Shown: positions 1 to 64,000, counted from the stretch's first letter. The stretch is DNA of 64,000 nucleotides from Candidatus Hecatella orcuttiae (GCA_002011035.2 MTLY02000002.1:96001-160000), one strand, 5' to 3'. Notes: generated by a model not told the origin, from the sequence alone. Program-made: numbers and translations.

Positions 1-1
1 G

Positions 2-112
2 AGTAGGTCTCTCAGTTGGGAGATATCTCTGCTGATTGCTTTAGGCATAATAGCAGTCATGGAGTTAGTAGTGTTCTCTTACAAAATTAGAAAGGCTTCT
101 GGTAAAATTTGA
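2..112 (+). CDS. 3' end of a membrane-anchored protein (partial, runs off the left edge)
   Basis: Open frame SRSLSWEISLLIALGIIAVMELVVFSYKIRKASGKI*: hydrophobic helix plus basic tail. Confidence 0.45.
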   Translation, partial: SRSLSWEISLLIALGIIAVMELVVFSYKIRKASGKI

Positions 113-235
113 TCGAAGATTTTTTTTATATATATAATAATTTATAAATTTAAATTATTGTGCAAAAATTTATATATCTAATAATAGTAATAAAAGAAAC
201 GTTAGAAACCCTGCCAAAAAAGGAAGGGGGTATAT

Positions 236-2149
236 ACGATTAAAAATAGACATCTTATTTATTTAATGGCTATCACCATAACCATCCTAGCCTTCGGTTC
301 CATCGCAGGAGCATTGACGATCCAAGCAAACATACAGGCTTCCCAAGAAACATACGCCGCAGAGATCCCAAGCTACGTCGGTCCAGAGACATGTAAAATA
401 TGCCACCCCGCTCAGTATGAAGAATGGAAAGACACAGGCCATGCTAACATGATACTCACCGCACAGCAAGCGCAGGAGGAAGGTTTCCCCCTGCCCGAGG
501 GTATATCTTGGGATGATGTGGCGTACACCTTAGGAGGCATTTGGAAGATACGCTACATAAACACAAGCGGTTACTTTATAACTTGGCATTATGAGAATGG
601 AGTCAAAACACCTGGGAAAAACCAATATAATATCGCCACAGGCGAATGGGTCGACTACCACGCTGGCGAAGTTAAAAAGTATACTTGCGGAAACTGTCAC
701 ACTACAGGCTATGATGTAGAGGCCGCGTCCCCAGAGGGTATGCCTGGCATCGTAGGCAACTGGCAGTTCCTCGGCATCACCTGTGAGTCTTGCCATGGGC
801 CTGGAGGAGACCACATCACGGGGCCCACGCAGAACAAAATGGTCATCGATGTGAGTGCGGAGGTCTGCGGGCAGTGCCATGTTAGGGGTAAGGACATCAC
901 TTACCAGCTTGGAGACCCCGAATCCTTCAGCTACACCCACGGTGAAAAGCCTCATAAACATCACCAGCAGTATCATGACTGGATTCAGAGTGAACACAGC
1001 GAATCTTTAGAGCATCTTGTAGCTTTGCCCTACGCACAGGATTACTGTTTGAGCTGTATGAGTGCAGATAAAATCCTGAACACCGATCTCATCACCTTGT
1101 TCAAGGCTCCTGAAGTAACCGTCGAAAATGCCGTGAACCCTGTTACCTGCGTCAACTGCCACAATCCCCACTCTTCCGACCTGAGAATAACGAGGCCTGC
1201 CGTCAAAGGATACCCCGCCGTGGGAGAGGTTGGGTCGACTGCTGATAAATTAACTGTCTGTACGCAGTGCCACACTGGTGGAGCCACGGTGGAGGAGAAG
1301 GATAAGGAGAGATGGCATCATACCACAGGGGAAATATTCACCGCCATAGGTAGCGTACACTATGCTTCCGGTGTTACATGCGTTGACTGCCACATGGCTC
1401 TTGACACCAAGACGGCCATTGCCTATGATCTACGCAACCATACCATGACGGTTCAATCCTATGGGACATACGATTATACATGTGGTCAAGCTATAGGCTG
1501 CCACAAGGAACAAGGCGCAGAATGGGCTGAACAGCGCATATTAGATGCCCAGACTCTGTTCAGCGAATCGCTGGAGAAGGCAGAGGCAGCCATATCTTCA
1601 GCCGAAACTACTATCATCACGGCTAATGAAACCGCAGGAATTGATATGGCCACCCTCAAAGAAGCGGAAGAACTACTGCTGAAAGCTAAAAGTAGGTTTG
1701 CCTACGCAGAGGCAGATGGCAGTGAAGGTTTCCATAACCCAACCTACACCCAGATGCTTTTGGCAGCAGCTCTGGACTATGCTGCCAAGGCTGAATTGAC
1801 CGCGTCTAAAGCTATAGCCGACGCCACCATCGCCACTTTGGCTCCTGCAGAGCAAGTTGAAACCTTGCGGGCTGAGGTTTCCCGCTTGCAAGACGAAATC
1901 TCCGACCTCCAAAAACAGAACAATGCCTTAAAGAGCCAAAATGAAGACCTCCGAAAGTTAAACAGCGACCTTGAGAATCAAGTCAGCAGTTTGCAGGCGC
2001 AGGTTAGCAGTCTTCAAGACCGTGTGGCCGAGTTAGAAGCAGCGGCCCCGCCGAGGGTAGGAATGCTTTACGTTTACCTCGCCATAGGCGTAGTGGTCGG
2101 TATTATCATAGGAGCCGCCGTGATCTTCGCTGTGAAGAGGGGCAAGTAG
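236..2149 (+). CDS. Secreted, C-terminally anchored multiheme cytochrome c (c552/NrfA-like C-terminal helices)
   Basis: 7 CxxCH plus CLSCM and CGQAIGCH; ADGSxGFHNP motif; coiled coil, TM helix and KRGK end. ORF track starts at ATG 266, but the signal-peptide n-region (IKNRH) lies upstream in frame from ACG 236. Confidence 0.85.
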   Translation, partial: TIKNRHLIYLMAITITILAFGSIAGALTIQANIQASQETYAAEIPSYVGPETCKICHPAQYEEWKDTGHANMILTAQQAQEEGFPLPEGISWDDVAYTLGGIWKIRYINTSGYFITWHYENGVKTPGKNQYNIATGEWVDYHAGEVKKYTCGNCHTTGYDVEAASPEGMPGIVGNWQFLGITCESCHGPGGDHITGPTQNKMVIDVSAEVCGQCHVRGKDITYQLGDPESFSYTHGEKPHKHHQQYHDWIQSEHSESLEHLVALPYAQDYCLSCMSADKILNTDLITLFKAPEVTVENAVNPVTCVNCHNPHSSDLRITRPAVKGYPAVGEVGSTADKLTVCTQCHTGGATVEEKDKERWHHTTGEIFTAIGSVHYASGVTCVDCHMALDTKTAIAYDLRNHTMTVQSYGTYDYTCGQAIGCHKEQGAEWAEQRILDAQTLFSESLEKAEAAISSAETTIITANETAGIDMATLKEAEELLLKAKSRFAYAEADGSEGFHNPTYTQMLLAAALDYAAKAELTASKAIADATIATLAPAEQVETLRAEVSRLQDEISDLQKQNNALKSQNEDLRKLNSDLENQVSSLQAQVSSLQDRVAELEAAAPPRVGMLYVYLAIGVVVGIIIGAAVIFAVKRGK

Positions 2150-2218
2150 AAGCGCCCCCCGTCCACATTTTTTGGGATCGGGATTCGTTTAGAAGTGTTT
2201 GCCATAAGGGAGGATGGT

Positions 2219-3544
2219 GTGAGCGGCTTGAGAATCTTTAACTTGAGGGCCACTTACAAGAAGGTTTCCATCCCTCTGCTGGAGAAGCTAACTTTCAAGA
2301 GCCCCCCGAAGGCTTTGAGGAGTTTACAGAATGCGGAAAACATCAGGGAATGCCTAATTCTGCAGACATGTAACAGGGTAGAAATCTTCGCAGTAACCTT
2401 AACCCAGGAAGACGAAGAGAGAGTGGCAGAGTGGTGGAGGAAAGAAACAGGTTTCAACTCAGAGAAATTTTACAGCCTTATCGAAGTGTCCCGTGACGTG
2501 GAAGCTGTGGGCCACCTTTTCCGGCTGGCTTCAGGCCTTGAGTCCATGGTAGTCGGGGAAGCTCAGATCCTCGGCCAGATCAGGAAGGCTTTCGAAGAGG
2601 CTAAAGCCTGCGGCACGGTAGGCCCTCTGCTCGAGAAAGTTTTCACCAAGGCGATCAAGACGGGGGGTCGAGTTCGCCTTGAAACAGACATCGGCAAGGG
2701 CGCTGCATCGGTGGGTTCGGTGGCCGTAGACTTGGCTGAGGAGGTCCTCGGTGGGCTGGAAGGGAGGAGAATCCTCATCCTAGGAGCTGGGGAAACCGGC
2801 ACATTGGTGGGGAAAGCTCTTGCAGCCAGACGGCAGGCCGCGGTCTTCGTGGCCAATCGCACATATCCCAGAGCCCTTAGGCTGGCTCGGATGCTGGGCG
2901 GCCGAGCTGTGTCCTTCAGTCAGCTGGGGAAATTTCTGGCTGAAGCCGACGTGGTGGTGGTCGCCACCTCAGCGCCCCACCCAGTGTTGAAGTTGAGCGA
3001 GGTGGGGAAGGCTTTGGAGGAAAGGGGAGGAAAGCCCATGCTCATCATTGACCTTTCCCAGCCTAGGAACGTGGACGCCGAGGTAGCCCGCCTTAGGGGG
3101 GTTCAACTCCACAACATCGACGACCTCCAAAAGCTGAGCCAGCTAAACCTTAAAATGCGCGCCGCAGAGGTGGAAAAGGTTGAAAAAATCGTGGAAAAAG
3201 AAGTAGGGCGGCTGGAGTTGATGTTGAAGAGGGAAACCGCGGAACCTGTTATCTCAGCCATGCTGCAGAGGGCCGAGAAGATCAGGAGGAAAGAAGTGGA
3301 GAGATTTCTCAGCATGCTGGGCCGGGTGGATGGAACTTTGCGGAAACTCATCGAAGATATGTCCTATGAACTCGTCGAAAGAATCTTCCACCATCCAATC
3401 CAAAACCTGAGAAAAGCCGCGGAAAAGGATCAAACCTCCCTAGTTCTGGCAGCCAGAAAGCTGTTTAACATCGAAGCTGAAAGGGAGCCCCAAGATTTTC
3501 CTGAGAGCTTGCAATATGGAATACCCATGAAAGAGGCATGCTAA
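2219..3544 (+). CDS. hemA: Glutamyl-tRNA reductase
   Basis: TCNRVE catalytic motif, GLESMVVGEAQILGQ, GAGETG, DLSQPRNVD; GTG 2219 is the likely start. Confidence 0.95.
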   Translation: MSGLRIFNLRATYKKVSIPLLEKLTFKSPPKALRSLQNAENIRECLILQTCNRVEIFAVTLTQEDEERVAEWWRKETGFNSEKFYSLIEVSRDVEAVGHLFRLASGLESMVVGEAQILGQIRKAFEEAKACGTVGPLLEKVFTKAIKTGGRVRLETDIGKGAASVGSVAVDLAEEVLGGLEGRRILILGAGETGTLVGKALAARRQAAVFVANRTYPRALRLARMLGGRAVSFSQLGKFLAEADVVVVATSAPHPVLKLSEVGKALEERGGKPMLIIDLSQPRNVDAEVARLRGVQLHNIDDLQKLSQLNLKMRAAEVEKVEKIVEKEVGRLELMLKRETAEPVISAMLQRAEKIRRKEVERFLSMLGRVDGTLRKLIEDMSYELVERIFHHPIQNLRKAAEKDQTSLVLAARKLFNIEAEREPQDFPESLQYGIPMKEAC

Positions 3545-3870
3545 TCAGTATTCTGACAGCCTTCGCTTCCGAAAGGCCTGACCTTTTCCCTTAACTTGCT
3601 TAGTCACCGCTAATAGGAGCAATAGCTGCCAAAGCGTGAGCTCTCGGATAGGGGTGTTCCCCCTCCCTCACATTGGTTACTCTCGTCTCTTCCAAGGCTT
3701 GGCGTCGCCATTGAGCCTTAGCAATCTTCATCGATGCCTTTCGAAGCTGTTGTAATATTATTCTGCTTCCCTGCTTGTTGTGGCATATTTTTCTACCGCT
3801 TCCTAAGAGAGGCTAACGTCTACAAGGGTTCAAATTGGAGGCTACAGTAAATTATTACCACTGACTACGG

Positions 3871-3974
3871 TGGCGGGCCCGGGGGGATTTGAACCCCCGA
3901 CCTCCGGCTCCGCAGGCCGGCGCCCTAGTCCTGATTTTCCGGGATGACGATGAGTCCCTCTAGACGACGGGCCC
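3871..3974 (-). tRNA. tRNA-Arg(GCG) with a 25-nt non-canonical intron at 15/16 (3935..3959)
   Basis: GGGCCCG acceptor stem, CCGGC-CTGCGGA-GCCGG anticodon arm, TTCAAAT T-loop, encoded CCA; removing 25 nt restores the D-loop AGTCAGGACTA. Confidence 0.9.
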
Positions 3975-4096
3975 TTCTTCAGCGGTGTTAGGGTTCCCGG
4001 AGGTCACCGTCAATATTATATCTGTCTCCAATTATACGGTTTACGGTTTCGACTGCTTCCCCTTCGCAGTCTTAGATCGGATGGCGGGGATTAAGT

Positions 4097-5743
4097 TTGG
4101 CGGGAAAAATAGGGCGGCTGGAAGGCCATTGGATTGACCGGGTGGTCAGGGAACTGGAGCTCAGAGGAGATGAGCAGCTGGTCTTCAGCACCGCCAAGAC
4201 CCCCAGCGGGCCTATCCACGTCGGTGTAGGTCGGGAGCTGGTGTACTGCAGCGCCTTCGAGACCCTGCTGAGGGAGAGAGGCTTCCCCACCGCCTTCTAC
4301 TTTTTCGTCGACGACTTTGACTCCCTGAAAACCTTCCCCCCGGCTACGCCTAAGGACTTCGCATCACGCAGGGAGTACCTTGGAAGACCCATGTGGGCGG
4401 TGCCCTGCCCCTACGGGCACTGCGAAAGCTGGGGGCGCCATTACGCTCAGGAGCTCATCGAAACCTTCCCAACTTTCGGCTTCCACCCCCAGATCGTCTG
4501 GTCCCACCGTCTTTACCAGACCCCGGAGATGAAAAACCTCATCCGCAAGGCCTTAGAAAAGGTGGGCGAGTTAAAGGCCATCCTCCGCCGGGTGGTTACA
4601 CCCACGCTTCAGGGAGAGAAGCTTGAGGCCTTCCAAAAAGAGCTGGAAGACTGGTATCCCTGCTTGGTGGTCTGCGAAGCCTGCGGCCGCCTCATGACCA
4701 CGAAGGTTCAAGCCTACGACTCCCAAGGTGACCTTCTGACCTACAGCTGCAAGGCCTGCGGCCGGAGGGGGCAGGTAAAGATAGCGGACCACCCGGTTAA
4801 ACTCCGGTGGAGGATCGACTGGCCTGCCAAGTGGGCCTTGTTCAAGGTAAGCTGCGAACCAGCCGGCAAAGACCACTGCGTGAAGGGCGGAGCCTACGAC
4901 ACGGGGGAGCATATCGTCAGCCGGGTCTTCGGTTGGAAGCCGCCTTACCGCATTCCCTACGAGTGGATACTTTTGGGGGCGAAGGCCATGAAAACCCACA
5001 AGGGGATTTCCTTCACCTTCGCAGAATGGTCGGCTTCCGCCCCCCCGGAAGTCTACCGCTTCATGGTCCTCAGAGAAGAACCCCGCAAGCACATCAACTT
5101 CTCCCCCGAGCGGCTCCCCCAGCTCATCGACGAATTTGAAAGAGCTGAAAAAATCTACTTCAACCTAGAAAAGGCCTCAACCCCGGAGGAGGAAGCCGCT
5201 GTCCGGAGGGTTTACCCCCTCAGCCTGCCTGAGGGGCCCCCCGCCTCTCCTCCCCTCAGACTTCCTTTCAGGTTCGCCATAGTCCTATGCCAGCTGACGC
5301 CCCTCCTAGGGGAGGAGGGGGTGAAATCCAAGGTTCGAGAAGTCTTAGAGAAACTGGGGGGAGGAAAAAAAGTGGGAGAGGAGGTGATTTCCTCAGCCCA
5401 AGACAGGCTGAAGAAGGCGCAATACTGGGTCGTCCACTACGCTGGGGAAGACCTCCGATTCAACATAGCCGAAACCCTCCCCGCGCAGGTTCGAGAAATG
5501 TTAGACAGCCGACAAAGGGAAGGACTGAAGAGGCTGGCTGAAATGCTGGAGGAAAAAGACTGGGATGAGGCGGAACTTCAATACCAAGTCTTCGAGCTGG
5601 GGAAAAGCTTGGGGATAGGCCCTAAGATCTTTGAAGCGGTTTATCTGGTTTTCTTGGGGAAAAAATTCGGCCCTAGGCTGGCTCCTTTTCTCCTATCCTT
5701 AGATAAGGAGTTCGCCGTCAAAAGGTTGAGGGAGACCTCCTAG
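4097..5743 (+). CDS. lysS: Class I lysyl-tRNA synthetase
   Basis: TPSGPIHVG, KLRWRIDWPAKW, EPAGKDH, GPRLAPF motifs; two CxxC pairs. Confidence 0.95.
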   Translation: MAGKIGRLEGHWIDRVVRELELRGDEQLVFSTAKTPSGPIHVGVGRELVYCSAFETLLRERGFPTAFYFFVDDFDSLKTFPPATPKDFASRREYLGRPMWAVPCPYGHCESWGRHYAQELIETFPTFGFHPQIVWSHRLYQTPEMKNLIRKALEKVGELKAILRRVVTPTLQGEKLEAFQKELEDWYPCLVVCEACGRLMTTKVQAYDSQGDLLTYSCKACGRRGQVKIADHPVKLRWRIDWPAKWALFKVSCEPAGKDHCVKGGAYDTGEHIVSRVFGWKPPYRIPYEWILLGAKAMKTHKGISFTFAEWSASAPPEVYRFMVLREEPRKHINFSPERLPQLIDEFERAEKIYFNLEKASTPEEEAAVRRVYPLSLPEGPPASPPLRLPFRFAIVLCQLTPLLGEEGVKSKVREVLEKLGGGKKVGEEVISSAQDRLKKAQYWVVHYAGEDLRFNIAETLPAQVREMLDSRQREGLKRLAEMLEEKDWDEAELQYQVFELGKSLGIGPKIFEAVYLVFLGKKFGPRLAPFLLSLDKEFAVKRLRETS

Positions 5744-5779
5744 AAGCTGGAAGCTGCTGTGAAAAGCCGAAAACGATGT

Positions 5780-6652
5780 TCAATCGCTGATGGGGAAACC
5801 GTTCCACCGGTTTTGGAGCACATCCCGGAAAAACTCATCCAAACTGACTTCCAAGGTTCTTAGACGGCTGGAGAGGGAGGGTATGGGCTTGGCGAAAACC
5901 CCGCCTTTACAGGTTTCTATACGAGTTAGTTTAGCCACATGAGCCAAGGTTTCCCGGTCCACCTTCTCCAAGAAAATCCCCAAACCCGGGTAGGGGCAAA
6001 GCCCGCAGTCGTAGGTGCAAAACTCGCAGAGGCTGTAGAGGGTAGTCAGAATCTTAAGCCCATTAGCATCCTCCAGCGTCCTGATTTCGCTTTCCTTAGC
6101 CTCCAGAGTCTTTTCTATCCTTCTTCCAAATAGGTTTCTTTCAAGCTTCCGAGCAGCCTTGTAGACCTCGCTTCGGGTTTTCGCCCCCGTCAACACCGCC
6201 TTTCCATTGGAGAAAAGAAGGGCCACTGTTCGAGGTTCGTCGATGCGGCAGATGAGGCCGGGAAACTGCTCAGGCTCGTAGATGGTGGAAACCAGCTGGT
6301 GGGAGACTCTTTCTAGGCTTATGTTTCTCCCGAAGTTCACCAAGGCTACGATGTTCTGAACTTTGACCTCCGGCTTCCCCTCCAGTCTGACGCCTCTGCG
6401 CTTCAGCTCCGCGGCCACCTTTCTGACTGTTTTCGGAACCTCCAACTCGGAGCTTAAACCTGTGCAGATCATTTTTCCAGTCCTAAAAACCAGATTGGCT
6501 GTCTTAGGGTTTTTTAACCTCATAACAAGCCCTGGAAAATGCTTTTTACGCCGAAAAAGAGTTGGATAAGTCTTAAGAAGATTAGATAGGGCTATTTTTC
6601 GGCCAAAATCTACTGAAACGACTATGTTGCAGATTTTAATTTTCACCGTCAT
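5780..6652 (-). CDS. tbp: TATA-box binding protein paralog with ~115-aa Cys-rich C-terminal extension
   Basis: Two TBP repeats (NIVVS..FPGL..VFRTGKMICTG; VQNIVA..YEPEQFPGL..LFSNGKAVLTGAK); ATG 6652 is the likely start. Confidence 0.88.
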   Translation of the reverse strand: MTVKIKICNIVVSVDFGRKIALSNLLKTYPTLFRRKKHFPGLVMRLKNPKTANLVFRTGKMICTGLSSELEVPKTVRKVAAELKRRGVRLEGKPEVKVQNIVALVNFGRNISLERVSHQLVSTIYEPEQFPGLICRIDEPRTVALLFSNGKAVLTGAKTRSEVYKAARKLERNLFGRRIEKTLEAKESEIRTLEDANGLKILTTLYSLCEFCTYDCGLCPYPGLGIFLEKVDRETLAHVAKLTRIETCKGGVFAKPIPSLSSRLRTLEVSLDEFFRDVLQNRWNGFPISD

Positions 6653-6739
6653 CTCAGCCAAAGCCCGGTGTTTCTTAAAAAGACGGGGTTTAGAATCCCT
6701 CATTATATATGTTCAAAAAGCCTTAAAACACTATCGTTT

Positions 6740-8683
6740 TTACATCCGAAATGGCGCTTTTATGCCCAAAAGCCTCAGAGAGTTCCCCAACACCACCTGC
6801 ACAGCCTTCACCAGCCACATGCGGCTTTTCTTGGCGGTCTTACTTTCAGCCTTCAAAACAGGCAGCTCATCGTAGAAGGCGTTGAAGCTGTCAGCTACTT
6901 CGTTAGCATATTCAGCCAAGATTTCAGGTTTAAGGGAGTCCGCAGCCTCCGAGAAAACTTCAGGAAGCCTAGCCAGCTTAACCAGTAGCTGCTTTTCTAG
7001 GGGATTATCCAAAAGCAAGCTGTCCCTCGGGGGAGGAGGGGGAAGGGCTCCTGCCTTTCTCAAAATGCTGCAAGCTCGGGCGTGGGCGTATTGAATATAG
7101 GGGCCGCTGTTGGCTTCGAGGTTCAGAACCCGGTCCCAGCTGAAGGTGACAACTTTCAGGGGGGAAACGCTGAGCATGGCGTATTTGATAGCCCCTAGAC
7201 CCACCGCCTTGGCGGTCTCCTTTTTTCTCCTTTCACTCATATCGGGTGAACGTTTTTCCACTTCCTTGTAGGCCATGGCGAAAGCCTCCCTCATAACCTC
7301 GTCGAAGGTGACATAGCGGCCTCTCCTCCTCGACATCTTATACCCGGGAAGGGTGACCAACTCGTAGGCGCAGTGAATGAGGGAATCCGCAGCTTTGCTG
7401 ACCTTCAAGGCTAGGAGGGCAAGCTTGAGTTGAAGCTGAGCCAGCTTCTGGTCGACGCCTATGACGTTGACCGCCCTGTCCGCCCAAGAAAACTTCTTCA
7501 AATGGTAGGCGATGTCTCTCGTCGTGTAGAGGGTGGTGCCGTCGCCTCGAACTAAGACCAGCGGAGAAACCTCCGGCAGCCCTTCTTGGGATGTAAGGGT
7601 GGCAGCTCCAAGAGTCTCAGCAGCTAAACGTGCGTCGAAGGTTAAGGCGCCTCTCTGAAGTTTCACGTAGGGGGTTTTCTTCAGTTTTTCCAGAACTTCT
7701 TTAACTTCGCCGCTCCACACTAGGTTGCTTTCCCAGTCCCAAGCATCAAATTTTATGCCTGCGGTTTTCAGGGTTTTTCTAAAGCCTCTGAGGCAGAGGT
7801 TAACTATTCTCCGGATAAGCTTCACAGTCCGCGGGTCTCCGTCCTCGTAGAGTTTGAGAATTTTCTCGATGCTTTTCTCCGGATCAGAGTCAGCGTTTAC
7901 AGCTTCCAAGAGTCTGTCGAAGACTTCTTTCCGCTGGGATTCCAGCTCCGAGGCTATGGCTACAAGCTCACCCAGCTGTCTCTTCAGTTTTTCAGCCTCC
8001 ACCCGTTCTTTGACCGCTCCCATCCTTTTTTTCAAACTTGTAATTTCCACAAGAGTGTGAACGGCCGTGTAGAGAAAGCCCAGCCACTCGTCGGGTTTTC
8101 CTTCCACCTTCGGTTTTCCCAAGAGCATAAAACCATAGGCCACCGTAGCAACCTGTCTACCCATGTCGTTGACGTAGAAATGCCGCCTCACCACATGGCC
8201 TCGCCCTTCCAAAAGCCTAGCCAAAGCGTCTCCCAGGATGGCGTTTCTGGCGGTGCCTATGTGAAGAGGCCCGCTGGGGTTGGCGCTGGTATGTTCCACC
8301 AAGATTTTCTCAGAGGAGGCTGCGGTGACAAGCCCATAGGAGCGGCCCAGTTCCTTCACAGCTTCAAACGTTAAACTAGCCAGTTGGGGGATGTCGGCGA
8401 AGAAGTTTAGATAACCTCCCACAGCTTCCACTTTGGCAACTAAATTGAAACTCAGCTTACTAAGCTCCACGCGGAGGTTTTCGGCGATGACGGAGGACTT
8501 CAGCCCTGTCTTTTGGGAAAGCTCAAAGCATAGGCTGGAGGAAAGCTCCCCGAACTGAGGTGAAGAAGGAATCGTGGTCAAGTATTTTGGAGCTTCAAAG
8601 TCGGGGTAAACCTTTCCGAGAACCGCCAAGAGGGCGTTTTCGCATTCCTCTCGAAAGAAGCCGAAAGGATTAGGGTTCACCAC
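6740..8683 (-). CDS. argS: Arginyl-tRNA synthetase
   Basis: EHTSANPSGPLHIGTARN, KMSRRRG, PYIQYAHARACSIL. Confidence 0.96.
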   Translation of the reverse strand: MVNPNPFGFFREECENALLAVLGKVYPDFEAPKYLTTIPSSPQFGELSSSLCFELSQKTGLKSSVIAENLRVELSKLSFNLVAKVEAVGGYLNFFADIPQLASLTFEAVKELGRSYGLVTAASSEKILVEHTSANPSGPLHIGTARNAILGDALARLLEGRGHVVRRHFYVNDMGRQVATVAYGFMLLGKPKVEGKPDEWLGFLYTAVHTLVEITSLKKRMGAVKERVEAEKLKRQLGELVAIASELESQRKEVFDRLLEAVNADSDPEKSIEKILKLYEDGDPRTVKLIRRIVNLCLRGFRKTLKTAGIKFDAWDWESNLVWSGEVKEVLEKLKKTPYVKLQRGALTFDARLAAETLGAATLTSQEGLPEVSPLVLVRGDGTTLYTTRDIAYHLKKFSWADRAVNVIGVDQKLAQLQLKLALLALKVSKAADSLIHCAYELVTLPGYKMSRRRGRYVTFDEVMREAFAMAYKEVEKRSPDMSERRKKETAKAVGLGAIKYAMLSVSPLKVVTFSWDRVLNLEANSGPYIQYAHARACSILRKAGALPPPPPRDSLLLDNPLEKQLLVKLARLPEVFSEAADSLKPEILAEYANEVADSFNAFYDELPVLKAESKTAKKSRMWLVKAVQVVLGNSLRLLGIKAPFRM

Positions 8684-8853
8684 GAGTTTTCACCGAATTC
8701 TCAGCTGGACGGCCTGCCTCCAGCCTTCTTCCCGTCGGACTTTAAGGCTCTTGGAAATGGATGAGGTGCAGGGACGTATTAAAGTTGTGGACAGCCATCG
8801 CTCTATCCGTAGGCTTTGAAACGAGCCTTAAACCTCTCCGGAGGCCGAATTGT

Positions 8854-10068
8854 CTAACCGGAGGTGTAGCTTTCGGCAATTTCGTAGAAGGCATCCTTAA
8901 CCTTTTTGAGCTGATCCCAGCTTAGGCTGTAGGTTGAGAGCTTGATGTGCTTGCTCATACCTCTGTGGATGCCTGTGATCCCCCTCCTGTTCAGCTCCTC
9001 CGCCAAGAAGAAACCTTTCCTCTTATGACGTTTGGATATCTCCCAGAAAACAGGGGTTTCAAAATGCATCAGATGATGTCGGTGAGGCCTATCCCCAATG
9101 AGCATGACGTCATCTAGTTTCTCCATTTCCCCGATAAACCAGCGGACTTTTTCCAGCTCTTCATTCCAATTTCTAACTCGCTCCACTACGTAGGGAAATG
9201 AAAGCATGGCGGAAACTAGGGGCACAGCGCCTACGCTACACCCGAAAAGGCTGGGAATCTTCTTCCCAAAAGCCCGGCCGCTCCAGTGGGTCACCATAGT
9301 GGAGCTTTCAAACGTTCGTTTAGCCCATTCAAAGTTGGTGACTAGAAAACCCAGAGGGCCTAGGGAGGCCATGGATTTGTGGGCTGAAACCGTCAGGAAG
9401 TCGGCTTTCATCTCCTTCATGTTCACCGGCATGACCCCGGCTGTGTACGCGGCGTTGACCATGTAGGGGATGTCATATTCCCTTGCAATCTCCCCCACCT
9501 CCTTCACAGGATTCAGGTTACCGTAGTAGGGGTCCGCATGGGTGACCACTATCAACGCGGGAAGCTTCCCCTTCTCCTTTTTAACCCGCTCTATTCTCTC
9601 AGCGAAATTTTTCGCCTCCACCCTGTACTCAGGATAGCCTCTGTGAACTGCCTCTTCCAATTCGAAGCCCGCCATCTCAGCGGCTATGACGGTTGTGTAG
9701 TGGCAGAGGGGATCGGTGACGATGACTTTGGCATATTCCCTCGACCCGTTTTCCGCTACATAGTCAGCCAAGGTTTTCATGACGGCGAATTGGGCTCCCC
9801 GGCAGCCGAAGGTATGCTCAGCCACGTCTCCCCCGAAGAACTCCGCCACATCGGCTTGGAAGTCTTTAACGGGAGGCTTGCCTATGAGGCTGGATCTCCC
9901 GTCTAGACAGTCAAAGCAGATGGCGTAGCCGGCTTTAGTCCAGCCTTCTTCCAGAAGCCTCTTCTGAACTTCTTGAGGGAGAATGCCCCCGGTCATGATG
10001 GGGTGGATGATAAGATATCCTTTGTGGGAGTTGCTGAGACGCCTATACCTTTGAAGATCTACCGTCGT
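8854..10068 (-). CDS. pscS: O-phosphoseryl-tRNA:Cys-tRNA synthase (SepCysS)
   Basis: PI-x-x-GGIL, CFDC, PLP-site SAHKS, FGCS, HKRKGFFLAEEL; conserved N-terminus extends upstream of ATG 9996 to ACG 10068. Confidence 0.9.
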   Translation of the reverse strand, partial: TTVDLQRYRRLSNSHKGYLIIHPIMTGGILPQEVQKRLLEEGWTKAGYAICFDCLDGRSSLIGKPPVKDFQADVAEFFGGDVAEHTFGCRGAQFAVMKTLADYVAENGSREYAKVIVTDPLCHYTTVIAAEMAGFELEEAVHRGYPEYRVEAKNFAERIERVKKEKGKLPALIVVTHADPYYGNLNPVKEVGEIAREYDIPYMVNAAYTAGVMPVNMKEMKADFLTVSAHKSMASLGPLGFLVTNFEWAKRTFESSTMVTHWSGRAFGKKIPSLFGCSVGAVPLVSAMLSFPYVVERVRNWNEELEKVRWFIGEMEKLDDVMLIGDRPHRHHLMHFETPVFWEISKRHKRKGFFLAEELNRRGITGIHRGMSKHIKLSTYSLSWDQLKKVKDAFYEIAESYTSG

Positions 10069-10071
10069 CCC

Positions 10072-11094
10072 TTATCCCTCATGTCCTATTTTCTGCAGGT
10101 GCCGCCTAACGTCACCTACGATCGACTTGAGAAGTCTCTCCAGGTTCTCCCCAGAGTAAAGGTCCACTCCCAGTTCATCTTCGCTGGCTGTGAGAATGAA
10201 GTCTATCCAAGGACCTCGTTGAACCACTTCATACGGTCTGATGGTTTCGGAAAGCCTTTCCACCGCTTCTTTAGCCTTTTCCTCCGAAGCCATTTTCAGG
10301 GGGATGCGAATGGTAAGCAGTTTAAATCTGCCCCTCAAATCCTTGTTGAGGTAGACCCTGACGTTGGTGCCATCGAATTTTCCAAGAAAATAATCGGTTC
10401 CCTTGGACAGGCCGATTTTTTCAAGTTCTTGAACGAGGTCCTTGGGTAGGTCGCTGGCCCGGCATCCGCAGAGGGGGCCTCCGCTTTTCATAACCTCCGA
10501 TATGGCTTCAGCTGCCTGCACATATACTTCAGGAGGAGCTCCGAAGATGACTTCGTCCTCTCGAAAATCAGCCAGTAGCCGGGCTCCTTTGCAGAGGAAA
10601 GACACATTGGGCTTACGGTCCAAGTAAGGTTTGGCAGTGAAATCGCTGCAAGCCTTCTCCCCTTTAAAGTCCGCGGCTAGGCTTTCGACCCCCGCACCTT
10701 TCAGGATACTGGTTAGCTCCATCATTTGTCTCGGAGTCAAAATCGCATGGACGACGTCGGGCTCTTCCTCCATCCGGCTGAGGGGAGCAACCTGTATGCC
10801 TTTCGTGTCCGCTGGCTTAACCCTAGGCTCAACCCCGGATAGCTTCGGCTCCCTGAAACCTAGGACGAAATGGGCTGTGGAGCAGGCTTCGTCGTCTTTC
10901 CCGTAAAGAAAAACCCTGTTTTCCATGGAAGCCAAGCGGAGCGTCTTACAGTACTCCATGGGTCTCTCAGGTTTGAGAGCCTCAGTTCCATGAGCGTCTT
11001 CCTTGAGAAGTTTCACTCCGACGAGGGAGTATTTTAAGCCGAGATAGCTTCTTATCGTTTCATCGATTTCCTTCCAGTTTCTTGGTTTCACCAT
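10072..11094 (-). CDS. DUF169-like Cys-containing protein with C-terminal extension (LCGC)
   Basis: VGVKL, YC, AC..AHFVLGF, PDVV...TPRQMM, ACSD, SFLCKGAR, EVIFG patterns. Confidence 0.75.
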   Translation of the reverse strand: MVKPRNWKEIDETIRSYLGLKYSLVGVKLLKEDAHGTEALKPERPMEYCKTLRLASMENRVFLYGKDDEACSTAHFVLGFREPKLSGVEPRVKPADTKGIQVAPLSRMEEEPDVVHAILTPRQMMELTSILKGAGVESLAADFKGEKACSDFTAKPYLDRKPNVSFLCKGARLLADFREDEVIFGAPPEVYVQAAEAISEVMKSGGPLCGCRASDLPKDLVQELEKIGLSKGTDYFLGKFDGTNVRVYLNKDLRGRFKLLTIRIPLKMASEEKAKEAVERLSETIRPYEVVQRGPWIDFILTASEDELGVDLYSGENLERLLKSIVGDVRRHLQKIGHEG

Positions 11095-11338
11095 AAGGTC
11101 ACTTCCTTTCCCAGCGTTGACTTTCTGAGGAGAATAGTCTCGTAGCGCAGGTTAAGCTTTCCTCCCAATCACATATATGCTTTAAAAATTTTTCATGATG
11201 CGGCAGGGGAAAATTAACCCGCTTTCTTAAGAAAGCCAATCCGGCTGGAAACCTAAAAGCTGAGGAGAGAAGACTACCCTCTATCTGAAGCCTTTCCGCA
11301 AAGCTTTGGGATGTTTTCGGAGAGGCAAACAAAAACCC

Positions 11339-11390
11339 TCCGCAACTTCTCTCACCGTATAACGGTGTTATGAATTTAAATATATATAAA
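11339..11390. promoter_or_regulatory. Inverted repeat CACCGT-ATA-ACGGTG next to a TATA-like tract upstream of the mtr operon
   Basis: Perfect 6-bp dyad at 11353..11367 followed by TTTAAATATATATAAA; similar sequence upstream of cbiA. Confidence 0.45.
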
Positions 11391-11550
11391 GATATTTCCT
11401 TACAGGCTGCAACCTACAAACAAGCCCGGAATAGGAGGTGGAGGGAGTTCGTTTTTTAGGACTCTCAACTATCCGCTTTCTTTGAAGCAAGAAGGGGGAT
11501 GCCAAAAAAATATATAGTGAGAGACTTTTAACTAGCAATAATGGTCGGCC

Positions 11551-12456
11551 ATGGAGTTCTTAACCGCCGCCATCGTCCTCGGTGTTTTCGCCTTTATTGT
11601 AAGCTTAGGAGCTATCATCGGCTGGTTTGAAGACCTAGAATCCGACACAGGCTCACAGTCAAATCCCAATTCCCAAGTTCAACTAGCCCCTCAGATGGGA
11701 GTGCGTCATCGAATCTACAACAAGGCGATTTCCGGGGAACCCATATCCAACGGGCTGTGGGGAGCGACGGCGGGAACTGTGTTCACCGTGTTATGGTACA
11801 GTTTCCAGGTTCACCCCCTCATCGCCTTAGCCGTCGCTTCATCTTTCACCACGTTGGTTCACATTTCTCTAGCGGTTTCCTCTCATCTGGGGAGAACGGC
11901 CAGCGTGAACATCTTCAAGCAACCCCTTTACTTGGATGTTGTTACAAGCCATCTTCCCCTCATCGCCTCCCACGGCTTCATCGTCAGCACGGCGCTGGTT
12001 GCCTTAGCCTACATTTTCTACAATGTTTTCTTCAGCTTGGAGGGGCTGCTCGGCTACCCTATGCCCATACCCTTCCTCAGCTTTCTGCTGGGAATAATGG
12101 CGGGAGCCGTGGGCTCTTCGACAGGGGACATTCACTACGGTGCAGAGAGGCAGTTTCAGCATTTTCCCTTCGGGGAAGGGGTTCCCAGCAAAAACTTCGG
12201 GCAGATAACCACCAAGGCGGAGGTAGGCTGGAGAACCAGCATAGATGTGACCTATTTCTGCGCCAAATACGGCGGCCCCATGGCCGGCTTCTGCTACGCG
12301 TTGATACTGCTGGTGGATAACCTACGCCTTTTGATAGGAAACTTCACCGTAATCCTGTTAAGCCTCATCACAGGGCTGATAATCTTAGCTGCGCTCATCG
12401 GTTTCAACCGGTATTTGGAGGTTTGGGCTCGGAAAAAGTTCGGTCCCTATGCTTGA
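11551..12456 (+). CDS. mtrE: H4MPT S-methyltransferase subunit E
   Basis: EDLESDTGSQSNPNSQVQLAPQMG, NKAISGEP, GSSTGDIHYGAER. Confidence 0.96.
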   Translation: MEFLTAAIVLGVFAFIVSLGAIIGWFEDLESDTGSQSNPNSQVQLAPQMGVRHRIYNKAISGEPISNGLWGATAGTVFTVLWYSFQVHPLIALAVASSFTTLVHISLAVSSHLGRTASVNIFKQPLYLDVVTSHLPLIASHGFIVSTALVALAYIFYNVFFSLEGLLGYPMPIPFLSFLLGIMAGAVGSSTGDIHYGAERQFQHFPFGEGVPSKNFGQITTKAEVGWRTSIDVTYFCAKYGGPMAGFCYALILLVDNLRLLIGNFTVILLSLITGLIILAALIGFNRYLEVWARKKFGPYA

Positions 12457-12470
12457 GAAGGTGTCTTCCC

Positions 12471-13211
12471 ATGATCGATGTAATGTTGCTGGTCCTGTTC
12501 ATGATAGGGCTTGGAGGAATCCTAGTTTGCGTAGGCGTCTTCCTCATTCCCATAGGCGGCGCCCCAGCGGCCATGTCTACAGCGACAGGCGTTGCCACGG
12601 GATGCGAAATGATAACCATGGGCGCTGGTGTAACCGGCCTGTTTTTGGCGGCAGCCTTCTACACCAAAAGTCTCATGTTCGTGATCATCACCGCCGGCGT
12701 AAGCTCCGCCCTCATGCTGGCGATCACCATGCTCTTCACCAACCTCATCGTCATCTTCGGCAAAGGAGTTCCCCCTGCCTTCGCCACCAAAGAGCGAGAC
12801 CCCATAACAGGGGACCCGATAAAACCCTACGTGACCCCGGGAACCGTCGGCCACGGTGTCCCCACCGCCCCCTATCTGGGCGGGGTGCTGGGTAGCTTTC
12901 TGGCTGGAGCGGGGGGAGCCTTGGCCTTCACAGCCATGTACCGGTTCAGCAGCGGTGCGACGTTGGCGGAGTTTGTAGGAGTCCTTCCCCAACCTGCCCC
13001 CCAAGTGGCAGCCATGGCTCTTTCCGTGATAACGGCGGTGGGTCTATACCTCATCAACGCTAACATAGCAGCTTACAGCATCCGAGGCGTCATCGAGTCT
13101 TGGCTGGATCCGAAATTTTCCAAGCTGCCCAGAGTTATCGCCGCCTGCTTCTCAGCTTCGATTCTTTTCGGAGTTCTCATCTTGTTGGTTTCAATAGGGG
13201 GTGTTGGATGA
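12471..13211 (+). CDS. mtrD: H4MPT S-methyltransferase subunit D
   Basis: IPIGGAPAAMSTATGVATG, DPITGD..PYVTPGTVGHGVPT, DPKF. Confidence 0.95.
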   Translation: MIDVMLLVLFMIGLGGILVCVGVFLIPIGGAPAAMSTATGVATGCEMITMGAGVTGLFLAAAFYTKSLMFVIITAGVSSALMLAITMLFTNLIVIFGKGVPPAFATKERDPITGDPIKPYVTPGTVGHGVPTAPYLGGVLGSFLAGAGGALAFTAMYRFSSGATLAEFVGVLPQPAPQVAAMALSVITAVGLYLINANIAAYSIRGVIESWLDPKFSKLPRVIAACFSASILFGVLILLVSIGGVG

Positions 13212-13215
13212 AAAC

Positions 13216-14019
13216 ATGGGCCATGTGACGAAAGGGGCTCCTAAGAAGCCTACCATAAATCCGAAATACTTAGCCATCATCGGAGTCGCCGTAGGGTTAC
13301 CCGGTGTCTATCTGGGGAAGTTTTCCCCCCTAATCCCCGCAGCGCTGGCCGTGCCCGCCCTTGTTTGGGCAGCAGACGCCATTCGCCGCATAGCCGGCTA
13401 CGGGTTAGGCACCGGAGTGCCCTCCATAGGTAATCTGGCCATAGGGATGGGTGTCCTCACAGCGCTGGTGGGGCTGAGATATGAGCCTGCGTTGGGCGTG
13501 GCTTTAGCGGCTCTCTGGGGCATTATGTACGGGGTTATCATCGGCAGATTGAAGATTTTGGAGATCCCTGTCTTCACCCGCTGCATAACCGAGCTGTCTG
13601 TAGGGGCCTCCGTGGGTTTGATGGCTCTCCTCAGCGCTGCTGCAGGAGGGTATACGGTGGATTTCTTCCAAGGGAGGCTTATGCCCATGATATTCTTGAC
13701 AGGGTTCGTCGTCGCCGTGTTTTGGGCCACCAGCATGACCATCTTCCACCCCTTCAACGCCTGTCTGGGGCCTGGGGAAAAGCAGACTCGAACCTTAAAG
13801 CTAGCCGTTGGTGTGGCGGGAATAGACGTAACTCTCGCCGGGATCTCCGCCCTAGGAGTGGCGGGGTTGAATCCTTCTATCATGACGTTGGAAGCGGCTG
13901 TGGGCATTATCTTCCTAGGGGCAGCGGTGTGGATTGGTGGATACTATGCTTTCATAAAGGCGGCCATAAAAGAATCAGCTTCGGTGATGTGGACAGGTTT
14001 TCCGGAGGCAAAGAAGTAG
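13216..14019 (+). CDS. mtrC: H4MPT S-methyltransferase subunit C
   Basis: ADAIRRIAGYGLGTGVPSIG, HPFNACLGPGEKQTRTL. Confidence 0.95.
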   Translation: MGHVTKGAPKKPTINPKYLAIIGVAVGLPGVYLGKFSPLIPAALAVPALVWAADAIRRIAGYGLGTGVPSIGNLAIGMGVLTALVGLRYEPALGVALAALWGIMYGVIIGRLKILEIPVFTRCITELSVGASVGLMALLSAAAGGYTVDFFQGRLMPMIFLTGFVVAVFWATSMTIFHPFNACLGPGEKQTRTLKLAVGVAGIDVTLAGISALGVAGLNPSIMTLEAAVGIIFLGAAVWIGGYYAFIKAAIKESASVMWTGFPEAKK

Positions 14020-14029
14020 AGGGAGAGCT

Positions 14030-14368
14030 ATGGCGGCTGAAATATCTAAAGAATACGACGTGATCTTAGACGCTGAAAACGGCCTCGTGGGAGAAGCTCG
14101 GATGGATGTGGTCACTCTTGACATCATGCCCTTGGAAAAAAGTTTGAGGGAACTGGAAAAGTTGGCGGAGGAGCTTCTCTCCAGCCTCAACCCAGCTTCA
14201 GAGCCTCTGTTTTCAAGGCCTCTCCGAGGAGGCATATACAGGAGAGCGGGGCTTCTGACCAATATCTTCCTAGGCTTTCTCATCGGCTGCCTGTTCTTCG
14301 CCATTATAATATTCACCTACTTGGCGGTTACGAGCCCTGAAGCCTTGAAGGCTGTGGGAGGAGGATAG
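14030..14368 (+). CDS. mtrB: H4MPT S-methyltransferase subunit B
   Basis: Operon position; LEKLAEELLSSLNP..RGG.YRRAGLLTN.FLGF single-TM pattern. Confidence 0.9.
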   Translation: MAAEISKEYDVILDAENGLVGEARMDVVTLDIMPLEKSLRELEKLAEELLSSLNPASEPLFSRPLRGGIYRRAGLLTNIFLGFLIGCLFFAIIIFTYLAVTSPEALKAVGGG

Positions 14369-14372
14369 TTCC

Positions 14373-15155
14373 ATGGGCCAAAAAGAAGGGGGCGAGACCG
14401 CGGAGCCCAAGCCTAAGGTGAATAAGGTTCCAGTGTCAGAGTGGCCTGTGGCTCCCGGAGACTATTACGTAGGCAACCCGGAGGGATGCGTGGCTGTGGT
14501 AACCCTTGCCTCCGCAGCCTTGATTAAACCCCTCCTCGAAAACCGGAACGTGGCTCTCTGTGGGGAATGTAAAACGGAAAACGTTGGGATTGAGAAGGTT
14601 ATCTTGAACACCATCTCCAACCCCAATATTCGATTTGTAGTGGTGTGCGGAACCGAGGTTGCAGGCCACGTGACCGGGGGATGCTTCAAGGCCCTGTGGG
14701 AATTCGGCGTTGACCCTGAAACCAAAAAGATCATAAAGGCTCCGGGGGCCATTCCCTACATTGAAGCCGTACCTCCTGAAGGCGTGGAGAGGTTCAGAAA
14801 ACAGGTTCAAATGGCAGCCATGGTGGATGTGGAAGACCTAGGAGTCATCCTAGCGAAAATAGAGGAGCTGGCAGCCCAAGACCCCGGCGCCTTCGGAGAG
14901 CCTCCGATGATCATTAAGATAGCGGAGAAGGTGGAGGAAAAAGCCGCTGTGAGAATTCCCCTGATGGTTTCCCTTCCCCCAGCCGTCGACTCTATGAGAA
15001 AAGTCGTCGGGGATGTGGAATACAAGGTAAGGCTTCTGACAAGGGAGAGAAGACTGACCATGGGTGTGTACTCCACGAGGCATTTAGGTTTCGCTCTGGG
15101 CTTTTTCGCTGCCTTAGGTACCTTGTTTCTGCTCCTCTTAGCTGGATTGGGGTGA
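14373..15155 (+). CDS. mtrA: MtrA corrinoid domain fused to an MtrF-type stalk and TM helix
   Basis: WPVAPGDYYVG, KTENVGIEKVILN, SNPNIRF, cobamide-ligand His in EVAGHVTG; tail VVGDVEYK.RL..R.RRL..G..STR..GFALGF is MtrF-like. Confidence 0.92.
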   Translation: MGQKEGGETAEPKPKVNKVPVSEWPVAPGDYYVGNPEGCVAVVTLASAALIKPLLENRNVALCGECKTENVGIEKVILNTISNPNIRFVVVCGTEVAGHVTGGCFKALWEFGVDPETKKIIKAPGAIPYIEAVPPEGVERFRKQVQMAAMVDVEDLGVILAKIEELAAQDPGAFGEPPMIIKIAEKVEEKAAVRIPLMVSLPPAVDSMRKVVGDVEYKVRLLTRERRLTMGVYSTRHLGFALGFFAALGTLFLLLLAGLG

Positions 15156-15156
15156 G

Positions 15157-15378
15157 ATGGTGGAGAAAGCCAAACGTAGGGCTGTAGAAACCTTGTACAC
15201 GCCGGAAATGGCTCTCATTGAGGCTCGGATACATGACCTGAAGACAAGGTTGCTTCTCATCGGAAGAGAGAACCGTTTTGCTGCAGGTTTTTACGGAGGC
15301 TTGGTTAAAGGATTCATGTGGGGCATGATCATCTCCCTGCTACTGTTCGGAGTTATATTCGCGTATTTCATACCGTGA
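15157..15378 (+). CDS. Small Mtr subunit in the mtrF position, resembling the C-terminal stalk/TM of MtrA
   Basis: PEMALIEARI..IG..NRFAAGFYGG.VKG.MWG single-TM protein. Confidence 0.75.
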   Translation: MVEKAKRRAVETLYTPEMALIEARIHDLKTRLLLIGRENRFAAGFYGGLVKGFMWGMIISLLLFGVIFAYFIP

Positions 15379-15389
15379 GGAGATACTGA

Positions 15390-15623
15390 ATGGTCGGTAA
15401 ACCGGACGGGGAAGAAGTAGTGGTTCCGACGGTAGTTACACCACCGGAGATAAAGGAGTTCCATGATAGACTGGACGCCGTCGATGAGAAGATCGAGTTC
15501 GTCCTCGGGGAGGTTGCCTTGAGGAGAGGTCTAACCGCTGGAACGTGGATGGGTTTCCTCTACGGCCTAGCGCTAGGCCTCACCATCATCACCTTCCTAA
15601 AATACGTGTTACATTGGATGTAG
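15390..15623 (+). CDS. mtrG: H4MPT S-methyltransferase subunit G
   Basis: VPTVV..RLDAVDEKIEF..GE...R.G...G...GFLYG. Confidence 0.92.
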   Translation: MVGKPDGEEVVVPTVVTPPEIKEFHDRLDAVDEKIEFVLGEVALRRGLTAGTWMGFLYGLALGLTIITFLKYVLHWM

Positions 15624-15632
15624 GTGATATGC

Positions 15633-16574
15633 ATGTTCAGGTTTGAAAGGGAACAAACCATAGTGGAAGTTGGAAAAGTGAAGTTCGGAGGACAGCCAGG
15701 CGAGCTGCCCACGCCCTTGGCGGGCACAATTTTCTACAAAGGGCATAAAATCATCACCGACCCGAAAAGCGGAGAATTCGACAGAGCTGCGGCTGAAGCC
15801 CTGTTGAAAAAGCAGGAAGAGCTTTCAGAACTCACAGGAGTTCCGCAGGTGGTTCAGGTTTTTGCGGAGGCCCCTGAAGTCATGATCAAGTATCTTGATT
15901 TCGTTTCAAACTTCACCGATGCCCCCCTCCTCATAGACTCCACAGACGCCACCACCCGGCTTCAAGGGGCTAAACATGCAGCGGAAGTGGGGCTACAAGA
16001 TAGGGCGATCTTCAACTCCATCAATGTTTCCATCACCGAACAGGAGATGGCTGTGCTCAGAGAAACCAGCCTGCCTGCTATTGTCTTAGCTTTTAACCCT
16101 AAGGATCAGACAACGGTAAAAGGGCGGATGGAAGTGATGACTACTGGAGCGGGTTTAATGGAAAAAGGCCTCCTAGACATTGCGAAAGAACTCACTGAAA
16201 AAATCCTTATCGACGTGGCAGCTACGGCTTTAAGCTTAGGGGCAGGGCCTTCTGAGAGGGCAACGTACGTGATGAAGACTAAATTCGGGCTGCCGGTGGG
16301 CACAGGCATACACAACGCTGTTTCAGCTTGGACTTGGCTTAAAAAATACAAGAAACAAATCCCTGAAGGAAAAGACGTTTACAGAGTCTGCGATATCTCC
16401 AGCTCCGTTGTCCATGTCCTATGCGGAGGAGATTTCATCCTTTACGGGCCTATTGAAAACGCTCCCTACATCTTCCCAACCGTAGCCTTCGCCAACATCA
16501 TGGTGGCCGAGGCTGTTAAGGAGGGCTTGGGAACGAAGCCGGCTGAGGAGCATCCCGTCAACAAACTCTGCTAA
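15633..16574 (+). CDS. mtrH: H4MPT S-methyltransferase subunit H
   Basis: MFRFEREQ, GGQPGELPT.LAGTIFY, LIDST, GIHN, GDFILYGPIENA. Confidence 0.96.
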   Translation: MFRFEREQTIVEVGKVKFGGQPGELPTPLAGTIFYKGHKIITDPKSGEFDRAAAEALLKKQEELSELTGVPQVVQVFAEAPEVMIKYLDFVSNFTDAPLLIDSTDATTRLQGAKHAAEVGLQDRAIFNSINVSITEQEMAVLRETSLPAIVLAFNPKDQTTVKGRMEVMTTGAGLMEKGLLDIAKELTEKILIDVAATALSLGAGPSERATYVMKTKFGLPVGTGIHNAVSAWTWLKKYKKQIPEGKDVYRVCDISSSVVHVLCGGDFILYGPIENAPYIFPTVAFANIMVAEAVKEGLGTKPAEEHPVNKLC

Positions 16575-16665
16575 AGCTCTTTCCTCCTTTTTTGTTTACG
16601 GTTTTTCAGCTAGATTTATAACCCTTAGGCTGAAATAATAGCTCAGAACTTCTCAGGTGTTTTAT

Positions 16666-17025
16666 ATGAGTTGGAGAGTGGCCAGTGAAATAAGGCAGAG
16701 GACAGGGCACCGGTTCAACATAGTCATCCAAAGCCTGCCTGAAGACAGCGAAGCGGCCATGACCTTCGAGGAGCTTTTCAGAAGAGTGAAGGCCAAAGAG
16801 TTTCTCGGGGATGAAGCCGAACTTGCGGAGAATCTGGATGCTTTAGAAAAAAGAAGAGAAATAGGCGTGAAGACAGGACCCGACCAAGTCAAGAGATATT
16901 GGGCAACTCCTAGAGGAAAACTGGAGACTAGAAAAAGAAAAGCCCTCATAAAACTTCACACCCAAGAGCTTACGGAAAATGAAGTGGCTGCCTTAGAAAG
17001 AATGGCCTCTAAACCTAAAGCCTAG
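16666..17025 (+). CDS. Hypothetical protein, possible winged-helix DNA-binding fold
   Basis: MTFEELF helix, LAENLDALEKR helix and wing-like VKRYWATPRG. Confidence 0.5.
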   Translation: MSWRVASEIRQRTGHRFNIVIQSLPEDSEAAMTFEELFRRVKAKEFLGDEAELAENLDALEKRREIGVKTGPDQVKRYWATPRGKLETRKRKALIKLHTQELTENEVAALERMASKPKA

Positions 17026-17129
17026 AAGCGCTAAACGGCTAGGCGAGCTTGAAGGGCCCTGTTCCGTAACTCTCACCGTTTCCGGTTTTTATTAAAATTT
17101 ATAGAAAGCCAAAGCCTCGGCGGCGTGAA

Positions 17130-18536
17130 ATGAAACCTCATTCAAACGCGGACAGCTTGAAAAAACCGCGGCTGGTGGTGGCGGGGGCTCAGAGCAGCTC
17201 AGGGAAGACCACAGTTACCTTAGGCCTCGCGGGGCTTCTCATGAAAAGAGGCTACCTAGTTCAGACCTTCAAAGTAGGCCCTGACTACATCGACCCCAGC
17301 TATCACACTGGCATCACCCGGAGGCCGTGCCGAAACCTCGATTCATGGATGGTTCCTCTGCCCCATCTGCTGGAGATATTCGCTCACGGCATGGAAGAAG
17401 CTGACATAGCCTTGGTGGAGGGTGTCATGGGCCTTTACGACGGTATCCACGGCGCAGGGGAGGCTGGAAGCACAGCGCAGGTAGCTAAAAGATTGAAGGC
17501 GCCTGTGATCCTTGTAGTTGACGCTCACAGCATGGCGAGGTCCGCTGGAGCTTTAGTTTTAGGCTACAAAAGCTTCGACCCCCAGCTCAGCCTCAGGGGG
17601 GTGATTCTGAACAGGGTCTCTTCCCTCTCCCACGCTCAATGGTGCAAGGAGGCGATCGAGAAAGCAGCTAAGATCCCCGTCGTAGGCGCTATACCCAAGA
17701 GCGGGGAAATAGAAATGCCTGAACGCCATTTGGGGTTGATCCCTGTAAAGGAAAAAGAAAGCCTAGGAGGTTATTTTTCAAAGATAATCTCCCACATGGA
17801 GTCCCACGTGGACTTGGCCATGATCTTGGACGTCGCTGCTTCAGCCCCAAAATTGCCTGAAGTGAAGAAGGTGCTTTTTCCGTCTACTTCTCTTCCTAAA
17901 AAAGTGAGGGTAGGCGTCGCCTTAGATGAAGCCTTCAATTTCTACTACCAAGAAAATTTGGACTTGTTGAGTCTCCACGGCGCTGAGCTTGTGCCCTTCA
18001 GCCCCATCCACCACCGGAAGCTTCCCGAGGTAGACGGCCTATACTTGGGAGGAGGATTCCCGGAAGTGCTTCCCAGAGAACTGGAAGCTAACAAGACCGT
18101 GAGAAACGAGATAAGGAAGGCGGCAGAGGACTCCATGCCTGTCTACGCGGAGTGCGGAGGCTTGATGTATCTCACGAGATCCATCACCGATTTCAACGGC
18201 CGCACGTATAGGATGGTGGGTATTTTCGACGGCAGGACCCTTATGACCAAGAAGCTCTGCCTAAACTACACTTTAGCCAAAGTGGTGAAAGGCCACCTGC
18301 TGGCTGGTCCGGGAGCGAAACTGAAGGGCCATGAGTTTCACTATTCAAAGATCGTGGAAATCCCCCGGGACGCCGTCTTCGCCTACAGCATGGAGAAAGG
18401 CTACGGCATCGACGGGAAACATGACGCTTGGAACCTGTATAATACCTACGCCTCCTACATGCATGTCCACTTCGCCCACAGCCTGAAATTGGTCAGAAAT
18501 TTTATTGCACACTGCCAGAAATACAGCAAACACTGA
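17130..18536 (+). CDS. cbiA: Cobyrinate a,c-diamide synthase (CbiA/CobB family; CfbB not excluded)
   Basis: SSSGKTT, KVGPDYIDP, EGVMGLYDG, ERHLGL, AECGGLMYL, GHEFHYS. Confidence 0.92.
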   Translation: MKPHSNADSLKKPRLVVAGAQSSSGKTTVTLGLAGLLMKRGYLVQTFKVGPDYIDPSYHTGITRRPCRNLDSWMVPLPHLLEIFAHGMEEADIALVEGVMGLYDGIHGAGEAGSTAQVAKRLKAPVILVVDAHSMARSAGALVLGYKSFDPQLSLRGVILNRVSSLSHAQWCKEAIEKAAKIPVVGAIPKSGEIEMPERHLGLIPVKEKESLGGYFSKIISHMESHVDLAMILDVAASAPKLPEVKKVLFPSTSLPKKVRVGVALDEAFNFYYQENLDLLSLHGAELVPFSPIHHRKLPEVDGLYLGGGFPEVLPRELEANKTVRNEIRKAAEDSMPVYAECGGLMYLTRSITDFNGRTYRMVGIFDGRTLMTKKLCLNYTLAKVVKGHLLAGPGAKLKGHEFHYSKIVEIPRDAVFAYSMEKGYGIDGKHDAWNLYNTYASYMHVHFAHSLKLVRNFIAHCQKYSKH

Positions 18537-18544
18537 AGGGAGGA

Positions 18545-19984
18545 CTGAAGGCTTCGGGGTTAAAAATATATAACACGCTGACAGGCCGGGAGGAGGAGTT
18601 TAAACCCATAGAAAGCGGAAAGGTGAAAATCTACACCTGCGGCCCCACCGTGTACGACTACGCCCATATCGGGAACTTCAGAACCTTTGTGCTTCAAGAC
18701 GTTCTAAGGAGGTGGCTGAAATACAAAGGCTACGAGGTCTACCAAGTCATGAACCTAACCGACGTTGACGACAAGACCATCAGAGGCGCCAGAGAAACCG
18801 GTCTCTCCTTGAAGGAGTATACCGCCAAGTATACGGAGGCGTTTTTCGAGGACGCGGATAAACTTGGCATTGAAAGAGTTGAAGTCTACCCCAAAGCCAC
18901 CGAGCACATCCAGGAAATGGTAGAACTGGTCAAGAAGCTCATGGACAAAGGATTCGCCTACCGAGGGGAGGACGGTTCGGTGTATTTTGACATCTCAAAA
19001 TTTCGGGAATACGGCCAGCTGTCCAAGGTCAAGCTACGCCTTTTGAAGGCGAAAGGCCGAATCAAAGCTGACCAGTACTCTAAGGAGGAGGCAGAAGACT
19101 TCGCCCTCTGGAAGGCGTGGGACGAGGAAGATGGGGATGTTTTTTGGGAAACAGAGCTGGGGAAAGGTAGACCTGGATGGCATACCGAATGCGCAGCCTT
19201 GTCCATCAAATATCTGGGGGAAACCTTCGACATCCACGCCGGCGGAGTCGACCTCATGTTTCCTCACCACGAAAACGAGATAGCTCAGGCAGAAGCGGCG
19301 ACTGGTAGAAAATTCGTCAACTACTGGCTTCACTTCAACCACCTGATGGTGGAAGGGAGAAAAATGTCCAAGTCTCTGGGAAACTTCTACACCCTGCGGG
19401 ACTTACTTCAGAGAGGCTACCACCCTAAGGCCATAAGATACGTTCTGCTTTCAACCCATTACCGTAAGATATTAGACTTCTCCTTGAAGAATCTGGAGAA
19501 GGCATCTGATGTCGTCGGAAAACTAGAGGACTTTCTCCATCGACTAAAGGAAGCCAAGGGAAGGAAGGAAGAGGGAGAGAGAGAAGAAGCTGAAAAGCTG
19601 ATTTCTCAATGCAAAGAAAGCTTTGAAGCAGCCATGGACGACGACTTGAATGTAAGCATTGCTTTAGCCTCGGTGTTCAGACTTGTGAGAGAGGCCAACA
19701 GGCTTATCGACGAAAACAAGCTTGGAGAGAAGGAGGCGGAAGACATGGAAGGCTTCTTAAAAAACGTGAACAGAGTCCTCAACCTCGTCGAAGAAAAACC
19801 CAGACCGGAAAAGCTTCCCGAAGAACTGGAGAAACTTCTCATCAAAAGGGAAGAAGCCCGGAAGAATAGAGATTGGAAAACCGCCGACGCCCTTAGGGAA
19901 GAGCTGGAGAAGAAGGGGTTAAAAATAGAGGACACACCGAAAGGGGTGCGGTGGAAGTGGAAAATCAGTTCTCCAAGGAGTTAA
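18545..19984 (+). CDS. cysS: Cysteinyl-tRNA synthetase (class I)
   Basis: CGPTVYDYAHIGN, GRPGWHTEC, FPHHENE, KMSKS; conserved LKIYNTLT...EEFKP lies upstream of the first canonical start (GTG 18623), so the true start is uncertain. Confidence 0.93.
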   Translation: MKASGLKIYNTLTGREEEFKPIESGKVKIYTCGPTVYDYAHIGNFRTFVLQDVLRRWLKYKGYEVYQVMNLTDVDDKTIRGARETGLSLKEYTAKYTEAFFEDADKLGIERVEVYPKATEHIQEMVELVKKLMDKGFAYRGEDGSVYFDISKFREYGQLSKVKLRLLKAKGRIKADQYSKEEAEDFALWKAWDEEDGDVFWETELGKGRPGWHTECAALSIKYLGETFDIHAGGVDLMFPHHENEIAQAEAATGRKFVNYWLHFNHLMVEGRKMSKSLGNFYTLRDLLQRGYHPKAIRYVLLSTHYRKILDFSLKNLEKASDVVGKLEDFLHRLKEAKGRKEEGEREEAEKLISQCKESFEAAMDDDLNVSIALASVFRLVREANRLIDENKLGEKEAEDMEGFLKNVNRVLNLVEEKPRPEKLPEELEKLLIKREEARKNRDWKTADALREELEKKGLKIEDTPKGVRWKWKISSPRS

Positions 19985-20033
19985 GAAACTTTATTTGAAA
20001 GTTCACCGCATCTACTAGCCTAGGGATTGGGTT

Positions 20034-20213
20034 ATGCCTCAACTGGCTGTCTGTAAAGATTGCGGCCATCTTCTCTATAAGGGCGTCGACCTGAAGCCGG
20101 CTGAGGAGATCATCCAACTTAACGGTGGAACATGTCCTAAATGCGGACGGAAACTGGAATTCTTCATTGACAACGTGGAGATCTTTCCGGTGGAGGACTT
20201 GGAAAAAAGCTAA
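20034..20213 (+). CDS. 59-aa zinc-ribbon protein (not in the ORF track)
   Basis: MPQLAVCKDCGHLLY...CPKCGRKL: two CxxC pairs; ATG start. Confidence 0.75.
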   Translation: MPQLAVCKDCGHLLYKGVDLKPAEEIIQLNGGTCPKCGRKLEFFIDNVEIFPVEDLEKS

Positions 20214-23200
20214 CTCCGAATTCTTTCCAGCAATATCTTTATTTTTTCCTCCCCCACCAGCCACTCTTTTAGGTAGGCACCTTCTCCGGCTGGTTTAACG
20301 TTTTCTATGTTCTTCAGCCTCAGGTTTCGGATTCTAACCTCGGTTTTGATGTAGTCTTCCATCTGCTTCAATATGGATAAAGTTTCCGAGCTGGCATACC
20401 CTAGGGTGGCGTCCACGTAGTCTTCGATGTTCAACTGCATGTCTTTCCTCATAAGCTGGGCTCTCCGAACTATTTCCCGGGCTGCGGATTCTGCCAGAAG
20501 CTCAGGGGTCTTAGCTGTATCCACATACACACGGCCGTGGTCAAAATTCTCCGCAACGATGCTACTCGGGTAGATTTCTTCAACCTTGAAGTCTTCTTTT
20601 TGAAGCTTGTAGGTTTCCCCCTCCACGGATACTTCGACTTCCCCCTTCTCTTGGAGCAACTGGAGGGCTGTTCCTTCTCCCATCTTCTCCAAGCCGGCCA
20701 ACACTTTGGGAAAGGCGGATTTAAACTTCAAACCCAAAGAGGCATGCTGAGGTTGAAGTTTAAGCTTTAGGAAGGGCGGCCGCTCTCCAGGGCGAAGAAT
20801 GAGTACTTCTTTGGCGTTGGCTTGGTTGAGGAGTATCTCCTTCCTTCTGGTAAAGGCTTCGTGAGCCGCTTGGTCTGAGGGGAGCAACGTGACCGTCCGC
20901 ACAGGCCATCGGAGTTTTATCCGCCCTTTTTGCCTCGCGGCAAGGACGGCTTTCAAGGCTTCTCTGCAGATTTGAATATCCCTTTCAAGAGTTTCGTCCA
21001 CCAATTCATTTTTTCTCTCAGGCCAACTGCAGAGGTGAATACTTTCAGGCTTCCCGGGGGATAGAGCTGAGTAAAGTTCCTCAGCCAAGTAGGGGGTGAA
21101 AGGGCTCATGAGCTTCAAGGCCTCTAAGAGCACCGTATAGAGGGCTGTGTAGGCGGTCATCTTCTCCACAGCCTCAGCTTCAATCCACGTTCTCCTCCTG
21201 ATCAACCTGAGGTAGAATCGGCTTACATCCTCGACCAAGAAGTCGAAGACTTCCCTTAAGGCTTTGTGAAGCCTGAAGTTCACGAGGTTCTCGGTGACCT
21301 TCCCTGTCATAGATTGGCATCGGGAAAGAAGCCATCTGTCTTCGTCTTTGAGCTGCTTCCAAATTTTTTCCAGAGGCCAATCCTCAGGATTGAACCTGTC
21401 CAACTGCATGTAGGTTACTGCAAAGGCGAAAACGTTCCAGACCACGTTTAAGACTCTTTTCACCTGGGAGAGTTCTTCAACGTCAAAAAGTAAGGTGTCC
21501 TCGGGGGCAGCCTTACCGAGAAGGTAAAACCGGGTTACGTCAGCCCCGTAGAGGTTTAGGATTTCCTCAGTCCAGATTACGTTGCCTTTAGACTTGGACA
21601 TTTTCTGGCCGTATTTGTCGAGGACATGGCCTTGGCATAAAACCTTCACGTAGGGGGTTTTATCGTAGAGGGTTACTCCCGTGGCTAGGAGGGAATAAAA
21701 CCACCCACGGGTCTGGTCCACTGCTTCGGTGATGAAATCATAGGGGTAAAGTCTCTGAAAAAGCTGAGGGTCTTCCAAGGCGTTTATGGATGCGGAATGA
21801 GCTACACCGGAATCCAGCCAGCAGTCGAGAACGAAGGGAACGCGGCTCATTTCCTCTCCGCAGCGAGGGCATTTTAACACTACCTCGTCTATCCATGGAC
21901 GGTGAAGTTCAAGGCGGCTGGGGAGTTTTTTGGCTTCTTTCACCAACTCCTCCCGGGTTCCGATAACTTTCAAGGCTTCGCATTTTCCACACTTCCACAC
22001 ATTGAGAGGGCTTCCCCAAACCCTTGTCCGCGAGATACACCAGTCTTCCGCGTTGCAAAGCCATTCCCCGAATCTGTTTCTCCCAGCCCACTCCGGAAAC
22101 CATTGGACTGAGCTGTTTTCCCCCAGCATCCTTTCCCTGAGAAGGGAGACTTGAAGAAACCATTGTTTGTCCGCCCGGTAGAGGAGGGGAGTGCCGCATC
22201 TCCAGCAAGTGGGGTATTCATGCTCAATTTCTCCAGACCAGACAAGCAGCTCCTTCCTTTTCAGGTCCTCCACTACTGCCTTATTTGCCTCTCGGAAGAA
22301 TATCCCCCCATATTTACCCGCCTCCCCGGTGAAGAGGCCCTTTTGGTCGACAGGGCAGAACACGGGTATTCCGTATCTTGCGCCAACCTCAAAATCTTCT
22401 GGGCCGTGGGCTGGAGCTGTGTGAACGCAGCCTGTTCCCTCTTCCATGGATACATGCTCCCCGCAGATGACGGCGTGGTCGTGAAGGTTGGAATGTCTTC
22501 TGTGAGCAGGAGTTTCTTCCATCAGCGGGTGAACATACTTGGCGCCTTCCAGTTTCCGACCGTTGAAAGAGTCAACTTTAACGTAGTCTTCCACTTTAAG
22601 CTGCTGGAAGACGCGGCTGCGAAGTTCTTCGGCGAGAATCCAAACTTCCTCCCCTACTTTAACCTTGACGTAGGTGTGATCCGGGTGAACTGACACAGCT
22701 TCGTTTCCCACCAGCGTCCAAGGGGTTGTCGTCCAGATTAAAATATACTCCCCGGGTTTATCCTCTAATTGAAACTTGACGATGATGGAAGGGTCTCGTA
22801 GGGTGGCGTAGCCCAGACTCACCTCATGGCTGGAGAGAGGTGTCTCGCAGCGGGGACAAGTGGGTACTACCTTGTAGTCTTCTTTAAGCAGTCCTTTTTC
22901 GTAGGCTTTCTTAATAAACCACCACACAAACTCAATGTACTTATCTTTCCTCGTCTCGTAGGCATGGTCGTAGTCCAGCCATAAGCCGAGTCTTTCAGAG
23001 TTTTTTCTCCAATGTTGAATGTAGAAATCCACCAGCCTACTGCATTCTTCAACAAACCGGCTTAGGCCTATCTTCTCTAAGTCTCCCTTGGATTTTATCC
23101 CTAGGTTTTTTTCAGCCTCGATCTCCACAGGCAGACCTTGACAGTCCCATCCGGCTTTCCGCCAGACGTTTTTCCCCCGCATAGCTTCGAAGCGTAAAAC

Positions 23201-23398
23201 AGCGTCCTTCATCGCCCTTCCGCGAGCATGGCCGATGTGCATGAAGCCGTTGGCCGTGGGGGGGCCTTCTAGGAACCTGAAAAGAGGCCCGGTCTCCCTT
23301 AGCTTGGAAAGCTTGTCTCGGATGCGGTTTTTAACCCACATTTCGGAGACTTTTCTCTCCACTTCAATAGGATCGTAGGAGGGCTTGAGATTTCTCAT
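20210..23398 (-). CDS. ileS: Isoleucyl-tRNA synthetase
   Basis: EGPPTANGFMHIGH, WTTTPWTL, DWCISR, DQTRGWF, KMSKS. Confidence 0.96.
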   Translation of the reverse strand: MRNLKPSYDPIEVERKVSEMWVKNRIRDKLSKLRETGPLFRFLEGPPTANGFMHIGHARGRAMKDAVLRFEAMRGKNVWRKAGWDCQGLPVEIEAEKNLGIKSKGDLEKIGLSRFVEECSRLVDFYIQHWRKNSERLGLWLDYDHAYETRKDKYIEFVWWFIKKAYEKGLLKEDYKVVPTCPRCETPLSSHEVSLGYATLRDPSIIVKFQLEDKPGEYILIWTTTPWTLVGNEAVSVHPDHTYVKVKVGEEVWILAEELRSRVFQQLKVEDYVKVDSFNGRKLEGAKYVHPLMEETPAHRRHSNLHDHAVICGEHVSMEEGTGCVHTAPAHGPEDFEVGARYGIPVFCPVDQKGLFTGEAGKYGGIFFREANKAVVEDLKRKELLVWSGEIEHEYPTCWRCGTPLLYRADKQWFLQVSLLRERMLGENSSVQWFPEWAGRNRFGEWLCNAEDWCISRTRVWGSPLNVWKCGKCEALKVIGTREELVKEAKKLPSRLELHRPWIDEVVLKCPRCGEEMSRVPFVLDCWLDSGVAHSASINALEDPQLFQRLYPYDFITEAVDQTRGWFYSLLATGVTLYDKTPYVKVLCQGHVLDKYGQKMSKSKGNVIWTEEILNLYGADVTRFYLLGKAAPEDTLLFDVEELSQVKRVLNVVWNVFAFAVTYMQLDRFNPEDWPLEKIWKQLKDEDRWLLSRCQSMTGKVTENLVNFRLHKALREVFDFLVEDVSRFYLRLIRRRTWIEAEAVEKMTAYTALYTVLLEALKLMSPFTPYLAEELYSALSPGKPESIHLCSWPERKNELVDETLERDIQICREALKAVLAARQKGRIKLRWPVRTVTLLPSDQAAHEAFTRRKEILLNQANAKEVLILRPGERPPFLKLKLQPQHASLGLKFKSAFPKVLAGLEKMGEGTALQLLQEKGEVEVSVEGETYKLQKEDFKVEEIYPSSIVAENFDHGRVYVDTAKTPELLAESAAREIVRRAQLMRKDMQLNIEDYVDATLGYASSETLSILKQMEDYIKTEVRIRNLRLKNIENVKPAGEGAYLKEWLVGEEKIKILLERIRS

Positions 23399-23590
23399 GA
23401 CATTACCACTGAAGGGGTGATCTGTCGCTTTTCCTTCTTAGATGCGTGTTCTAGAGATAGAAATTCAGCCTATAATAGTTTTTTACGCGATCCACGCGGC
23501 GAGATTTCAAAAAAATTGGGCCTATAAAACAAATTGAGGCGGCTGCTAAGGTTTAAAGCCTTTAAAGCTATTAAAAAACAGGGTTGTAGG

Positions 23591-25657
23591 ATGACGGCCA
23601 GAAAGCCGGTGAAAATGCTTTCGAAAGAAGCGCTCCGTTTCAGCCTTATGGATGAAGCTTCAAAAATCGCTTTCTCCGGATTCTTTCAAGCGGGTCTGCT
23701 GGCCCTCATCGCCGGCTTGGCCTTCACCGTGCGCATACTGCCCTTGCAGTGGGGAGCTTACCTCTCAGAGTTTGACCCTTATTGGCATTTTTACGTCAGC
23801 CAGCATATCGTGGAAGAGGGGCTAGGGTGGATTTTCAAGCCTGAAGGCTGGCGTGACTTCCAGACGTGGTATCCTTTTGGGAGAGACGTACCCTCCACAA
23901 CCCCCATGGGGTTGCCCCTAACAGCAGCTGCCTTCTTTTTCCTCTTGAAAGGCTTCGGCCTATCGCTACTGGATGTGGCTATTTTTCTTCCCCCAACTAT
24001 GGCTGCCGTCACCTGCGTGGCGATTTTCTTCCTAGGGAAGGAGGTGGGAGGCCGGGAGACAGGCTTACTTGCCAGCCTTTTCTTGGCTTTCAACAACGCT
24101 TACGCCAGCAGAACGGTCTTAGGGTTTTTCAAACATGAATCCGTAGGTATTCTCGCGATCGTCTCTATATCCCTTTTCTTTCTCAAAGCCTTGGACAGCT
24201 CCAAACCCCTCAGTCGGAGTGTTTTCTTCGCCGTGCTGGCGGGACTGGCTTTAGGCTACCTCAACATCTCTTGGGGGGCCTTCTACTACATGATGACGAT
24301 CCTTCCTCTCTTCCTTTTCGCAGCCATAATCTTTCGGGAATACAGTTCACGCCTGTTCATCGCCTACTACATCACTCTCAGCCTCGGCATCCTCATCGCC
24401 CTCCCTTTTCCCAGGCCTGGCTTGGGGGTCATAGCCTCGCTGGGAGGGTTAGCCGCTGTAGCCGGCTTTTTGGAGCTGGTGCTCTACGAAGGCCTGAGGC
24501 GGGTTAAGTCTCTCAAGAGCGGTTATTTGCCGACCATCCTCAGCTTGGTCGTGGTGGCTGTGGGAGCGTTGATTCTCAGCCAATTTATGGCAGGGCTTCC
24601 GGGAAAGGTTCTCACCGTCTTGGATCCCAGCCTCAGAGTCGCCACCCAGTCAGGGGTCATCATGGAGTCGGTGGCGGAGCATAGGCTTAACACGTGGGCT
24701 TCCTTTTACATGCAGTTTGGAAATCTGCTTATTCTCGCTCCCTTGGGCTTTTACTTCGCTTACAGAAGAAAAAGTCCATCAGACCTTTACTTGATCCTAT
24801 TCGGAGTCACAACTCTCTATGCTGCTGCTTCCCTCATTAGGCTGAACCTCATCCTAGCTCCGGCCTTCAGCCTCCTTTCAGCCTTCGGGGTTGTAAATCT
24901 GGCCAAGCCTGCTATTGCCGCCATAAAGAAAGTAGAGCTTAAACCGGTTAAGAAGGTGATATCAGCCGTCAATCCAAAGCTGGGATTGGCTCTGCTTCTG
25001 ATTCTGCTAGCGACGATGGCTCCTACCTTCTACAGGACCGTTGAAACCTCCGAAGCCCCAGCCACCATAGCTTCCAGCAGCGTTCCAATAAAAGAGTTTC
25101 GGGGAGACTGGTTGGAGGCCTTGGAGTGGATACGCGGCAACGTCCCTGAAAACACTCCCATCATCTCCTGGTGGGACTACGGCTACTGGATAGCCTTGGT
25201 GGGCAAACACCCCAGCGTGGCGGACAACGCCACCATAAACGTAACTCAGATAGCACACATAGGGCAGATTCTCCTCTCGGAGGAAGCTGTTGCCCTCGAC
25301 CTGTCAAGAGAGTACTTTGACACCGACTACATACTGATCTTCGTAACAACAGCCCCGATTGGAGCTCTTCAAATCAGCCATTTACCTTGGGGATATGGAG
25401 ATGAAGGCAAATGGGTCTGGATGGCCCGGATCGCTCAAGGAACCCACCCTGAGATAAGCGTGGAGAACGCTGATAGAAATGGGGACGGTCTACCGGATGA
25501 GCACACTCTCTTGGGCAAGGTGATCCTCTACTCCATCGGCCGCATTGCAGAGGAAGATTTTGAAAAATTCGAAGTAGCCTACGTTTCTCCGTCCCATTTC
25601 TGGATCGACCAGCCTAAAACAACCACGCAGGTGATAATTCTTAAAGGTAAGGCTTAA
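23591..25657 (+). CDS. aglB: Oligosaccharyltransferase STT3/AglB
   Basis: EFDPYW, SVAEH, WWDYGYWI, DNAT motifs; many TM helices; start uncertain. Confidence 0.92.
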   Translation: MTARKPVKMLSKEALRFSLMDEASKIAFSGFFQAGLLALIAGLAFTVRILPLQWGAYLSEFDPYWHFYVSQHIVEEGLGWIFKPEGWRDFQTWYPFGRDVPSTTPMGLPLTAAAFFFLLKGFGLSLLDVAIFLPPTMAAVTCVAIFFLGKEVGGRETGLLASLFLAFNNAYASRTVLGFFKHESVGILAIVSISLFFLKALDSSKPLSRSVFFAVLAGLALGYLNISWGAFYYMMTILPLFLFAAIIFREYSSRLFIAYYITLSLGILIALPFPRPGLGVIASLGGLAAVAGFLELVLYEGLRRVKSLKSGYLPTILSLVVVAVGALILSQFMAGLPGKVLTVLDPSLRVATQSGVIMESVAEHRLNTWASFYMQFGNLLILAPLGFYFAYRRKSPSDLYLILFGVTTLYAAASLIRLNLILAPAFSLLSAFGVVNLAKPAIAAIKKVELKPVKKVISAVNPKLGLALLLILLATMAPTFYRTVETSEAPATIASSSVPIKEFRGDWLEALEWIRGNVPENTPIISWWDYGYWIALVGKHPSVADNATINVTQIAHIGQILLSEEAVALDLSREYFDTDYILIFVTTAPIGALQISHLPWGYGDEGKWVWMARIAQGTHPEISVENADRNGDGLPDEHTLLGKVILYSIGRIAEEDFEKFEVAYVSPSHFWIDQPKTTTQVIILKGKA

Positions 25658-25845
25658 GCCGAGCTTTCCGCCGCCTGTTTTTGAGCTATTTTCTTCATAG
25701 CTCTTCGATATTTGCCGTACTTATCTTCCACTGAAAACTTAGGGGGAATGGGGGAATATATGGTTCCCCCGCACTTGGGGCATACAGTCTGACTTAAAGT
25801 GTAAACTCCGCAGTCACGGCATTTTCTAAGAAGGGACGGTGACAA
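25654..25845 (-). CDS. nop10: H/ACA RNP protein Nop10
   Basis: RKCRDCGVYTL..CPKCG..PPKFSVEDKYGKYRR. Confidence 0.92.
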   Translation of the reverse strand: MSPSLLRKCRDCGVYTLSQTVCPKCGGTIYSPIPPKFSVEDKYGKYRRAMKKIAQKQAAESSA

Positions 25846-25859
25846 GGGATAACCCCTTT

Positions 25860-26669
25860 TCAGCTTGTTCTTTTGAATGTTCCTTGACCACCCTGTCTTC
25901 GAATTTCGCTGAGGGCGCATTCTACGACTTCTTGAAGAGTCTTCTCCGCTTCCTTGTAGTTTCTAGCCACCACTTCCACGGCGTAGTTAGGCGCACCCAG
26001 AGTGTATATGTCGACATTGACCTTCGCCTTTTTTGCTTTCTTAGACCGGCATCCTAGAAGGACGTTTTTGATCACTTCTACCCCTCTAGCTTCGGGGCAG
26101 GCAAGCTGCAATACTCCTTTTATTTTCACCGTGGGTAATTTTATCCTCTGCCGAGCTACTTCCCTCAGAGCAGCAGCCCAATCTTTAGGTATCTTTAGCT
26201 TTTCAGCGAAGTCTTCTCCTTTCTCCAGTAGTTCCTCCAGACCGGCGTAGGCGTTTTCAAATTTCTCTTCCAGTTTGGCTGTTACTTCTCGAGAGAAGGA
26301 TTTTGGGTCCAGCTTTAGGTTTGCCGCGGCGATTTCCAAGATGGATTCGACTTTTTTCCCACGTTTCCATTCTAGAAGCTTGTCCTGTCTTTCTTTACCG
26401 CTGACTCTTCTCAGCGACAGGTCTATGTGCCTTTTTTCAGGGTCAACTCTTAAAACTTTCAGAACGACTTTTTCCTTTTCTCTGACGTAATCTCTGACGT
26501 TTCTAACCCATCCGGAGGAGACCTCTGAAATGTGAAGCAGCCCGTCCATGCCTTCGTACTCGTCCAGTTTCACGTAGGCGCCATATTGGGTTATCCGGTC
26601 GACTGTGGCTATGACCAGTTCTCCTACTTCAGGTAGCTCCTTTTGGCTTATCGAAACACCACCTTCCAA
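25860..26669 (-). CDS. Translation initiation factor aIF-2 alpha
   Basis: LPEVGELVIATV S1 domain, IDLSLRRV, GAPNY; start is TTG 26669 or ATA 26651. Confidence 0.93.
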   Translation of the reverse strand: MEGGVSISQKELPEVGELVIATVDRITQYGAYVKLDEYEGMDGLLHISEVSSGWVRNVRDYVREKEKVVLKVLRVDPEKRHIDLSLRRVSGKERQDKLLEWKRGKKVESILEIAAANLKLDPKSFSREVTAKLEEKFENAYAGLEELLEKGEDFAEKLKIPKDWAAALREVARQRIKLPTVKIKGVLQLACPEARGVEVIKNVLLGCRSKKAKKAKVNVDIYTLGAPNYAVEVVARNYKEAEKTLQEVVECALSEIRRQGGQGTFKRTS

Positions 26670-26740
26670 CCGGCTCAAACTCCCATAATTGTTGTCTCTT
26701 CCAGAAAATACCATGCGCCCGAAACAGGCATTTCCGCTGT

Positions 26741-26944
26741 TCATCCCAATCTTTCCACGATTTCTCCCTTGAGGACTAGTTTCCCTCCCTTCGGCTCCCC
26801 CAAGACCGCTCCGCATACGTTGCAGTTCACCGTGATGGAGGCCTTGTTGAAAGTTATCTGCTCGTTGCCGCAGTCAGGGCATTTCACTTTCACAAAGAGA
26901 CTTTCAGGCTTAGGTATCAACTCGCCTCTTTTAACCACGAGCAT
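26741..26944 (-). CDS. rps27e: 30S ribosomal protein S27e
   Basis: FVKVKCPDCGNEQ..CNVCG..PKGGK. Confidence 0.95.
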   Translation of the reverse strand: MLVVKRGELIPKPESLFVKVKCPDCGNEQITFNKASITVNCNVCGAVLGEPKGGKLVLKGEIVERLG

Positions 26945-26949
26945 TCCCC

Positions 26950-27225
26950 TCATGTTACTTCAACTTTCCTCAGCCTTATGCCGCGTTTTTGAAGCGTATA
27001 GCCGCACTGCTTGCAGGTCAGTTTCACCACTGCCTTCTTGGTCGTTTTACTCGTTCTTTTGAGTTCGGGAAATTTCTGTCCACCGTAGCCGTGCTTATCT
27101 CTTTCATGATGTCTCGCCCCGGCGGAGAGGGCTCTTTCTTTCCCTTTCTTGTAAAGGGAGAGGGAATGAGCAGTGTGTTTTCTACATCGGGGGCAGTAAA
27201 CGTTCACGCTCTTCGGAAACCTCAT
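26950..27225 (-). CDS. rpl44e: 50S ribosomal protein L44e
   Basis: YCPRCRKHT, GYGGQKFP, KTTKK, CKQCG. Confidence 0.96.
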   Translation of the reverse strand: MRFPKSVNVYCPRCRKHTAHSLSLYKKGKERALSAGARHHERDKHGYGGQKFPELKRTSKTTKKAVVKLTCKQCGYTLQKRGIRLRKVEVT

Positions 27226-27770
27226 GATAGTTCCACCCTTTTAGCTACTCCGTATTTAATTAATCCTTCTGCTATTTCCGGAGGAAGGCAGGCTACATCT
27301 TCAACCTCAAAGGGCCCGTAGGCCCTCAGGTCAGCCCCTACCAAAGCTGGGGACTCCTTAAGAAAACGGATAAAAACCCCTCCCCGTCCTTCTTCTGCCC
27401 TAGGAGAAATCTCTCCCTTTTCAAGAGTTGCTTTTAACCTAGAAAAAATCTTGGCAGCGTCCTGCAATTCCTCGTAAACGGCTTTTTCTTCTTCACCCAA
27501 AGGCGGCTTCAAGGTTTTTTTATCTGAAAGCAGAATCGATTCAGCCATTTTTTTTAGTCGGAGGTGAATTAGGTCTGAGGCTAGGAGGGTTGCTTTATTT
27601 TTTTCTTTTATTTTTAAGCGCGCTTTGAGAGACCCTTTGTCTAGGTCTTTGACTTCATCATCAAGCTTTTTCAAATAAGAGCTAAGTTTTGCGTAGAAAT
27701 CCGAATTCAACGGGCTGAGTTCTTCGGTTTCGCTTTCCTTACGCCATGCCTCGTAGAGGTCTTTAAACAT
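27222..27770 (-). CDS. DNA replication GINS complex subunit (Gins51-like)
   Basis: Helical A-domain plus B-domain VGADLRAYGPF..EDVA.LP; usual position before rpl44e. Confidence 0.82.
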   Translation of the reverse strand: MFKDLYEAWRKESETEELSPLNSDFYAKLSSYLKKLDDEVKDLDKGSLKARLKIKEKNKATLLASDLIHLRLKKMAESILLSDKKTLKPPLGEEEKAVYEELQDAAKIFSRLKATLEKGEISPRAEEGRGGVFIRFLKESPALVGADLRAYGPFEVEDVACLPPEIAEGLIKYGVAKRVELS

Positions 27771-27916
27771 TCAAACCGCCCGGGGGGATTGACATCCATA
27801 ATGCGCTTATTTTGAAACGCTAACCCCAAAATAAGGATTCTGTTCCGCGGACCTAGGTTTCACGCGCCATTTCTCTGTTGGGGTTAGAAAAGCTTAATTA
27901 TTTCAGATGAGACCTA

Positions 27917-28120
27917 TTGGCGGTTGAATTGAAGAAACCCAAAGTCGACCGGTCTAAGTGCGAAGGACACGCGGTATGTGTGGGGATAGCCCCTGAGGTT
28001 TTTGAACTGGACAGTGAAGGTAAGGCTTACGTAAAGAATCCTGAGGGCGCTGATGAGCAGAGCATCGAGGATGCCATAAACGGCTGCCCTGTGCAGGCCA
28101 TTTCTTGGGTAGAAGAGTAA
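27917..28120 (+). CDS. Monocluster ferredoxin
   Basis: VDRSKCEGHAVC..APEVF..CPVQAI. Confidence 0.9.
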   Translation: MAVELKKPKVDRSKCEGHAVCVGIAPEVFELDSEGKAYVKNPEGADEQSIEDAINGCPVQAISWVEE

Positions 28121-28126
28121 CACCTT

Positions 28127-29368
28127 CTAAACCTTCGGAAACCCGTGTTTCCCGCCTTCATAGAAGGCGATGTCTGCCACCCTTCTTCCCATAACCCTAG
28201 CCTTTTCTAGGTCCTCCGAGAGAGGGCTGCCCCTCACCTCCAAGGGGTTTCCCACCAATCTAAAGCCTAAGGCATTAAGCCGTTCCACCAGTTTTTTAAC
28301 TCCTCCCCGAGACCAACCGAAACTTCCGAAGGCCCCTGCAACCCTTCCTGTCAGCTTCTTACTTTCCAGAAGGCGGAGAAAATGGGCGACGGGAGGGAAA
28401 AGGCCGTGTTCATAGGTGGGGGTGCCAACGATGAGAGCTGGAGCGTCTAATAGGGCTCCCAGCGTCTTTGCAGGAGCATCCTCAACCAGATTGCAGACTA
28501 CTGCTTCGCCGCCTGCTTCTTCGACGCCTTCTACCAGAGCTTCCACGAGTTTGAAAGTTGTCCCGTACATGGAGCCAACGGCTATGACCACTTTTCTGGC
28601 ATAGTCCGGTCTGCTCCAAGATGACCAGAGGCTTATAACCTCCTCTCTGTGAGCGGTGTAGACTGGGCCGTGGCTTGGCGCCAACACCTCGAACTCAAGC
28701 CCTAAAGCTTTGAACTTCTCCACAGCCTTCAGCACGTACTCCCTGTACCTGCTGATGACTCCTGCGAAATACTCCCTAGAGGCTTCCTGAATATACCGTT
28801 CAACATCTTGAATATCAGCATCTAAAATGGCTTTTTCAGGAAGACGCTTGAAGGATCCGAAAAGGTCGCAGCTGAAAAGGATTTTTTCCTCGGCGAGATA
28901 CGTGCTCATGGTCTCCGGCCAGTGGAGGAACGGTGTTGGAACGAACCTGAGAGATTTTCCTCCCAGATCGATTTGGGTGCTGTCTCCTCGGACGATGAGA
29001 GTTTGGGGCTCGAGATGGTAGAAGGCCTTGAGCATCGAAAAGGCCATGGGCGTGAGTACTACTTTGGCTTTCGGTGCCTTCTGCAAAAGTTTGGGCACAG
29101 CTTCCGTGTGGTCTTGCTCCATGTGGTTGAGGATGAGGTACTCTATCTCCGCTGGGTCGATAACTTGCTCTATTTTAGCCAGATGCTCTTCCTCGAACCT
29201 TGACCCCACCGAGTCGATTAACGCTATGTTCTTCGAACCTACCACTAAGTAAGAGTTGTAGGAGACACCTTCCGAAACGTCCCAGAGGCCTTCGAAAAGC
29301 CTCGTCACAGTGTCATTGACTCCTACCCAGTAGACGCTGGGGGCTATTTTCAACGTTTCAGTAACCAA
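28127..29368 (-). CDS. fprA: Flavodiiron protein (FprA family)
   Basis: SYNSYL, NHMEQDH, HWPE, SCDLFG, PSHG; flavodoxin SMYG.T and GSFGW. Confidence 0.93.
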   Translation of the reverse strand: MVTETLKIAPSVYWVGVNDTVTRLFEGLWDVSEGVSYNSYLVVGSKNIALIDSVGSRFEEEHLAKIEQVIDPAEIEYLILNHMEQDHTEAVPKLLQKAPKAKVVLTPMAFSMLKAFYHLEPQTLIVRGDSTQIDLGGKSLRFVPTPFLHWPETMSTYLAEEKILFSCDLFGSFKRLPEKAILDADIQDVERYIQEASREYFAGVISRYREYVLKAVEKFKALGLEFEVLAPSHGPVYTAHREEVISLWSSWSRPDYARKVVIAVGSMYGTTFKLVEALVEGVEEAGGEAVVCNLVEDAPAKTLGALLDAPALIVGTPTYEHGLFPPVAHFLRLLESKKLTGRVAGAFGSFGWSRGGVKKLVERLNALGFRLVGNPLEVRGSPLSEDLEKARVMGRRVADIAFYEGGKHGFPKV

Positions 29369-29439
29369 TGCTACATCATCAAAAAGGCATCACTCCTTCC
29401 TAAAATTTAATTTTTAGCCCAATTCAAAACTATCCTTAT

Positions 29440-31185
29440 ATGGTTAAACAGGTGCAGGGAAACATGGTTGAGTTTAATTTCAGAGCCGGCGGAGCCGCCG
29501 GTCAGGGTGTTCAAACCGTCGGATATATTCTGGCGAAAACCTTGGCAAGGGGTGGCCTCTACGTGCACGCTTCTCAAGATTATGAGTCAAGGATCCGGGG
29601 AGGCCATAATTTCTTCCATATTCGCGTGTCTGAGAACCCAATCTACGGCACTTCCGAGAAAGTAGATTTGTTGATAGCCCTAGATAGTCGGACCGTCGAT
29701 CTACATTCAAAAGCTCTCACGGCGAAAGGAGTTGCGGTGTTCGACGGGGAAAAGACGGGAGTGGAGGCAAGGGAACCTTGCTTTTTCGACGTCCCTTTTG
29801 AGCATCTGGCCTCAGAGGCTGCTGGTAGAAGCATGTTCAGTAATACGGTGGCCATCGGCGCAGCCCTCAGTCTTGTCCGCTATGATTTCAGCATTTTGCG
29901 AGCTGTGTTGACGGAGGCTTTCCAAGCGAAGAGCAGGAAGATCGCGGAGGACAACGTTAGGGCTGCGGAGGCGGGCTACAAGTACGCAGAGGAAAATTTC
30001 AAAGGGAGCTTGGAGGTTGAATTGAAACCCACCCAACGTCCTCGAAGGATGCTGATCAACGGGGCTGAATCTGTGGCGTTGGGAGCGTTGGCTGCGGGAT
30101 GTAAATTCATGAGCGGCTACCCTATGACGCCTTCCACTGGGATACTCCAATACATGCAAAGTAAATCAGCTGTTCTCAAGCTTGTAGTGGAGCAGGCGGA
30201 AGATGAGATTGCCGCCCTCAACATGGCAGTGGGCGCTTCCTTCGCAGGAGTTAGAGCCATGACCGCTACCTCCGGGGGAGGCTTCTCCCTGATGGTGGAA
30301 GCCTTCGGTTTAGCCGGCATGACTGAAACCCCGGTGGTGGTGGTGCTGGGCCAACGGCCGGGTCCGGCTACAGGTTTTCCTACTAGGACGGAGCAGGGTG
30401 AGTTAGAGTTCGTCATCCACGCTGCGCAGGGGGAGTTCGCCCGAGCTGTTCTAGCTCCACGCGACGCTGAAGACGCCTTCTACCTCATGAGCAAGGCTTT
30501 CAACATAGCTGAGAGGTACCAGATTCCCGTGGTGGTGCTGACCGACCAGTATCTGGCGGACTCCTATTGGACGGTGGAACGCTTCGACCTTTCTAAGATA
30601 ACCATCGACAGAGGAGAGCTACTCTCAGAGGAGGAGGCTTCCAAGATTAAAGACTACGCTCGCCATAAGTTGACGGAGTCAGGGATCTCCCCCCGCGCTC
30701 TCCCCGGGTACCCAAGGGTGCTGGTGGTGACGGACAGCGACGAGCATACGGAAGACGGCCACATCACCGAGTCCGCCGAAGTCCGTGTTAAAATGGTTGA
30801 AAAGAGAGTTTGGAAGACGAGAGGACTAGAAAAGGAGATGACCCCTCTCACCTACGGTTCTGAGAAGGCGGGAACAGTTCTGCTGGGTTGGGGTTCCTCT
30901 TACGGTGCGATAAGGGAAGCTGTAGACCGTCTGAACGGTGAAGGGTTTGAGGTTAGGATGCTTCATTTCAACGGCCTCTGGCCTTTCCCAGCGGCTGCCA
31001 CCATGGAGGCGTTGAAGGGTGCGGAGAGGAGGATCATGGTTGAAAGCAATGCCACAAGCCAGTTGTCAAGAGTCATCAGAGCTGAAACAGGAATTCAGAT
31101 GACGGGTAAAATTCTCAGATATGACGGCCGGCCTCTCACAGCCAGCTTCATCGTGGAAGCTTTCAAAAGGGAGGTGGCATCCTAG
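29440..31185 (+). CDS. korA: 2-oxoacid:ferredoxin oxidoreductase alpha (gamma-alpha fusion)
   Basis: GGAAGQG, ESRIRGGH, YPMTP, EDEIAA, TATSGGG, QRPGPATG. Confidence 0.92.
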   Translation: MVKQVQGNMVEFNFRAGGAAGQGVQTVGYILAKTLARGGLYVHASQDYESRIRGGHNFFHIRVSENPIYGTSEKVDLLIALDSRTVDLHSKALTAKGVAVFDGEKTGVEAREPCFFDVPFEHLASEAAGRSMFSNTVAIGAALSLVRYDFSILRAVLTEAFQAKSRKIAEDNVRAAEAGYKYAEENFKGSLEVELKPTQRPRRMLINGAESVALGALAAGCKFMSGYPMTPSTGILQYMQSKSAVLKLVVEQAEDEIAALNMAVGASFAGVRAMTATSGGGFSLMVEAFGLAGMTETPVVVVLGQRPGPATGFPTRTEQGELEFVIHAAQGEFARAVLAPRDAEDAFYLMSKAFNIAERYQIPVVVLTDQYLADSYWTVERFDLSKITIDRGELLSEEEASKIKDYARHKLTESGISPRALPGYPRVLVVTDSDEHTEDGHITESAEVRVKMVEKRVWKTRGLEKEMTPLTYGSEKAGTVLLGWGSSYGAIREAVDRLNGEGFEVRMLHFNGLWPFPAAATMEALKGAERRIMVESNATSQLSRVIRAETGIQMTGKILRYDGRPLTASFIVEAFKREVAS

Positions 31186-31186
31186 G

Positions 31187-32044
31187 ATGGTAAAGCTTGA
31201 AGACTACCGTGGAGGAGAGACCGCTTGGTGTCCGGGATGCGGCAACTTCGGAATACTCACCGCGTTAAAGAAGGCGCTTGTTGACCTTGGCATCGCTCCC
31301 TATGAAGTTCTGATAGTTTCAGGCATCGGACAGGCTGGGAAGCTGCCACATTACATGAAGTGTAATACCTTCAACGGTTTACACGGTAGAACCTTGCCAG
31401 TGGCCACCGCCGCCAAGCTGGCGAATCATAGGCTGCATGTCTTCGCTGTGGGGGGAGACGGAGACGGGTATGGAGAAGGCGGAAACCATCTCATCCACAC
31501 CATAAGGAGAAACGTGGGTGTGAAATATCTTGTGCACAACAACCAAATCTACGGGTTGACTAAAGGTCAGGCTTCGCCCACCAGCGACCTGGGATTCGTG
31601 ACGAAAACCACCCCCCGAGGGGTTGTCGCCCCTCCCCTGAATCCTATAGCACTGGCTTTGGCGTTGGGGGCAAGTTTTGTCGCCAGAAGCTTCTCAGGTG
31701 ACATCCCTCACCTTGTCCACGTGCTCAAAGAGGCAATCCGGCATCGAGGCTTCGCCTTAGTTGACATTCTCCAACCCTGTGTCACCTTCAACTACCTGAA
31801 CACCTTCGCTTGGTATAGGAAGAGAATCTACAAACTTGAGGAGGAGAAAACCTACGATTCCGCCGACAGGTTTAGCGCCTTCAAGAAAGCTCAAGAGTGG
31901 GGGGACAGGATCCCCGTAGGCGTATTTTACAAGGAAGGAAGACCGACTTTCGAAGAGCAATTCCCAGCCCTCAAGGACGGGCCGCTGGTAAAGCAGAAAA
32001 TCGAACTCCAGCGGTTAGAGGGGCTCATGGAGGAATTCACATAG
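31187..32044 (+). CDS. korB: 2-oxoacid:ferredoxin oxidoreductase beta
   Basis: WCPGCGN, GGDGD TPP motif, YGLTKGQASPT, QPCVTF. Confidence 0.92.
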   Translation: MVKLEDYRGGETAWCPGCGNFGILTALKKALVDLGIAPYEVLIVSGIGQAGKLPHYMKCNTFNGLHGRTLPVATAAKLANHRLHVFAVGGDGDGYGEGGNHLIHTIRRNVGVKYLVHNNQIYGLTKGQASPTSDLGFVTKTTPRGVVAPPLNPIALALALGASFVARSFSGDIPHLVHVLKEAIRHRGFALVDILQPCVTFNYLNTFAWYRKRIYKLEEEKTYDSADRFSAFKKAQEWGDRIPVGVFYKEGRPTFEEQFPALKDGPLVKQKIELQRLEGLMEEFT

Positions 32045-32098
32045 CTACCTAAGCCGGCTCGTCCCTGAAAAACTTAGAACAAAGCCTGCGTCCGACGG

Positions 32099-33502
32099 TT
32101 AAACTTCAGATTTAGCCAAGTCTACGCCTTCTTTTCTAAGGATTCCCTGCGCGGCGATGATTCCGGTGGCGGCGGCTATGACGATTCCGCGGGACAGCCC
32201 TGCGCCGTCTCCGGCTACGAAAAGATTTTCCACAGGGGTTTCCAGCTCCTTGTTTGTGTAGATTCGATTGGCTGAAAACTTTACTTCCGGAGCGTAGAGG
32301 AGGGTGGACGGAGAAGCTACTCCCGGTATCACCTTGTCAAGTTTCTGAAGACCCTCGATGATGTCCCTCACAATCCTGTGGGGCATGGCCATGCCTATGT
32401 CCCCAGGGGTCACCGTTTTCAAGGTGGGCTTAACATGGCTCCGTTCGATCCTGTCCCACGTAGACCTCCGACCGTTTTCCAAGTCGCCCAGCCTTTGGAT
32501 GAGCGGCCTCCCGCCTCCCAGCAGAGTGGTTTGGGCTGCTATGGTGCGGCCGAAGGCGGAGGTATCCTCCAAGGGCTGGGTTAGGTTTACCTTCACCAAA
32601 AAGGCGAAGTTGGTATTGGAGGACTGGGAGTTCTCCATGGAATGACCGTTCACTCCTACGACTCCTTCCTCGTCGTAGACCTCCAAACAAACGAAGCCTC
32701 GGTGGTTTACGCAGAAAGTCCTGAGGAAATCGTCGTATTGCTCAGTGTAGATGTGAAACTTGGGGTCGCGGCTGATGCTGGTCACAGGCTCCATGATGAC
32801 CGCCGGAACCTCCACCCTCACCCCTATGTCGATGGGCTCATGGCGGGTGGGAATCTTAAGCCTCTTAGCCTCTTCCGCCAACCAGTTCTGGCCGCTTCGA
32901 CCCGGTGCAGCTAGTACGTATTTACTTTCAATGACTCCACCCCCAGCCAGCTCCACCAGTCCCTTCTCCAGTTTTAAGGCCCTTTTTCTGAGGAGAAACT
33001 GAACTCCCTTCCTCATCAAGTCTTCCATGAAGTTTTGAATAACCTTGGGAGCGTTGTCGGTGCCTATTTCCCTCTGGGGTATGGAGAGGAATTTAACTCC
33101 GGCAGCCGCCGCTTTTCTCTCCAATTCCTCCGCCTGTTTCGGGCTTGGGCTGTAGAGCCTGTTGGGGCACCCATAGCGTAAGAAGGTCTTATCCACATGT
33201 TCGATTAGGCTCCAGGCTTCTTTCTCACTCTTCACCAAGGGCGCCAGGTCTCCGCCTACGTCGATTCTCAGATTCAGTCTTCCACTGGAAAGGGTTCCTG
33301 CGCCTCCAACCCCGCAGAGAACATGGCAAGGAACACAGTTGGCGCACCCCTTGTAAACCTGGTCGGGGCAAACCCTCTTCAGAGGTTCGTCCCCTTCGTC
33401 CACCACCAGAACTTTCAGCTTACTTTTTTCAGCGAGCTCCAAGGCTGCGAAGAGGCCGGCAGACCCTGCGCCCACGATGGTGACGTCGGTCTTTAGCTTC
33501 AA
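32099..33502 (-). CDS. Uncharacterised FAD-dependent oxidoreductase
   Basis: IVGAGSAG, CxxCxxC, DIGVRVE, RTFC, YAPEVK, GDGAG. Confidence 0.85.
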   Translation of the reverse strand: MKLKTDVTIVGAGSAGLFAALELAEKSKLKVLVVDEGDEPLKRVCPDQVYKGCANCVPCHVLCGVGGAGTLSSGRLNLRIDVGGDLAPLVKSEKEAWSLIEHVDKTFLRYGCPNRLYSPSPKQAEELERKAAAAGVKFLSIPQREIGTDNAPKVIQNFMEDLMRKGVQFLLRKRALKLEKGLVELAGGGVIESKYVLAAPGRSGQNWLAEEAKRLKIPTRHEPIDIGVRVEVPAVIMEPVTSISRDPKFHIYTEQYDDFLRTFCVNHRGFVCLEVYDEEGVVGVNGHSMENSQSSNTNFAFLVKVNLTQPLEDTSAFGRTIAAQTTLLGGGRPLIQRLGDLENGRRSTWDRIERSHVKPTLKTVTPGDIGMAMPHRIVRDIIEGLQKLDKVIPGVASPSTLLYAPEVKFSANRIYTNKELETPVENLFVAGDGAGLSRGIVIAAATGIIAAQGILRKEGVDLAKSEV

Positions 33503-33578
33503 AGCGTATTTTCCCCTAACATTTAGGGGGAGGAAATTAATATGCTTACCTATCGCATAAATCAATTTAGCCGGGTTT

Positions 33579-34418
33579 TCAGGCGTATTCCCTTAGGCTC
33601 TTTAAAGCTCCGAGGAAAGTTCCGTCTGTGAGGAAAACCTCCGCCTTAGGAACAAGCACTCCTTCAGAGCGCATGATGGGGCCTATCAGCTCCTGGGGGT
33701 CGACTGCGTTAACGGCCAAGCCCCCTAATAAGTCGTTGAAGGCAGGCATGACGATAAGCTTGGTACAGTGAGCTTGAACGCCGAACTTATCCCTGAAAAC
33801 CCTCTCAGGGTTTCCCTTCTCTCCCACTTCTATGTTTCTATGGTGGAGAAAAGATTTAACCAGCTTCCTACGGTTTATGGGCACCTTAATCCACGCAGGC
33901 TTCAAGGTTCTGAAGCCGAAAAGTCCTCTAAACTGAACCGCGGGGTGGTTGTGGCCTATCACCCAATACTCAGCCTCAAAGAGTTTTGGGGAAGGCCAAG
34001 CATGTCCGTGGAAAAGCCCTATCTTCTGTTTTTCCCTCAGAATGAGACCTCTGCTGGAGACCAGTTCCACTCCTGAGCCTAGGAAAGGCTCTATTCCCAC
34101 ATCATGGTTTCCCACGATGAGCTGAAGCCGAGGAACTTTCCTCTTCACTCCCTCAAGGAACTCAGGAATGTCCCTCCACTCTTGGGGTGAAACCTGAGGG
34201 ATGCCGTGTTTGAAGTCGCCCAGAATTATGAGGCGGCGGGGTTTAGCTTTCTCAAGAAGCAGAAGGAGGCTGTCCATCAGCTTCCTACTCTGAGAAGGGA
34301 GGTTTATCCCCAACCCGGCCAGCTCAAATTCAAATCCCAAGTGAAGGTCGCTGACGATCAGCACCCGCTCACGGCCGCCCACCAAGAGAGCAGGCCAAGG
34401 GACATAGGGGCGAATCAA
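33579..34418 (-). CDS. Metallophosphoesterase (calcineurin-like)
   Basis: SDLHLG, LGD, GNHD, HGH, GHNHP, MPAF. Confidence 0.88.
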   Translation of the reverse strand: MIRPYVPWPALLVGGRERVLIVSDLHLGFEFELAGLGINLPSQSRKLMDSLLLLLEKAKPRRLIILGDFKHGIPQVSPQEWRDIPEFLEGVKRKVPRLQLIVGNHDVGIEPFLGSGVELVSSRGLILREKQKIGLFHGHAWPSPKLFEAEYWVIGHNHPAVQFRGLFGFRTLKPAWIKVPINRRKLVKSFLHHRNIEVGEKGNPERVFRDKFGVQAHCTKLIVMPAFNDLLGGLAVNAVDPQELIGPIMRSEGVLVPKAEVFLTDGTFLGALKSLREYA

Positions 34419-34501
34419 GTTTCACACCAATCGCGGATGCTAAAGTAAAAGCTACAGTCTTAAAGAGACAAAGCCCATTTTAAGCATAGCGGGGATCGGC
34501 C

Positions 34502-34936
34502 ACGTCAAAGGACGAAGTAAAAGCTCTTCAGACCCTCTGCGAAGAACTCAAAGCGCAAGGAGGCCTTACCAAGAGGCAGAAACAGCTGCTGGTGAGAACC
34601 TTCGGCAAGCGGGGTGAAAACGCCTTGAAAGCCTTAGAGGATGGGGCGGTTAAAAAATACATCTTCGAGCCCAGCGGACGCGTGGTCTGGGTGGTGGTGG
34701 GAAAGGAAAGAGACTACCAAGTTCTGCCCTCCGTTAACTATTGCAGCTGTGACGATTTCTATTTCAGGGTTCTAGACGGTGAGACATCTCTGTGCTATCA
34801 CGTCATCGCCCAGAAGATATCGGAACTCTTAGGCAGGTTTGAAGTCATAGTAGATTCCGATGAGATCTATGAGGCTTTAATGGAGGAATGGAGGCAGATA
34901 AAGAAGCATGACTTTCCAAAGGAGGAAAACTCTTAA
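34502..34936 (+). CDS. SWIM zinc-finger protein
   Basis: YCSCDDF..CYH; helical N-terminus lies upstream of GTG 34592, proposed start ACG 34502. Confidence 0.8.
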   Translation, partial: TSKDEVKALQTLCEELKAQGGLTKRQKQLLVRTFGKRGENALKALEDGAVKKYIFEPSGRVVWVVVGKERDYQVLPSVNYCSCDDFYFRVLDGETSLCYHVIAQKISELLGRFEVIVDSDEIYEALMEEWRQIKKHDFPKEENS

Positions 34937-35004
34937 AGATTTAAAAGAAGATAAAACAAAAACGAGTAGCTGCCTCTAGGCGTGGAGAAGGGCGGTGGTG
35001 TTCC

Positions 35005-35682
35005 CTGTCAACAGAAATCATCCCGGGAGTTCATGCCACAAGGTTTGAGCTACTTTTGCTCAGGAGAAGAGTTAAGCTAGCCCGGCGGGGCCATGACCTT
35101 CTCGTCGAAAAGAGGGACGCGCTGCTTCTCCACTTCTTTGACGCCCTGAGGGATATAGCCCCCCTGCGAGGGAAAATGGTGAAACGGCTGGAGGAAGCCT
35201 TCAAAAGCTTCCTAAGCGCCCAGCTGGCCTTAGGCTCAGGTAGGCTGCACGGTCTGTCCTACGGTGTTCCAGACCGCTTCGACGTGGTAGAGAGAAGCCG
35301 AAACATCATAGGAGTCACGCTTCCCTTCTTTGAGCTGAAAGTCAAGGAAAGGCCTCAGGAACGTTGGTGGTATGATATCCCCGAAACCTCCGCCTCCTTG
35401 GATGACGCCCTGAAAGCCATGGAGGAAGCCTTAGGGCTTATGGTCCAGCTGGCTGAAATTGAAACAGCCGTTAAAAGACTGGCGGAAGTCATAACCATGA
35501 CCAAACGGAGAGTCAACGCCCTGGAGAACATCATCATTCCAAAATTTGAAAACACCATCCGATTCATCCAAATGCACCTAGAAGAACGGGCTAGAGAAGA
35601 TTTTTTCAGGCTGAAACGCATTAAAAGAATTCATGCTGCTGAAGAAGCTGAGCGTGCAGCCGCCGCCCCTACTGCTTTCTAG
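35005..35682 (+). CDS. atpD: A/V-type ATP synthase subunit D
   Basis: TRFELL..RRRVKLARRGHDLL, KRRVNALE, ERAREDFFRLK; start is probably CTG 35005. Confidence 0.93.
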   Translation: MSTEIIPGVHATRFELLLLRRRVKLARRGHDLLVEKRDALLLHFFDALRDIAPLRGKMVKRLEEAFKSFLSAQLALGSGRLHGLSYGVPDRFDVVERSRNIIGVTLPFFELKVKERPQERWWYDIPETSASLDDALKAMEEALGLMVQLAEIETAVKRLAEVITMTKRRVNALENIIIPKFENTIRFIQMHLEERAREDFFRLKRIKRIHAAEEAERAAAAPTAF

Positions 35683-36040
35683 AGGTTAAAAGAAGTATCG
35701 CCTGAGCTAGGTTGCCTTGGGTTTCCTCCAACGCCCTCCGGGCTTCTTCCAAGCTTACTCCAGCTTGCTGAGCCACCAGCTGAACGTCTTCGTCGGGGAC
35801 CTGAAAAGCCTTGGCGGACTGGGGCTCGCCGGAGGGAAGTGCCCTTTCTTCTAAGCCTTCACCCACGACTTGGAAGAGTTTCTGACCTTGGACTTCTATG
35901 ACAGTCACGGAAGGATTTTGAACCGCCAACTCCTTGTCAGCCGTCCTGAAGATGACCTCCTTCACCTCAGGCATGCTTTGGGTGCTCATTCCCATCCTGT
36001 CCATCATTCGCTTGAGCTCCCGGGGACTGAACCGCCTCAC
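35669..36040 (-). CDS. nac: Nascent polypeptide-associated complex protein
   Basis: SPRELKRMMDRMG, NAC beta core, UBA-like EDVQLVAQQAGVS..ARRALEE. Confidence 0.92.
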   Translation of the reverse strand: MRRFSPRELKRMMDRMGMSTQSMPEVKEVIFRTADKELAVQNPSVTVIEVQGQKLFQVVGEGLEERALPSGEPQSAKAFQVPDEDVQLVAQQAGVSLEEARRALEETQGNLAQAILLLTSRKQ

Positions 36041-36115
36041 ACTTACTCTCCTCTCACATTAGTTTATAGGCGGAAGGGTAAAAATATTTAAATTCAGAGT
36101 GTTGAGGTAGCTTCC

Positions 36116-36589
36116 ATGCCGGAGGATGCCCTTCAAAAGATCAGAAGCATAGCCAACTACCAGTTCAGCCGGGGAGCCGGTAAGGCGCTGTTTCCCGAAG
36201 GAGTAACCATAAGACACTCTAAGAGAACAGGGAAAGTCAGGGAGGTCATCTGGAAGGGTAGGCTTCTTGCCTCTTTGAGGGCGACCTCCGGAACCTTCGC
36301 TCTCACATTGGAGGGCTTCAAAAGACTACTGGAGGCGTTCAAGCCTCCTAGGTTTAGGGTAACTGTGCAAAACGATGTAGCGGAGTTGATAAGGCAAGGT
36401 CGAACCGTCTTCGCCAAGCATGTAAAGGACGCCGACCCAGCTATCAGACCTCAGGATGAAGTTGCTGTGGTCGATGAGGACGGTGAACTCCTCGCCGTGG
36501 GTAAGGCCCTTCTCAGCGGAGTTGAGATGGTGGCTTTCCAATGTGGGAAAGCCGTTCGAGTCCGTCGAGGTCGAGGACAGACGGCGTAG
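36116..36589 (+). CDS. PUA domain protein (archaeosine TGT C-terminal-like)
   Basis: IANYQF..GAGKALF, SKRTGK, VFAKHV..ADP.IRP.DEV. Confidence 0.85.
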   Translation: MPEDALQKIRSIANYQFSRGAGKALFPEGVTIRHSKRTGKVREVIWKGRLLASLRATSGTFALTLEGFKRLLEAFKPPRFRVTVQNDVAELIRQGRTVFAKHVKDADPAIRPQDEVAVVDEDGELLAVGKALLSGVEMVAFQCGKAVRVRRGRGQTA

Positions 36590-36644
36590 GGGCTGGAAGC
36601 TTTAAATTTCTCCCAAACCCTTCATGCATAAGGGTAAATGTATC

Positions 36645-37160
36645 ATGCTCTGTGAGGTTTGCGGTCGAACCATTCGCAGCCAGCCGAGAAGGGCCGTCAT
36701 CGAAGGCGCCTTGTTGCAGGTTTGCGATGACTGCGCCAAGCATGCCTCCTCCACATGGGGGGAAAGAGGGAGACCCAGCCCCAAGACTTTTTCCTCTAAA
36801 CCGGGAAGAGCTGGAAGGGTCAAGATTGAGGAAGAAGACTACGTGATGGTGGAGGATTACGGCCAGAAGATCAAGAGAGCTAGAGAGGCGCGAGGCTGGT
36901 CTCAAGAAGAACTAGCCCGTCGGATTAACGAAAAAGCCTCCTTTATAGGAAAGGTTGAAACCGAGAAAGTGGTCCCAAGCTTGGAGGTTGCGAAAAAGCT
37001 GCAGCACATTTTCGGTTTTCCCCTCCTGACTCAAACGGCTTCCCTCCCATCAAGCCCAGCTCCCCTTCAGTCTAAAACCTTGGAACTTACCTTAGGCGAT
37101 ATAGCTGTCTTTGAGAACAGGGGAAAAAAGAGTGGCAGGTCAGAGGCTCATTCTGGTTGA
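36645..37160 (+). CDS. Archaeal multiprotein bridging factor aMBF1
   Basis: CEVCG..CDDC zinc ribbon, HTH SQEELARRINEK, TLGD. Confidence 0.92.
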   Translation: MLCEVCGRTIRSQPRRAVIEGALLQVCDDCAKHASSTWGERGRPSPKTFSSKPGRAGRVKIEEEDYVMVEDYGQKIKRAREARGWSQEELARRINEKASFIGKVETEKVVPSLEVAKKLQHIFGFPLLTQTASLPSSPAPLQSKTLELTLGDIAVFENRGKKSGRSEAHSG

Positions 37161-38409
37161 GCGGAGGCTGCACGGGGAGAAAAGCCTTCTTCACGAACTG
37201 GAAAGCCTAGCTGAAGCTGCCGGCCATCAAGTTTTAGGCAGGCTGGAACAGGTTAGGGGGCTGGACTCCCGTTTTCAGATAGGCCGTGGGAAGGCTGAAG
37301 AGCTGGCTAGAATGGTCAAAGAGCTGGGCGCTGAGAGGGTGGTTTTTGAAAACGAACTGAAACCTGTTCAGGCTTATAATTTGGCCAAGCTGACAGGCGT
37401 GGAGGTTGTGAGCAAGTTTCAGCTTATTCTGGAAGTCTTCACCCAGCATGCCTCCACCAGGGAGGCTAATCTCCAAATAGAGCTGGCCCGCCTCCGATAT
37501 GAGTTGGCTAGAGCTAAGGAAAAAGTCAGACTGGCTAAGAAAGGCGAGCAGCCGGGTTTCCACGGCTTGGGAAAGTACGAGGTTAACGTCTATTACGACG
37601 CCATCAGAAGACGGGTTTCCCGCATAGAGGCTGAGCTTAGGAAAATCAGAAAGGAAAGAACCTTCAAAAGACTGCGGAGGGAAGTCTTAGGCTTTCCCAC
37701 CGTCTCCCTCAGCGGCTACACCGCTGCGGGTAAAAGCACCCTGTTTAATGCTCTGGCCGGGGGAAAAGAGAAAGTCACAGGCAGCCTCTTCACAACCCTG
37801 TCCCCGAAGATTTCCTCTGTAAGTTTTAGGGGCAAGAAAGCCATGCTGGTGGACACCGTAGGCTTCATCGACCGCCTGCCTCTGACCCTCATCGAAGCCT
37901 TCAAGTCGACGTTGGAGGAAACTGTGTTCTCCAGCCTCATCATCTTGGTGGTAGACTGCAGTGAAAGCGTTGAGGAGGTGAGAAGGAAGCTGAAATGCTG
38001 CTTGGATACTCTCCGAGAAATCGGCGCAGCCTCCACACCCATGATCGTGGCCCTTAACAAAGCCGACTTGGTCGGGGAAGCTGAGGCTAGAAACATGGTG
38101 GAACATCTCAGGGATTTGGCGCCCAACCCCCTCCTCATAAGCGCCCTCTACGGTTGGAATTTGGAGGAGCTGAAGGAAGCTGTCAGCGATCATCTTAGAA
38201 ACTTTCTCAAAGCATCTTTCGAGCTTCCTCTGAACTCCGCCTCCCTCTCTCTCATATCCAACATCCGAAGATTCTCCACGGTCCTTAACCAAGACTTTCA
38301 GGGGAAAACAATTCTGCTGGAAGTAGAGTCAGCCGATTATTTGATGGACAAGATAAAGGGCCGTGTGGAAAATATCGGAGGCAAGATGCTCGAGGCCGTT
38401 AAGGTCTGA
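37132..38409 (+). CDS. hflX: GTPase HflX
   Basis: GRGKAEE, LQIELARL.Y, GYTAAGKSTLFN, DTVGFI, NKAD. Confidence 0.94.
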   Translation: MAGQRLILVERRLHGEKSLLHELESLAEAAGHQVLGRLEQVRGLDSRFQIGRGKAEELARMVKELGAERVVFENELKPVQAYNLAKLTGVEVVSKFQLILEVFTQHASTREANLQIELARLRYELARAKEKVRLAKKGEQPGFHGLGKYEVNVYYDAIRRRVSRIEAELRKIRKERTFKRLRREVLGFPTVSLSGYTAAGKSTLFNALAGGKEKVTGSLFTTLSPKISSVSFRGKKAMLVDTVGFIDRLPLTLIEAFKSTLEETVFSSLIILVVDCSESVEEVRRKLKCCLDTLREIGAASTPMIVALNKADLVGEAEARNMVEHLRDLAPNPLLISALYGWNLEELKEAVSDHLRNFLKASFELPLNSASLSLISNIRRFSTVLNQDFQGKTILLEVESADYLMDKIKGRVENIGGKMLEAVKV

Positions 38410-38968
38410 TTTTAACGATTTTCTTGCCGCGGTGTTGAGGGATTATCCTAAGCTCACCGCCCTCAAATTGTTTCTCCAATTCTTTTCCCTCAAAATACCT
38501 GTCCAAGAACACGGCTAGACTGGAGATTTCTGAGTGGGGCTGATTTCCCACGGCAACGTTGAAATCTGAAATTTTCTCTGAGAAAAAGGAAACTGGAACC
38601 TTCTGAGATCCTACTATGACCATGATAGGCTTTCCGCGGGCTTTTATTTCGCCGAGAACCTCAGGGGTGAGGTTTCTCCCGTAGACGGTCAGATGGACCA
38701 CGAGGCCACCCTGGGCTCTCCAGTCTTCCACAGCCTTCTTCCAAGGAGTTCCCATTTCGATGAAGAAGGGGCCTCCCCACCGTTTGACTATTTTATCCAC
38801 GGACTTTCGAATGTTCTCATCTTGAACGTCGCTTACGATGATTCCTTCAGCGCCTAGGGCTCTCGCTGTCAATGCCACATGGGTTGTAACCCTGTAGTCT
38901 CGAGGTCTGTGCCCCCACCGTAAAACCACTATTTTAGGGGGAGGCTGAGTCTGCGGAGGCTCCATCAC
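38399..38968 (-). CDS. trm56: tRNA (cytidine-56)-2'-O-methyltransferase
   Basis: RDYRVTTHVALTARA, VHLTVYG, GSQKVP, NQPHSE. Confidence 0.93.
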   Translation of the reverse strand: MMEPPQTQPPPKIVVLRWGHRPRDYRVTTHVALTARALGAEGIIVSDVQDENIRKSVDKIVKRWGGPFFIEMGTPWKKAVEDWRAQGGLVVHLTVYGRNLTPEVLGEIKARGKPIMVIVGSQKVPVSFFSEKISDFNVAVGNQPHSEISSLAVFLDRYFEGKELEKQFEGGELRIIPQHRGKKIVKIRP

Positions 38969-39158
38969 TTACGGCCTCGCTTGGAGTGTTGTTTTTTGTT
39001 TCTGAGAATTAGTTAGAGTTAAATGTTCTAAAAGTCTATCTTTCTATTGATATTCAGACGCGTGTTTAAGTCTTTGCTTGGAAAAGCCTTGGAGCTGACA
39101 TAGGCTGTGGACGTGTTCGCCTCCATCTCTATTCCCGCCCTTCCGAGCGTGGCATCCT

Positions 39159-39662
39159 ATGAGCGAGTCTAGGCTTTTCGAAGTGATCTTCAAGCTGGGA
39201 GGGGAAGAAGCTGTCAAGATAGCTCGGCAGTTGAAGAAGATGGGGCGGGCGACGGAGGACGACATAACCAAGGCGACGGGGGTCAACCTCAACGAGGTTA
39301 GGAAGATCCTTTTCAAGCTGCGGAGTTTCTCCCTTGTCTCCTCGGAAAGCGTTCAGGACAAGAACAGTGGGTGGCTGATATACTACTGGATGCTTCAACC
39401 TGACCGTCTGGAGAGTCTAATCCGAAGCCAGAAGAAGAGAGTTCTGGAAAAGTTGGAGGAAAAACTCGCCTACGAAAAAAGCCATGACTTTTACCGTTGC
39501 GTTAATGGCCCTTGCGGAAAGATTGCCTTCGAAGAGGCTGTGGAGTCCTTTTTCCGTTGCCCCAAATGCGGGGGACCTCTTGAACATTTCGACAACACAG
39601 CCGTCCTTGAGGTTCTGGAAAGAGAAATCAGGAAGCTGAAAGAGGAGATGGAACGTGAATAA
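39159..39662 (+). CDS. tfe: Transcription factor E alpha
   Basis: wHTH NEVRKILFKL, GWLIYYW, FRCPKCG. Confidence 0.92.
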   Translation: MSESRLFEVIFKLGGEEAVKIARQLKKMGRATEDDITKATGVNLNEVRKILFKLRSFSLVSSESVQDKNSGWLIYYWMLQPDRLESLIRSQKKRVLEKLEEKLAYEKSHDFYRCVNGPCGKIAFEEAVESFFRCPKCGGPLEHFDNTAVLEVLEREIRKLKEEMERE

Positions 39663-40212
39663 TCTTCCCGGCAGGAAGGAAGCGGAGGCTATTCTGAAAA
39701 AGGTGGGATGCTCTGAAGAGGTCATAAACCATGCAAGGGCAGTGACCAAGTTAGCGCTGAAGCTGGCTGAAACGCTTCGCAGTAGGGGGTTGGAGGTGAA
39801 TTTGAAGCTGGTGGAGGCAGGTGGGCTTCTCCACGACTTGGGAAGATGCAGAACCCACGGTGTGAAACACGGCTTCATAGGAGGGGAGATCTCTCGGACG
39901 CTGGGTCTACCTCAGCCTCTCGTGAACATCGTGGAAAGACACGTGGGCGCAGGCATTCCAGCTGAAGAAGCTGCGGAGCTGGGTCTCCCAGCTCGGGACT
40001 TCATCCCCCAGACTTGGGAGGAGAAAATCATCGCCTACGCTGACAAGTTGGTGATGAGAAATAAGGTCATAGATTTCGAAGAAGCCTTAAAGGAGCTGTC
40101 CCGAAGCCTAGGGGAGAACCATCCCGCCTTGGGGAGGTTTCGAAAACTTCACAGGGAAATCTCTGAAAATTTAAACCAAGCTCTCTCATCTAAAAGAAAG
40201 GAAAAGTCTTGA
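39655..40212 (+). CDS. HD-domain protein (TIGR00295-like)
   Basis: VINH, LLHDLGR, ERHVGAG, EEKIIAYADK. Confidence 0.88.
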   Translation: MNNLPGRKEAEAILKKVGCSEEVINHARAVTKLALKLAETLRSRGLEVNLKLVEAGGLLHDLGRCRTHGVKHGFIGGEISRTLGLPQPLVNIVERHVGAGIPAEEAAELGLPARDFIPQTWEEKIIAYADKLVMRNKVIDFEEALKELSRSLGENHPALGRFRKLHREISENLNQALSSKRKEKS

Positions 40213-40221
40213 GGCTCCCGG

Positions 40222-40297
40222 GGGCCGGTGGTCTAGCGGCTATGATATCGCCTTTACGAGGCGATGGTCGCAGGTTCGAATCCTGCCCGGCCCACCA
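40222..40297 (+). tRNA. tRNA-Val(TAC)
   Basis: GGGCCGG/CCGGCCC acceptor, TCGCC-TTTACGA-GGCGA arm, TTCGAAT, CCA. Confidence 0.96.
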
Positions 40298-40364
40298 TAA
40301 AATTAACAGGACAACAGGGTGGGAGCCTGAATTCTGCTCGCTGGGCACGCTTCTGGGCTTCAAC

Positions 40365-41048
40365 CTATTTCAGTACCTCGCCGGTTTTCACATACCAGAG
40401 ATAAAGATCCAGCTGCCCCACCGGCATACCTACTCTTTCAGCCACTTTTTTCAGCCTCTTTTCCAGTTCTAGGTAGGTTTTCGCTGTTAGGGTTTTAGGC
40501 GTACCTTCCGTTAGGCCGTATTGCTCCATAAGTCTCCGAATATGTCTGTCCAAGATTGCCAAGTCTAGGTAGCCTAGGTTTCGGAGGAAGTGGCTTGCTT
40601 CCTTGAAGCCTAAGCCTTGAACATTTCTCGCCAGCCACGCCCTAGCCTCAGCTGAGCTGGAAAACCGGGAGAGGATGGCTCCTATGTTCTTGAACCTTCT
40701 GGCTTTTATGATGAACTCCGCTCTTTTATTGTAGTATCTGTGGCCTAGCCTCTTCAGCCTCTCAGCCAAATCCCCCTCAGGAAGCCTTAGAAAGTCTTCG
40801 CCTAACACCTGCTGTATTTTCATCCCCAGCCTCGCTGAGGAGTTAGCGGTGAGTATGCAGAAGCAGAGCTCAGAAAACTTTTCACCGTCGCCGCATTCCT
40901 TCAACCTCTGAAACGTTCTTATCCTCGCATCAACCACGTTTCTGACGGGAAGCTTCTTCAGCCTATCTATCTCAGCCACCAAGTCTTCGACGTTCTGCTT
41001 TTTTAAGGCTGAAGAAGCCAAGGCCTGCAGCCGCTCGCGTATGTTCAT
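40365..41048 (-). CDS. ogg: 8-oxoguanine DNA glycosylase/AP lyase
   Basis: ELCFCILTANSSA, GLGFKEASHFLRN, ILDRH, LDLYLW. Confidence 0.93.
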   Translation of the reverse strand: MNIRERLQALASSALKKQNVEDLVAEIDRLKKLPVRNVVDARIRTFQRLKECGDGEKFSELCFCILTANSSARLGMKIQQVLGEDFLRLPEGDLAERLKRLGHRYYNKRAEFIIKARRFKNIGAILSRFSSSAEARAWLARNVQGLGFKEASHFLRNLGYLDLAILDRHIRRLMEQYGLTEGTPKTLTAKTYLELEKRLKKVAERVGMPVGQLDLYLWYVKTGEVLK

Positions 41049-42367
41049 GGGGTAAGTCTATCTCGGTCCCGGGGGAAGAGGATGCATTCCCTGACGTTTT
41101 CTTTTCCCGTGAGAACCATCAGCAGCCTGCCAAGCCCCAACCCCCAGCCAGCATGGGGAGGCATGCCGTAGTCGAAGACTTTCAGGTGGTGTTCAAAGCT
41201 TTCAGGGTTTAACCCTTGCTGACGAAGCCGTTCCACCAAGAGGTTTTTATCATGGATCCGAGTGCCGCCTGAGGCCAGCTCAATCCAGCTGTACATGAAG
41301 TCGAAGCCTTCGCAGATTTCAGGCTTGTCATCCCTAGGTTTGATGTAGAAAGCCTTAGCCTCGGTAGGCCAGTCTGTGATGAAGTAGTAGGTGTGCGGGT
41401 TGAGGTCGCCTAACATCCGGAGGGCTGGAGTAGGCAGGTCTTCACCCCAGGAAACGTGGAAGTCTCTTTCCTTCAAAAGCTCCAACACCTCATCGTAGGT
41501 GTACCGGGGGAAGGGAACGCTTGGAATCTGAAGCTGCCTGTTCAACAGCTTCAACTCTTCCCCGCATTTATCCATCACATGCTTGACCACGTAAACCGTA
41601 AGCTCTTCGAGGGTTTTCATGACGTCATCCCCGTTGGCGAAGGCTTGCTCGATGTCGACGGAAATGAACTCCGCGGTATGCCTCACCGTCCGAGATTCTT
41701 CAGCCCTGAAATAGGCGGCTATTTCGTATACCTTCTCCATGACGGAGGTCAGCTGTTCCTTATAGAGCTGGGGGCTTTGAGCTAGGAAGGCTTCCCTGTC
41801 AAAGTAAACCACGGGAAAGAGGGAGGCGCCTCCCTCGGTGGCGGTGGCGATAATCTTCGGAGTCTGAACTTCGATGAAACCTTTTCCATCTAAAAACTCC
41901 CTTATAGCCTTGATGACGTGATGGTTTATCTTGAAGACCGCTAAATTTTCCGCCCTGCGAAGGTCGAGAATTCGGGCGTTAAGCCTCACATCCAAGTCAG
42001 CGGGAACCCTCCCCGTGGGGTCTAAGGCCAGCGGATGCCTAGCCGAGTTGAGTATCTTCAACTCCTCCGGGATGATCTCCACGCCCTGTTGGGCTTTCTC
42101 ACTGGCCCTGACGGTTCCCTTCACTCCGACAACGTACTGTTTCCCAAGCCGCTCTATTTTCTCGGATATTTCAGGCTTCACTTCCTTGAGGGGAACGGTG
42201 ACCTGAACAGTTCCCTCCCTGTCAGTCAGGAGGATAAATTTTATTCCCCCTAAGTTTCTCAGACTCTGAACCCAGCCGAACACCACCACCTTCTGCCCAT
42301 CCAGTTCGGGGGTTATTTCAGATGAGTAGTGAGTTCGACGCCAGTCTCCCAGTTTATCCACGGACAC
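41045..42367 (-). CDS. aspS: Aspartyl-tRNA synthetase (archaeal type)
   Basis: OB fold, ATEGGA, LAQSPQLYK, FRAE, GMPPHAGWGLG, FPRD. Confidence 0.95.
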   Translation of the reverse strand: MSVDKLGDWRRTHYSSEITPELDGQKVVVFGWVQSLRNLGGIKFILLTDREGTVQVTVPLKEVKPEISEKIERLGKQYVVGVKGTVRASEKAQQGVEIIPEELKILNSARHPLALDPTGRVPADLDVRLNARILDLRRAENLAVFKINHHVIKAIREFLDGKGFIEVQTPKIIATATEGGASLFPVVYFDREAFLAQSPQLYKEQLTSVMEKVYEIAAYFRAEESRTVRHTAEFISVDIEQAFANGDDVMKTLEELTVYVVKHVMDKCGEELKLLNRQLQIPSVPFPRYTYDEVLELLKERDFHVSWGEDLPTPALRMLGDLNPHTYYFITDWPTEAKAFYIKPRDDKPEICEGFDFMYSWIELASGGTRIHDKNLLVERLRQQGLNPESFEHHLKVFDYGMPPHAGWGLGLGRLLMVLTGKENVRECILFPRDRDRLTP

Positions 42368-42536
42368 AGCAGTCCGCCCTGCCTCTCACTTAGCTACAGT
42401 TCTCCTCCAATTTATCTTTAGCACTCCCCTAAAAATCGAGCCTCCCTAAAGCTTCCCAGCGGCTGGGGGATAATTTTTAATTGAACGGTGTGGAGGTGAA
42501 TAAGGGCTTCTCCAGGAGGGTGTTGCCGCCATAGAC

Positions 42537-43376
42537 ATGCCGGTTTTGACTGTTGAAGCTGAGACGGTGGGTGAAGCTTGGGAAAAAGCCGTGCTCAGCG
42601 TTTGGAAGCAGGGAATAAAGAAAATGACCCAGTATAAGATGGCCAAGAAAGGCAGAATGGTCAACATGCTCAGCAAAGCAGCCACAGCCCTCATAGTCGT
42701 GGACATCCCCCTCAAGGAGCCTCGACTTCACGCCGGAGACGCTGTGGGGCAGCAAGCTATCATCGGAGGCTACCTGGACGAAATCATAGAAGGAACCAAG
42801 GATTTTTATGTGGAAGAGGGAAAATGGCACTACACCTACCATCAAAGACTGATGAACTACAAGCCGCCTGCGCTTCCGCCTATCGACCAGATGGACAGAA
42901 TTTTGAAAGGCCTCATGGAAGGAGACCTGTTTTCTAGGAGACTTCAGGCTGTCACATGGCAGGCTTGGGTAGATGGAGAATCAGCCAATCCTCCCTGCCT
43001 TCAAAGACTATGGATAACCGTGCCCACAGCAGACTCTGAGAAAAAGCCGGGCAGAAGGTACAGGGTGAACCTTCAAAGTTGCTGGCGTTCTAGAGACCTC
43101 TTTGACGCTTGGTCGGCCAACGTCAACGCCTTGATCGAACTCTGCCGGCGTAAAATCGTGGAGCCCCTTAACGAAGCCTTTCAAAACAGGCGCATAAAAT
43201 TTGAAGTAGGCCGTTATGTGGACTTCTCCAACGACCTACACATTTACGAAAAGGATTTCAAAGAGGTGGAAAAGTTCCTCAAAACCTTGAAGAAAAAGAA
43301 GACTCTGGGGGAAAGGCCTGAAAAAAGGAGGAAAGGCGTTTCCTTCGACGTACTCGTTAGGCTGGGAAAAAGATGA
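42537..43376 (+). CDS. Archaeal thymidylate synthase (ThyA)-like protein
   Basis: YTYHQRL, SRRLQAVTW, PPCLQ, RSRD, AN, HIYE. Confidence 0.82.
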   Translation: MPVLTVEAETVGEAWEKAVLSVWKQGIKKMTQYKMAKKGRMVNMLSKAATALIVVDIPLKEPRLHAGDAVGQQAIIGGYLDEIIEGTKDFYVEEGKWHYTYHQRLMNYKPPALPPIDQMDRILKGLMEGDLFSRRLQAVTWQAWVDGESANPPCLQRLWITVPTADSEKKPGRRYRVNLQSCWRSRDLFDAWSANVNALIELCRRKIVEPLNEAFQNRRIKFEVGRYVDFSNDLHIYEKDFKEVEKFLKTLKKKKTLGERPEKRRKGVSFDVLVRLGKR

Positions 43377-43377
43377 C

Positions 43378-43911
43378 CTAACTCGGCCAAGTTAAAACTT
43401 GGCCTTCAACCTCCACTCTCAGGCTTATGTTCATGATTTTCTTGGCCAACTCTTTCAGCAGCTCAACATTAGTAGGCAGCTTTCTGGCGTCCCTTTTCGG
43501 AATGACCACCTTGGTTTCAATGGAGCCGTCGGGAAGCCAAAGAGTGTTGATAGCTAAAACCGTTGCAGGCGCAAAGAGCTCTTCCAAGAAACGCCTAGGC
43601 TCTTCGTTGTAGGGCAAGATCCTCACCCTCTTTTTCCCAGTTCGCTCTGAGAGCTCTTTGAGAAACCTTCCTCCGTAGCTGAGAAGACGGTTTACGTCCT
43701 CCTTTTTAACCAGCACTATCAAGGTATTACCTGCTTCCATAGAGCCGTGAAAATACGTGTCCTGAAGAGCTGGATACTTGGCTTCCATGCCTAGGAGGAT
43801 TTTAGCGACTTTTAAATCTGATTCAGAAATCTCCCCGGATTTCACCTTCTCCTCACATTTAGAGCAGAGTATTCCACTTTTCAGATCCACAGTGCAGATC
43901 TTTGAAAGCAA
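43378..43911 (-). CDS. NusA-like KH-domain protein
   Basis: ICTVDLKSGILCSKC, INTLWLPDGS. Confidence 0.8.
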   Translation of the reverse strand: MLSKICTVDLKSGILCSKCEEKVKSGEISESDLKVAKILLGMEAKYPALQDTYFHGSMEAGNTLIVLVKKEDVNRLLSYGGRFLKELSERTGKKRVRILPYNEEPRRFLEELFAPATVLAINTLWLPDGSIETKVVIPKRDARKLPTNVELLKELAKKIMNISLRVEVEGQVLTWPS

Positions 43912-44034
43912 ACCTCAGACACATCCCCCGAGGGGACCACGGCAAACCCGGATGAATAATAGTTTTCTCCGACGTATATAAAACTGGGCTTACCGCTGCT
44001 CAGATAATCTGAAAAAGGCTTATTTCGCAGATTT

Positions 44035-44778
44035 TTACAGTTCCAGCTCCTGAAGATCCTGTGCGACAAAAACCTCGCCGCTGAACTCTTTGGCAGCTTG
44101 ACTTACCATTTCACTCTCCCGACCCCGGTTGAAAGGGAAGAGGTGGAAAAGGGCCAGTTTCTTCGCCTCAGCCAACTCAGCGATTCTCCCAGCCTGCCCG
44201 GCTGTGGAATGCTTAGTCATGAGGGCTATGTCCCTTTGCTCGTCGGAGAAGGCTGCATCATGAATTATCAAGTCGCATTTGTAGGCGAATTTTGCCAGAG
44301 GCTCATGGAAAGCCGTGTCCCCCGTGTAACATACGCTTCTGCCGTCCAGCTCCACCCGATACGCTAGGTTGGTAGGTTTGTGGTCGGTTTTGCACACTTT
44401 AACTTCACCCAAGTCCTCCGTTCCCTTCAGCGGCTTATAGACGAGGGGATAGGCGATGAATTCTTCTGGAGTGTTTGTAAGCTTAAGAAAACCTTCAGTC
44501 ATCTCTTTGACCCCTATGTGGCCTAGGACCTCTAAGGCTTTCTTTCTGTCCTCCATCTGCATGGCCCATATCAAAGCGACAAGATCGCAGACGTGGTCAG
44601 CGTGGAAGTGGGTTATCATCACCTTCTCCAGCTGCCCCAAAGTGAAGCCCATCAGCTTAAAGTTCTTCAGAGAGCCGCTTCCGCAGTCCATCAGAATGTT
44701 TCGGTTTAACAAAATACTCGGACAGCTGTTTTCCTTGGTTACGTAAGGGCCTCCGGAGCCTAGAAAGCTTACCTTCAA
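44035..44778 (-). CDS. RNase Z-like metallo-beta-lactamase hydrolase
   Basis: FLGSGG, DCGSG, THFHADH, YTGDT, HST, LFH. Confidence 0.88.
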   Translation of the reverse strand: MKVSFLGSGGPYVTKENSCPSILLNRNILMDCGSGSLKNFKLMGFTLGQLEKVMITHFHADHVCDLVALIWAMQMEDRKKALEVLGHIGVKEMTEGFLKLTNTPEEFIAYPLVYKPLKGTEDLGEVKVCKTDHKPTNLAYRVELDGRSVCYTGDTAFHEPLAKFAYKCDLIIHDAAFSDEQRDIALMTKHSTAGQAGRIAELAEAKKLALFHLFPFNRGRESEMVSQAAKEFSGEVFVAQDLQELEL

Positions 44779-44899
44779 AAAGGCACCCCGATTTTTCTTA
44801 AGTGAAATCCGACACTTATTTATGTGTTTAATGCCTCTTGGGCAGGAAAAAAGGGAGAAGGTGGATTTTTGACTGTTTAACGGCTGAGCATGTCTTCGA

Positions 44900-45175
44900 C
44901 TACTTCACCAGAGATATCTCTATGGTGCTTACGTTGGTCGGAACTCCGCCTTCTTCAGCTGTCAGCTGCTCAGTGCCTATTTTCACGTCTCCGATCTTCA
45001 CGTCGTGGAGAAAACGTCGGCGGACTATTTCAACCACGTCTACAGCTCTGCTTATGGCTCTGCCTCTGGCTTTTATAGAGACTTGGGGCTCTCCTGCTTG
45101 GAGGAGAGTTAGCGCAGCCAACACGTAGCTCATCACAGGTTTTTTGCCTACTAGTACATGGTTGCTCTTTGACAT
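44900..45175 (-). CDS. albA: DNA/RNA-binding protein Alba
   Basis: [32 protein letters not shown]. Confidence 0.95.
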
Positions 45176-45363
45176 TTCCATTTCTCCGTCGCAGCTATCG
45201 ATGTCTTTCACATTTCAAAGAACAGAATAGGGATAAATACGTTACGGTCGGCGAGCTTTCTACGGTTTATTGCTTATAAACCGGGAAGGCGGGCAGCCTT
45301 TGTCGGGAAACCCATAACTTTTTTAATGTAAATCCCGCCAACAGTAATTGAGGGTATTAGGAA

Positions 45364-45831
45364 TTGCCTGAAACAACGGTGCTCACAGGTAAAACCCTGA
45401 AAATTCTTCGACTGCTCTTCGAAAGGGCGAAAATCTCATATTCCTACGTGGCGGAGGTGGACCAAAGCAAGCTCGCGGAAGAATTTAAATTGACCAGGCA
45501 GGCGTTGAACCTGCATCTGAGAAAGCTAAGGTCTCAGGGGCTGATCCGCACAGGCCGGGGCTTTGTGGAGATAACCAGCCGAGGCCTTACAACCTTAGGT
45601 TTGTCCAGCAACATAGCCTTGGTTTTCTTGAAAATATCCCCCCAAAGAAGGAGTGAAGCCTACAAGAAAATTGCATCTCTGCCTGTTTGGCAGGTGTTCA
45701 GGGTGGCTGGAGACATGGACTTGGTTTTTGTGGCGGAGGCCAGCCGTCTCGACGAAATTCTCCAATCAATAGCCCAGATTGAGGGAATTGAAAAAACTCA
45801 CTCTTTCATCACCCTTGAAGCCTTGAAGTAG
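45364..45831 (+). CDS. Lrp/AsnC-type transcriptional regulator
   Basis: HTH TRQALNLHLRKL, RTGRG wing, RAM domain VAGDMDL..IEGIEKT. Confidence 0.85.
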   Translation: MPETTVLTGKTLKILRLLFERAKISYSYVAEVDQSKLAEEFKLTRQALNLHLRKLRSQGLIRTGRGFVEITSRGLTTLGLSSNIALVFLKISPQRRSEAYKKIASLPVWQVFRVAGDMDLVFVAEASRLDEILQSIAQIEGIEKTHSFITLEALK

Positions 45832-45933
45832 CAGCCGGGCCCTCCAACCTAGAAAGCCTTAAAGGCAAGGTTTAAGTCGATAATATAGCTTCAACAAACC
45901 CGTCTAGATGGTGTACCCATAGGAGGCTGGCAG

Positions 45934-46101
45934 TTGCCTGTAACAGACTTTTTCAGCCGCACCCTAGCTCAAAGGCACCGTCTCTACTACAAAATCTGCC
46001 GCCGCTGCGGAGTAAAAAACTCTCCCGCAGCTTGGAAGTGCCGAAAATGCCGCAGCACCAACCTCAGATGGAAGAAGAGGGAACTGGGAGCCAAACAGTA
46101 A
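45934..46101 (+). CDS. rpl40e: 50S ribosomal protein L40e (not in the ORF track)
   Basis: MPVTD..KICRRCGVKN..KCRKCRSTNLRWKKRE; TTG start after GGAGG. Confidence 0.93.
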   Translation: MPVTDFFSRTLAQRHRLYYKICRRCGVKNSPAAWKCRKCRSTNLRWKKRELGAKQ

Positions 46102-46124
46102 CCGTGACTTTAGCCTAAGTTTTA

Positions 46125-46201
46125 GGGCCGGTGGTCTAGTTGGCTATGACGGCGCCCTCACGCGGCGCAGGTCGCAGGTTCGAGTCCTGCCCGGCCCACC
46201 A
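46125..46201 (+). tRNA. tRNA-Val(CAC)
   Basis: GCGCC-CTCACGC-GGCGC arm, TTCGAGT, CCA. Confidence 0.96.
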
Positions 46202-46249
46202 TGGAAATTGTTCCCCGGATGTTTCCCTGTTTCGCCTGGGTGTTAGGGG

Positions 46250-46678
46250 CTATTCTCCCACTATCTGAACTACGAGTTGCCGTGCTCTGCTGTGGATGTC
46301 CAGTTCGATGAAGACTATTTGCTGCCACGTCCCTAACGTCAGCTTTCTTTCGACGAAGGGGACAGCTAAGCTCGGGCCTACGAGCGACGCGCGGACGTGA
46401 GAATGCCCGTTACCGTCATGCCATCTTTTCTCATGTTCATAGGTGAGGTTTTTCGGTGCAATCCTCTCCAGCATGGCTGGGAAATCCTTCAGCAGCCCTG
46501 GTTCGTATTCTATAGTCGTTAGGCCTCCTGTGGAGCCGGGGACGAAGATTGTGGCTACTCCGTTTTCCAGCCTTGAAAGCTTCACAGCTTCAGCGACTTC
46601 GTCGGTTATGTTTATGATGTCCAGTTCGCCTTTGCTGCGGAGGTTGATGAGTTTGGTTACCACGGGCATGGCTGCCAC
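46250..46678 (-). CDS. YjbQ/UPF0047 family protein
   Basis: TTIEYEPGL, DGNGHSHVRASL, LGTWQQI. Confidence 0.9.
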   Translation of the reverse strand: MAAMPVVTKLINLRSKGELDIINITDEVAEAVKLSRLENGVATIFVPGSTGGLTTIEYEPGLLKDFPAMLERIAPKNLTYEHEKRWHDGNGHSHVRASLVGPSLAVPFVERKLTLGTWQQIVFIELDIHSRARQLVVQIVGE

Positions 46679-46834
46679 CTCTCGAGTAAAGGGGTGGAAG
46701 CCTCCTCTTTAATTTTCACCAGGAGAATCTGAAATTATGCCGAAATGGGGTTCGATAATGGAGAATGTTGCAGCCACAGCCGGGGAGCCGTTGATTGAGA
46801 GGGGTAAGAAGCCTGTTTGATTCTTGTTTCTCGT

Positions 46835-47071
46835 CTATTTCCGTATAACTTTCTCGATTTTTCTTTTGATGTCTTCGCAGATCATGATTTCAAGGTCTTT
46901 TACGAGGTTTCCTCCTGCTTTGCTTCCTGTTCCCATGTAAAATCCGCATTTGATGCAAACCCAGTGGGCAAAGGTCTTCGCTGCCACCTGCCCGCCCCAG
47001 GTTCCGAGCGCTGAAAACGGGATGAGAACTCCGTCGCAGTTGGGGCATGGGGGATAAGAGCCTCTTTCCAC
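46835..47071 (-). CDS. Small zinc-ribbon protein
   Basis: CPNC..LIPFS..WVCIKCG; GGAGG before GTG. Confidence 0.7.
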   Translation of the reverse strand: MERGSYPPCPNCDGVLIPFSALGTWGGQVAAKTFAHWVCIKCGFYMGTGSKAGGNLVKDLEIMICEDIKRKIEKVIRK

Positions 47072-47248
47072 GCATTTTCCTCCTTACTTTGTTTAAGGAT
47101 TTCTGCAGATAAACGTTATATGCAGATCACTGCACTCATCCTTAACTGTTTAACTAAAGCGGTCGACAGTGGTTGACCGGATTCCCCAGTTTGATGCCGG
47201 GCAATGCAAAAACATATCTTCCCCTTCGTTGAAGACTAATTCAGCAAG

Positions 47249-47893
47249 ATGGAAAGGTTCGACGAAGACCTTGAAAGATTGACGGCGAAGCTGAATGAAG
47301 GGGAGCAAAGCGAAGTTAGCGCGGAGTTGAAGAGAGTTAAAGATAAACTGATAGATCTTCGAGAAAAGAACCTTGTGAAGATAAACCATTCCGTGCTGGA
47401 GATGGTCTGCGCTAAACATCTCATCAAGGCGGGATACTGCGTGGAGGTGGAGTACCAGCTTAACGACTGGCTGACATGCGACCTTTACGCTGTCAAGGGG
47501 GAGGGACGGCTTATTCTGGAAATCGAAACAGGCTTCACCCCGCCGGAGCATGCTTTGGACCCGTACACTTACAATAAAGCTCGAACGGCCAGTAAAATTG
47601 CGCGGTACAGCTCCTACGCCGACAAGTTTGTCCTCGGAACCACTCCGACGAATATTTTACCCATCCCCCCAGTTTTCCTGAAGCCGCCCAAATATCGGAG
47701 GGTGAGCGAAGTGAAGGAGGTGAAAACCCTGTGCGACGCTTACTACAGGAATCCCCCTGTCAGCTGCGAGGAGATAAAAAACTCACGCCTCCACGCCATC
47801 TACATCATCGACGTGGATAAAGGAACCGTGAGGGAAATCGACCCGGAAATCTACGTGGAAATCGCCTTCAAACTCCCCCTTATGCGGAAGTAG
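47249..47893 (+). CDS. Conserved archaeal hypothetical protein, PD-(D/E)xK-like pattern
   Basis: VEVEY..CDLYA..ILEIETG, SKIARYS. Confidence 0.6.
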   Translation: MERFDEDLERLTAKLNEGEQSEVSAELKRVKDKLIDLREKNLVKINHSVLEMVCAKHLIKAGYCVEVEYQLNDWLTCDLYAVKGEGRLILEIETGFTPPEHALDPYTYNKARTASKIARYSSYADKFVLGTTPTNILPIPPVFLKPPKYRRVSEVKEVKTLCDAYYRNPPVSCEEIKNSRLHAIYIIDVDKGTVREIDPEIYVEIAFKLPLMRK

Positions 47894-47996
47894 AACCGAC
47901 GTCAGCTGAGGAATATACTCGATAGTTTTATATCAACTAACCTAGCTAGTTCCTCATGCTTCTGCAAACAATTCCGCGGGCAAGCTAATGAGCGTC

Positions 47997-48074
47997 GCGG
48001 CCGTGGTCTAGCCTGGACTAGGACAGGGGCCCTCCAAGCCCCTAACCCGGGTTCGAATCCCGGCGGCCGCACCA
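47997..48074 (+). tRNA. tRNA-Gly(TCC) with C at position 33; integration target
   Basis: GCGGCCG acceptor, GGGGC-CCTCCAA-GCCCC arm, TTCGAAT, CCA. Confidence 0.93.
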
Positions 48075-48506
48075 CTCTGGAGCTGAATATGTACTTTTTA
48101 TTGGTCTGCTAGTATCCCTTTACCTGACTTCTAGCTAACTTGTCTTAGGCGTATGGCTAAACCTGAGCTAACATGGATCCAGCGAACTTAAAGCCTAGGC
48201 TTCGGATGTCATGGTGGGTGTGGACCCTATGCCCCATCATGGTCCACATAATCGAAGACAGCAAGAAGAACCTGTACTCGTTCTTATAGATGCACGCAAA
48301 AGAAGACAGCCTAACCCCTTGAGTATTGTTTCTCTCACTTACCCACCCTCTTGAATTAGACATTTAGCTATGTTTATATCTTGGCTTAGCTATATTTTAA
48401 GAGTTAGCTTTAGGGAAATGGGCGAAGGCTAAACTGCGTGCCCCGCTTTTTACCTCGCTACTATTTCTTAATGTTCTAACTTAAATTGAGCGAGGTGAAA
48501 AGCATC

Positions 48507-48731
48507 ATGAGTTACCAAAGAGATTTTGGAAGTAGGAGTTTCAGAAAACCGGCGCCTGTTGAAGCTGGGAAAGAGTACGAGGTAACGATAACCGAAACGA
48601 GCCGTCGAGGAGACGGCGTAGCTAGGATTCAAGGATTCATAATTTTTGTAGCCAGTGCTAAGCGCGGGGAACAGGTGAAAATCAGAATAACAGATGTGAA
48701 AAGTAGGTTTGCACAGGCAGTAATCGCATAG
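48507..48731 (+). CDS. Single TRAM-domain RNA chaperone
   Basis: APVEAGKEYEVTI..SRRGDGVARIQGFIIFV. Confidence 0.9.
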   Translation: MSYQRDFGSRSFRKPAPVEAGKEYEVTITETSRRGDGVARIQGFIIFVASAKRGEQVKIRITDVKSRFAQAVIA

Positions 48732-48832
48732 TGATACAGTCAAGGCCTATGCAAACCAGTCTCGTATTTACAATTGGATGCAAGCGGTATGAGCTAAATT
48801 CAAAAAGAATACATTCGTAGAAGGTTTCTATC

Positions 48833-50020
48833 ATGAAGATTGCTTATATTTCCACATATCCTCCGACATCCTGCGGGATAGCTGAATATACCAGAAACCT
48901 TGCTGAGGCTACCAGTAGGCTTACCGGCGTTAACGTTACCGTACTTTCAGACAATTTTGGGAATTCTGCGGCTCGAATAGACGAGCTGGGAATACTAGTG
49001 ATCCCGTCGTTTTCTCCAAGTAAGCTGAGCTATGGGAGTCTTCTGAAGGTCGCCAGCGAACATGGACCCTTCGACGTGATTCATGTGCAACATGAATATG
49101 GATTGTTCAGGCCCACGGTTAGGACGTTGGAAGCCTTTAAAGGATTAAAAAAGCACTGTAGGAGGCTCACGGTGACAATGCACACGGTCGTCAGCTCCTT
49201 CAGGAAGAGGATTGCTGAGCATCAGGAGAGACTCTGCAGGACATCAGATACCGTAATAGTTCACAACACTGCTCAGGAGTATGAGCTCCTGTCTCAAGGG
49301 GTAGATCCGGCGAAGGTGCAGAAGATTCCCCATGGAACTTGCATAATAGGTTTTTCAAGGATAGACAAAGGTGAAACCCTTAAAAAGCTGAATCTATCCA
49401 GTTTGAACGGCAAGTTTCTCTTCGTTTGCCCAGGTTTCATTAGACGGGATAAAGGCCAAAATACTCTCATAAAGGCGTTTAGCAGGGTTCATGAAAAGCT
49501 TCCAAACACGGCCTGCATAATAGCAGGTATTCCTCCGAGAGTAAACGGAGCTGAACTTGTTGCCAACGTAGAGTCAAGTCTAACAGCCGACGGCGTGAAC
49601 GGAATGATAACTATGAAGAAATATTTGACAAATGATGAGCTTGACCTTATACTTAAAGCGGCGGATGTCGTCGTTTTTCCCTATAAGGATCAGCGGGGAA
49701 TATGGAGTGTAAGCGGAGCCTTCCATAAAGCTGTGGGATGCTTTAAGCCTGTGATATGTAGCAGGGTTCCAAGACTTGCAGAGTGCTCTATGATGGCGCC
49801 GGACATTACGGTGCCTAAAAACGATGTGAACGCTTTAGCTGAAAAAATGATGACAGCCGCAACTCATTATGAAGGATTTCTGAAGAAATGCAGACCGCTG
49901 ATGGAATTAGCTCTATCAACTTCCTGGCAGAAAATAGCTAAAATGCATTTAAACCTATACCAGCAAGCCCTCACCAAACATGAAAGACTTACGGCTAAGA
50001 CGATGAAAATTACCTTTTAA
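48833..50020 (+). CDS. GT4 family glycosyltransferase
   Basis: ISTYPPTSCGIAEYT, HVQHEYGLF, IPHG, ADVVVFPY. Confidence 0.88.
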   Translation: MKIAYISTYPPTSCGIAEYTRNLAEATSRLTGVNVTVLSDNFGNSAARIDELGILVIPSFSPSKLSYGSLLKVASEHGPFDVIHVQHEYGLFRPTVRTLEAFKGLKKHCRRLTVTMHTVVSSFRKRIAEHQERLCRTSDTVIVHNTAQEYELLSQGVDPAKVQKIPHGTCIIGFSRIDKGETLKKLNLSSLNGKFLFVCPGFIRRDKGQNTLIKAFSRVHEKLPNTACIIAGIPPRVNGAELVANVESSLTADGVNGMITMKKYLTNDELDLILKAADVVVFPYKDQRGIWSVSGAFHKAVGCFKPVICSRVPRLAECSMMAPDITVPKNDVNALAEKMMTAATHYEGFLKKCRPLMELALSTSWQKIAKMHLNLYQQALTKHERLTAKTMKITF

Positions 50021-50109
50021 TAGATGAAGAGGCTTAAACTTCTAAAATTACGAATATTTCATTTAAAGGAATAACCATGAAAATTAAACCTATTCAGCAT
50101 TAGCACGGT

Positions 50110-50129
50110 GAATCCTGGCAGCCGCACCA
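50110..50129 (+). repeat. Degenerate att-like copy of the tRNA-Gly 3' end
   Basis: GAATCCTGGCAGCCGCACCA versus tRNA GAATCCCGGCGGCCGCACCA (18/20). Confidence 0.75.
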
Positions 50130-50327
50130 AAAACCATCAGCAGAGATTAGAATGTGCATACTCTAACTTTCATTAGGTTCTAGAGCTTAAGAAACATTTG
50201 GCACTTTCAAGGTTCATTGGAAACAGCGGTAAACTTGCCGTATGTTTTAATCAGTCCTCTGTTTCAGTTGCGTGATCCAATAGTTCTTCGTTTATTCTTT
50301 GTTACTGGTAACTTTTCTTTCGAATCA

Positions 50328-51197
50328 TCATTCAAGATTCAAATTCAATAAATTCAGAATTGCCTCCTCAACGTCTCCTACCGTTGCGCCCCAAGATACG
50401 TAGGTAACGTTCCCTTCACGTTCGTATCCTTTGTCGATAGCGCAGCATCGGCTGATACATTTTTCTCCAACACCTTGCTGGGCGACTATCTTCTTAGGGC
50501 AGATATCAATAAGTGTCGGTTGTTCCCTGTATAGAGTGGTGAATGTTCTCAGTGAGAGTTCACATCCGATCAGCGTGATGTTATTTAAACCTAATTTGGA
50601 TAAGTCTGGTGCCTGGTCAAGATATAAGGTATTTTTTCCACATTTTAAAGTGGGGGTATGGCATGGAAACATTACGTATCTTGTCTTTCTTGCCCGAGCC
50701 AGCTTATTCAAATCCACAAGTCTCGGAACAATTTTTATCGGCTTCCTTATCCTGCCAGTGCCTAAGGCCGATTCTGCCAATTTCACAAGTTTCGGAGGCT
50801 TGGGGGGTATAACATCGAATATTATTAGTGGCGTAGATGTTTCTTTATGGACAAAGGAGATGTGTTCAAATTTGCCTTTCACTATCACTGTCTCTTTTCC
50901 GATTTCTTCTACTATTTTCGCCATTGCACTTGGATTCAAGACGTCCAAGCTTGCATCCTCTACGTATGCTGTGTTGGCTGGCAACGAGATGATTTCTACC
51001 TTTTTTATTCCCAGAAATAACTCTCGGCCTTCCACTTTATTTATTCTCGCAACCGCCCAATCTCTGCCATTGTTTAGTATTACATAATTAGTGACAGTAT
51101 ATACTAACTTCCCAAGAGTCTTTTTCGTGATAGCATTTTCGGTCAGAGGAAAGGAAACTCTTTTTACGCTCACTTCACGGCAATGTTGCGGTATCAT
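50328..51197 (-). CDS. Uncharacterised Cys-rich protein
   Basis: 289-aa ORF following nadA; FPC, IGC, DICP, RCC. Confidence 0.75.
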   Translation of the reverse strand: MIPQHCREVSVKRVSFPLTENAITKKTLGKLVYTVTNYVILNNGRDWAVARINKVEGRELFLGIKKVEIISLPANTAYVEDASLDVLNPSAMAKIVEEIGKETVIVKGKFEHISFVHKETSTPLIIFDVIPPKPPKLVKLAESALGTGRIRKPIKIVPRLVDLNKLARARKTRYVMFPCHTPTLKCGKNTLYLDQAPDLSKLGLNNITLIGCELSLRTFTTLYREQPTLIDICPKKIVAQQGVGEKCISRCCAIDKGYEREGNVTYVSWGATVGDVEEAILNLLNLNLE

Positions 51198-51211
51198 ATT
51201 TACACCCGCAC

Positions 51212-52147
51212 TTAGTCTCCCCTGCCGAAAGCTAACATCTTCTCTACAGGATGCCTAGCTCTCTCGATCACGTCCTCAGAGAAGCTCACTCTAGGCTCCA
51301 ATATTTCTAACGCATTAAGGATGTTCTCCAATTTTATCTTCTTCTGAGTTCTGCAGAAGGCCTTCTCTACAGGGTAAAATTTTTTACCGGGGTTATCTTC
51401 CATCATTCGATTGATCAGCTCCAGCTCCGTTCCGACTATGAATTCCTTCTCCAAAGAATTTGCCACATATTTTAGCATCCCGTCGGTCGAAAGTACGACG
51501 TGGGCTAGGTCAACTACGTCGGGTGTGCATTCCGGATGTATGAGTATCTTTGCATGTGGATGGGCTTTGGTGAGTTTAAGGATGTCGCTCCTTTGAATCA
51601 TTTGGTGTACGGTGCAGAAACCGGGCCATGCTATTATTTCTTTGTCTGGAACAAACCTTTTCACGTAGGAGGCAAGATTCTGGTCCGGAACAAAGATCAC
51701 CTTTTTTGTATTCAGCGATGTCACGATTTTCACAGCATTTGATGAAGTACAGCATACGTCCATTTCACATTTGCATTCTGCTGATGTATTGAGATAACCG
51801 ACTACTTTAGCGTCCGGATGAATTTCTTTCATAGTTTTTAATTCTTCACGTGTAATCATCGCTGCCATGGGACACTTGGCATTCTCATTAGCGTACAGAA
51901 CAGTTTTATGCGGAGCTAAAATTTTTGCGGTTTCGACCATGAAATCCGGACCGCAAAAAACAATGATATGTTGTTTAACATTTTTTGCAAGCATTGCCAA
52001 GGACAACGTATCACCAACATAATCCGCAACAAACTGAATTTCATGACTCTGATAGTTATGTGCCAAGATAACGGCATCTCTTTCTCTTTTTAATTGGATT
52101 ATCTTCTCCACCAAATCTAGTAAATTATCTGCGGACGCAAAGCTCAA
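51212..52147 (-). CDS. nadA: Quinolinate synthase A
   Basis: ILAHNYQ, CPMA, CCTSSNA, PDQNL, C.VH, HPEC, GTE. Confidence 0.93.
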   Translation of the reverse strand: MSFASADNLLDLVEKIIQLKRERDAVILAHNYQSHEIQFVADYVGDTLSLAMLAKNVKQHIIVFCGPDFMVETAKILAPHKTVLYANENAKCPMAAMITREELKTMKEIHPDAKVVGYLNTSAECKCEMDVCCTSSNAVKIVTSLNTKKVIFVPDQNLASYVKRFVPDKEIIAWPGFCTVHQMIQRSDILKLTKAHPHAKILIHPECTPDVVDLAHVVLSTDGMLKYVANSLEKEFIVGTELELINRMMEDNPGKKFYPVEKAFCRTQKKIKLENILNALEILEPRVSFSEDVIERARHPVEKMLAFGRGD

Positions 52148-52221
52148 GTGAGTCCACCTATCCTATTACAAGTTCGGTGAGAACCTATGTTTCTTCAGAG
52201 CAAAAGAAGAGAAAACCGGTA

Positions 52222-52620
52222 CTAATGACAACTCGCTCCACTGCGAGAGCTTTTACCTGTTAATGAGGATGGATCAAGTCCCTCTAGTTTCAGCTTCTTC
52301 ATCACAAACCCTTTAACATCCATTAAGAGAGGGTTTCCATTCCTTTTAGCAATGTCGAAAACAGGTTTCGCCATGTAAACTGGAATTCCAACAGGGGTGT
52401 CCACCCTTACGAATGCTTCTCCAGGGTTTCCCCCCTCCACCATTATGGTATTAAGATATGGTACAGAGTGACTGGCATCGCTTCCACCGCATCCTCCGCC
52501 TCCAGATCTAAAACCGAGATTTACAAGAATTGACGGATTGCTTAATCTACTCTTCTTTATGAAGGCTAAAGCCCTTTCTGTGAATTGAATATTTACCCCA
52601 GAACTATCGGACATACTCAC
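52222..52620 (-). CDS. HesB/IscA-like small protein
   Basis: IQFTERALAFI..GGGCG, GIPVY; C-terminal SCH. Confidence 0.6.
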   Translation of the reverse strand: MSMSDSSGVNIQFTERALAFIKKSRLSNPSILVNLGFRSGGGGCGGSDASHSVPYLNTIMVEGGNPGEAFVRVDTPVGIPVYMAKPVFDIAKRNGNPLLMDVKGFVMKKLKLEGLDPSSLTGKSSRSGASCH

Positions 52621-53009
52621 TTTTCATTCACTATATTTTTAGATAGATTACTTAGCTAAAATACATTTGTATTTCCTTTCACCAAAGGAAAAGCTTGGGT
52701 AGGTTTGTTAAATGAAATCTTTTGGCATATTTTTTTCTCAGAGAAGCAAATTAACAGTCTAACAATTGAAGAAAGGAACATAATAATTCATACTTCGGCC
52801 GGTTCAAGTGAAAGGCTTAAGAGAGAGCTTTCATCGACTACAATTAACTAGAAAGGTACGAAGGAAGAGCCCAGCCTCTAAAATCACATACGCTTCAAAG
52901 CTTCGGTAGAGATTATATTCTTCAGAGCTAAAGAGCTTAATCTCATAAGAGAAGAATGAATCAGTAAGGAGCATGTTCTTTGAAGCCATGAAATAAATAT
53001 CTACACGGT

Positions 53010-53330
53010 TTACCATCTTAATCTACGAAGTCTTCTCACATCAAGGGTATCATAATGCCTATGTACGTTGATGATCAGGAGTAAAGCTATAGTTGCCACT
53101 GCAGCCCCTATAACAATCGATACAATGACTACACTCTGGGCTAAGGCATCGACTGATGCGGATAGAGAAATACTCTGCCCCAAAGCTATGAAGTTTAGAT
53201 TGACGGCTGACGTGATTATCTCTATTCCTATAACTATTACTATCATGTTCCTTTTTACGGCAATAGTGTAAACGCCTATAATAAAAAGAACAGCTGCTGC
53301 GGCAATATACCAAGTTGGATTTACTACCAT
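53010..53330 (-). CDS. nuoK: NuoK-like membrane subunit (orphan)
   Basis: LFIIGVY..KRN..GIEI..AVNLNF..LRRLRW. Confidence 0.82.
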   Translation of the reverse strand: MVVNPTWYIAAAAVLFIIGVYTIAVKRNMIVIVIGIEIITSAVNLNFIALGQSISLSASVDALAQSVVIVSIVIGAAVATIALLLIINVHRHYDTLDVRRLRRLRW

Positions 53331-53378
53331 GAGTCAACCTTCTTCGATAACTCACAATAATAAAGTTCCCATCTGCCC

Positions 53379-53633
53379 TTACCATTTCTTTACAGTGTGC
53401 AAAGTTACAAGAAATAAGACAACAACAGCGCCAGCATTGATCAGGATCTGAAGACCGGCGACCAAAGGAGCGCCCAAAATGAAAAACATCACACCAACGA
53501 GAATGTTCATGAAAAAGAAGGCGGCGACATTCTTCGGAAGCCTAGATTCGCAACACAATAGAGCCGCTATGATAGTTAAGCCGATTATCATGAGTTGGAG
53601 GATCTCATAAAGAGATATTTCCATTCTTTCCAT
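53379..53633 (-). CDS. NuoJ N-terminal-half-like membrane subunit (orphan)
   Basis: FFILGAPLVAGLQILINAGAVVVLFL. Confidence 0.75.
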   Translation of the reverse strand: MERMEISLYEILQLMIIGLTIIAALLCCESRLPKNVAAFFFMNILVGVMFFILGAPLVAGLQILINAGAVVVLFLVTLHTVKKW

Positions 53634-53737
53634 CTACCGCAAAGACAGACGCAGATACACTTCGTTCTATTTTCACCCTTATAACACCATAAATAAAGAA
53701 AACTTTACCCATAGCATTGGGCAGTTCTGTTCGAGGT

Positions 53738-53890
53738 TTAATGATGCATGCCTACGTACTTCGCCGGGTCCTCGTCGAACTTAGCTTTACAGCCGGCAGC
53801 ACAGAAGTAGTAGGTTTTACCCATATGCTCCGACTTATATTGTGCTGTTTTCTCATCGACCTCCATCCCGCAAATAGGATCTTTCGCCAA
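53738..53890 (-). CDS. 50-aa YHS/TRASH metallochaperone (not in the ORF track)
   Basis: MAKDPICGMEVD..GKTYYFCAAGCKAKFDEDPAKY; GAGGTGAT 5 nt before TTG. Confidence 0.9.
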   Translation of the reverse strand: MAKDPICGMEVDEKTAQYKSEHMGKTYYFCAAGCKAKFDEDPAKYVGMHH

Positions 53891-54252
53891 GACATATCAC
53901 CTCTTCCAACTTGTTCATTTTCGGGAAGATATGATGGAATATCATTTAAAATGATTGTTATTTCTATTCGAATAAAATGAAAGAAACCGTGATGGTATTC
54001 TCAATAAACATCGTTCCCGTTTTTTTATGTAAAAAGAAAAATAGACAGTAAATAGTTTAGTGATTCAGGAAAGATATGGTATAAGAGGCGATATATCTCC
54101 ATTTCCAAAAAATGTCAAGAATATTCTGCTGATATCTCTTGAAAACTTTACTGAATATTTATTTGTTAAAGTGCAATTAAGCTGATGTAATTTTGATGAG
54201 AGAAAAAGAATTATTAGTCTATAAGTCGAATAATAGAAAATAGGGAGATAAT

Positions 54253-54858
54253 ATGTCTTCCATAGTAATCGACAAAGTTGATACAGGTATAATTCAGGCA
54301 CTTCAGAAAGACAGCAGAACATCATTGAAAGAGATCTCAAGATTAGTGGGCATCAGTGTACCTACCGCGCGCGCAAGAATTCAGCGACTCGAAGATCTCG
54401 GAGTCATAAAAAGATTCACAGTAGCTATAGACCCACAGAAACTGGTAGGAGGTATAACCGTCTTGCTCCATTTAGATGTAAAACTTCCAAACATCAAGGC
54501 TGTCGGAGAAAGGCTTTCACAAATGGAGGAAGTTACAGAAACCTACTTAACCACTGGAGAATACGATGTCGTTGCTAAGATCTGTGTACCGGACATGCGT
54601 TCTCTCGAAGAGTTCATCGCCCACAAGTTAAGCGAAGTTCCTGGTATAGAACACGCCCACAGTAGCATAATTGTGGAGACTTTAAAAGAGTTATACGGAC
54701 CGGTTCTACGTCCAGGATTCGGCATCAGGCTTTCCTGTTACTATTGTAAGCGAGAGATAGCTAAAGACCCGGTAAGAAAGACTATAAATGAAAGGGAGTA
54801 TTATTTCTGCTGCGATACCTGCGCTTCTACCTACCAGCAAAGGTTCATAAAAAGCTGA
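54253..54858 (+). CDS. CopR-like regulator (Lrp HTH + AsnC + TRASH)
   Basis: Lrp HTH, TTGEYD, CYYC..YYFCCDTC. Confidence 0.88.
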   Translation: MSSIVIDKVDTGIIQALQKDSRTSLKEISRLVGISVPTARARIQRLEDLGVIKRFTVAIDPQKLVGGITVLLHLDVKLPNIKAVGERLSQMEEVTETYLTTGEYDVVAKICVPDMRSLEEFIAHKLSEVPGIEHAHSSIIVETLKELYGPVLRPGFGIRLSCYYCKREIAKDPVRKTINEREYYFCCDTCASTYQQRFIKS

Positions 54859-55253
54859 ACCTCTGGTTTCTGTTCTTGATCAGTCTGTATGCCCTGATAA
54901 CTCCTACCGGGTCTTTCCACAGATAGGCAGAACACCTGCAATATTAGAGAACTTTTCGGCTATCCCGTAATCTGCGATGACCCTTTTGCACGACTCCAAG
55001 GTTATGGAAATGGAGGAAACCCTTTTTTAGAGTCAGGTGGTAATCGACTCTCCGGTAGCATATTGTGAAAGCTTTTGGCCATCCAGCATGTTTCCATTGC
55101 TTTTTCACTAAAACAACCTTCAAGATATAAGTACTCTAGGTTAAGAAATCAGCTCTAAATTTAGTGAAAAGTAAAACGCTTCTCTCTTCATATTTTGGAA
55201 AGAGGAAAAGAAAGGGATATAGAAGGTTGCCAACAGATAACAAGTGGAGGATA

Positions 55254-55841
55254 ATGATGCTTCTAGAGCTTGACAACATTGATATAAACATCCTTAAAAT
55301 ACTTCAGAAAAACAGTAGAATATCTTTGAAAGCTATCTCCAAACTAGTAAAGACCAGTGTACCCACAGTCCGTACAAGAATAGAAAAAATGTTCGAACTA
55401 GGAATCATAAAACGATTCACAATAGCCATCGACAGTCAAAAGCTCCCAAGAGGTACTGAAGCGTTCATTAGCCTTCAAGTTAAGTTGCCAGAAGTTAAGG
55501 AAGTGGTTGAGGTTCTCTCAAAAATGGATGAAGTTACCGCGATTTACCACACCAGCGGAGAATATAACCTCATAATAAGGGTATGGTTGCAGGATATACG
55601 TTCACTTCCAGACTTCATTATCTGCAAGTTAAGCACTATAGAAACTATAAGGAGTTTCCAATGTAGCATACTCGTCGAAAGCTTCAAGGAACATTATGGG
55701 CCCGTGCTAAAGCATGAGTTAGGGTTAAAGCTATTATGCTTCTATTGCAGAAAAGATATCACAGATGATCTCGTTACGAAGACCATAAACGGCGCTGAGC
55801 AATATTTTTGTTGCGAGACGTGCGCCTCGGCTATACGCTAA
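55254..55841 (+). CDS. Second CopR-like regulator (Lrp HTH + AsnC + TRASH)
   Basis: Paralog of 54253; CFYC..YFCCETC. Confidence 0.85.
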   Translation: MMLLELDNIDINILKILQKNSRISLKAISKLVKTSVPTVRTRIEKMFELGIIKRFTIAIDSQKLPRGTEAFISLQVKLPEVKEVVEVLSKMDEVTAIYHTSGEYNLIIRVWLQDIRSLPDFIICKLSTIETIRSFQCSILVESFKEHYGPVLKHELGLKLLCFYCRKDITDDLVTKTINGAEQYFCCETCASAIR

Positions 55842-56054
55842 GAATGGAGTTATCCTCTGGATCTCTTTTCCCATCGTGGTACTATTATTGCCATCAAAAT
55901 TTACCTATCCGCCAAAAATTTCTGATAAAATTCGATAAAGAAATAATTCAGCTCCATGTTGTTAGATAAACAATAAAGGACAACCAAATTATACCGACGG
56001 TATCCATTTAACTATACACATTAGTGGGAGTGAGTGAAAGAGGGCTGATTAGAT

Positions 56055-58649
56055 ACGGAAAAAATTGAACGTAAGAAAACTGTGTTAAAGATAGGTGGAA
56101 TGACTTGTGCCTCCTGCGCTCAAACCATAGAGAAAGAACTGTCTAAACTTGAGGGTGTAACAGAGGTTGCAGTCAATTTTGCAGCTGAAAAGGCGACAGT
56201 CGAGTACGATCCAGAAAAGATAGATCGGACAAGATTGGAGAAAGCTGTTTCCGATGTAGGATACAGGGTAATCAAAGATGAGATTACGCTGAATATTCAC
56301 GGTATGACTTGCGCTTCCTGCGCCCAAAACATCGAAAAGGCACTGAGCAAAGTTGAGGGGGTATCCAATGCAAGCGTAAACTTTGCGATGGGGAGGGCTG
56401 TAGTCCAGTATGACTCGTCTCAGGTAAGTGTAGCTGAACTTAAGAAGGTTGTAAAAGACTTAGGTTATGAAGCGGTGGAGAGAGTTGAGGAGACTGCGGA
56501 AGATAGGGAAAGAGCAGCGAGAGAGAAGGAGATAAGAACTCAAAAGCACAACCTTATGATCGCTGTAGCCCTAACTGTTCCCCTTGTGTTATTCAGTTTT
56601 CGCGACACCTTCGCTGGCTTCTATGAAAGTATCGGATTGGGTTTTCTTCCCATGTATACTCTACCGGAGAACAAGTACCTCCTTTATCTCATGTTTATTC
56701 TGACCACCATCATAATGGCTGGGCCTGGAAGACAGTTCTTCACCGGAACTTACAAGGGATTAAGGCACGGCACCACGGATATGAACTTGCTCATAGCCAC
56801 AGGAACAGGTGCCGCTTACGTGGTAAGTGTCGTAGCAACTTTCTTTGCGTTAGGCCCGGGGTATAGAGAGGTCTATTACGATACTGCCGGGCTGCTTGTA
56901 TCGTTCATAGTTCTTGGGAGATACTTGGAGGCAAATGCGAAAGGCAGAACCTCTGAGTCTATCCGAAAACTGATGGGTTTGCGGGCTAAGATAGCGAGAG
57001 TGATTAGGGCTGGTGTGGAAAAGGAAATCCCTGCCGAGGATGTGTTGGTTGGAGACCTTGTCATCGTTAGACCGGGTGAAAAAATACCAGTTGATGGAAT
57101 AGTGAGGGAAGGCCATTCGGCTGTAGATGAGTCCATGATAACTGGTGAAAGCCTCCCCGTTGATAAGAAAGTAGGCGACGAAATTATTGGCGCAACAATC
57201 AACAAAACAGGAGTGTTAAAAGTTGAAGCTACAAAAGTAGGAAAGGACACAGCACTATCGCAGATTATCAAATTAGTGGAGGACGCTCAGACCTCAAAGG
57301 CTCCAATTCAGAGGATCGCCGACTACGTGGCAGGGCACTTCATAGTCGCCGTGCACGTACTGGCTTTGGCAGCCTTCTTCTTCTGGTTCTTCGTAGGATA
57401 TCCAACATTCACACCTGGAACTATATTCGAAACAGCGAGTCCTTTCCTCTTCGCGCTCCTCATAGCCATTACAACCCTCGTAATAGCATGTCCATGCGCT
57501 GTCGGGTTGGCCACACCCACCGCTATCATGGTGGGAACAGGGAAAGGCGCCGAAAACGGTATCCTCATCAAAGGGGGAGAGGCATTAGAGAATGCTCATA
57601 AACTAGACACCATCGTATTCGATAAGACAGGCACTCTGACAAAAGGCGAACCGTCCCTAACAGACATAATCGTTGCCAGGGGATTACTGGCGAATCCGGG
57701 TCCGAGTATAAGTCAAATCCCACCGGAAGAAATAGTTGTTCTGGAAAAGTGGAGTGAAGAGAGTGTGTTAAAGTATGCTGCGGTAGCCGAGAAAATGTCT
57801 GAACACCCTTTAGGAAAGGCGATCGTGGAGGGCGCGAAGGAAAAAGGAATAGAGGTAGACGACCCTGAGGCCTTCAACGCTATTCCCGGCCACGGTGTGG
57901 AAGCGAAATACAATGGCAAACTAATTCTTCTCGGAACACGCAAATTGATGAAAGACAATGGCATAGACATTGAGCACTTGGAGGAAGAAATGAAAACATT
58001 GGAAAACGATGGGAAAACAGCGATGATTCTTGCGGTTGATAAAAGACCTGTTGGCCTAGTCGCTGTTGCAGACACCCTCACAGAGTACGCTAAGGAGGCT
58101 GTGGATGAACTTCACAAGATGGGCTTAGAGGTGTTGATGATTACAGGAGATAATGAGCGAACAGCAAAAGCAATCGCTAGGCAAGTGGGCATAAACAGAG
58201 TTCTCGCAGAAGTGCTTCCTAAAGACAAGGCTAACGAGATTAAAAAGCTTCAAAGCGAGGGCAGGAGAGTCGCCATGGTCGGGGATGGAATCAACGATGC
58301 ACCCGCTTTGACCCAATCTGACATCGGCATTGCCATAGGAAGTGGAACTGATGTTGCCATGGAGTCCGGCAAGATCGTGCTAATCAAAAACGATGTTAGA
58401 GACGTTGTCTCCGCAATCAAACTCAGCAGACAAACTATGAAGAAAATTAAACAGAACCTATTCTGGGCTTTTGTCTACAACGGCACGGGACTACCTGTAG
58501 GAGCGGGGGTTCTGTTTCCCTCACTAGGCTTTTTAGTCAGCCCTGCGTTGGCCGCTGCCTTCATGGCTATGAGTTCCGTATCGGTCACTGCAAACTCATT
58601 GTTATTCAAAAGATACAAGCTTAAGAAGGTGCATCATCCGGCTGCTTAA
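56055..58649 (+). CDS. copA: Cu(I)-exporting P1B-1 ATPase
   Basis: Two GMTCASC HMA domains, TGES, CPC, DKTGT, SEHP, GDGIND, YN, MAMSS; first canonical start is GTG 56082, proposed start ACG 56055. Confidence 0.95.
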
Positions 58650-58673
58650 CCTGACAATTAAGAGGTGATAAAA

Positions 58674-58913
58674 ATGAGTGAAATAAAGAGAAGAGTTCAA
58701 GGCATAAACATGTTAGTTTGCGTCTTGGTTTCTGTGGTGATAAGCTGGATATTCTATACCCTAGCTTTGCAGATGCCCGGTAGATTCGCGCAGTACACGA
58801 AGATCGACGTACTCGCAGGTGTAGGGTTCGTCTTTATCCTTTCGATGATAATTTCTTTCTCCCTCATACCCGCATTTATGGAGAAACTGTCCGCTACGCT
58901 GAAGATAAAATAG
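58674..58913 (+). CDS. Small two-TM membrane protein
   Basis: GAGGTGAT before ATG; two hydrophobic segments. Confidence 0.7.
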   Translation: MSEIKRRVQGINMLVCVLVSVVISWIFYTLALQMPGRFAQYTKIDVLAGVGFVFILSMIISFSLIPAFMEKLSATLKIK

Positions 58914-58943
58914 GCATTTATACTTTAGTTGGAAGGAAAGAGA

Positions 58944-59573
58944 ATGGTTGAATACGGTTACGGTCACTGGGATGTAGTAATATTAAATATTATGCTTTTC
59001 TCCTTATTTCTGCTGTTCATACCCTTCAGAAGGAAGGTTGCATATCCTCAAAAGAGTATCTACCTAGCTTTCATAACCGCACTGTTTGCGGAGATGTACG
59101 GTTTCCCTCTAACCATCTACATTCTCACTGCCTATTTCGGCTATAGTAACCCGTTAACACATGAAGCTGGACACCTTTTATACCCTGAGCAGGGAATGAT
59201 GTCGCCGTTCCATATCTTATCGAACTTCATGATATTAGGTGGAATAATTCTCATAATAGCCGGCTGGAGAAAAATCCATAACGCTGGGGGTAAGCTTGTA
59301 ACCGAGGGCGTATACCGACACATCCGTCACCCACAATATCTCGGACTGCTCCTACTCGCATCCGGACTGCTTATCCAATGGACCACCCTTCTCACCGCCC
59401 TCATGTGGCCGGTACTGATATACCTCTATGTCAGATTGGCGAAGAGGGAGGAAAAAGAAATGGAGGAGAAATTTGGAGAAGCATACTTAGAATACAAACG
59501 CGGAGTTCCGATGTTTATTCCCTTCCCCAAAATCCACGTAACAGCGTTCAGTGATCGTTTGAAGGGTGAGTAA
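58944..59573 (+). CDS. Isoprenylcysteine carboxyl methyltransferase family protein
   Basis: AEMYGFPLTIY, LVTEGVY..IRHPQY, LAKREE, VPMFIP. Confidence 0.88.
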   Translation: MVEYGYGHWDVVILNIMLFSLFLLFIPFRRKVAYPQKSIYLAFITALFAEMYGFPLTIYILTAYFGYSNPLTHEAGHLLYPEQGMMSPFHILSNFMILGGIILIIAGWRKIHNAGGKLVTEGVYRHIRHPQYLGLLLLASGLLIQWTTLLTALMWPVLIYLYVRLAKREEKEMEEKFGEAYLEYKRGVPMFIPFPKIHVTAFSDRLKGE

Positions 59574-59596
59574 CTTTGGCGGAGAAACGTGGAAAA

Positions 59597-59893
59597 ATGA
59601 GTTTAAAAGTAAAAGCCTTCACGTTAAGCATAGGTTTTATGATAATATATATTATTTGTGTTGCATGGGATTTAGCTTTTCCGGAGTATGCGATGTATCA
59701 GGTTTGGGCTCCCTTATTCCCGGGGTTTACATGGCTAAGCTTGTCTAGTTTTCTTCTCGGACTTTTCGAGGCCTTCATATATGGACTGCTTATCGCAGTA
59801 ATATTTGTTCCCCTCAACAATTTTTTCAACAAAAGATTCGAAGAACCAACCAGACCTCCAAAAATGGAAGAAAAGGTGAAAGTTACCAACTGA
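59597..59893 (+). CDS. DUF5676-like membrane protein
   Basis: YIICV.WDL.FP..W..LFPGFTWLS..SFLLGL.E.F.YG. Confidence 0.75.
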   Translation: MSLKVKAFTLSIGFMIIYIICVAWDLAFPEYAMYQVWAPLFPGFTWLSLSSFLLGLFEAFIYGLLIAVIFVPLNNFFNKRFEEPTRPPKMEEKVKVTN

Positions 59894-60600
59894 TGACATT
59901 TGGGTGAAGATGCGTGCTTCGAGCTGGCGTTAGAGGGCCTAAAAGTGTTAGTCTATGCTTACAATCACCAGAGCGAGATTAAAGACGCAGATAAGATGGT
60001 TAAGAAGCTGTGACTCGCCGAAAACATAACTCTGGAGAGCATCCTTCAGGTCAACTTCATAGACACAGAAGTTTACAGCCTTCTGAGAAGGCTTTATCGG
60101 AAAATCCTAGTTAGCAACTCCTTAAGCAGGTTTAACACTTTTCTGATACTTTCATCTTCCATAAGAATTATCATGCTCGTATTGTAGTGGAAGTAACTCT
60201 CTTTTTTATTTATAGTCTTTCTCATGGAAGTCTTTTATTCATGAATAACAGGCTGTCTGATCGAAAGACGTTTTTGAGTTGCTACATATTTCACCAGCTA
60301 GTTTTTTCTTCTTGTGAAAAAATAGAGCAGATGATTTTTTTGAAAAATCCGTCAACATATCTCTAAATTTCTCCCAAAAGAAACGACAATTCTTATAAAA
60401 ATCTCAGAACTTCAAAAGCATAATTACGAAGTGATAGGTATTGAAGGAAGCACCAGAAAATGCTTGAGCCTGTACCTATAATGACTGTAGCTATATGTAA
60501 ATGAGCTTTTCAGGAGCGAGATTACAGATGAAAGAAAAGCAATAGTCTATCGCTATTTGGAAATGGATTATCTTTCAATCATATGAAGGTTGACAGCATC

Positions 60601-60750
60601 ATGATGCTTTCTAAAAGCAAAGCTTGGAGAGAACCAGCAGCGTCTGGTTTTGTGAGCAGCCTCGCGTTACTATTTGCATATTTTGGAATTTTAACTGTTG
60701 GCGATTCGTTCAGCCATGCCATTGAAGAATTTGCTGAAGTGTGATACTAA
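60601..60750 (+). pseudogene. Truncated membrane-protein gene fragment
   Basis: MMLSK..LALLFAYFGILTVGDSFSHAIEEFAEV*Y*; from memory resembles the start of a membrane protein found in copper clusters. Confidence 0.35.
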
Positions 60751-60994
60751 ACTTTCCAGTAAGCTTGCGCAAAAAAGTCTGACACCGCTTGAATTTCTTC
60801 ATCTGTAAAAGTTACACCTATCTCAATAAGTCCCTGTTCATATCATCATTGTGATAGTATGACTTTACATCTATTGATCCGTCTTCAAAGACATCCCTAA
60901 CAAAACTAATCGCTCTAAAAACATTGATCTTCCCAGAGCCTTTAGGATAAGGGGCGACATCACCAAGGGGAAATACCAAGACTATGACACCCCA

Positions 60995-61147
60995 GGCGTC
61001 AACCCGGGGGAGGTTCTCACCAGAGAAGCCCTATTCCAACCAGCCAGAGTATACATAGCCCCTCAAGAACTGGAAGACCGCCAGCTGAAAGTTCTCAGCC
61101 AAGCCCTAAAGGAGACATTGAAACAGGAGCTGCTGGCAGATCGATGA
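60995..61147 (+). pseudogene. Probable C-terminal remnant of a tyrosine integrase next to the right att site
   Basis: Startless frame GVNPGEVLTREAL.QPARVYI.PQELEDRQLKVLSQALKETLKQELL ending 31 nt before the repeat; resemblance to archaeal integrase tails is from memory. Confidence 0.45.
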
Positions 61148-61178
61148 AAAAGTACCCATTCAGGTCTGGAACAGTAAG

Positions 61179-61195
61179 TCCCGGCGGCCGCACCA
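61179..61195 (+). repeat. attR-like direct repeat of the tRNA-Gly 3' end
   Basis: Perfect 17-bp match to 48058..48074. Confidence 0.9.
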
Positions 61196-61366
61196 AAACC
61201 AGCCGCTGATTCGCTGGGTTTTTTCCGCGTTCCCCGTTCTTATTTTTAAATTTCTCCTCCCTGCTTTCATCCTCGCCGAACTACGGGCCGGCTGCCTCTT
61301 ATGTTATATATGTACATATATGGCCTAGGGTAGTGAGTCTCTCTTTTCCCCGGCCCGGGGAGGACT

Positions 61367-61909
61367 TCAAGAAGTTTTTGCTTCCAGTTCTTCTAAGATT
61401 TTTTCGAGGTCTTTCTTCCAACGGTCCTCAGTGGCCGTCTGGAAGGAGAAGGTGGCGTTAGGCTGGTAGAACCTGTCTAGGGAGAGAGTTTTCAAATGGG
61501 AGGCGAAATGTTTTAGGGTTGAAAGAAGCTGGGATTGGAAGAAGTATATTCCTCCAAGAAAGACCACTAGGTCGTGGTTTCCCTCCCCCCTCAGCCCCTG
61601 CCAGTTTTCATCCCTCATCCGGTTGACCAAATCCTCTAAGCCCATGCAGGTGAGGGGGACGTCTCCAATTCTTTCCCTGAAAACCCTGAAACATCCGGGG
61701 GAAACCACAACAGGAGAACCCGTCAGCTCAGCCAGCCGGTGCACGAACTTCACCACGTCGACGTCTTCCCCCTTTGCTCCGAGCACGTTGCCTCCCACTA
61801 CTATCAGCGGCCTTTTCGCGTTTCGCAGTAGCTTAGCGGCCATCTCCGGTTTGAGGGTTAAAGCCTGCTCTAAGCCTGGAACCTCAGCCAACTGCCAAGG
61901 AGCCGCCAA
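61367..61909 (-). CDS. cdhB: CO dehydrogenase/acetyl-CoA synthase epsilon subunit
   Basis: PWQLAEVPG, AKRPLIVVG, W.GL.GEGNHDLV.FLG, YQPNA. Confidence 0.93.
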   Translation of the reverse strand: MAAPWQLAEVPGLEQALTLKPEMAAKLLRNAKRPLIVVGGNVLGAKGEDVDVVKFVHRLAELTGSPVVVSPGCFRVFRERIGDVPLTCMGLEDLVNRMRDENWQGLRGEGNHDLVVFLGGIYFFQSQLLSTLKHFASHLKTLSLDRFYQPNATFSFQTATEDRWKKDLEKILEELEAKTS

Positions 61910-61911
61910 GT

Positions 61912-64000
61912 TTACCGCCTCCTTAACACCAGCCTATCGAGAAGGGTGGTTCCCAGCTCCGGAACAGTCTTAGGCTTCCAGCCTTGACTCCTCAAAACTG
62001 GCAGCAGCTCATCCTTCTCCAACACCGGCAGGTCGGACTCAGTTCTCACGAATAGGTGAAGGTCCTCAGGCAGGGTTCCGTAGAGTTTTCGGTATAAATC
62101 TAGGTAGTTTCTCAGCTTGATGGAGCGGCCTTTGAGGGTGTCGTTGGGCCTCATAACCAGCCGGGCGGCCAGCACGAGGGCTTCCTCCTTCGTCTCAGCC
62201 ACATACCACAGGTGCTCAGGAGCAGGGCCGGTGTACTCTTTTTCCCCGCTTCTGACGTTGTAGGGCATCCATTTTTCATCCACGTCCGGCCGGCCTAGGT
62301 AGGCCCTCCGATGGGCTACACCCTTGGGTCCGAGGATCACGGGGATTCCCAGCCTCGTCGCTCCGGTGGCAATAGCCTCCGCCTTCTGGTTCTGAGTCCC
62401 CCAGACAATGGCCACAGCGCCGATGCGGTTTAGGATGTAGTCGGCTATCTCCTCAAAATTGGCCCTAAGCTTCCGACGTGCGAAGATGTTGGCGATTTTG
62501 ACAGCTGCCCCTAAGATGTGGGCGTTGGAAACGCAGGAGCCGGTGTTGACGATGCCTCCCGCGTCGAAGCTGCCGGGGTATTTCTCGTACAGAGTCCGGC
62601 CTTCCTCGTCCTTGTAGCGGGCGATATCCATGGCGGCGCACCCCGAGGTGACAACGATGTACCGTCTTCGGGCGAATTCCTCCGCCATCTGAGCAACCTC
62701 AATGTGGCCGCGGGGGTAGTTGGAGCACCCGGCAAAGGCAACCACCCCGGGGATTTCACCCATGACAATAGGCCTGCCCACGTTTCTGATTTCCGTGTCC
62801 AGAATCGGCCCCCTTCCAGCCCTGATCTTGTACTTGGATTTTCTGATTTTTTCCATACCAGCCTCTCCGATGAGGGTGAGAACAGGGATCTTCCTCGGGC
62901 ATACGCTGTCACAGCGTCCACATCCCACGCAGAGGTCGTACACTTCGGACAGCTTGGTGAGGTTGCCCTTGGCCGCCGCCAAGACGGCTTCATCCACGGG
63001 AAGGTCGGGAACACAGACCCTCCTGCAAAGGCCGCATCCGGTGCACCGGGAGGCCTCTGCCAAGGCTGCGAGAGGCTTAAGTTCCCTCCTCCTAAGGGGG
63101 GCGATTTTGACAGCGGTGCGGACGGCAACCTCAGCAGCCTTGGAAGGGTCCAGTATGAGGACCCCCATGTTTCTGCCTGAAGCCAAGTCCTCCACAACCG
63201 CGTCCACCGGGTCCTCTGTCCGGTTGGGCAGGCCGCCGCAGACTTGGTCGATGGTGGCGATGACCCGCGTACCAGCCTTGAAGGCTTCTTCTACAATGTC
63301 GACGCGAATACATTCTTGGTCGAGGACTAGAACGTCGGCCATCCCCGTCCTGGCGATGAGCTGCTGTCTTGAAAGGTTTCCGACGATTTTGACCCCCCTG
63401 TTAAACCGGGTTAGGTCGTGGGCTGAACAGCAAACACCGCCCACTTCCACCTTATCTGAGAGGCCGGACCTAGCTAGGTATTCCACCGTCTCCACACCTG
63501 GCGCGGCGTTGTGGCCGACGAAGATGATGACGGGCTTATTCCGGTCCAGCACTCCTAGGCCTATTTCTACGTAAGGTGTTTCAGCGTCGCCTTTCGGATA
63601 TCCTAAGCCGGATATTTGAGCTATGTCCGCAACTTCCAAAGCAAGGTTATCCAGCATGCCGGCGTGGAGGGCTTTAGATTCGAAGTCTAGGTAATTCTGC
63701 TCCTGCCCTGTGAGGACGGAGGAGAGAAGCTGGGTGATCTGGTCGCCTATGTAGTCCAGCACCCCCTCCAAGTCGCCCAGCGTCTTAGGCTTTACTCCGG
63801 TGATAAGCCTCGTCAAGGGAGCCTCAATATCTATCTCCGAACCCAAATCTATGGGGTGGCTTCTCCCCAGCTTCTTGACCAAGTAGTCCACCAGATGTTT
63901 GGCGTGGGTTGTGTGGGCTGATGCGCCTACCACGCACTCGAGGAGAATGTGTCTTCCCTGCTGGGTTCGGATGTCGATGCCGCAGGCTCCTTTCCGCCCT
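61912..64000 (-). CDS. cdhA: CO dehydrogenase/acetyl-CoA synthase alpha subunit (5' end outside the window)
   Basis: GACGID, AHTTHA, GHN, GVCC, DQECIR, two ferredoxin-type Cys motifs, GSCVSN, PAPEHL. Confidence 0.95.
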   Translation of the reverse strand, partial: GRKGACGIDIRTQQGRHILLECVVGASAHTTHAKHLVDYLVKKLGRSHPIDLGSEIDIEAPLTRLITGVKPKTLGDLEGVLDYIGDQITQLLSSVLTGQEQNYLDFESKALHAGMLDNLALEVADIAQISGLGYPKGDAETPYVEIGLGVLDRNKPVIIFVGHNAAPGVETVEYLARSGLSDKVEVGGVCCSAHDLTRFNRGVKIVGNLSRQQLIARTGMADVLVLDQECIRVDIVEEAFKAGTRVIATIDQVCGGLPNRTEDPVDAVVEDLASGRNMGVLILDPSKAAEVAVRTAVKIAPLRRRELKPLAALAEASRCTGCGLCRRVCVPDLPVDEAVLAAAKGNLTKLSEVYDLCVGCGRCDSVCPRKIPVLTLIGEAGMEKIRKSKYKIRAGRGPILDTEIRNVGRPIVMGEIPGVVAFAGCSNYPRGHIEVAQMAEEFARRRYIVVTSGCAAMDIARYKDEEGRTLYEKYPGSFDAGGIVNTGSCVSNAHILGAAVKIANIFARRKLRANFEEIADYILNRIGAVAIVWGTQNQKAEAIATGATRLGIPVILGPKGVAHRRAYLGRPDVDEKWMPYNVRSGEKEYTGPAPEHLWYVAETKEEALVLAARLVMRPNDTLKGRSIKLRNYLDLYRKLYGTLPEDLHLFVRTESDLPVLEKDELLPVLRSQGWKPKTVPELGTTLLDRLVLRRR

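What the first reader, a model, noticed from the sequence alone, without database searches (positions are those of the whole stretch)
236..56057. Recurrent ACG/CTG at the start-codon position of conserved genes: non-canonical initiation or C-to-U editing?
Seen: canonical starts here sit 4-5 nt after a GGAGGTGAT-like element (lysS GGCGGGGAT-taagt-TTG; YHS GAGGTGAT-atgtc-TTG; mtrH GGTGAT-atgc-ATG). The same geometry points to ACG in the cytochrome (GAAGGGGGT-atat-ACG 236), pscS (GAGGGAT-aaggg-ACG 10068), SWIM (GCGGGGAT-cggcc-ACG 34502) and copA (GGGCTGAT-tagat-ACG 56055), and to CTG in atpD (GGCGGTGGT-gttcc-CTG 35005). cysS also lacks a canonical start. In each case an expected N-terminal segment lies upstream of the first ATG/GTG/TTG. 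Inference: this lineage either initiates routinely at ACG/CUG or edits C to U, since ACG>AUG and CUG>UUG are both single C>U changes, as is tRNA-Gly C33>U33. Established precedents: ACG>AUG editing in plant organelles and C8>U tRNA editing by CDAT8 in Methanopyrus kandleri.
Basis: partly seen in the sequence, partly recalled or inferred. Interest (0 to 1): 0.78.

Follow-up and report, generated by a model that had tools for sequence, protein, structure and literature searches.

The report
ACG and CUG start codons in Bathyarchaeia
This uncultured archaeon, and apparently its relatives, begins a few percent of its genes, essential ones included, at ACG or CTG placed behind a ribosome-binding site, so standard gene finders cut off the true protein starts.

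Summary
All eight quoted strings are at the stated places. Contigs of four public DNA runs match the window with no differences at the three sites laid, 236, 10068 and 18545.

Orthologues in up to 30 relatives put ATG/GTG/TTG where this genome has ACG (SepCysS, SWIM protein, plus HisF and fibrillarin elsewhere) or CTG (AtpD). The cytochrome is supported by its closest homologue. cysS has no canonical start, probably CTG. copA is ambiguous.

Genome-wide, ACG and CTG rank first and second of 58 codons for lying behind a Shine-Dalgarno upstream of the first canonical start. They show no such excess inside genes. In an unbiased Pfam test, 9 of 19 genes whose domain begins before any canonical start have ACG/CTG at the best Shine-Dalgarno position.

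Relatives show ACG, CTG and ATT starts too. An AT-rich relative uses ATT/ATC.

Most likely mechanism: direct near-cognate initiation. C-to-U editing is not supported, but no RNA data exist to exclude it.

The scan has noted single ACG/CTG-started genes in bacteria before, but no genome-wide archaeal case.

The parts
221..2149 (+). Multihaem cytochrome gene. SD GGAAGGGGGT lies at 221-230, then a 5-nt spacer and start ACG 236-238. The public gene call starts at ATG 266.
   Evidence: Sequence. From the ACG the N-terminus reads (M)IKNRHLIYLMAITITILAFG, matching the closest homologue P0003, MKKNRKIQLLLFSLIILLG, with a charged n-region plus a hydrophobic core. The database copy of this protein is 627 aa, i.e. 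called from ATG 266. No homologue was found in the 30 relatives searched. The C is confirmed in contigs of runs X1 and X3.
8854..10080 (-). SepCysS (O-phosphoseryl-tRNA:Cys-tRNA synthase-like) gene. SD GAGGGAT lies at 10080-10074, overlapping the upstream gene's TAA. The start is ACG 10068-10066 (or the next ACG). The first canonical codon is ATG 9996, 24 codons later.
   Evidence: The frame opens only 1 codon before the ACG. The 20 orthologues viewed carry ATG/TTG/GTG a few codons before the conserved xRY...NPIQRGG segment, and that segment lies upstream of ATG 9996 here. Contigs of X1, X3 and X5 cover the site with 0 differences.
18533..19984 (+). cysS (cysteinyl-tRNA synthetase). There is no ATG/GTG/TTG before GTG 18623. 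The probable start is CTG 18545-18547, 8 nt after the upstream gene's TGA. CTG 18533 is the alternative.
   Evidence: Pfam tRNA-synt_1e starts at 18599, 8 codons before GTG 18623. All 13 of 13 orthologues have ATG/TTG/GTG 1-7 codons before the L[KR][IVF][YF][ND]T motif, which here begins at 18560. The SD GAAGGGAGGA abuts the CTG, so the spacing is atypical. This start is the least certain of the CTG cases.
34489..34936 (+). SWIM-type zinc-finger protein gene. SD GCGGGGAT lies at 34489-34496, then a 5-nt spacer and start ACG 34502-34504. The first canonical codon is GTG 34592.
   Evidence: In 23 of 26 assessable orthologues a canonical start lies within two codons of the position aligned to this ACG. 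The start model gives ACG posterior 0.59.
34991..35682 (+). A/V-type ATP synthase subunit D gene. SD GGCGGTGGT lies at 34991-34999, then a 5-nt spacer and start CTG 35005-35007. The first canonical codon is TTG 35056.
   Evidence: Ours reads LSTEIIPGVHATR against orthologue MSTEIIAGVHATR. The aligned codon is ATG/TTG/GTG in 11 of the 13 closest orthologues and one codon away in the other 2. Pfam ATP-synt_D begins at 35047, before TTG 35056.
56042..58649 (+). copA (P-type copper ATPase). The candidate start is ACG 56055-56057 behind the weak SD GGGCTGAT. GTG 56082 is an equally possible start.
   Evidence: The Pfam HMA profile position 1 aligns exactly with GTG 56082, so no conserved segment is shown upstream. 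However, GTG 56082 has no SD. Unresolved.
4083..4099 (+). Canonical comparator: lysS, SD GGCGGGGAT-taagt-TTG 4097.
15623..15635 (+). Canonical comparator: mtrH, SD GGTGAT-atgc-ATG 15633.
53888..53903 (-). Canonical comparator: YHS-domain gene, SD GAGGTGAT-atgtc-TTG.
   Evidence: Only the string was located; the gene itself was not examined.

Best explanation
In this Bathyarchaeia genome roughly 2-4% of protein genes have ACG or CTG as their real start codon. Rarely it is ATT or ATC.

Proposed mechanism:
- The mRNA's Shine-Dalgarno pairs with the 16S 3' end and sets the codon 4-5 nt downstream of GGTGAT in the P site.
- The ordinary initiator Met-tRNA (anticodon CAU) accepts the single mismatch.
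- The proteins therefore begin with Met at the same position as their orthologues.
- Stronger-than-average Shine-Dalgarno pairing compensates for the weak codon.

The trait is not private to this genome. Other Bathyarchaeia families show ACG, CTG and ATT starts, and an AT-rich relative uses ATT/ATC.

Shown here: the DNA letters, the missing canonical starts, the conserved N-termini, the SD geometry and the enrichment.

Inferred: that the ribosome initiates directly on the unedited codon, and with Met.
For: (1) The DNA is real. Contigs of 4 runs (depth about 310, 60-100, 13 and 30) cover 236, 10068 and 18545 with 0 differences.

(2) Orthologue alignment:
- HisF: 22 of 22 relatives have ATG/GTG/TTG at, or one codon before, the codon aligned to our ACG. 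Our ACG directly follows a TAG stop, so nothing upstream can start the frame. The first canonical codon is 34 codons later, past the IIPCLDV strand.
- AtpD: 11 of 13 exact.
- Fibrillarin: 23 of 28 within one codon.
- SWIM: 23 of 26 within two codons.
- CysRS: 13 of 13.
- SepCysS.

(3) Enrichment. ACG 17/185 and CTG 31/343 against 797/18160 overall, ranks 1-2 of 58. This is stable when at least 3 or 6 codons from a canonical start are required. It is absent inside genes.

(4) Unbiased Pfam test.
- 150 of the 155 genes with at least 10 pre-start codons and positive coding score were scanned.
- 106 had hits and 24 had the domain starting upstream of any canonical codon. 5 of these are internal fragments, leaving 19.
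- By a fixed rule, the best-placed SD points to ACG/CTG in 9 of 19 (null 2.9% per pick, binomial P=1e-9), and to ATT and ATC in 2 more.

(5) SD strength. SD >=14 in 9 of 12 such starts against 46 of 174 unambiguous canonical starts (p=0.001), with the same 4-5 nt spacer.

(6) Relatives.
- Pooled, 504 genes: ACG 8/81, CTG 8/92, ATT 10/120 against 290/7322 overall.
- Individual cases: HisA ACG (G015), HisH ATT kept in two species (G002, G007), ThiI-like CTG (G001).
- A HAD phosphatase starts at ATT in G022, which has 30.6% GC.

(7) The initiator tRNA is ordinary (A1:U72, three G-C pairs, CAU) and aIF1 is present.

(8) Background read as passages:
- In archaea the SD pre-positions the complex, the initiator tRNA samples triplets, and aIF1 destabilises non-AUG complexes (PMC6237735).
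- Weak starts with extended SD occur in S. aureus (PMC13009471).
Against: - No RNA, ribosome-profiling or peptide evidence exists. No RNA run holds the stretch.
- Gene calling and the SD score were home-made.
- The start model also gave large expected counts to AAA (99.6), AAG (48.9) and GAA (44.8). I read these as A-rich spacers or second codons next to true starts.
- With at least 10 codons required, ACG drops to rank 3 behind GTC 9/88.
- In pooled relatives the top codon was CGG 12/102, and in G022 it was AAT 10/164. Both are unexplained.
- 5 of the 19 Pfam orphans have no evident start of any kind.
- No congeneric genome is held, so conservation of these particular ACG/CTG codons over time could not be tested.
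- In the SD-strength comparison I picked the start codons partly by their SD, so that comparison is partly circular.
Confidence: 0.75

Rival explanations
1. C-to-U RNA editing converts ACG to AUG and CUG to UUG in the mRNA before translation, as in plant organelles.
For: Both favoured codons are one C>U step from a canonical start. Two tRNA-Gly genes carry C33 instead of the near-universal U33. The genome encodes a TadA-like and a dCMP-deaminase-like protein. No RNA data exist to exclude it.
Against: - ATT and ATC starts cannot be repaired by C>U. Examples are the AA-kinase ATT in this genome, HisH ATT in G002/G007, and the HAD ATT and ATC cases in G022.
- GCG is not enriched (12/217). This test has low power.
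- No shared sequence context beyond the SD was seen by eye in the listings.
- Only 1 of 18 deviations at 443 conserved columns is C>T-fixable, against A>G 4, G>A 2 and T>C 1.
- Both deaminases are below NCBIfam cut-offs and carry no RNA-binding domain.
- THUMP hits lie at other loci, so there is no CDAT8-type fusion.
- DYW and PPR were not found, although those searches had no positive control.
Confidence: 0.06
2. The proteins start at the first downstream ATG/GTG/TTG. The upstream conserved codons are then untranslated remnants: N-terminally truncated proteins or decaying genes.
For: A public gene call uses the downstream start for the cytochrome (627 aa from ATG 266). For copA a GTG start fits the domain boundary.
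Against: - Truncation would remove 34 residues of HisF including IIPCLDV, 42 of fibrillarin, 17 of AtpD and 24 of SepCysS. These residues stay open and similar to orthologues.
- Pfam domains begin upstream of the canonical codon in 19 genes.
- The SD sits before the ACG/CTG, not before the downstream codon.
- Essential genes are affected (TFB, CysRS, Rrp4, TopoVI-B).
Confidence: 0.04
3. Assembly or sequencing error: the true DNA has ATG/TTG at these positions.
For: A long-contig metagenome assembly could carry consensus errors.
Against: Contigs assembled independently from four runs of four studies agree at all three sites examined, with 0 other letters, at depth up to about 310. Two of these runs may be the source sample. 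Random T>C errors hitting start codons in 2-4% of genes would imply an absurd genome-wide error rate. Relatives assembled elsewhere show the same kind of starts.
Confidence: 0.01
4. Initiation at these codons needs a special route rather than generally relaxed start selection. Candidates are termination-reinitiation after an abutting upstream gene, or a second initiator-type tRNA.
For: Several sites directly follow an upstream stop: HisF TAG-ACG, SepCysS 3 nt after TAA, cysS 8 nt after TGA. Two initiator-type tRNA genes exist, at C3:12646 and at C2:476948 with an intron.
Against: The cytochrome (AT-rich promoter-like upstream region), the SWIM protein and AtpD (about 70-nt intergenic spacer) are not coupled to an upstream stop. 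Both initiator-type tRNAs have anticodon CAU. No tRNA with anticodon CGU or CAG and initiator features was seen, but the tRNA scan is incomplete because of introns.
Confidence: 0.08

Closest known systems
Conserved weak start codons behind strong or extended Shine-Dalgarno sites in bacteria: infC and pcnB AUU in E. coli; cvfC1 AUU, ccpN AUA and infC AUA in S. aureus (PMC13009471, passages read; the E. coli cases are cited there)
   Same: A near-cognate codon sits at the normal spacer behind a stronger-than-average SD. Gene finders miss it. It probably lowers or tunes initiation.
   Different: Those are a handful of genes per genome, use third-position variants, and work with bacterial IF3 and fMet-tRNA. 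Here there are tens of genes, mostly ACG and CUG, in an archaeon with aIF1/aIF2-type initiation. From recall, ACG is not among the start codons listed for NCBI table 11.
Near-cognate initiation in eukaryotes (CUG, GUG, ACG, UUG above AUU/AUC/AUA; hierarchy recalled from reviews such as PMC5666671 and PMC4705826, seen here only as search listings and abstracts)
   Same: The same preferred near-cognates are used (first-position variants and ACG). The initiator tRNA and the e/aIF1, e/aIF1A and e/aIF2 core are homologous.
   Different: Eukaryotic cases depend on scanning and Kozak context and mostly give minor isoforms or uORFs. Here the SD places the codon, and it appears to be the only start of housekeeping proteins.
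ACG-to-AUG start-codon editing in plant organelles, and C8-to-U8 tRNA editing by CDAT8 in Methanopyrus kandleri
   Same: A genomic ACG sits where AUG is expected.
   Different: No RNA evidence. No PPR/DYW protein or THUMP-deaminase fusion was found. ATT/ATC starts and the absence of C>T-fixable deviations argue against it.
Haloferax volcanii ribosome profiling (PMC7261190, one passage read)
   Same: About 30% of putative alternative initiation sites in an archaeon began at near-cognate codons.
   Different: The authors set those sites aside as possible false positives, and they are alternative sites. They are not the sole starts of conserved genes.

Membership tests
Near-cognate (non-AUG/GUG/UUG) start codon with Shine-Dalgarno | No canonical start in frame between the upstream stop and the conserved N-terminal residues | tested here: met
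   HisF, fibrillarin, AtpD, SepCysS, SWIM, CysRS. 19 Pfam-defined cases genome-wide. Not met for copA.
Near-cognate (non-AUG/GUG/UUG) start codon with Shine-Dalgarno | A codon one mismatch from AUG at the normal spacer behind an SD complementary to the organism's own 16S 3' end | tested here: met
   16S end. Spacer mode is 4-5 nt for canonical and for ACG/CTG starts. Enrichment.
Near-cognate (non-AUG/GUG/UUG) start codon with Shine-Dalgarno | The non-canonical codon is kept across related species | tested here: inconclusive
   No congeneric genome is held for G000. HisH ATT is kept in two species of one genus among relatives. Orthologues of our genes in other genera use canonical codons.
Near-cognate (non-AUG/GUG/UUG) start codon with Shine-Dalgarno | Translation actually begins there (peptide, ribosome footprint or reporter) | not testable with these tools
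   No RNA run holds the DNA. No proteomics is available.
Start-codon C-to-U RNA editing (plant-organelle type) | RNA shows U where DNA shows C | not testable with these tools
   No RNA holder is listed.
Start-codon C-to-U RNA editing (plant-organelle type) | Site-specific editing factors (PPR proteins with a DYW deaminase) | tested here: not met
   PF14432 and PF01535 gave no match in G000. Caveat: neither family rang in any control genome, so sensitivity is unproven.
Start-codon C-to-U RNA editing (plant-organelle type) | Editing also restores conserved residues inside coding regions | tested here: not met
   443 conserved columns in 7 protein families, 18 deviations in G000, 1 of them C>T-fixable.
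CDAT8-type tRNA C-to-U editing | Cytidine deaminase domain fused to a THUMP domain | tested here: not met
   CDA-fold hits at C3:714747-715037 and C1:26833-27225. THUMP hits at C2:26867, C1:169480 and C3:388731. None are co-located.

The most novel reading that the evidence does not exclude
The Cs at these start codons are edited to U in the mRNA (ACG>AUG, CUG>UUG), possibly by the same activity that would repair C33 in two tRNA-Gly genes. That would be the first site-specific mRNA editing system in Archaea. Nothing here excludes it, because no RNA data exist, but the ATT/ATC starts in this lineage and the lack of C>T-fixable deviations make it unlikely. A less exotic and much likelier reading is already remarkable: the whole class Bathyarchaeia runs a relaxed start-codon set (CUG, ACG, AUU) on Shine-Dalgarno-led mRNAs.
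Probability: 0.06. Interest if true: 0.95.

Novelty: new variant of a known kind. Interest (0 to 1): 0.68.

Why it matters
Three reasons it would matter if true.

1. Annotation. Gene finders that allow only ATG/GTG/TTG will truncate or misplace the N-termini of a few percent of genes in this genome, and probably across Bathyarchaeia metagenome genomes. This removes signal peptides (the cytochrome here is publicly called 10 codons short), catalytic strands (HisF) and DNA-binding parts. That biases metabolic and localisation inferences for one of the most abundant subsurface archaeal groups.

2. Mechanism. Archaea share the aIF1/aIF1A/aIF2 plus initiator-tRNA core with eukaryotes. A lineage that tolerates the same near-cognates that eukaryotes tolerate (CUG, ACG), but places them with a Shine-Dalgarno, is a natural experiment on how start-codon stringency is set. 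It also offers many native test mRNAs.

3. Evolution. Codon choice follows GC content: ACG/CTG in a 52% GC genome, ATT/ATC in a 31% GC one. This suggests start codons drift by mutation where stringency is low and a strong ribosome-binding site compensates.

I found no paper reporting this in the searches.

Tried and rejected
- RNA evidence: the look-up of sequencing runs listed 9 rows, all DNA. No RNA holder is listed, so editing could not be tested.
- aIF1 as the cause: G000's aIF1 has GGT-F-KNS where 28 relatives have GGT[A/V/T/S]KN. I dropped this as the cause because relatives with the usual residue also show ACG/CTG/ATT starts.
- Start model (EM): it supports ACG (about 32) and CTG (about 40) but also inflates AAA/AAG/GAA. 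I use it only as a rough estimate.
- GCG test for editing: GCG is not enriched, but the expected excess is only about 3 hits, so the test is weak.
- Cytochrome orthologues: none in the 30 relatives searched. I used database homologues instead.
- ARAGORN with introns gave unreliable tRNA calls, so the tRNA set, and any unusual initiator-like tRNA, is not fully surveyed.
- One search failed on mistyped coordinates and was corrected.
- The pooled-relative and G022 tests each threw up one unexplained top codon: CGG 12/102 and AAT 10/164.
- The literature searches found nothing on ACG/CUG starts in archaeal genomes. The Bathyarchaeota 'start codon' hit opened concerns cloning only.

Full report
**What the window is.** The window is C2:96001-160000 of a 1.75-Mb, 3-contig genome. 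Earlier notes of this scan call it Bathyarchaeia from subseafloor fluids (not tested by me, though one database homologue of the cytochrome is labelled Candidatus Bathyarchaeia).

**Checking the observation.**
- The three canonical comparators show the geometry: SD, then 4-5 nt, then the start. Among 174 unambiguous canonical starts (77 ATG, 63 TTG, 34 GTG), the SD spacer after GGTGAT peaks at 4-5 nt.

**Is the C really in the DNA?** Contigs assembled from four public DNA runs were laid on window 1-20000. Depths were about 310, 60-100, 13 and 30, and two of the runs may be the source sample.
- Pieces covering 236 (X1, X3) have 0 differing letters.
- Pieces covering 10068 (X1, X3, X5) have 0 differing letters.
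- Pieces covering 18545 (X1, X3, X5) have 0 differing letters.
- The only differences listed lie at 2821-2902.

Assembly error is rejected for the three sites examined and is implausible in general.

**Orthologue tests.** No genome of the same genus is held. The nearest relatives share 63-79% protein identity.
- **HisF** (C1:271769, minus strand). Our ACG follows a TAG stop directly. 22 of 22 relatives have ATG/GTG/TTG at the aligned codon or one before, with the same AAGGGGGT SD and stop-start arrangement in several. Our first canonical codon lies 34 codons in, beyond the conserved IIPCLDV segment.
- **AtpD** (CTG 35005). LSTEIIPGVHATR against MSTEIIAGVHATR. 11 of the 13 closest orthologues are canonical at the aligned codon, and 2 are one codon off.
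- **Fibrillarin** (ACG, C2:2174). 23 of 28 are canonical within one codon.
- **SWIM protein** (ACG 34502). 23 of 26 within two codons.
- **SepCysS** (ACG 10068). The frame opens one codon before the ACG. The 20 orthologues viewed carry canonical starts a few codons before a conserved segment that lies upstream of our ATG 9996.
- **CysRS.** 13 of 13 orthologues have canonical starts 1-7 codons before the LKIYNT-type motif. Ours has none before GTG 18623, which lies inside the catalytic domain. CTG 18545 is the likely start, but its SD spacing is atypical and it sits 8 nt after the upstream stop.
- **Cytochrome.** It has no homologue in the 30 relatives searched. Its closest database homologue begins MKKNRKIQLLLFSLIILLG. 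That matches (M)IKNRHLIYLMAITITILAFG read from ACG 236, whereas the public call starts at ATG 266 and lacks the charged n-region.
- **copA.** Not convincing. The HMA domain begins exactly at GTG 56082.

**Genome-wide tests.** I called 1,630 genes crudely by codon usage.
- *SD enrichment.* Among the 18,160 in-frame codons between each upstream stop and the first canonical codon, 4.4% have a good SD. ACG (17/185) and CTG (31/343) rank 1 and 2 of 58 codons.
- *Distance from a canonical start.* They stay ranks 1-2 when at least 3 or 6 codons from a canonical start are required. At 10 or more, CTG is first and ACG third, behind GTC 9/88.
- *Internal control.* Inside genes neither codon is enriched: ranks 22 and 34 among 148,553 codons.
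- *Unbiased test.* I took the 155 genes with at least 10 pre-start codons and positive coding score there, and scanned 150 of them with Pfam.
  - 106 had hits. In 24 the domain began at least 3 residues before any canonical codon.
  - 5 of those are internal fragments; two are the parts of MttB and MtmB after an in-frame TAG. That leaves 19.
  - By a fixed rule, the in-frame codon with the best-placed SD is ACG/CTG in 9 of 19 (binomial P=1e-9 at the 2.9% background), ATT in one and ATC in one.
  - By eye, 12 of 19 have ACG or CTG just before the domain. ACG: Rrp4, fibrillarin, HisF, an ABC-2 permease, TopoVI-B. CTG: TrmI, an Endo_dU protein, an ArsR regulator, AcnX, an RNA-binding protein, TFB, CofC. 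Five remain unresolved.
- *Expectation-maximisation start model.* It puts expected counts at ATG 669, TTG 430, GTG 205, CTG 40 and ACG 32. It also inflates AAA/AAG/GAA, which I regard as artefacts.
- *Rough estimate.* About 30-70 genes, or 2-4%.

**Beyond this genome.**
- In the 167 loci (546 kb, 504 genes) fetched from 30 relatives for other purposes, ACG is 8/81, CTG 8/92 and ATT 10/120, against 290/7322 overall. ACG+CTG gives odds ratio 2.6, p=0.0013. The top codon there, CGG 12/102, is unexplained.
- Individual cases are persuasive:
  - HisA of G015 starts at ACG (TIVIPAIDLMDGK).
  - HisH of G002 and G007 both start at ATT (IKVLILDYKMGN).
  - A ThiI-like gene of G001 starts at CTG.
  - Fibrillarin of G019 has CTG at the aligned start.
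- In 400 kb of G022 (30.6% GC), ACG and CTG are rare (8 and 19 pre-start codons). The clear cases there are ATT (a HAD phosphatase, IKALALDIDGT) and ATC.

So the trait looks class-wide, with codon choice following base composition.

**Mechanism.** The parsimonious reading is direct near-cognate initiation.
- The only feature the sites share is the SD at the normal spacer.
- The SD is stronger than usual: 9 of 12 against 46 of 174 with score >=14, p=0.001. I picked these starts partly by their SD, so this comparison is partly circular.
- The initiator tRNA and aIF1 are ordinary.
- The favoured codons are those that the homologous eukaryotic machinery tolerates best (recalled).
- The passages I read in PMC6237735 describe SD pre-positioning, triplet sampling by the initiator tRNA and aIF1 proofreading. 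PMC13009471 shows extended SDs supporting weak AUU/AUA starts in S. aureus.

**Against editing.**
- ATT/ATC starts cannot be repaired by C>U.
- GCG is not enriched (a weak test).
- Only 1 of 18 deviations at 443 conserved columns is C>T-fixable.
- The two deaminase-fold proteins are small, generic and below family cut-offs.
- There is no THUMP fusion, and no DYW or PPR hit (those searches had no positive control).
- Editing still cannot be excluded without RNA.
- C33 in two tRNA-Gly genes is an unexplained oddity that keeps the idea alive.

**Comparison with the known.** Rare non-canonical starts (AUU, AUA, CUG) are well known in bacteria. This scan has met single ACG/CTG-started genes in bacterial genomes before. 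What differs here is threefold: the number of genes affected, the prominence of ACG, and the setting in an archaeal class with eukaryote-type initiation factors. Searches for prior reports found none. I therefore rate it a new variant of a known kind.

**Limits.**
- Gene calls and the SD score are home-made.
- There is no RNA or peptide evidence.
- There is no congener to test persistence of the individual codons.

Noticed in passing
window 47997-48074 (+) and G000 C2:56709-56783: tRNA-Gly(UCC) and its near-identical paralogue tRNA-Gly(CCC) both have C at position 33 of the anticodon loop (loops CCUCCAA and CCCCCAA), where U33 is nearly universal. tRNA-Gly(GCC) has U33.
   Followed up: partly
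G000 C1:347851, C1:354861 (minus strand); tRNA at C1:349861-349931: Pyrrolysine system. A tRNA-Pyl(CUA) gene lies beside MttB- and MtmB-type methyltransferase genes. Their Pfam matches continue across an in-frame TAG: the ORF fragments start at profile positions 341 and 197.
   Followed up: partly
G000 C2:464353-466521 and C3:4-640; tRNAs at C2:476948-477052 and C3:12646-12724: Two different 16S copies. One is full length at 2,169 nt against a 1,478-position model, so it probably contains introns. The other is a partial copy at a contig end that differs at 2 of the last 45 bases. Each lies about 12 kb upstream of an initiator-type tRNA-Met gene, one of them with an intron. This could be two rRNA operons or a chimeric bin (contamination estimate 4.25%).
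   Followed up: no
window 3871-3974 (-): A tRNA-like gene (acceptor GGGCCCG...CGGGCCC-G-CCA, anticodon loop CUGCGGA, so it would be Arg-GCG) with an insertion in the D region. ARAGORN found it only in intron mode, and Rfam did not find it at gathering score. Contigs of all four runs break or have loose ends at 3869-3909.
   Followed up: no
G000 C1:240601-240909: The aIF1 of this genome has Phe in the motif GGT-F-KNS, where 28 relatives have Ala (rarely Val, Thr or Ser). From recall, the segment corresponds roughly to eIF1 loop 2. It is not the cause of the start-codon trait, since relatives with Ala also show that trait.
   Followed up: partly
window 48000-60000: A low-GC stretch (39-46% against about 51% elsewhere) that holds copA and the YHS-domain gene. 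It is possibly an acquired metal-resistance island.
   Followed up: no
G000 C1:274733 (LysX), C3:631585 (HMGL-like), C3:171829 (DUF2119), C2:229446 (Ham1), C2:176586 (TyrRS/TrpRS-like): Five genes whose Pfam domain begins before any ATG/GTG/TTG and for which no ACG, CTG or other near-cognate with an SD could be assigned. Their starts are unexplained.
   Followed up: partly
genome-wide: TTG is unusually common as a start codon: 63 of 174 unambiguous starts, and about 33% in the start model.
   Followed up: partly
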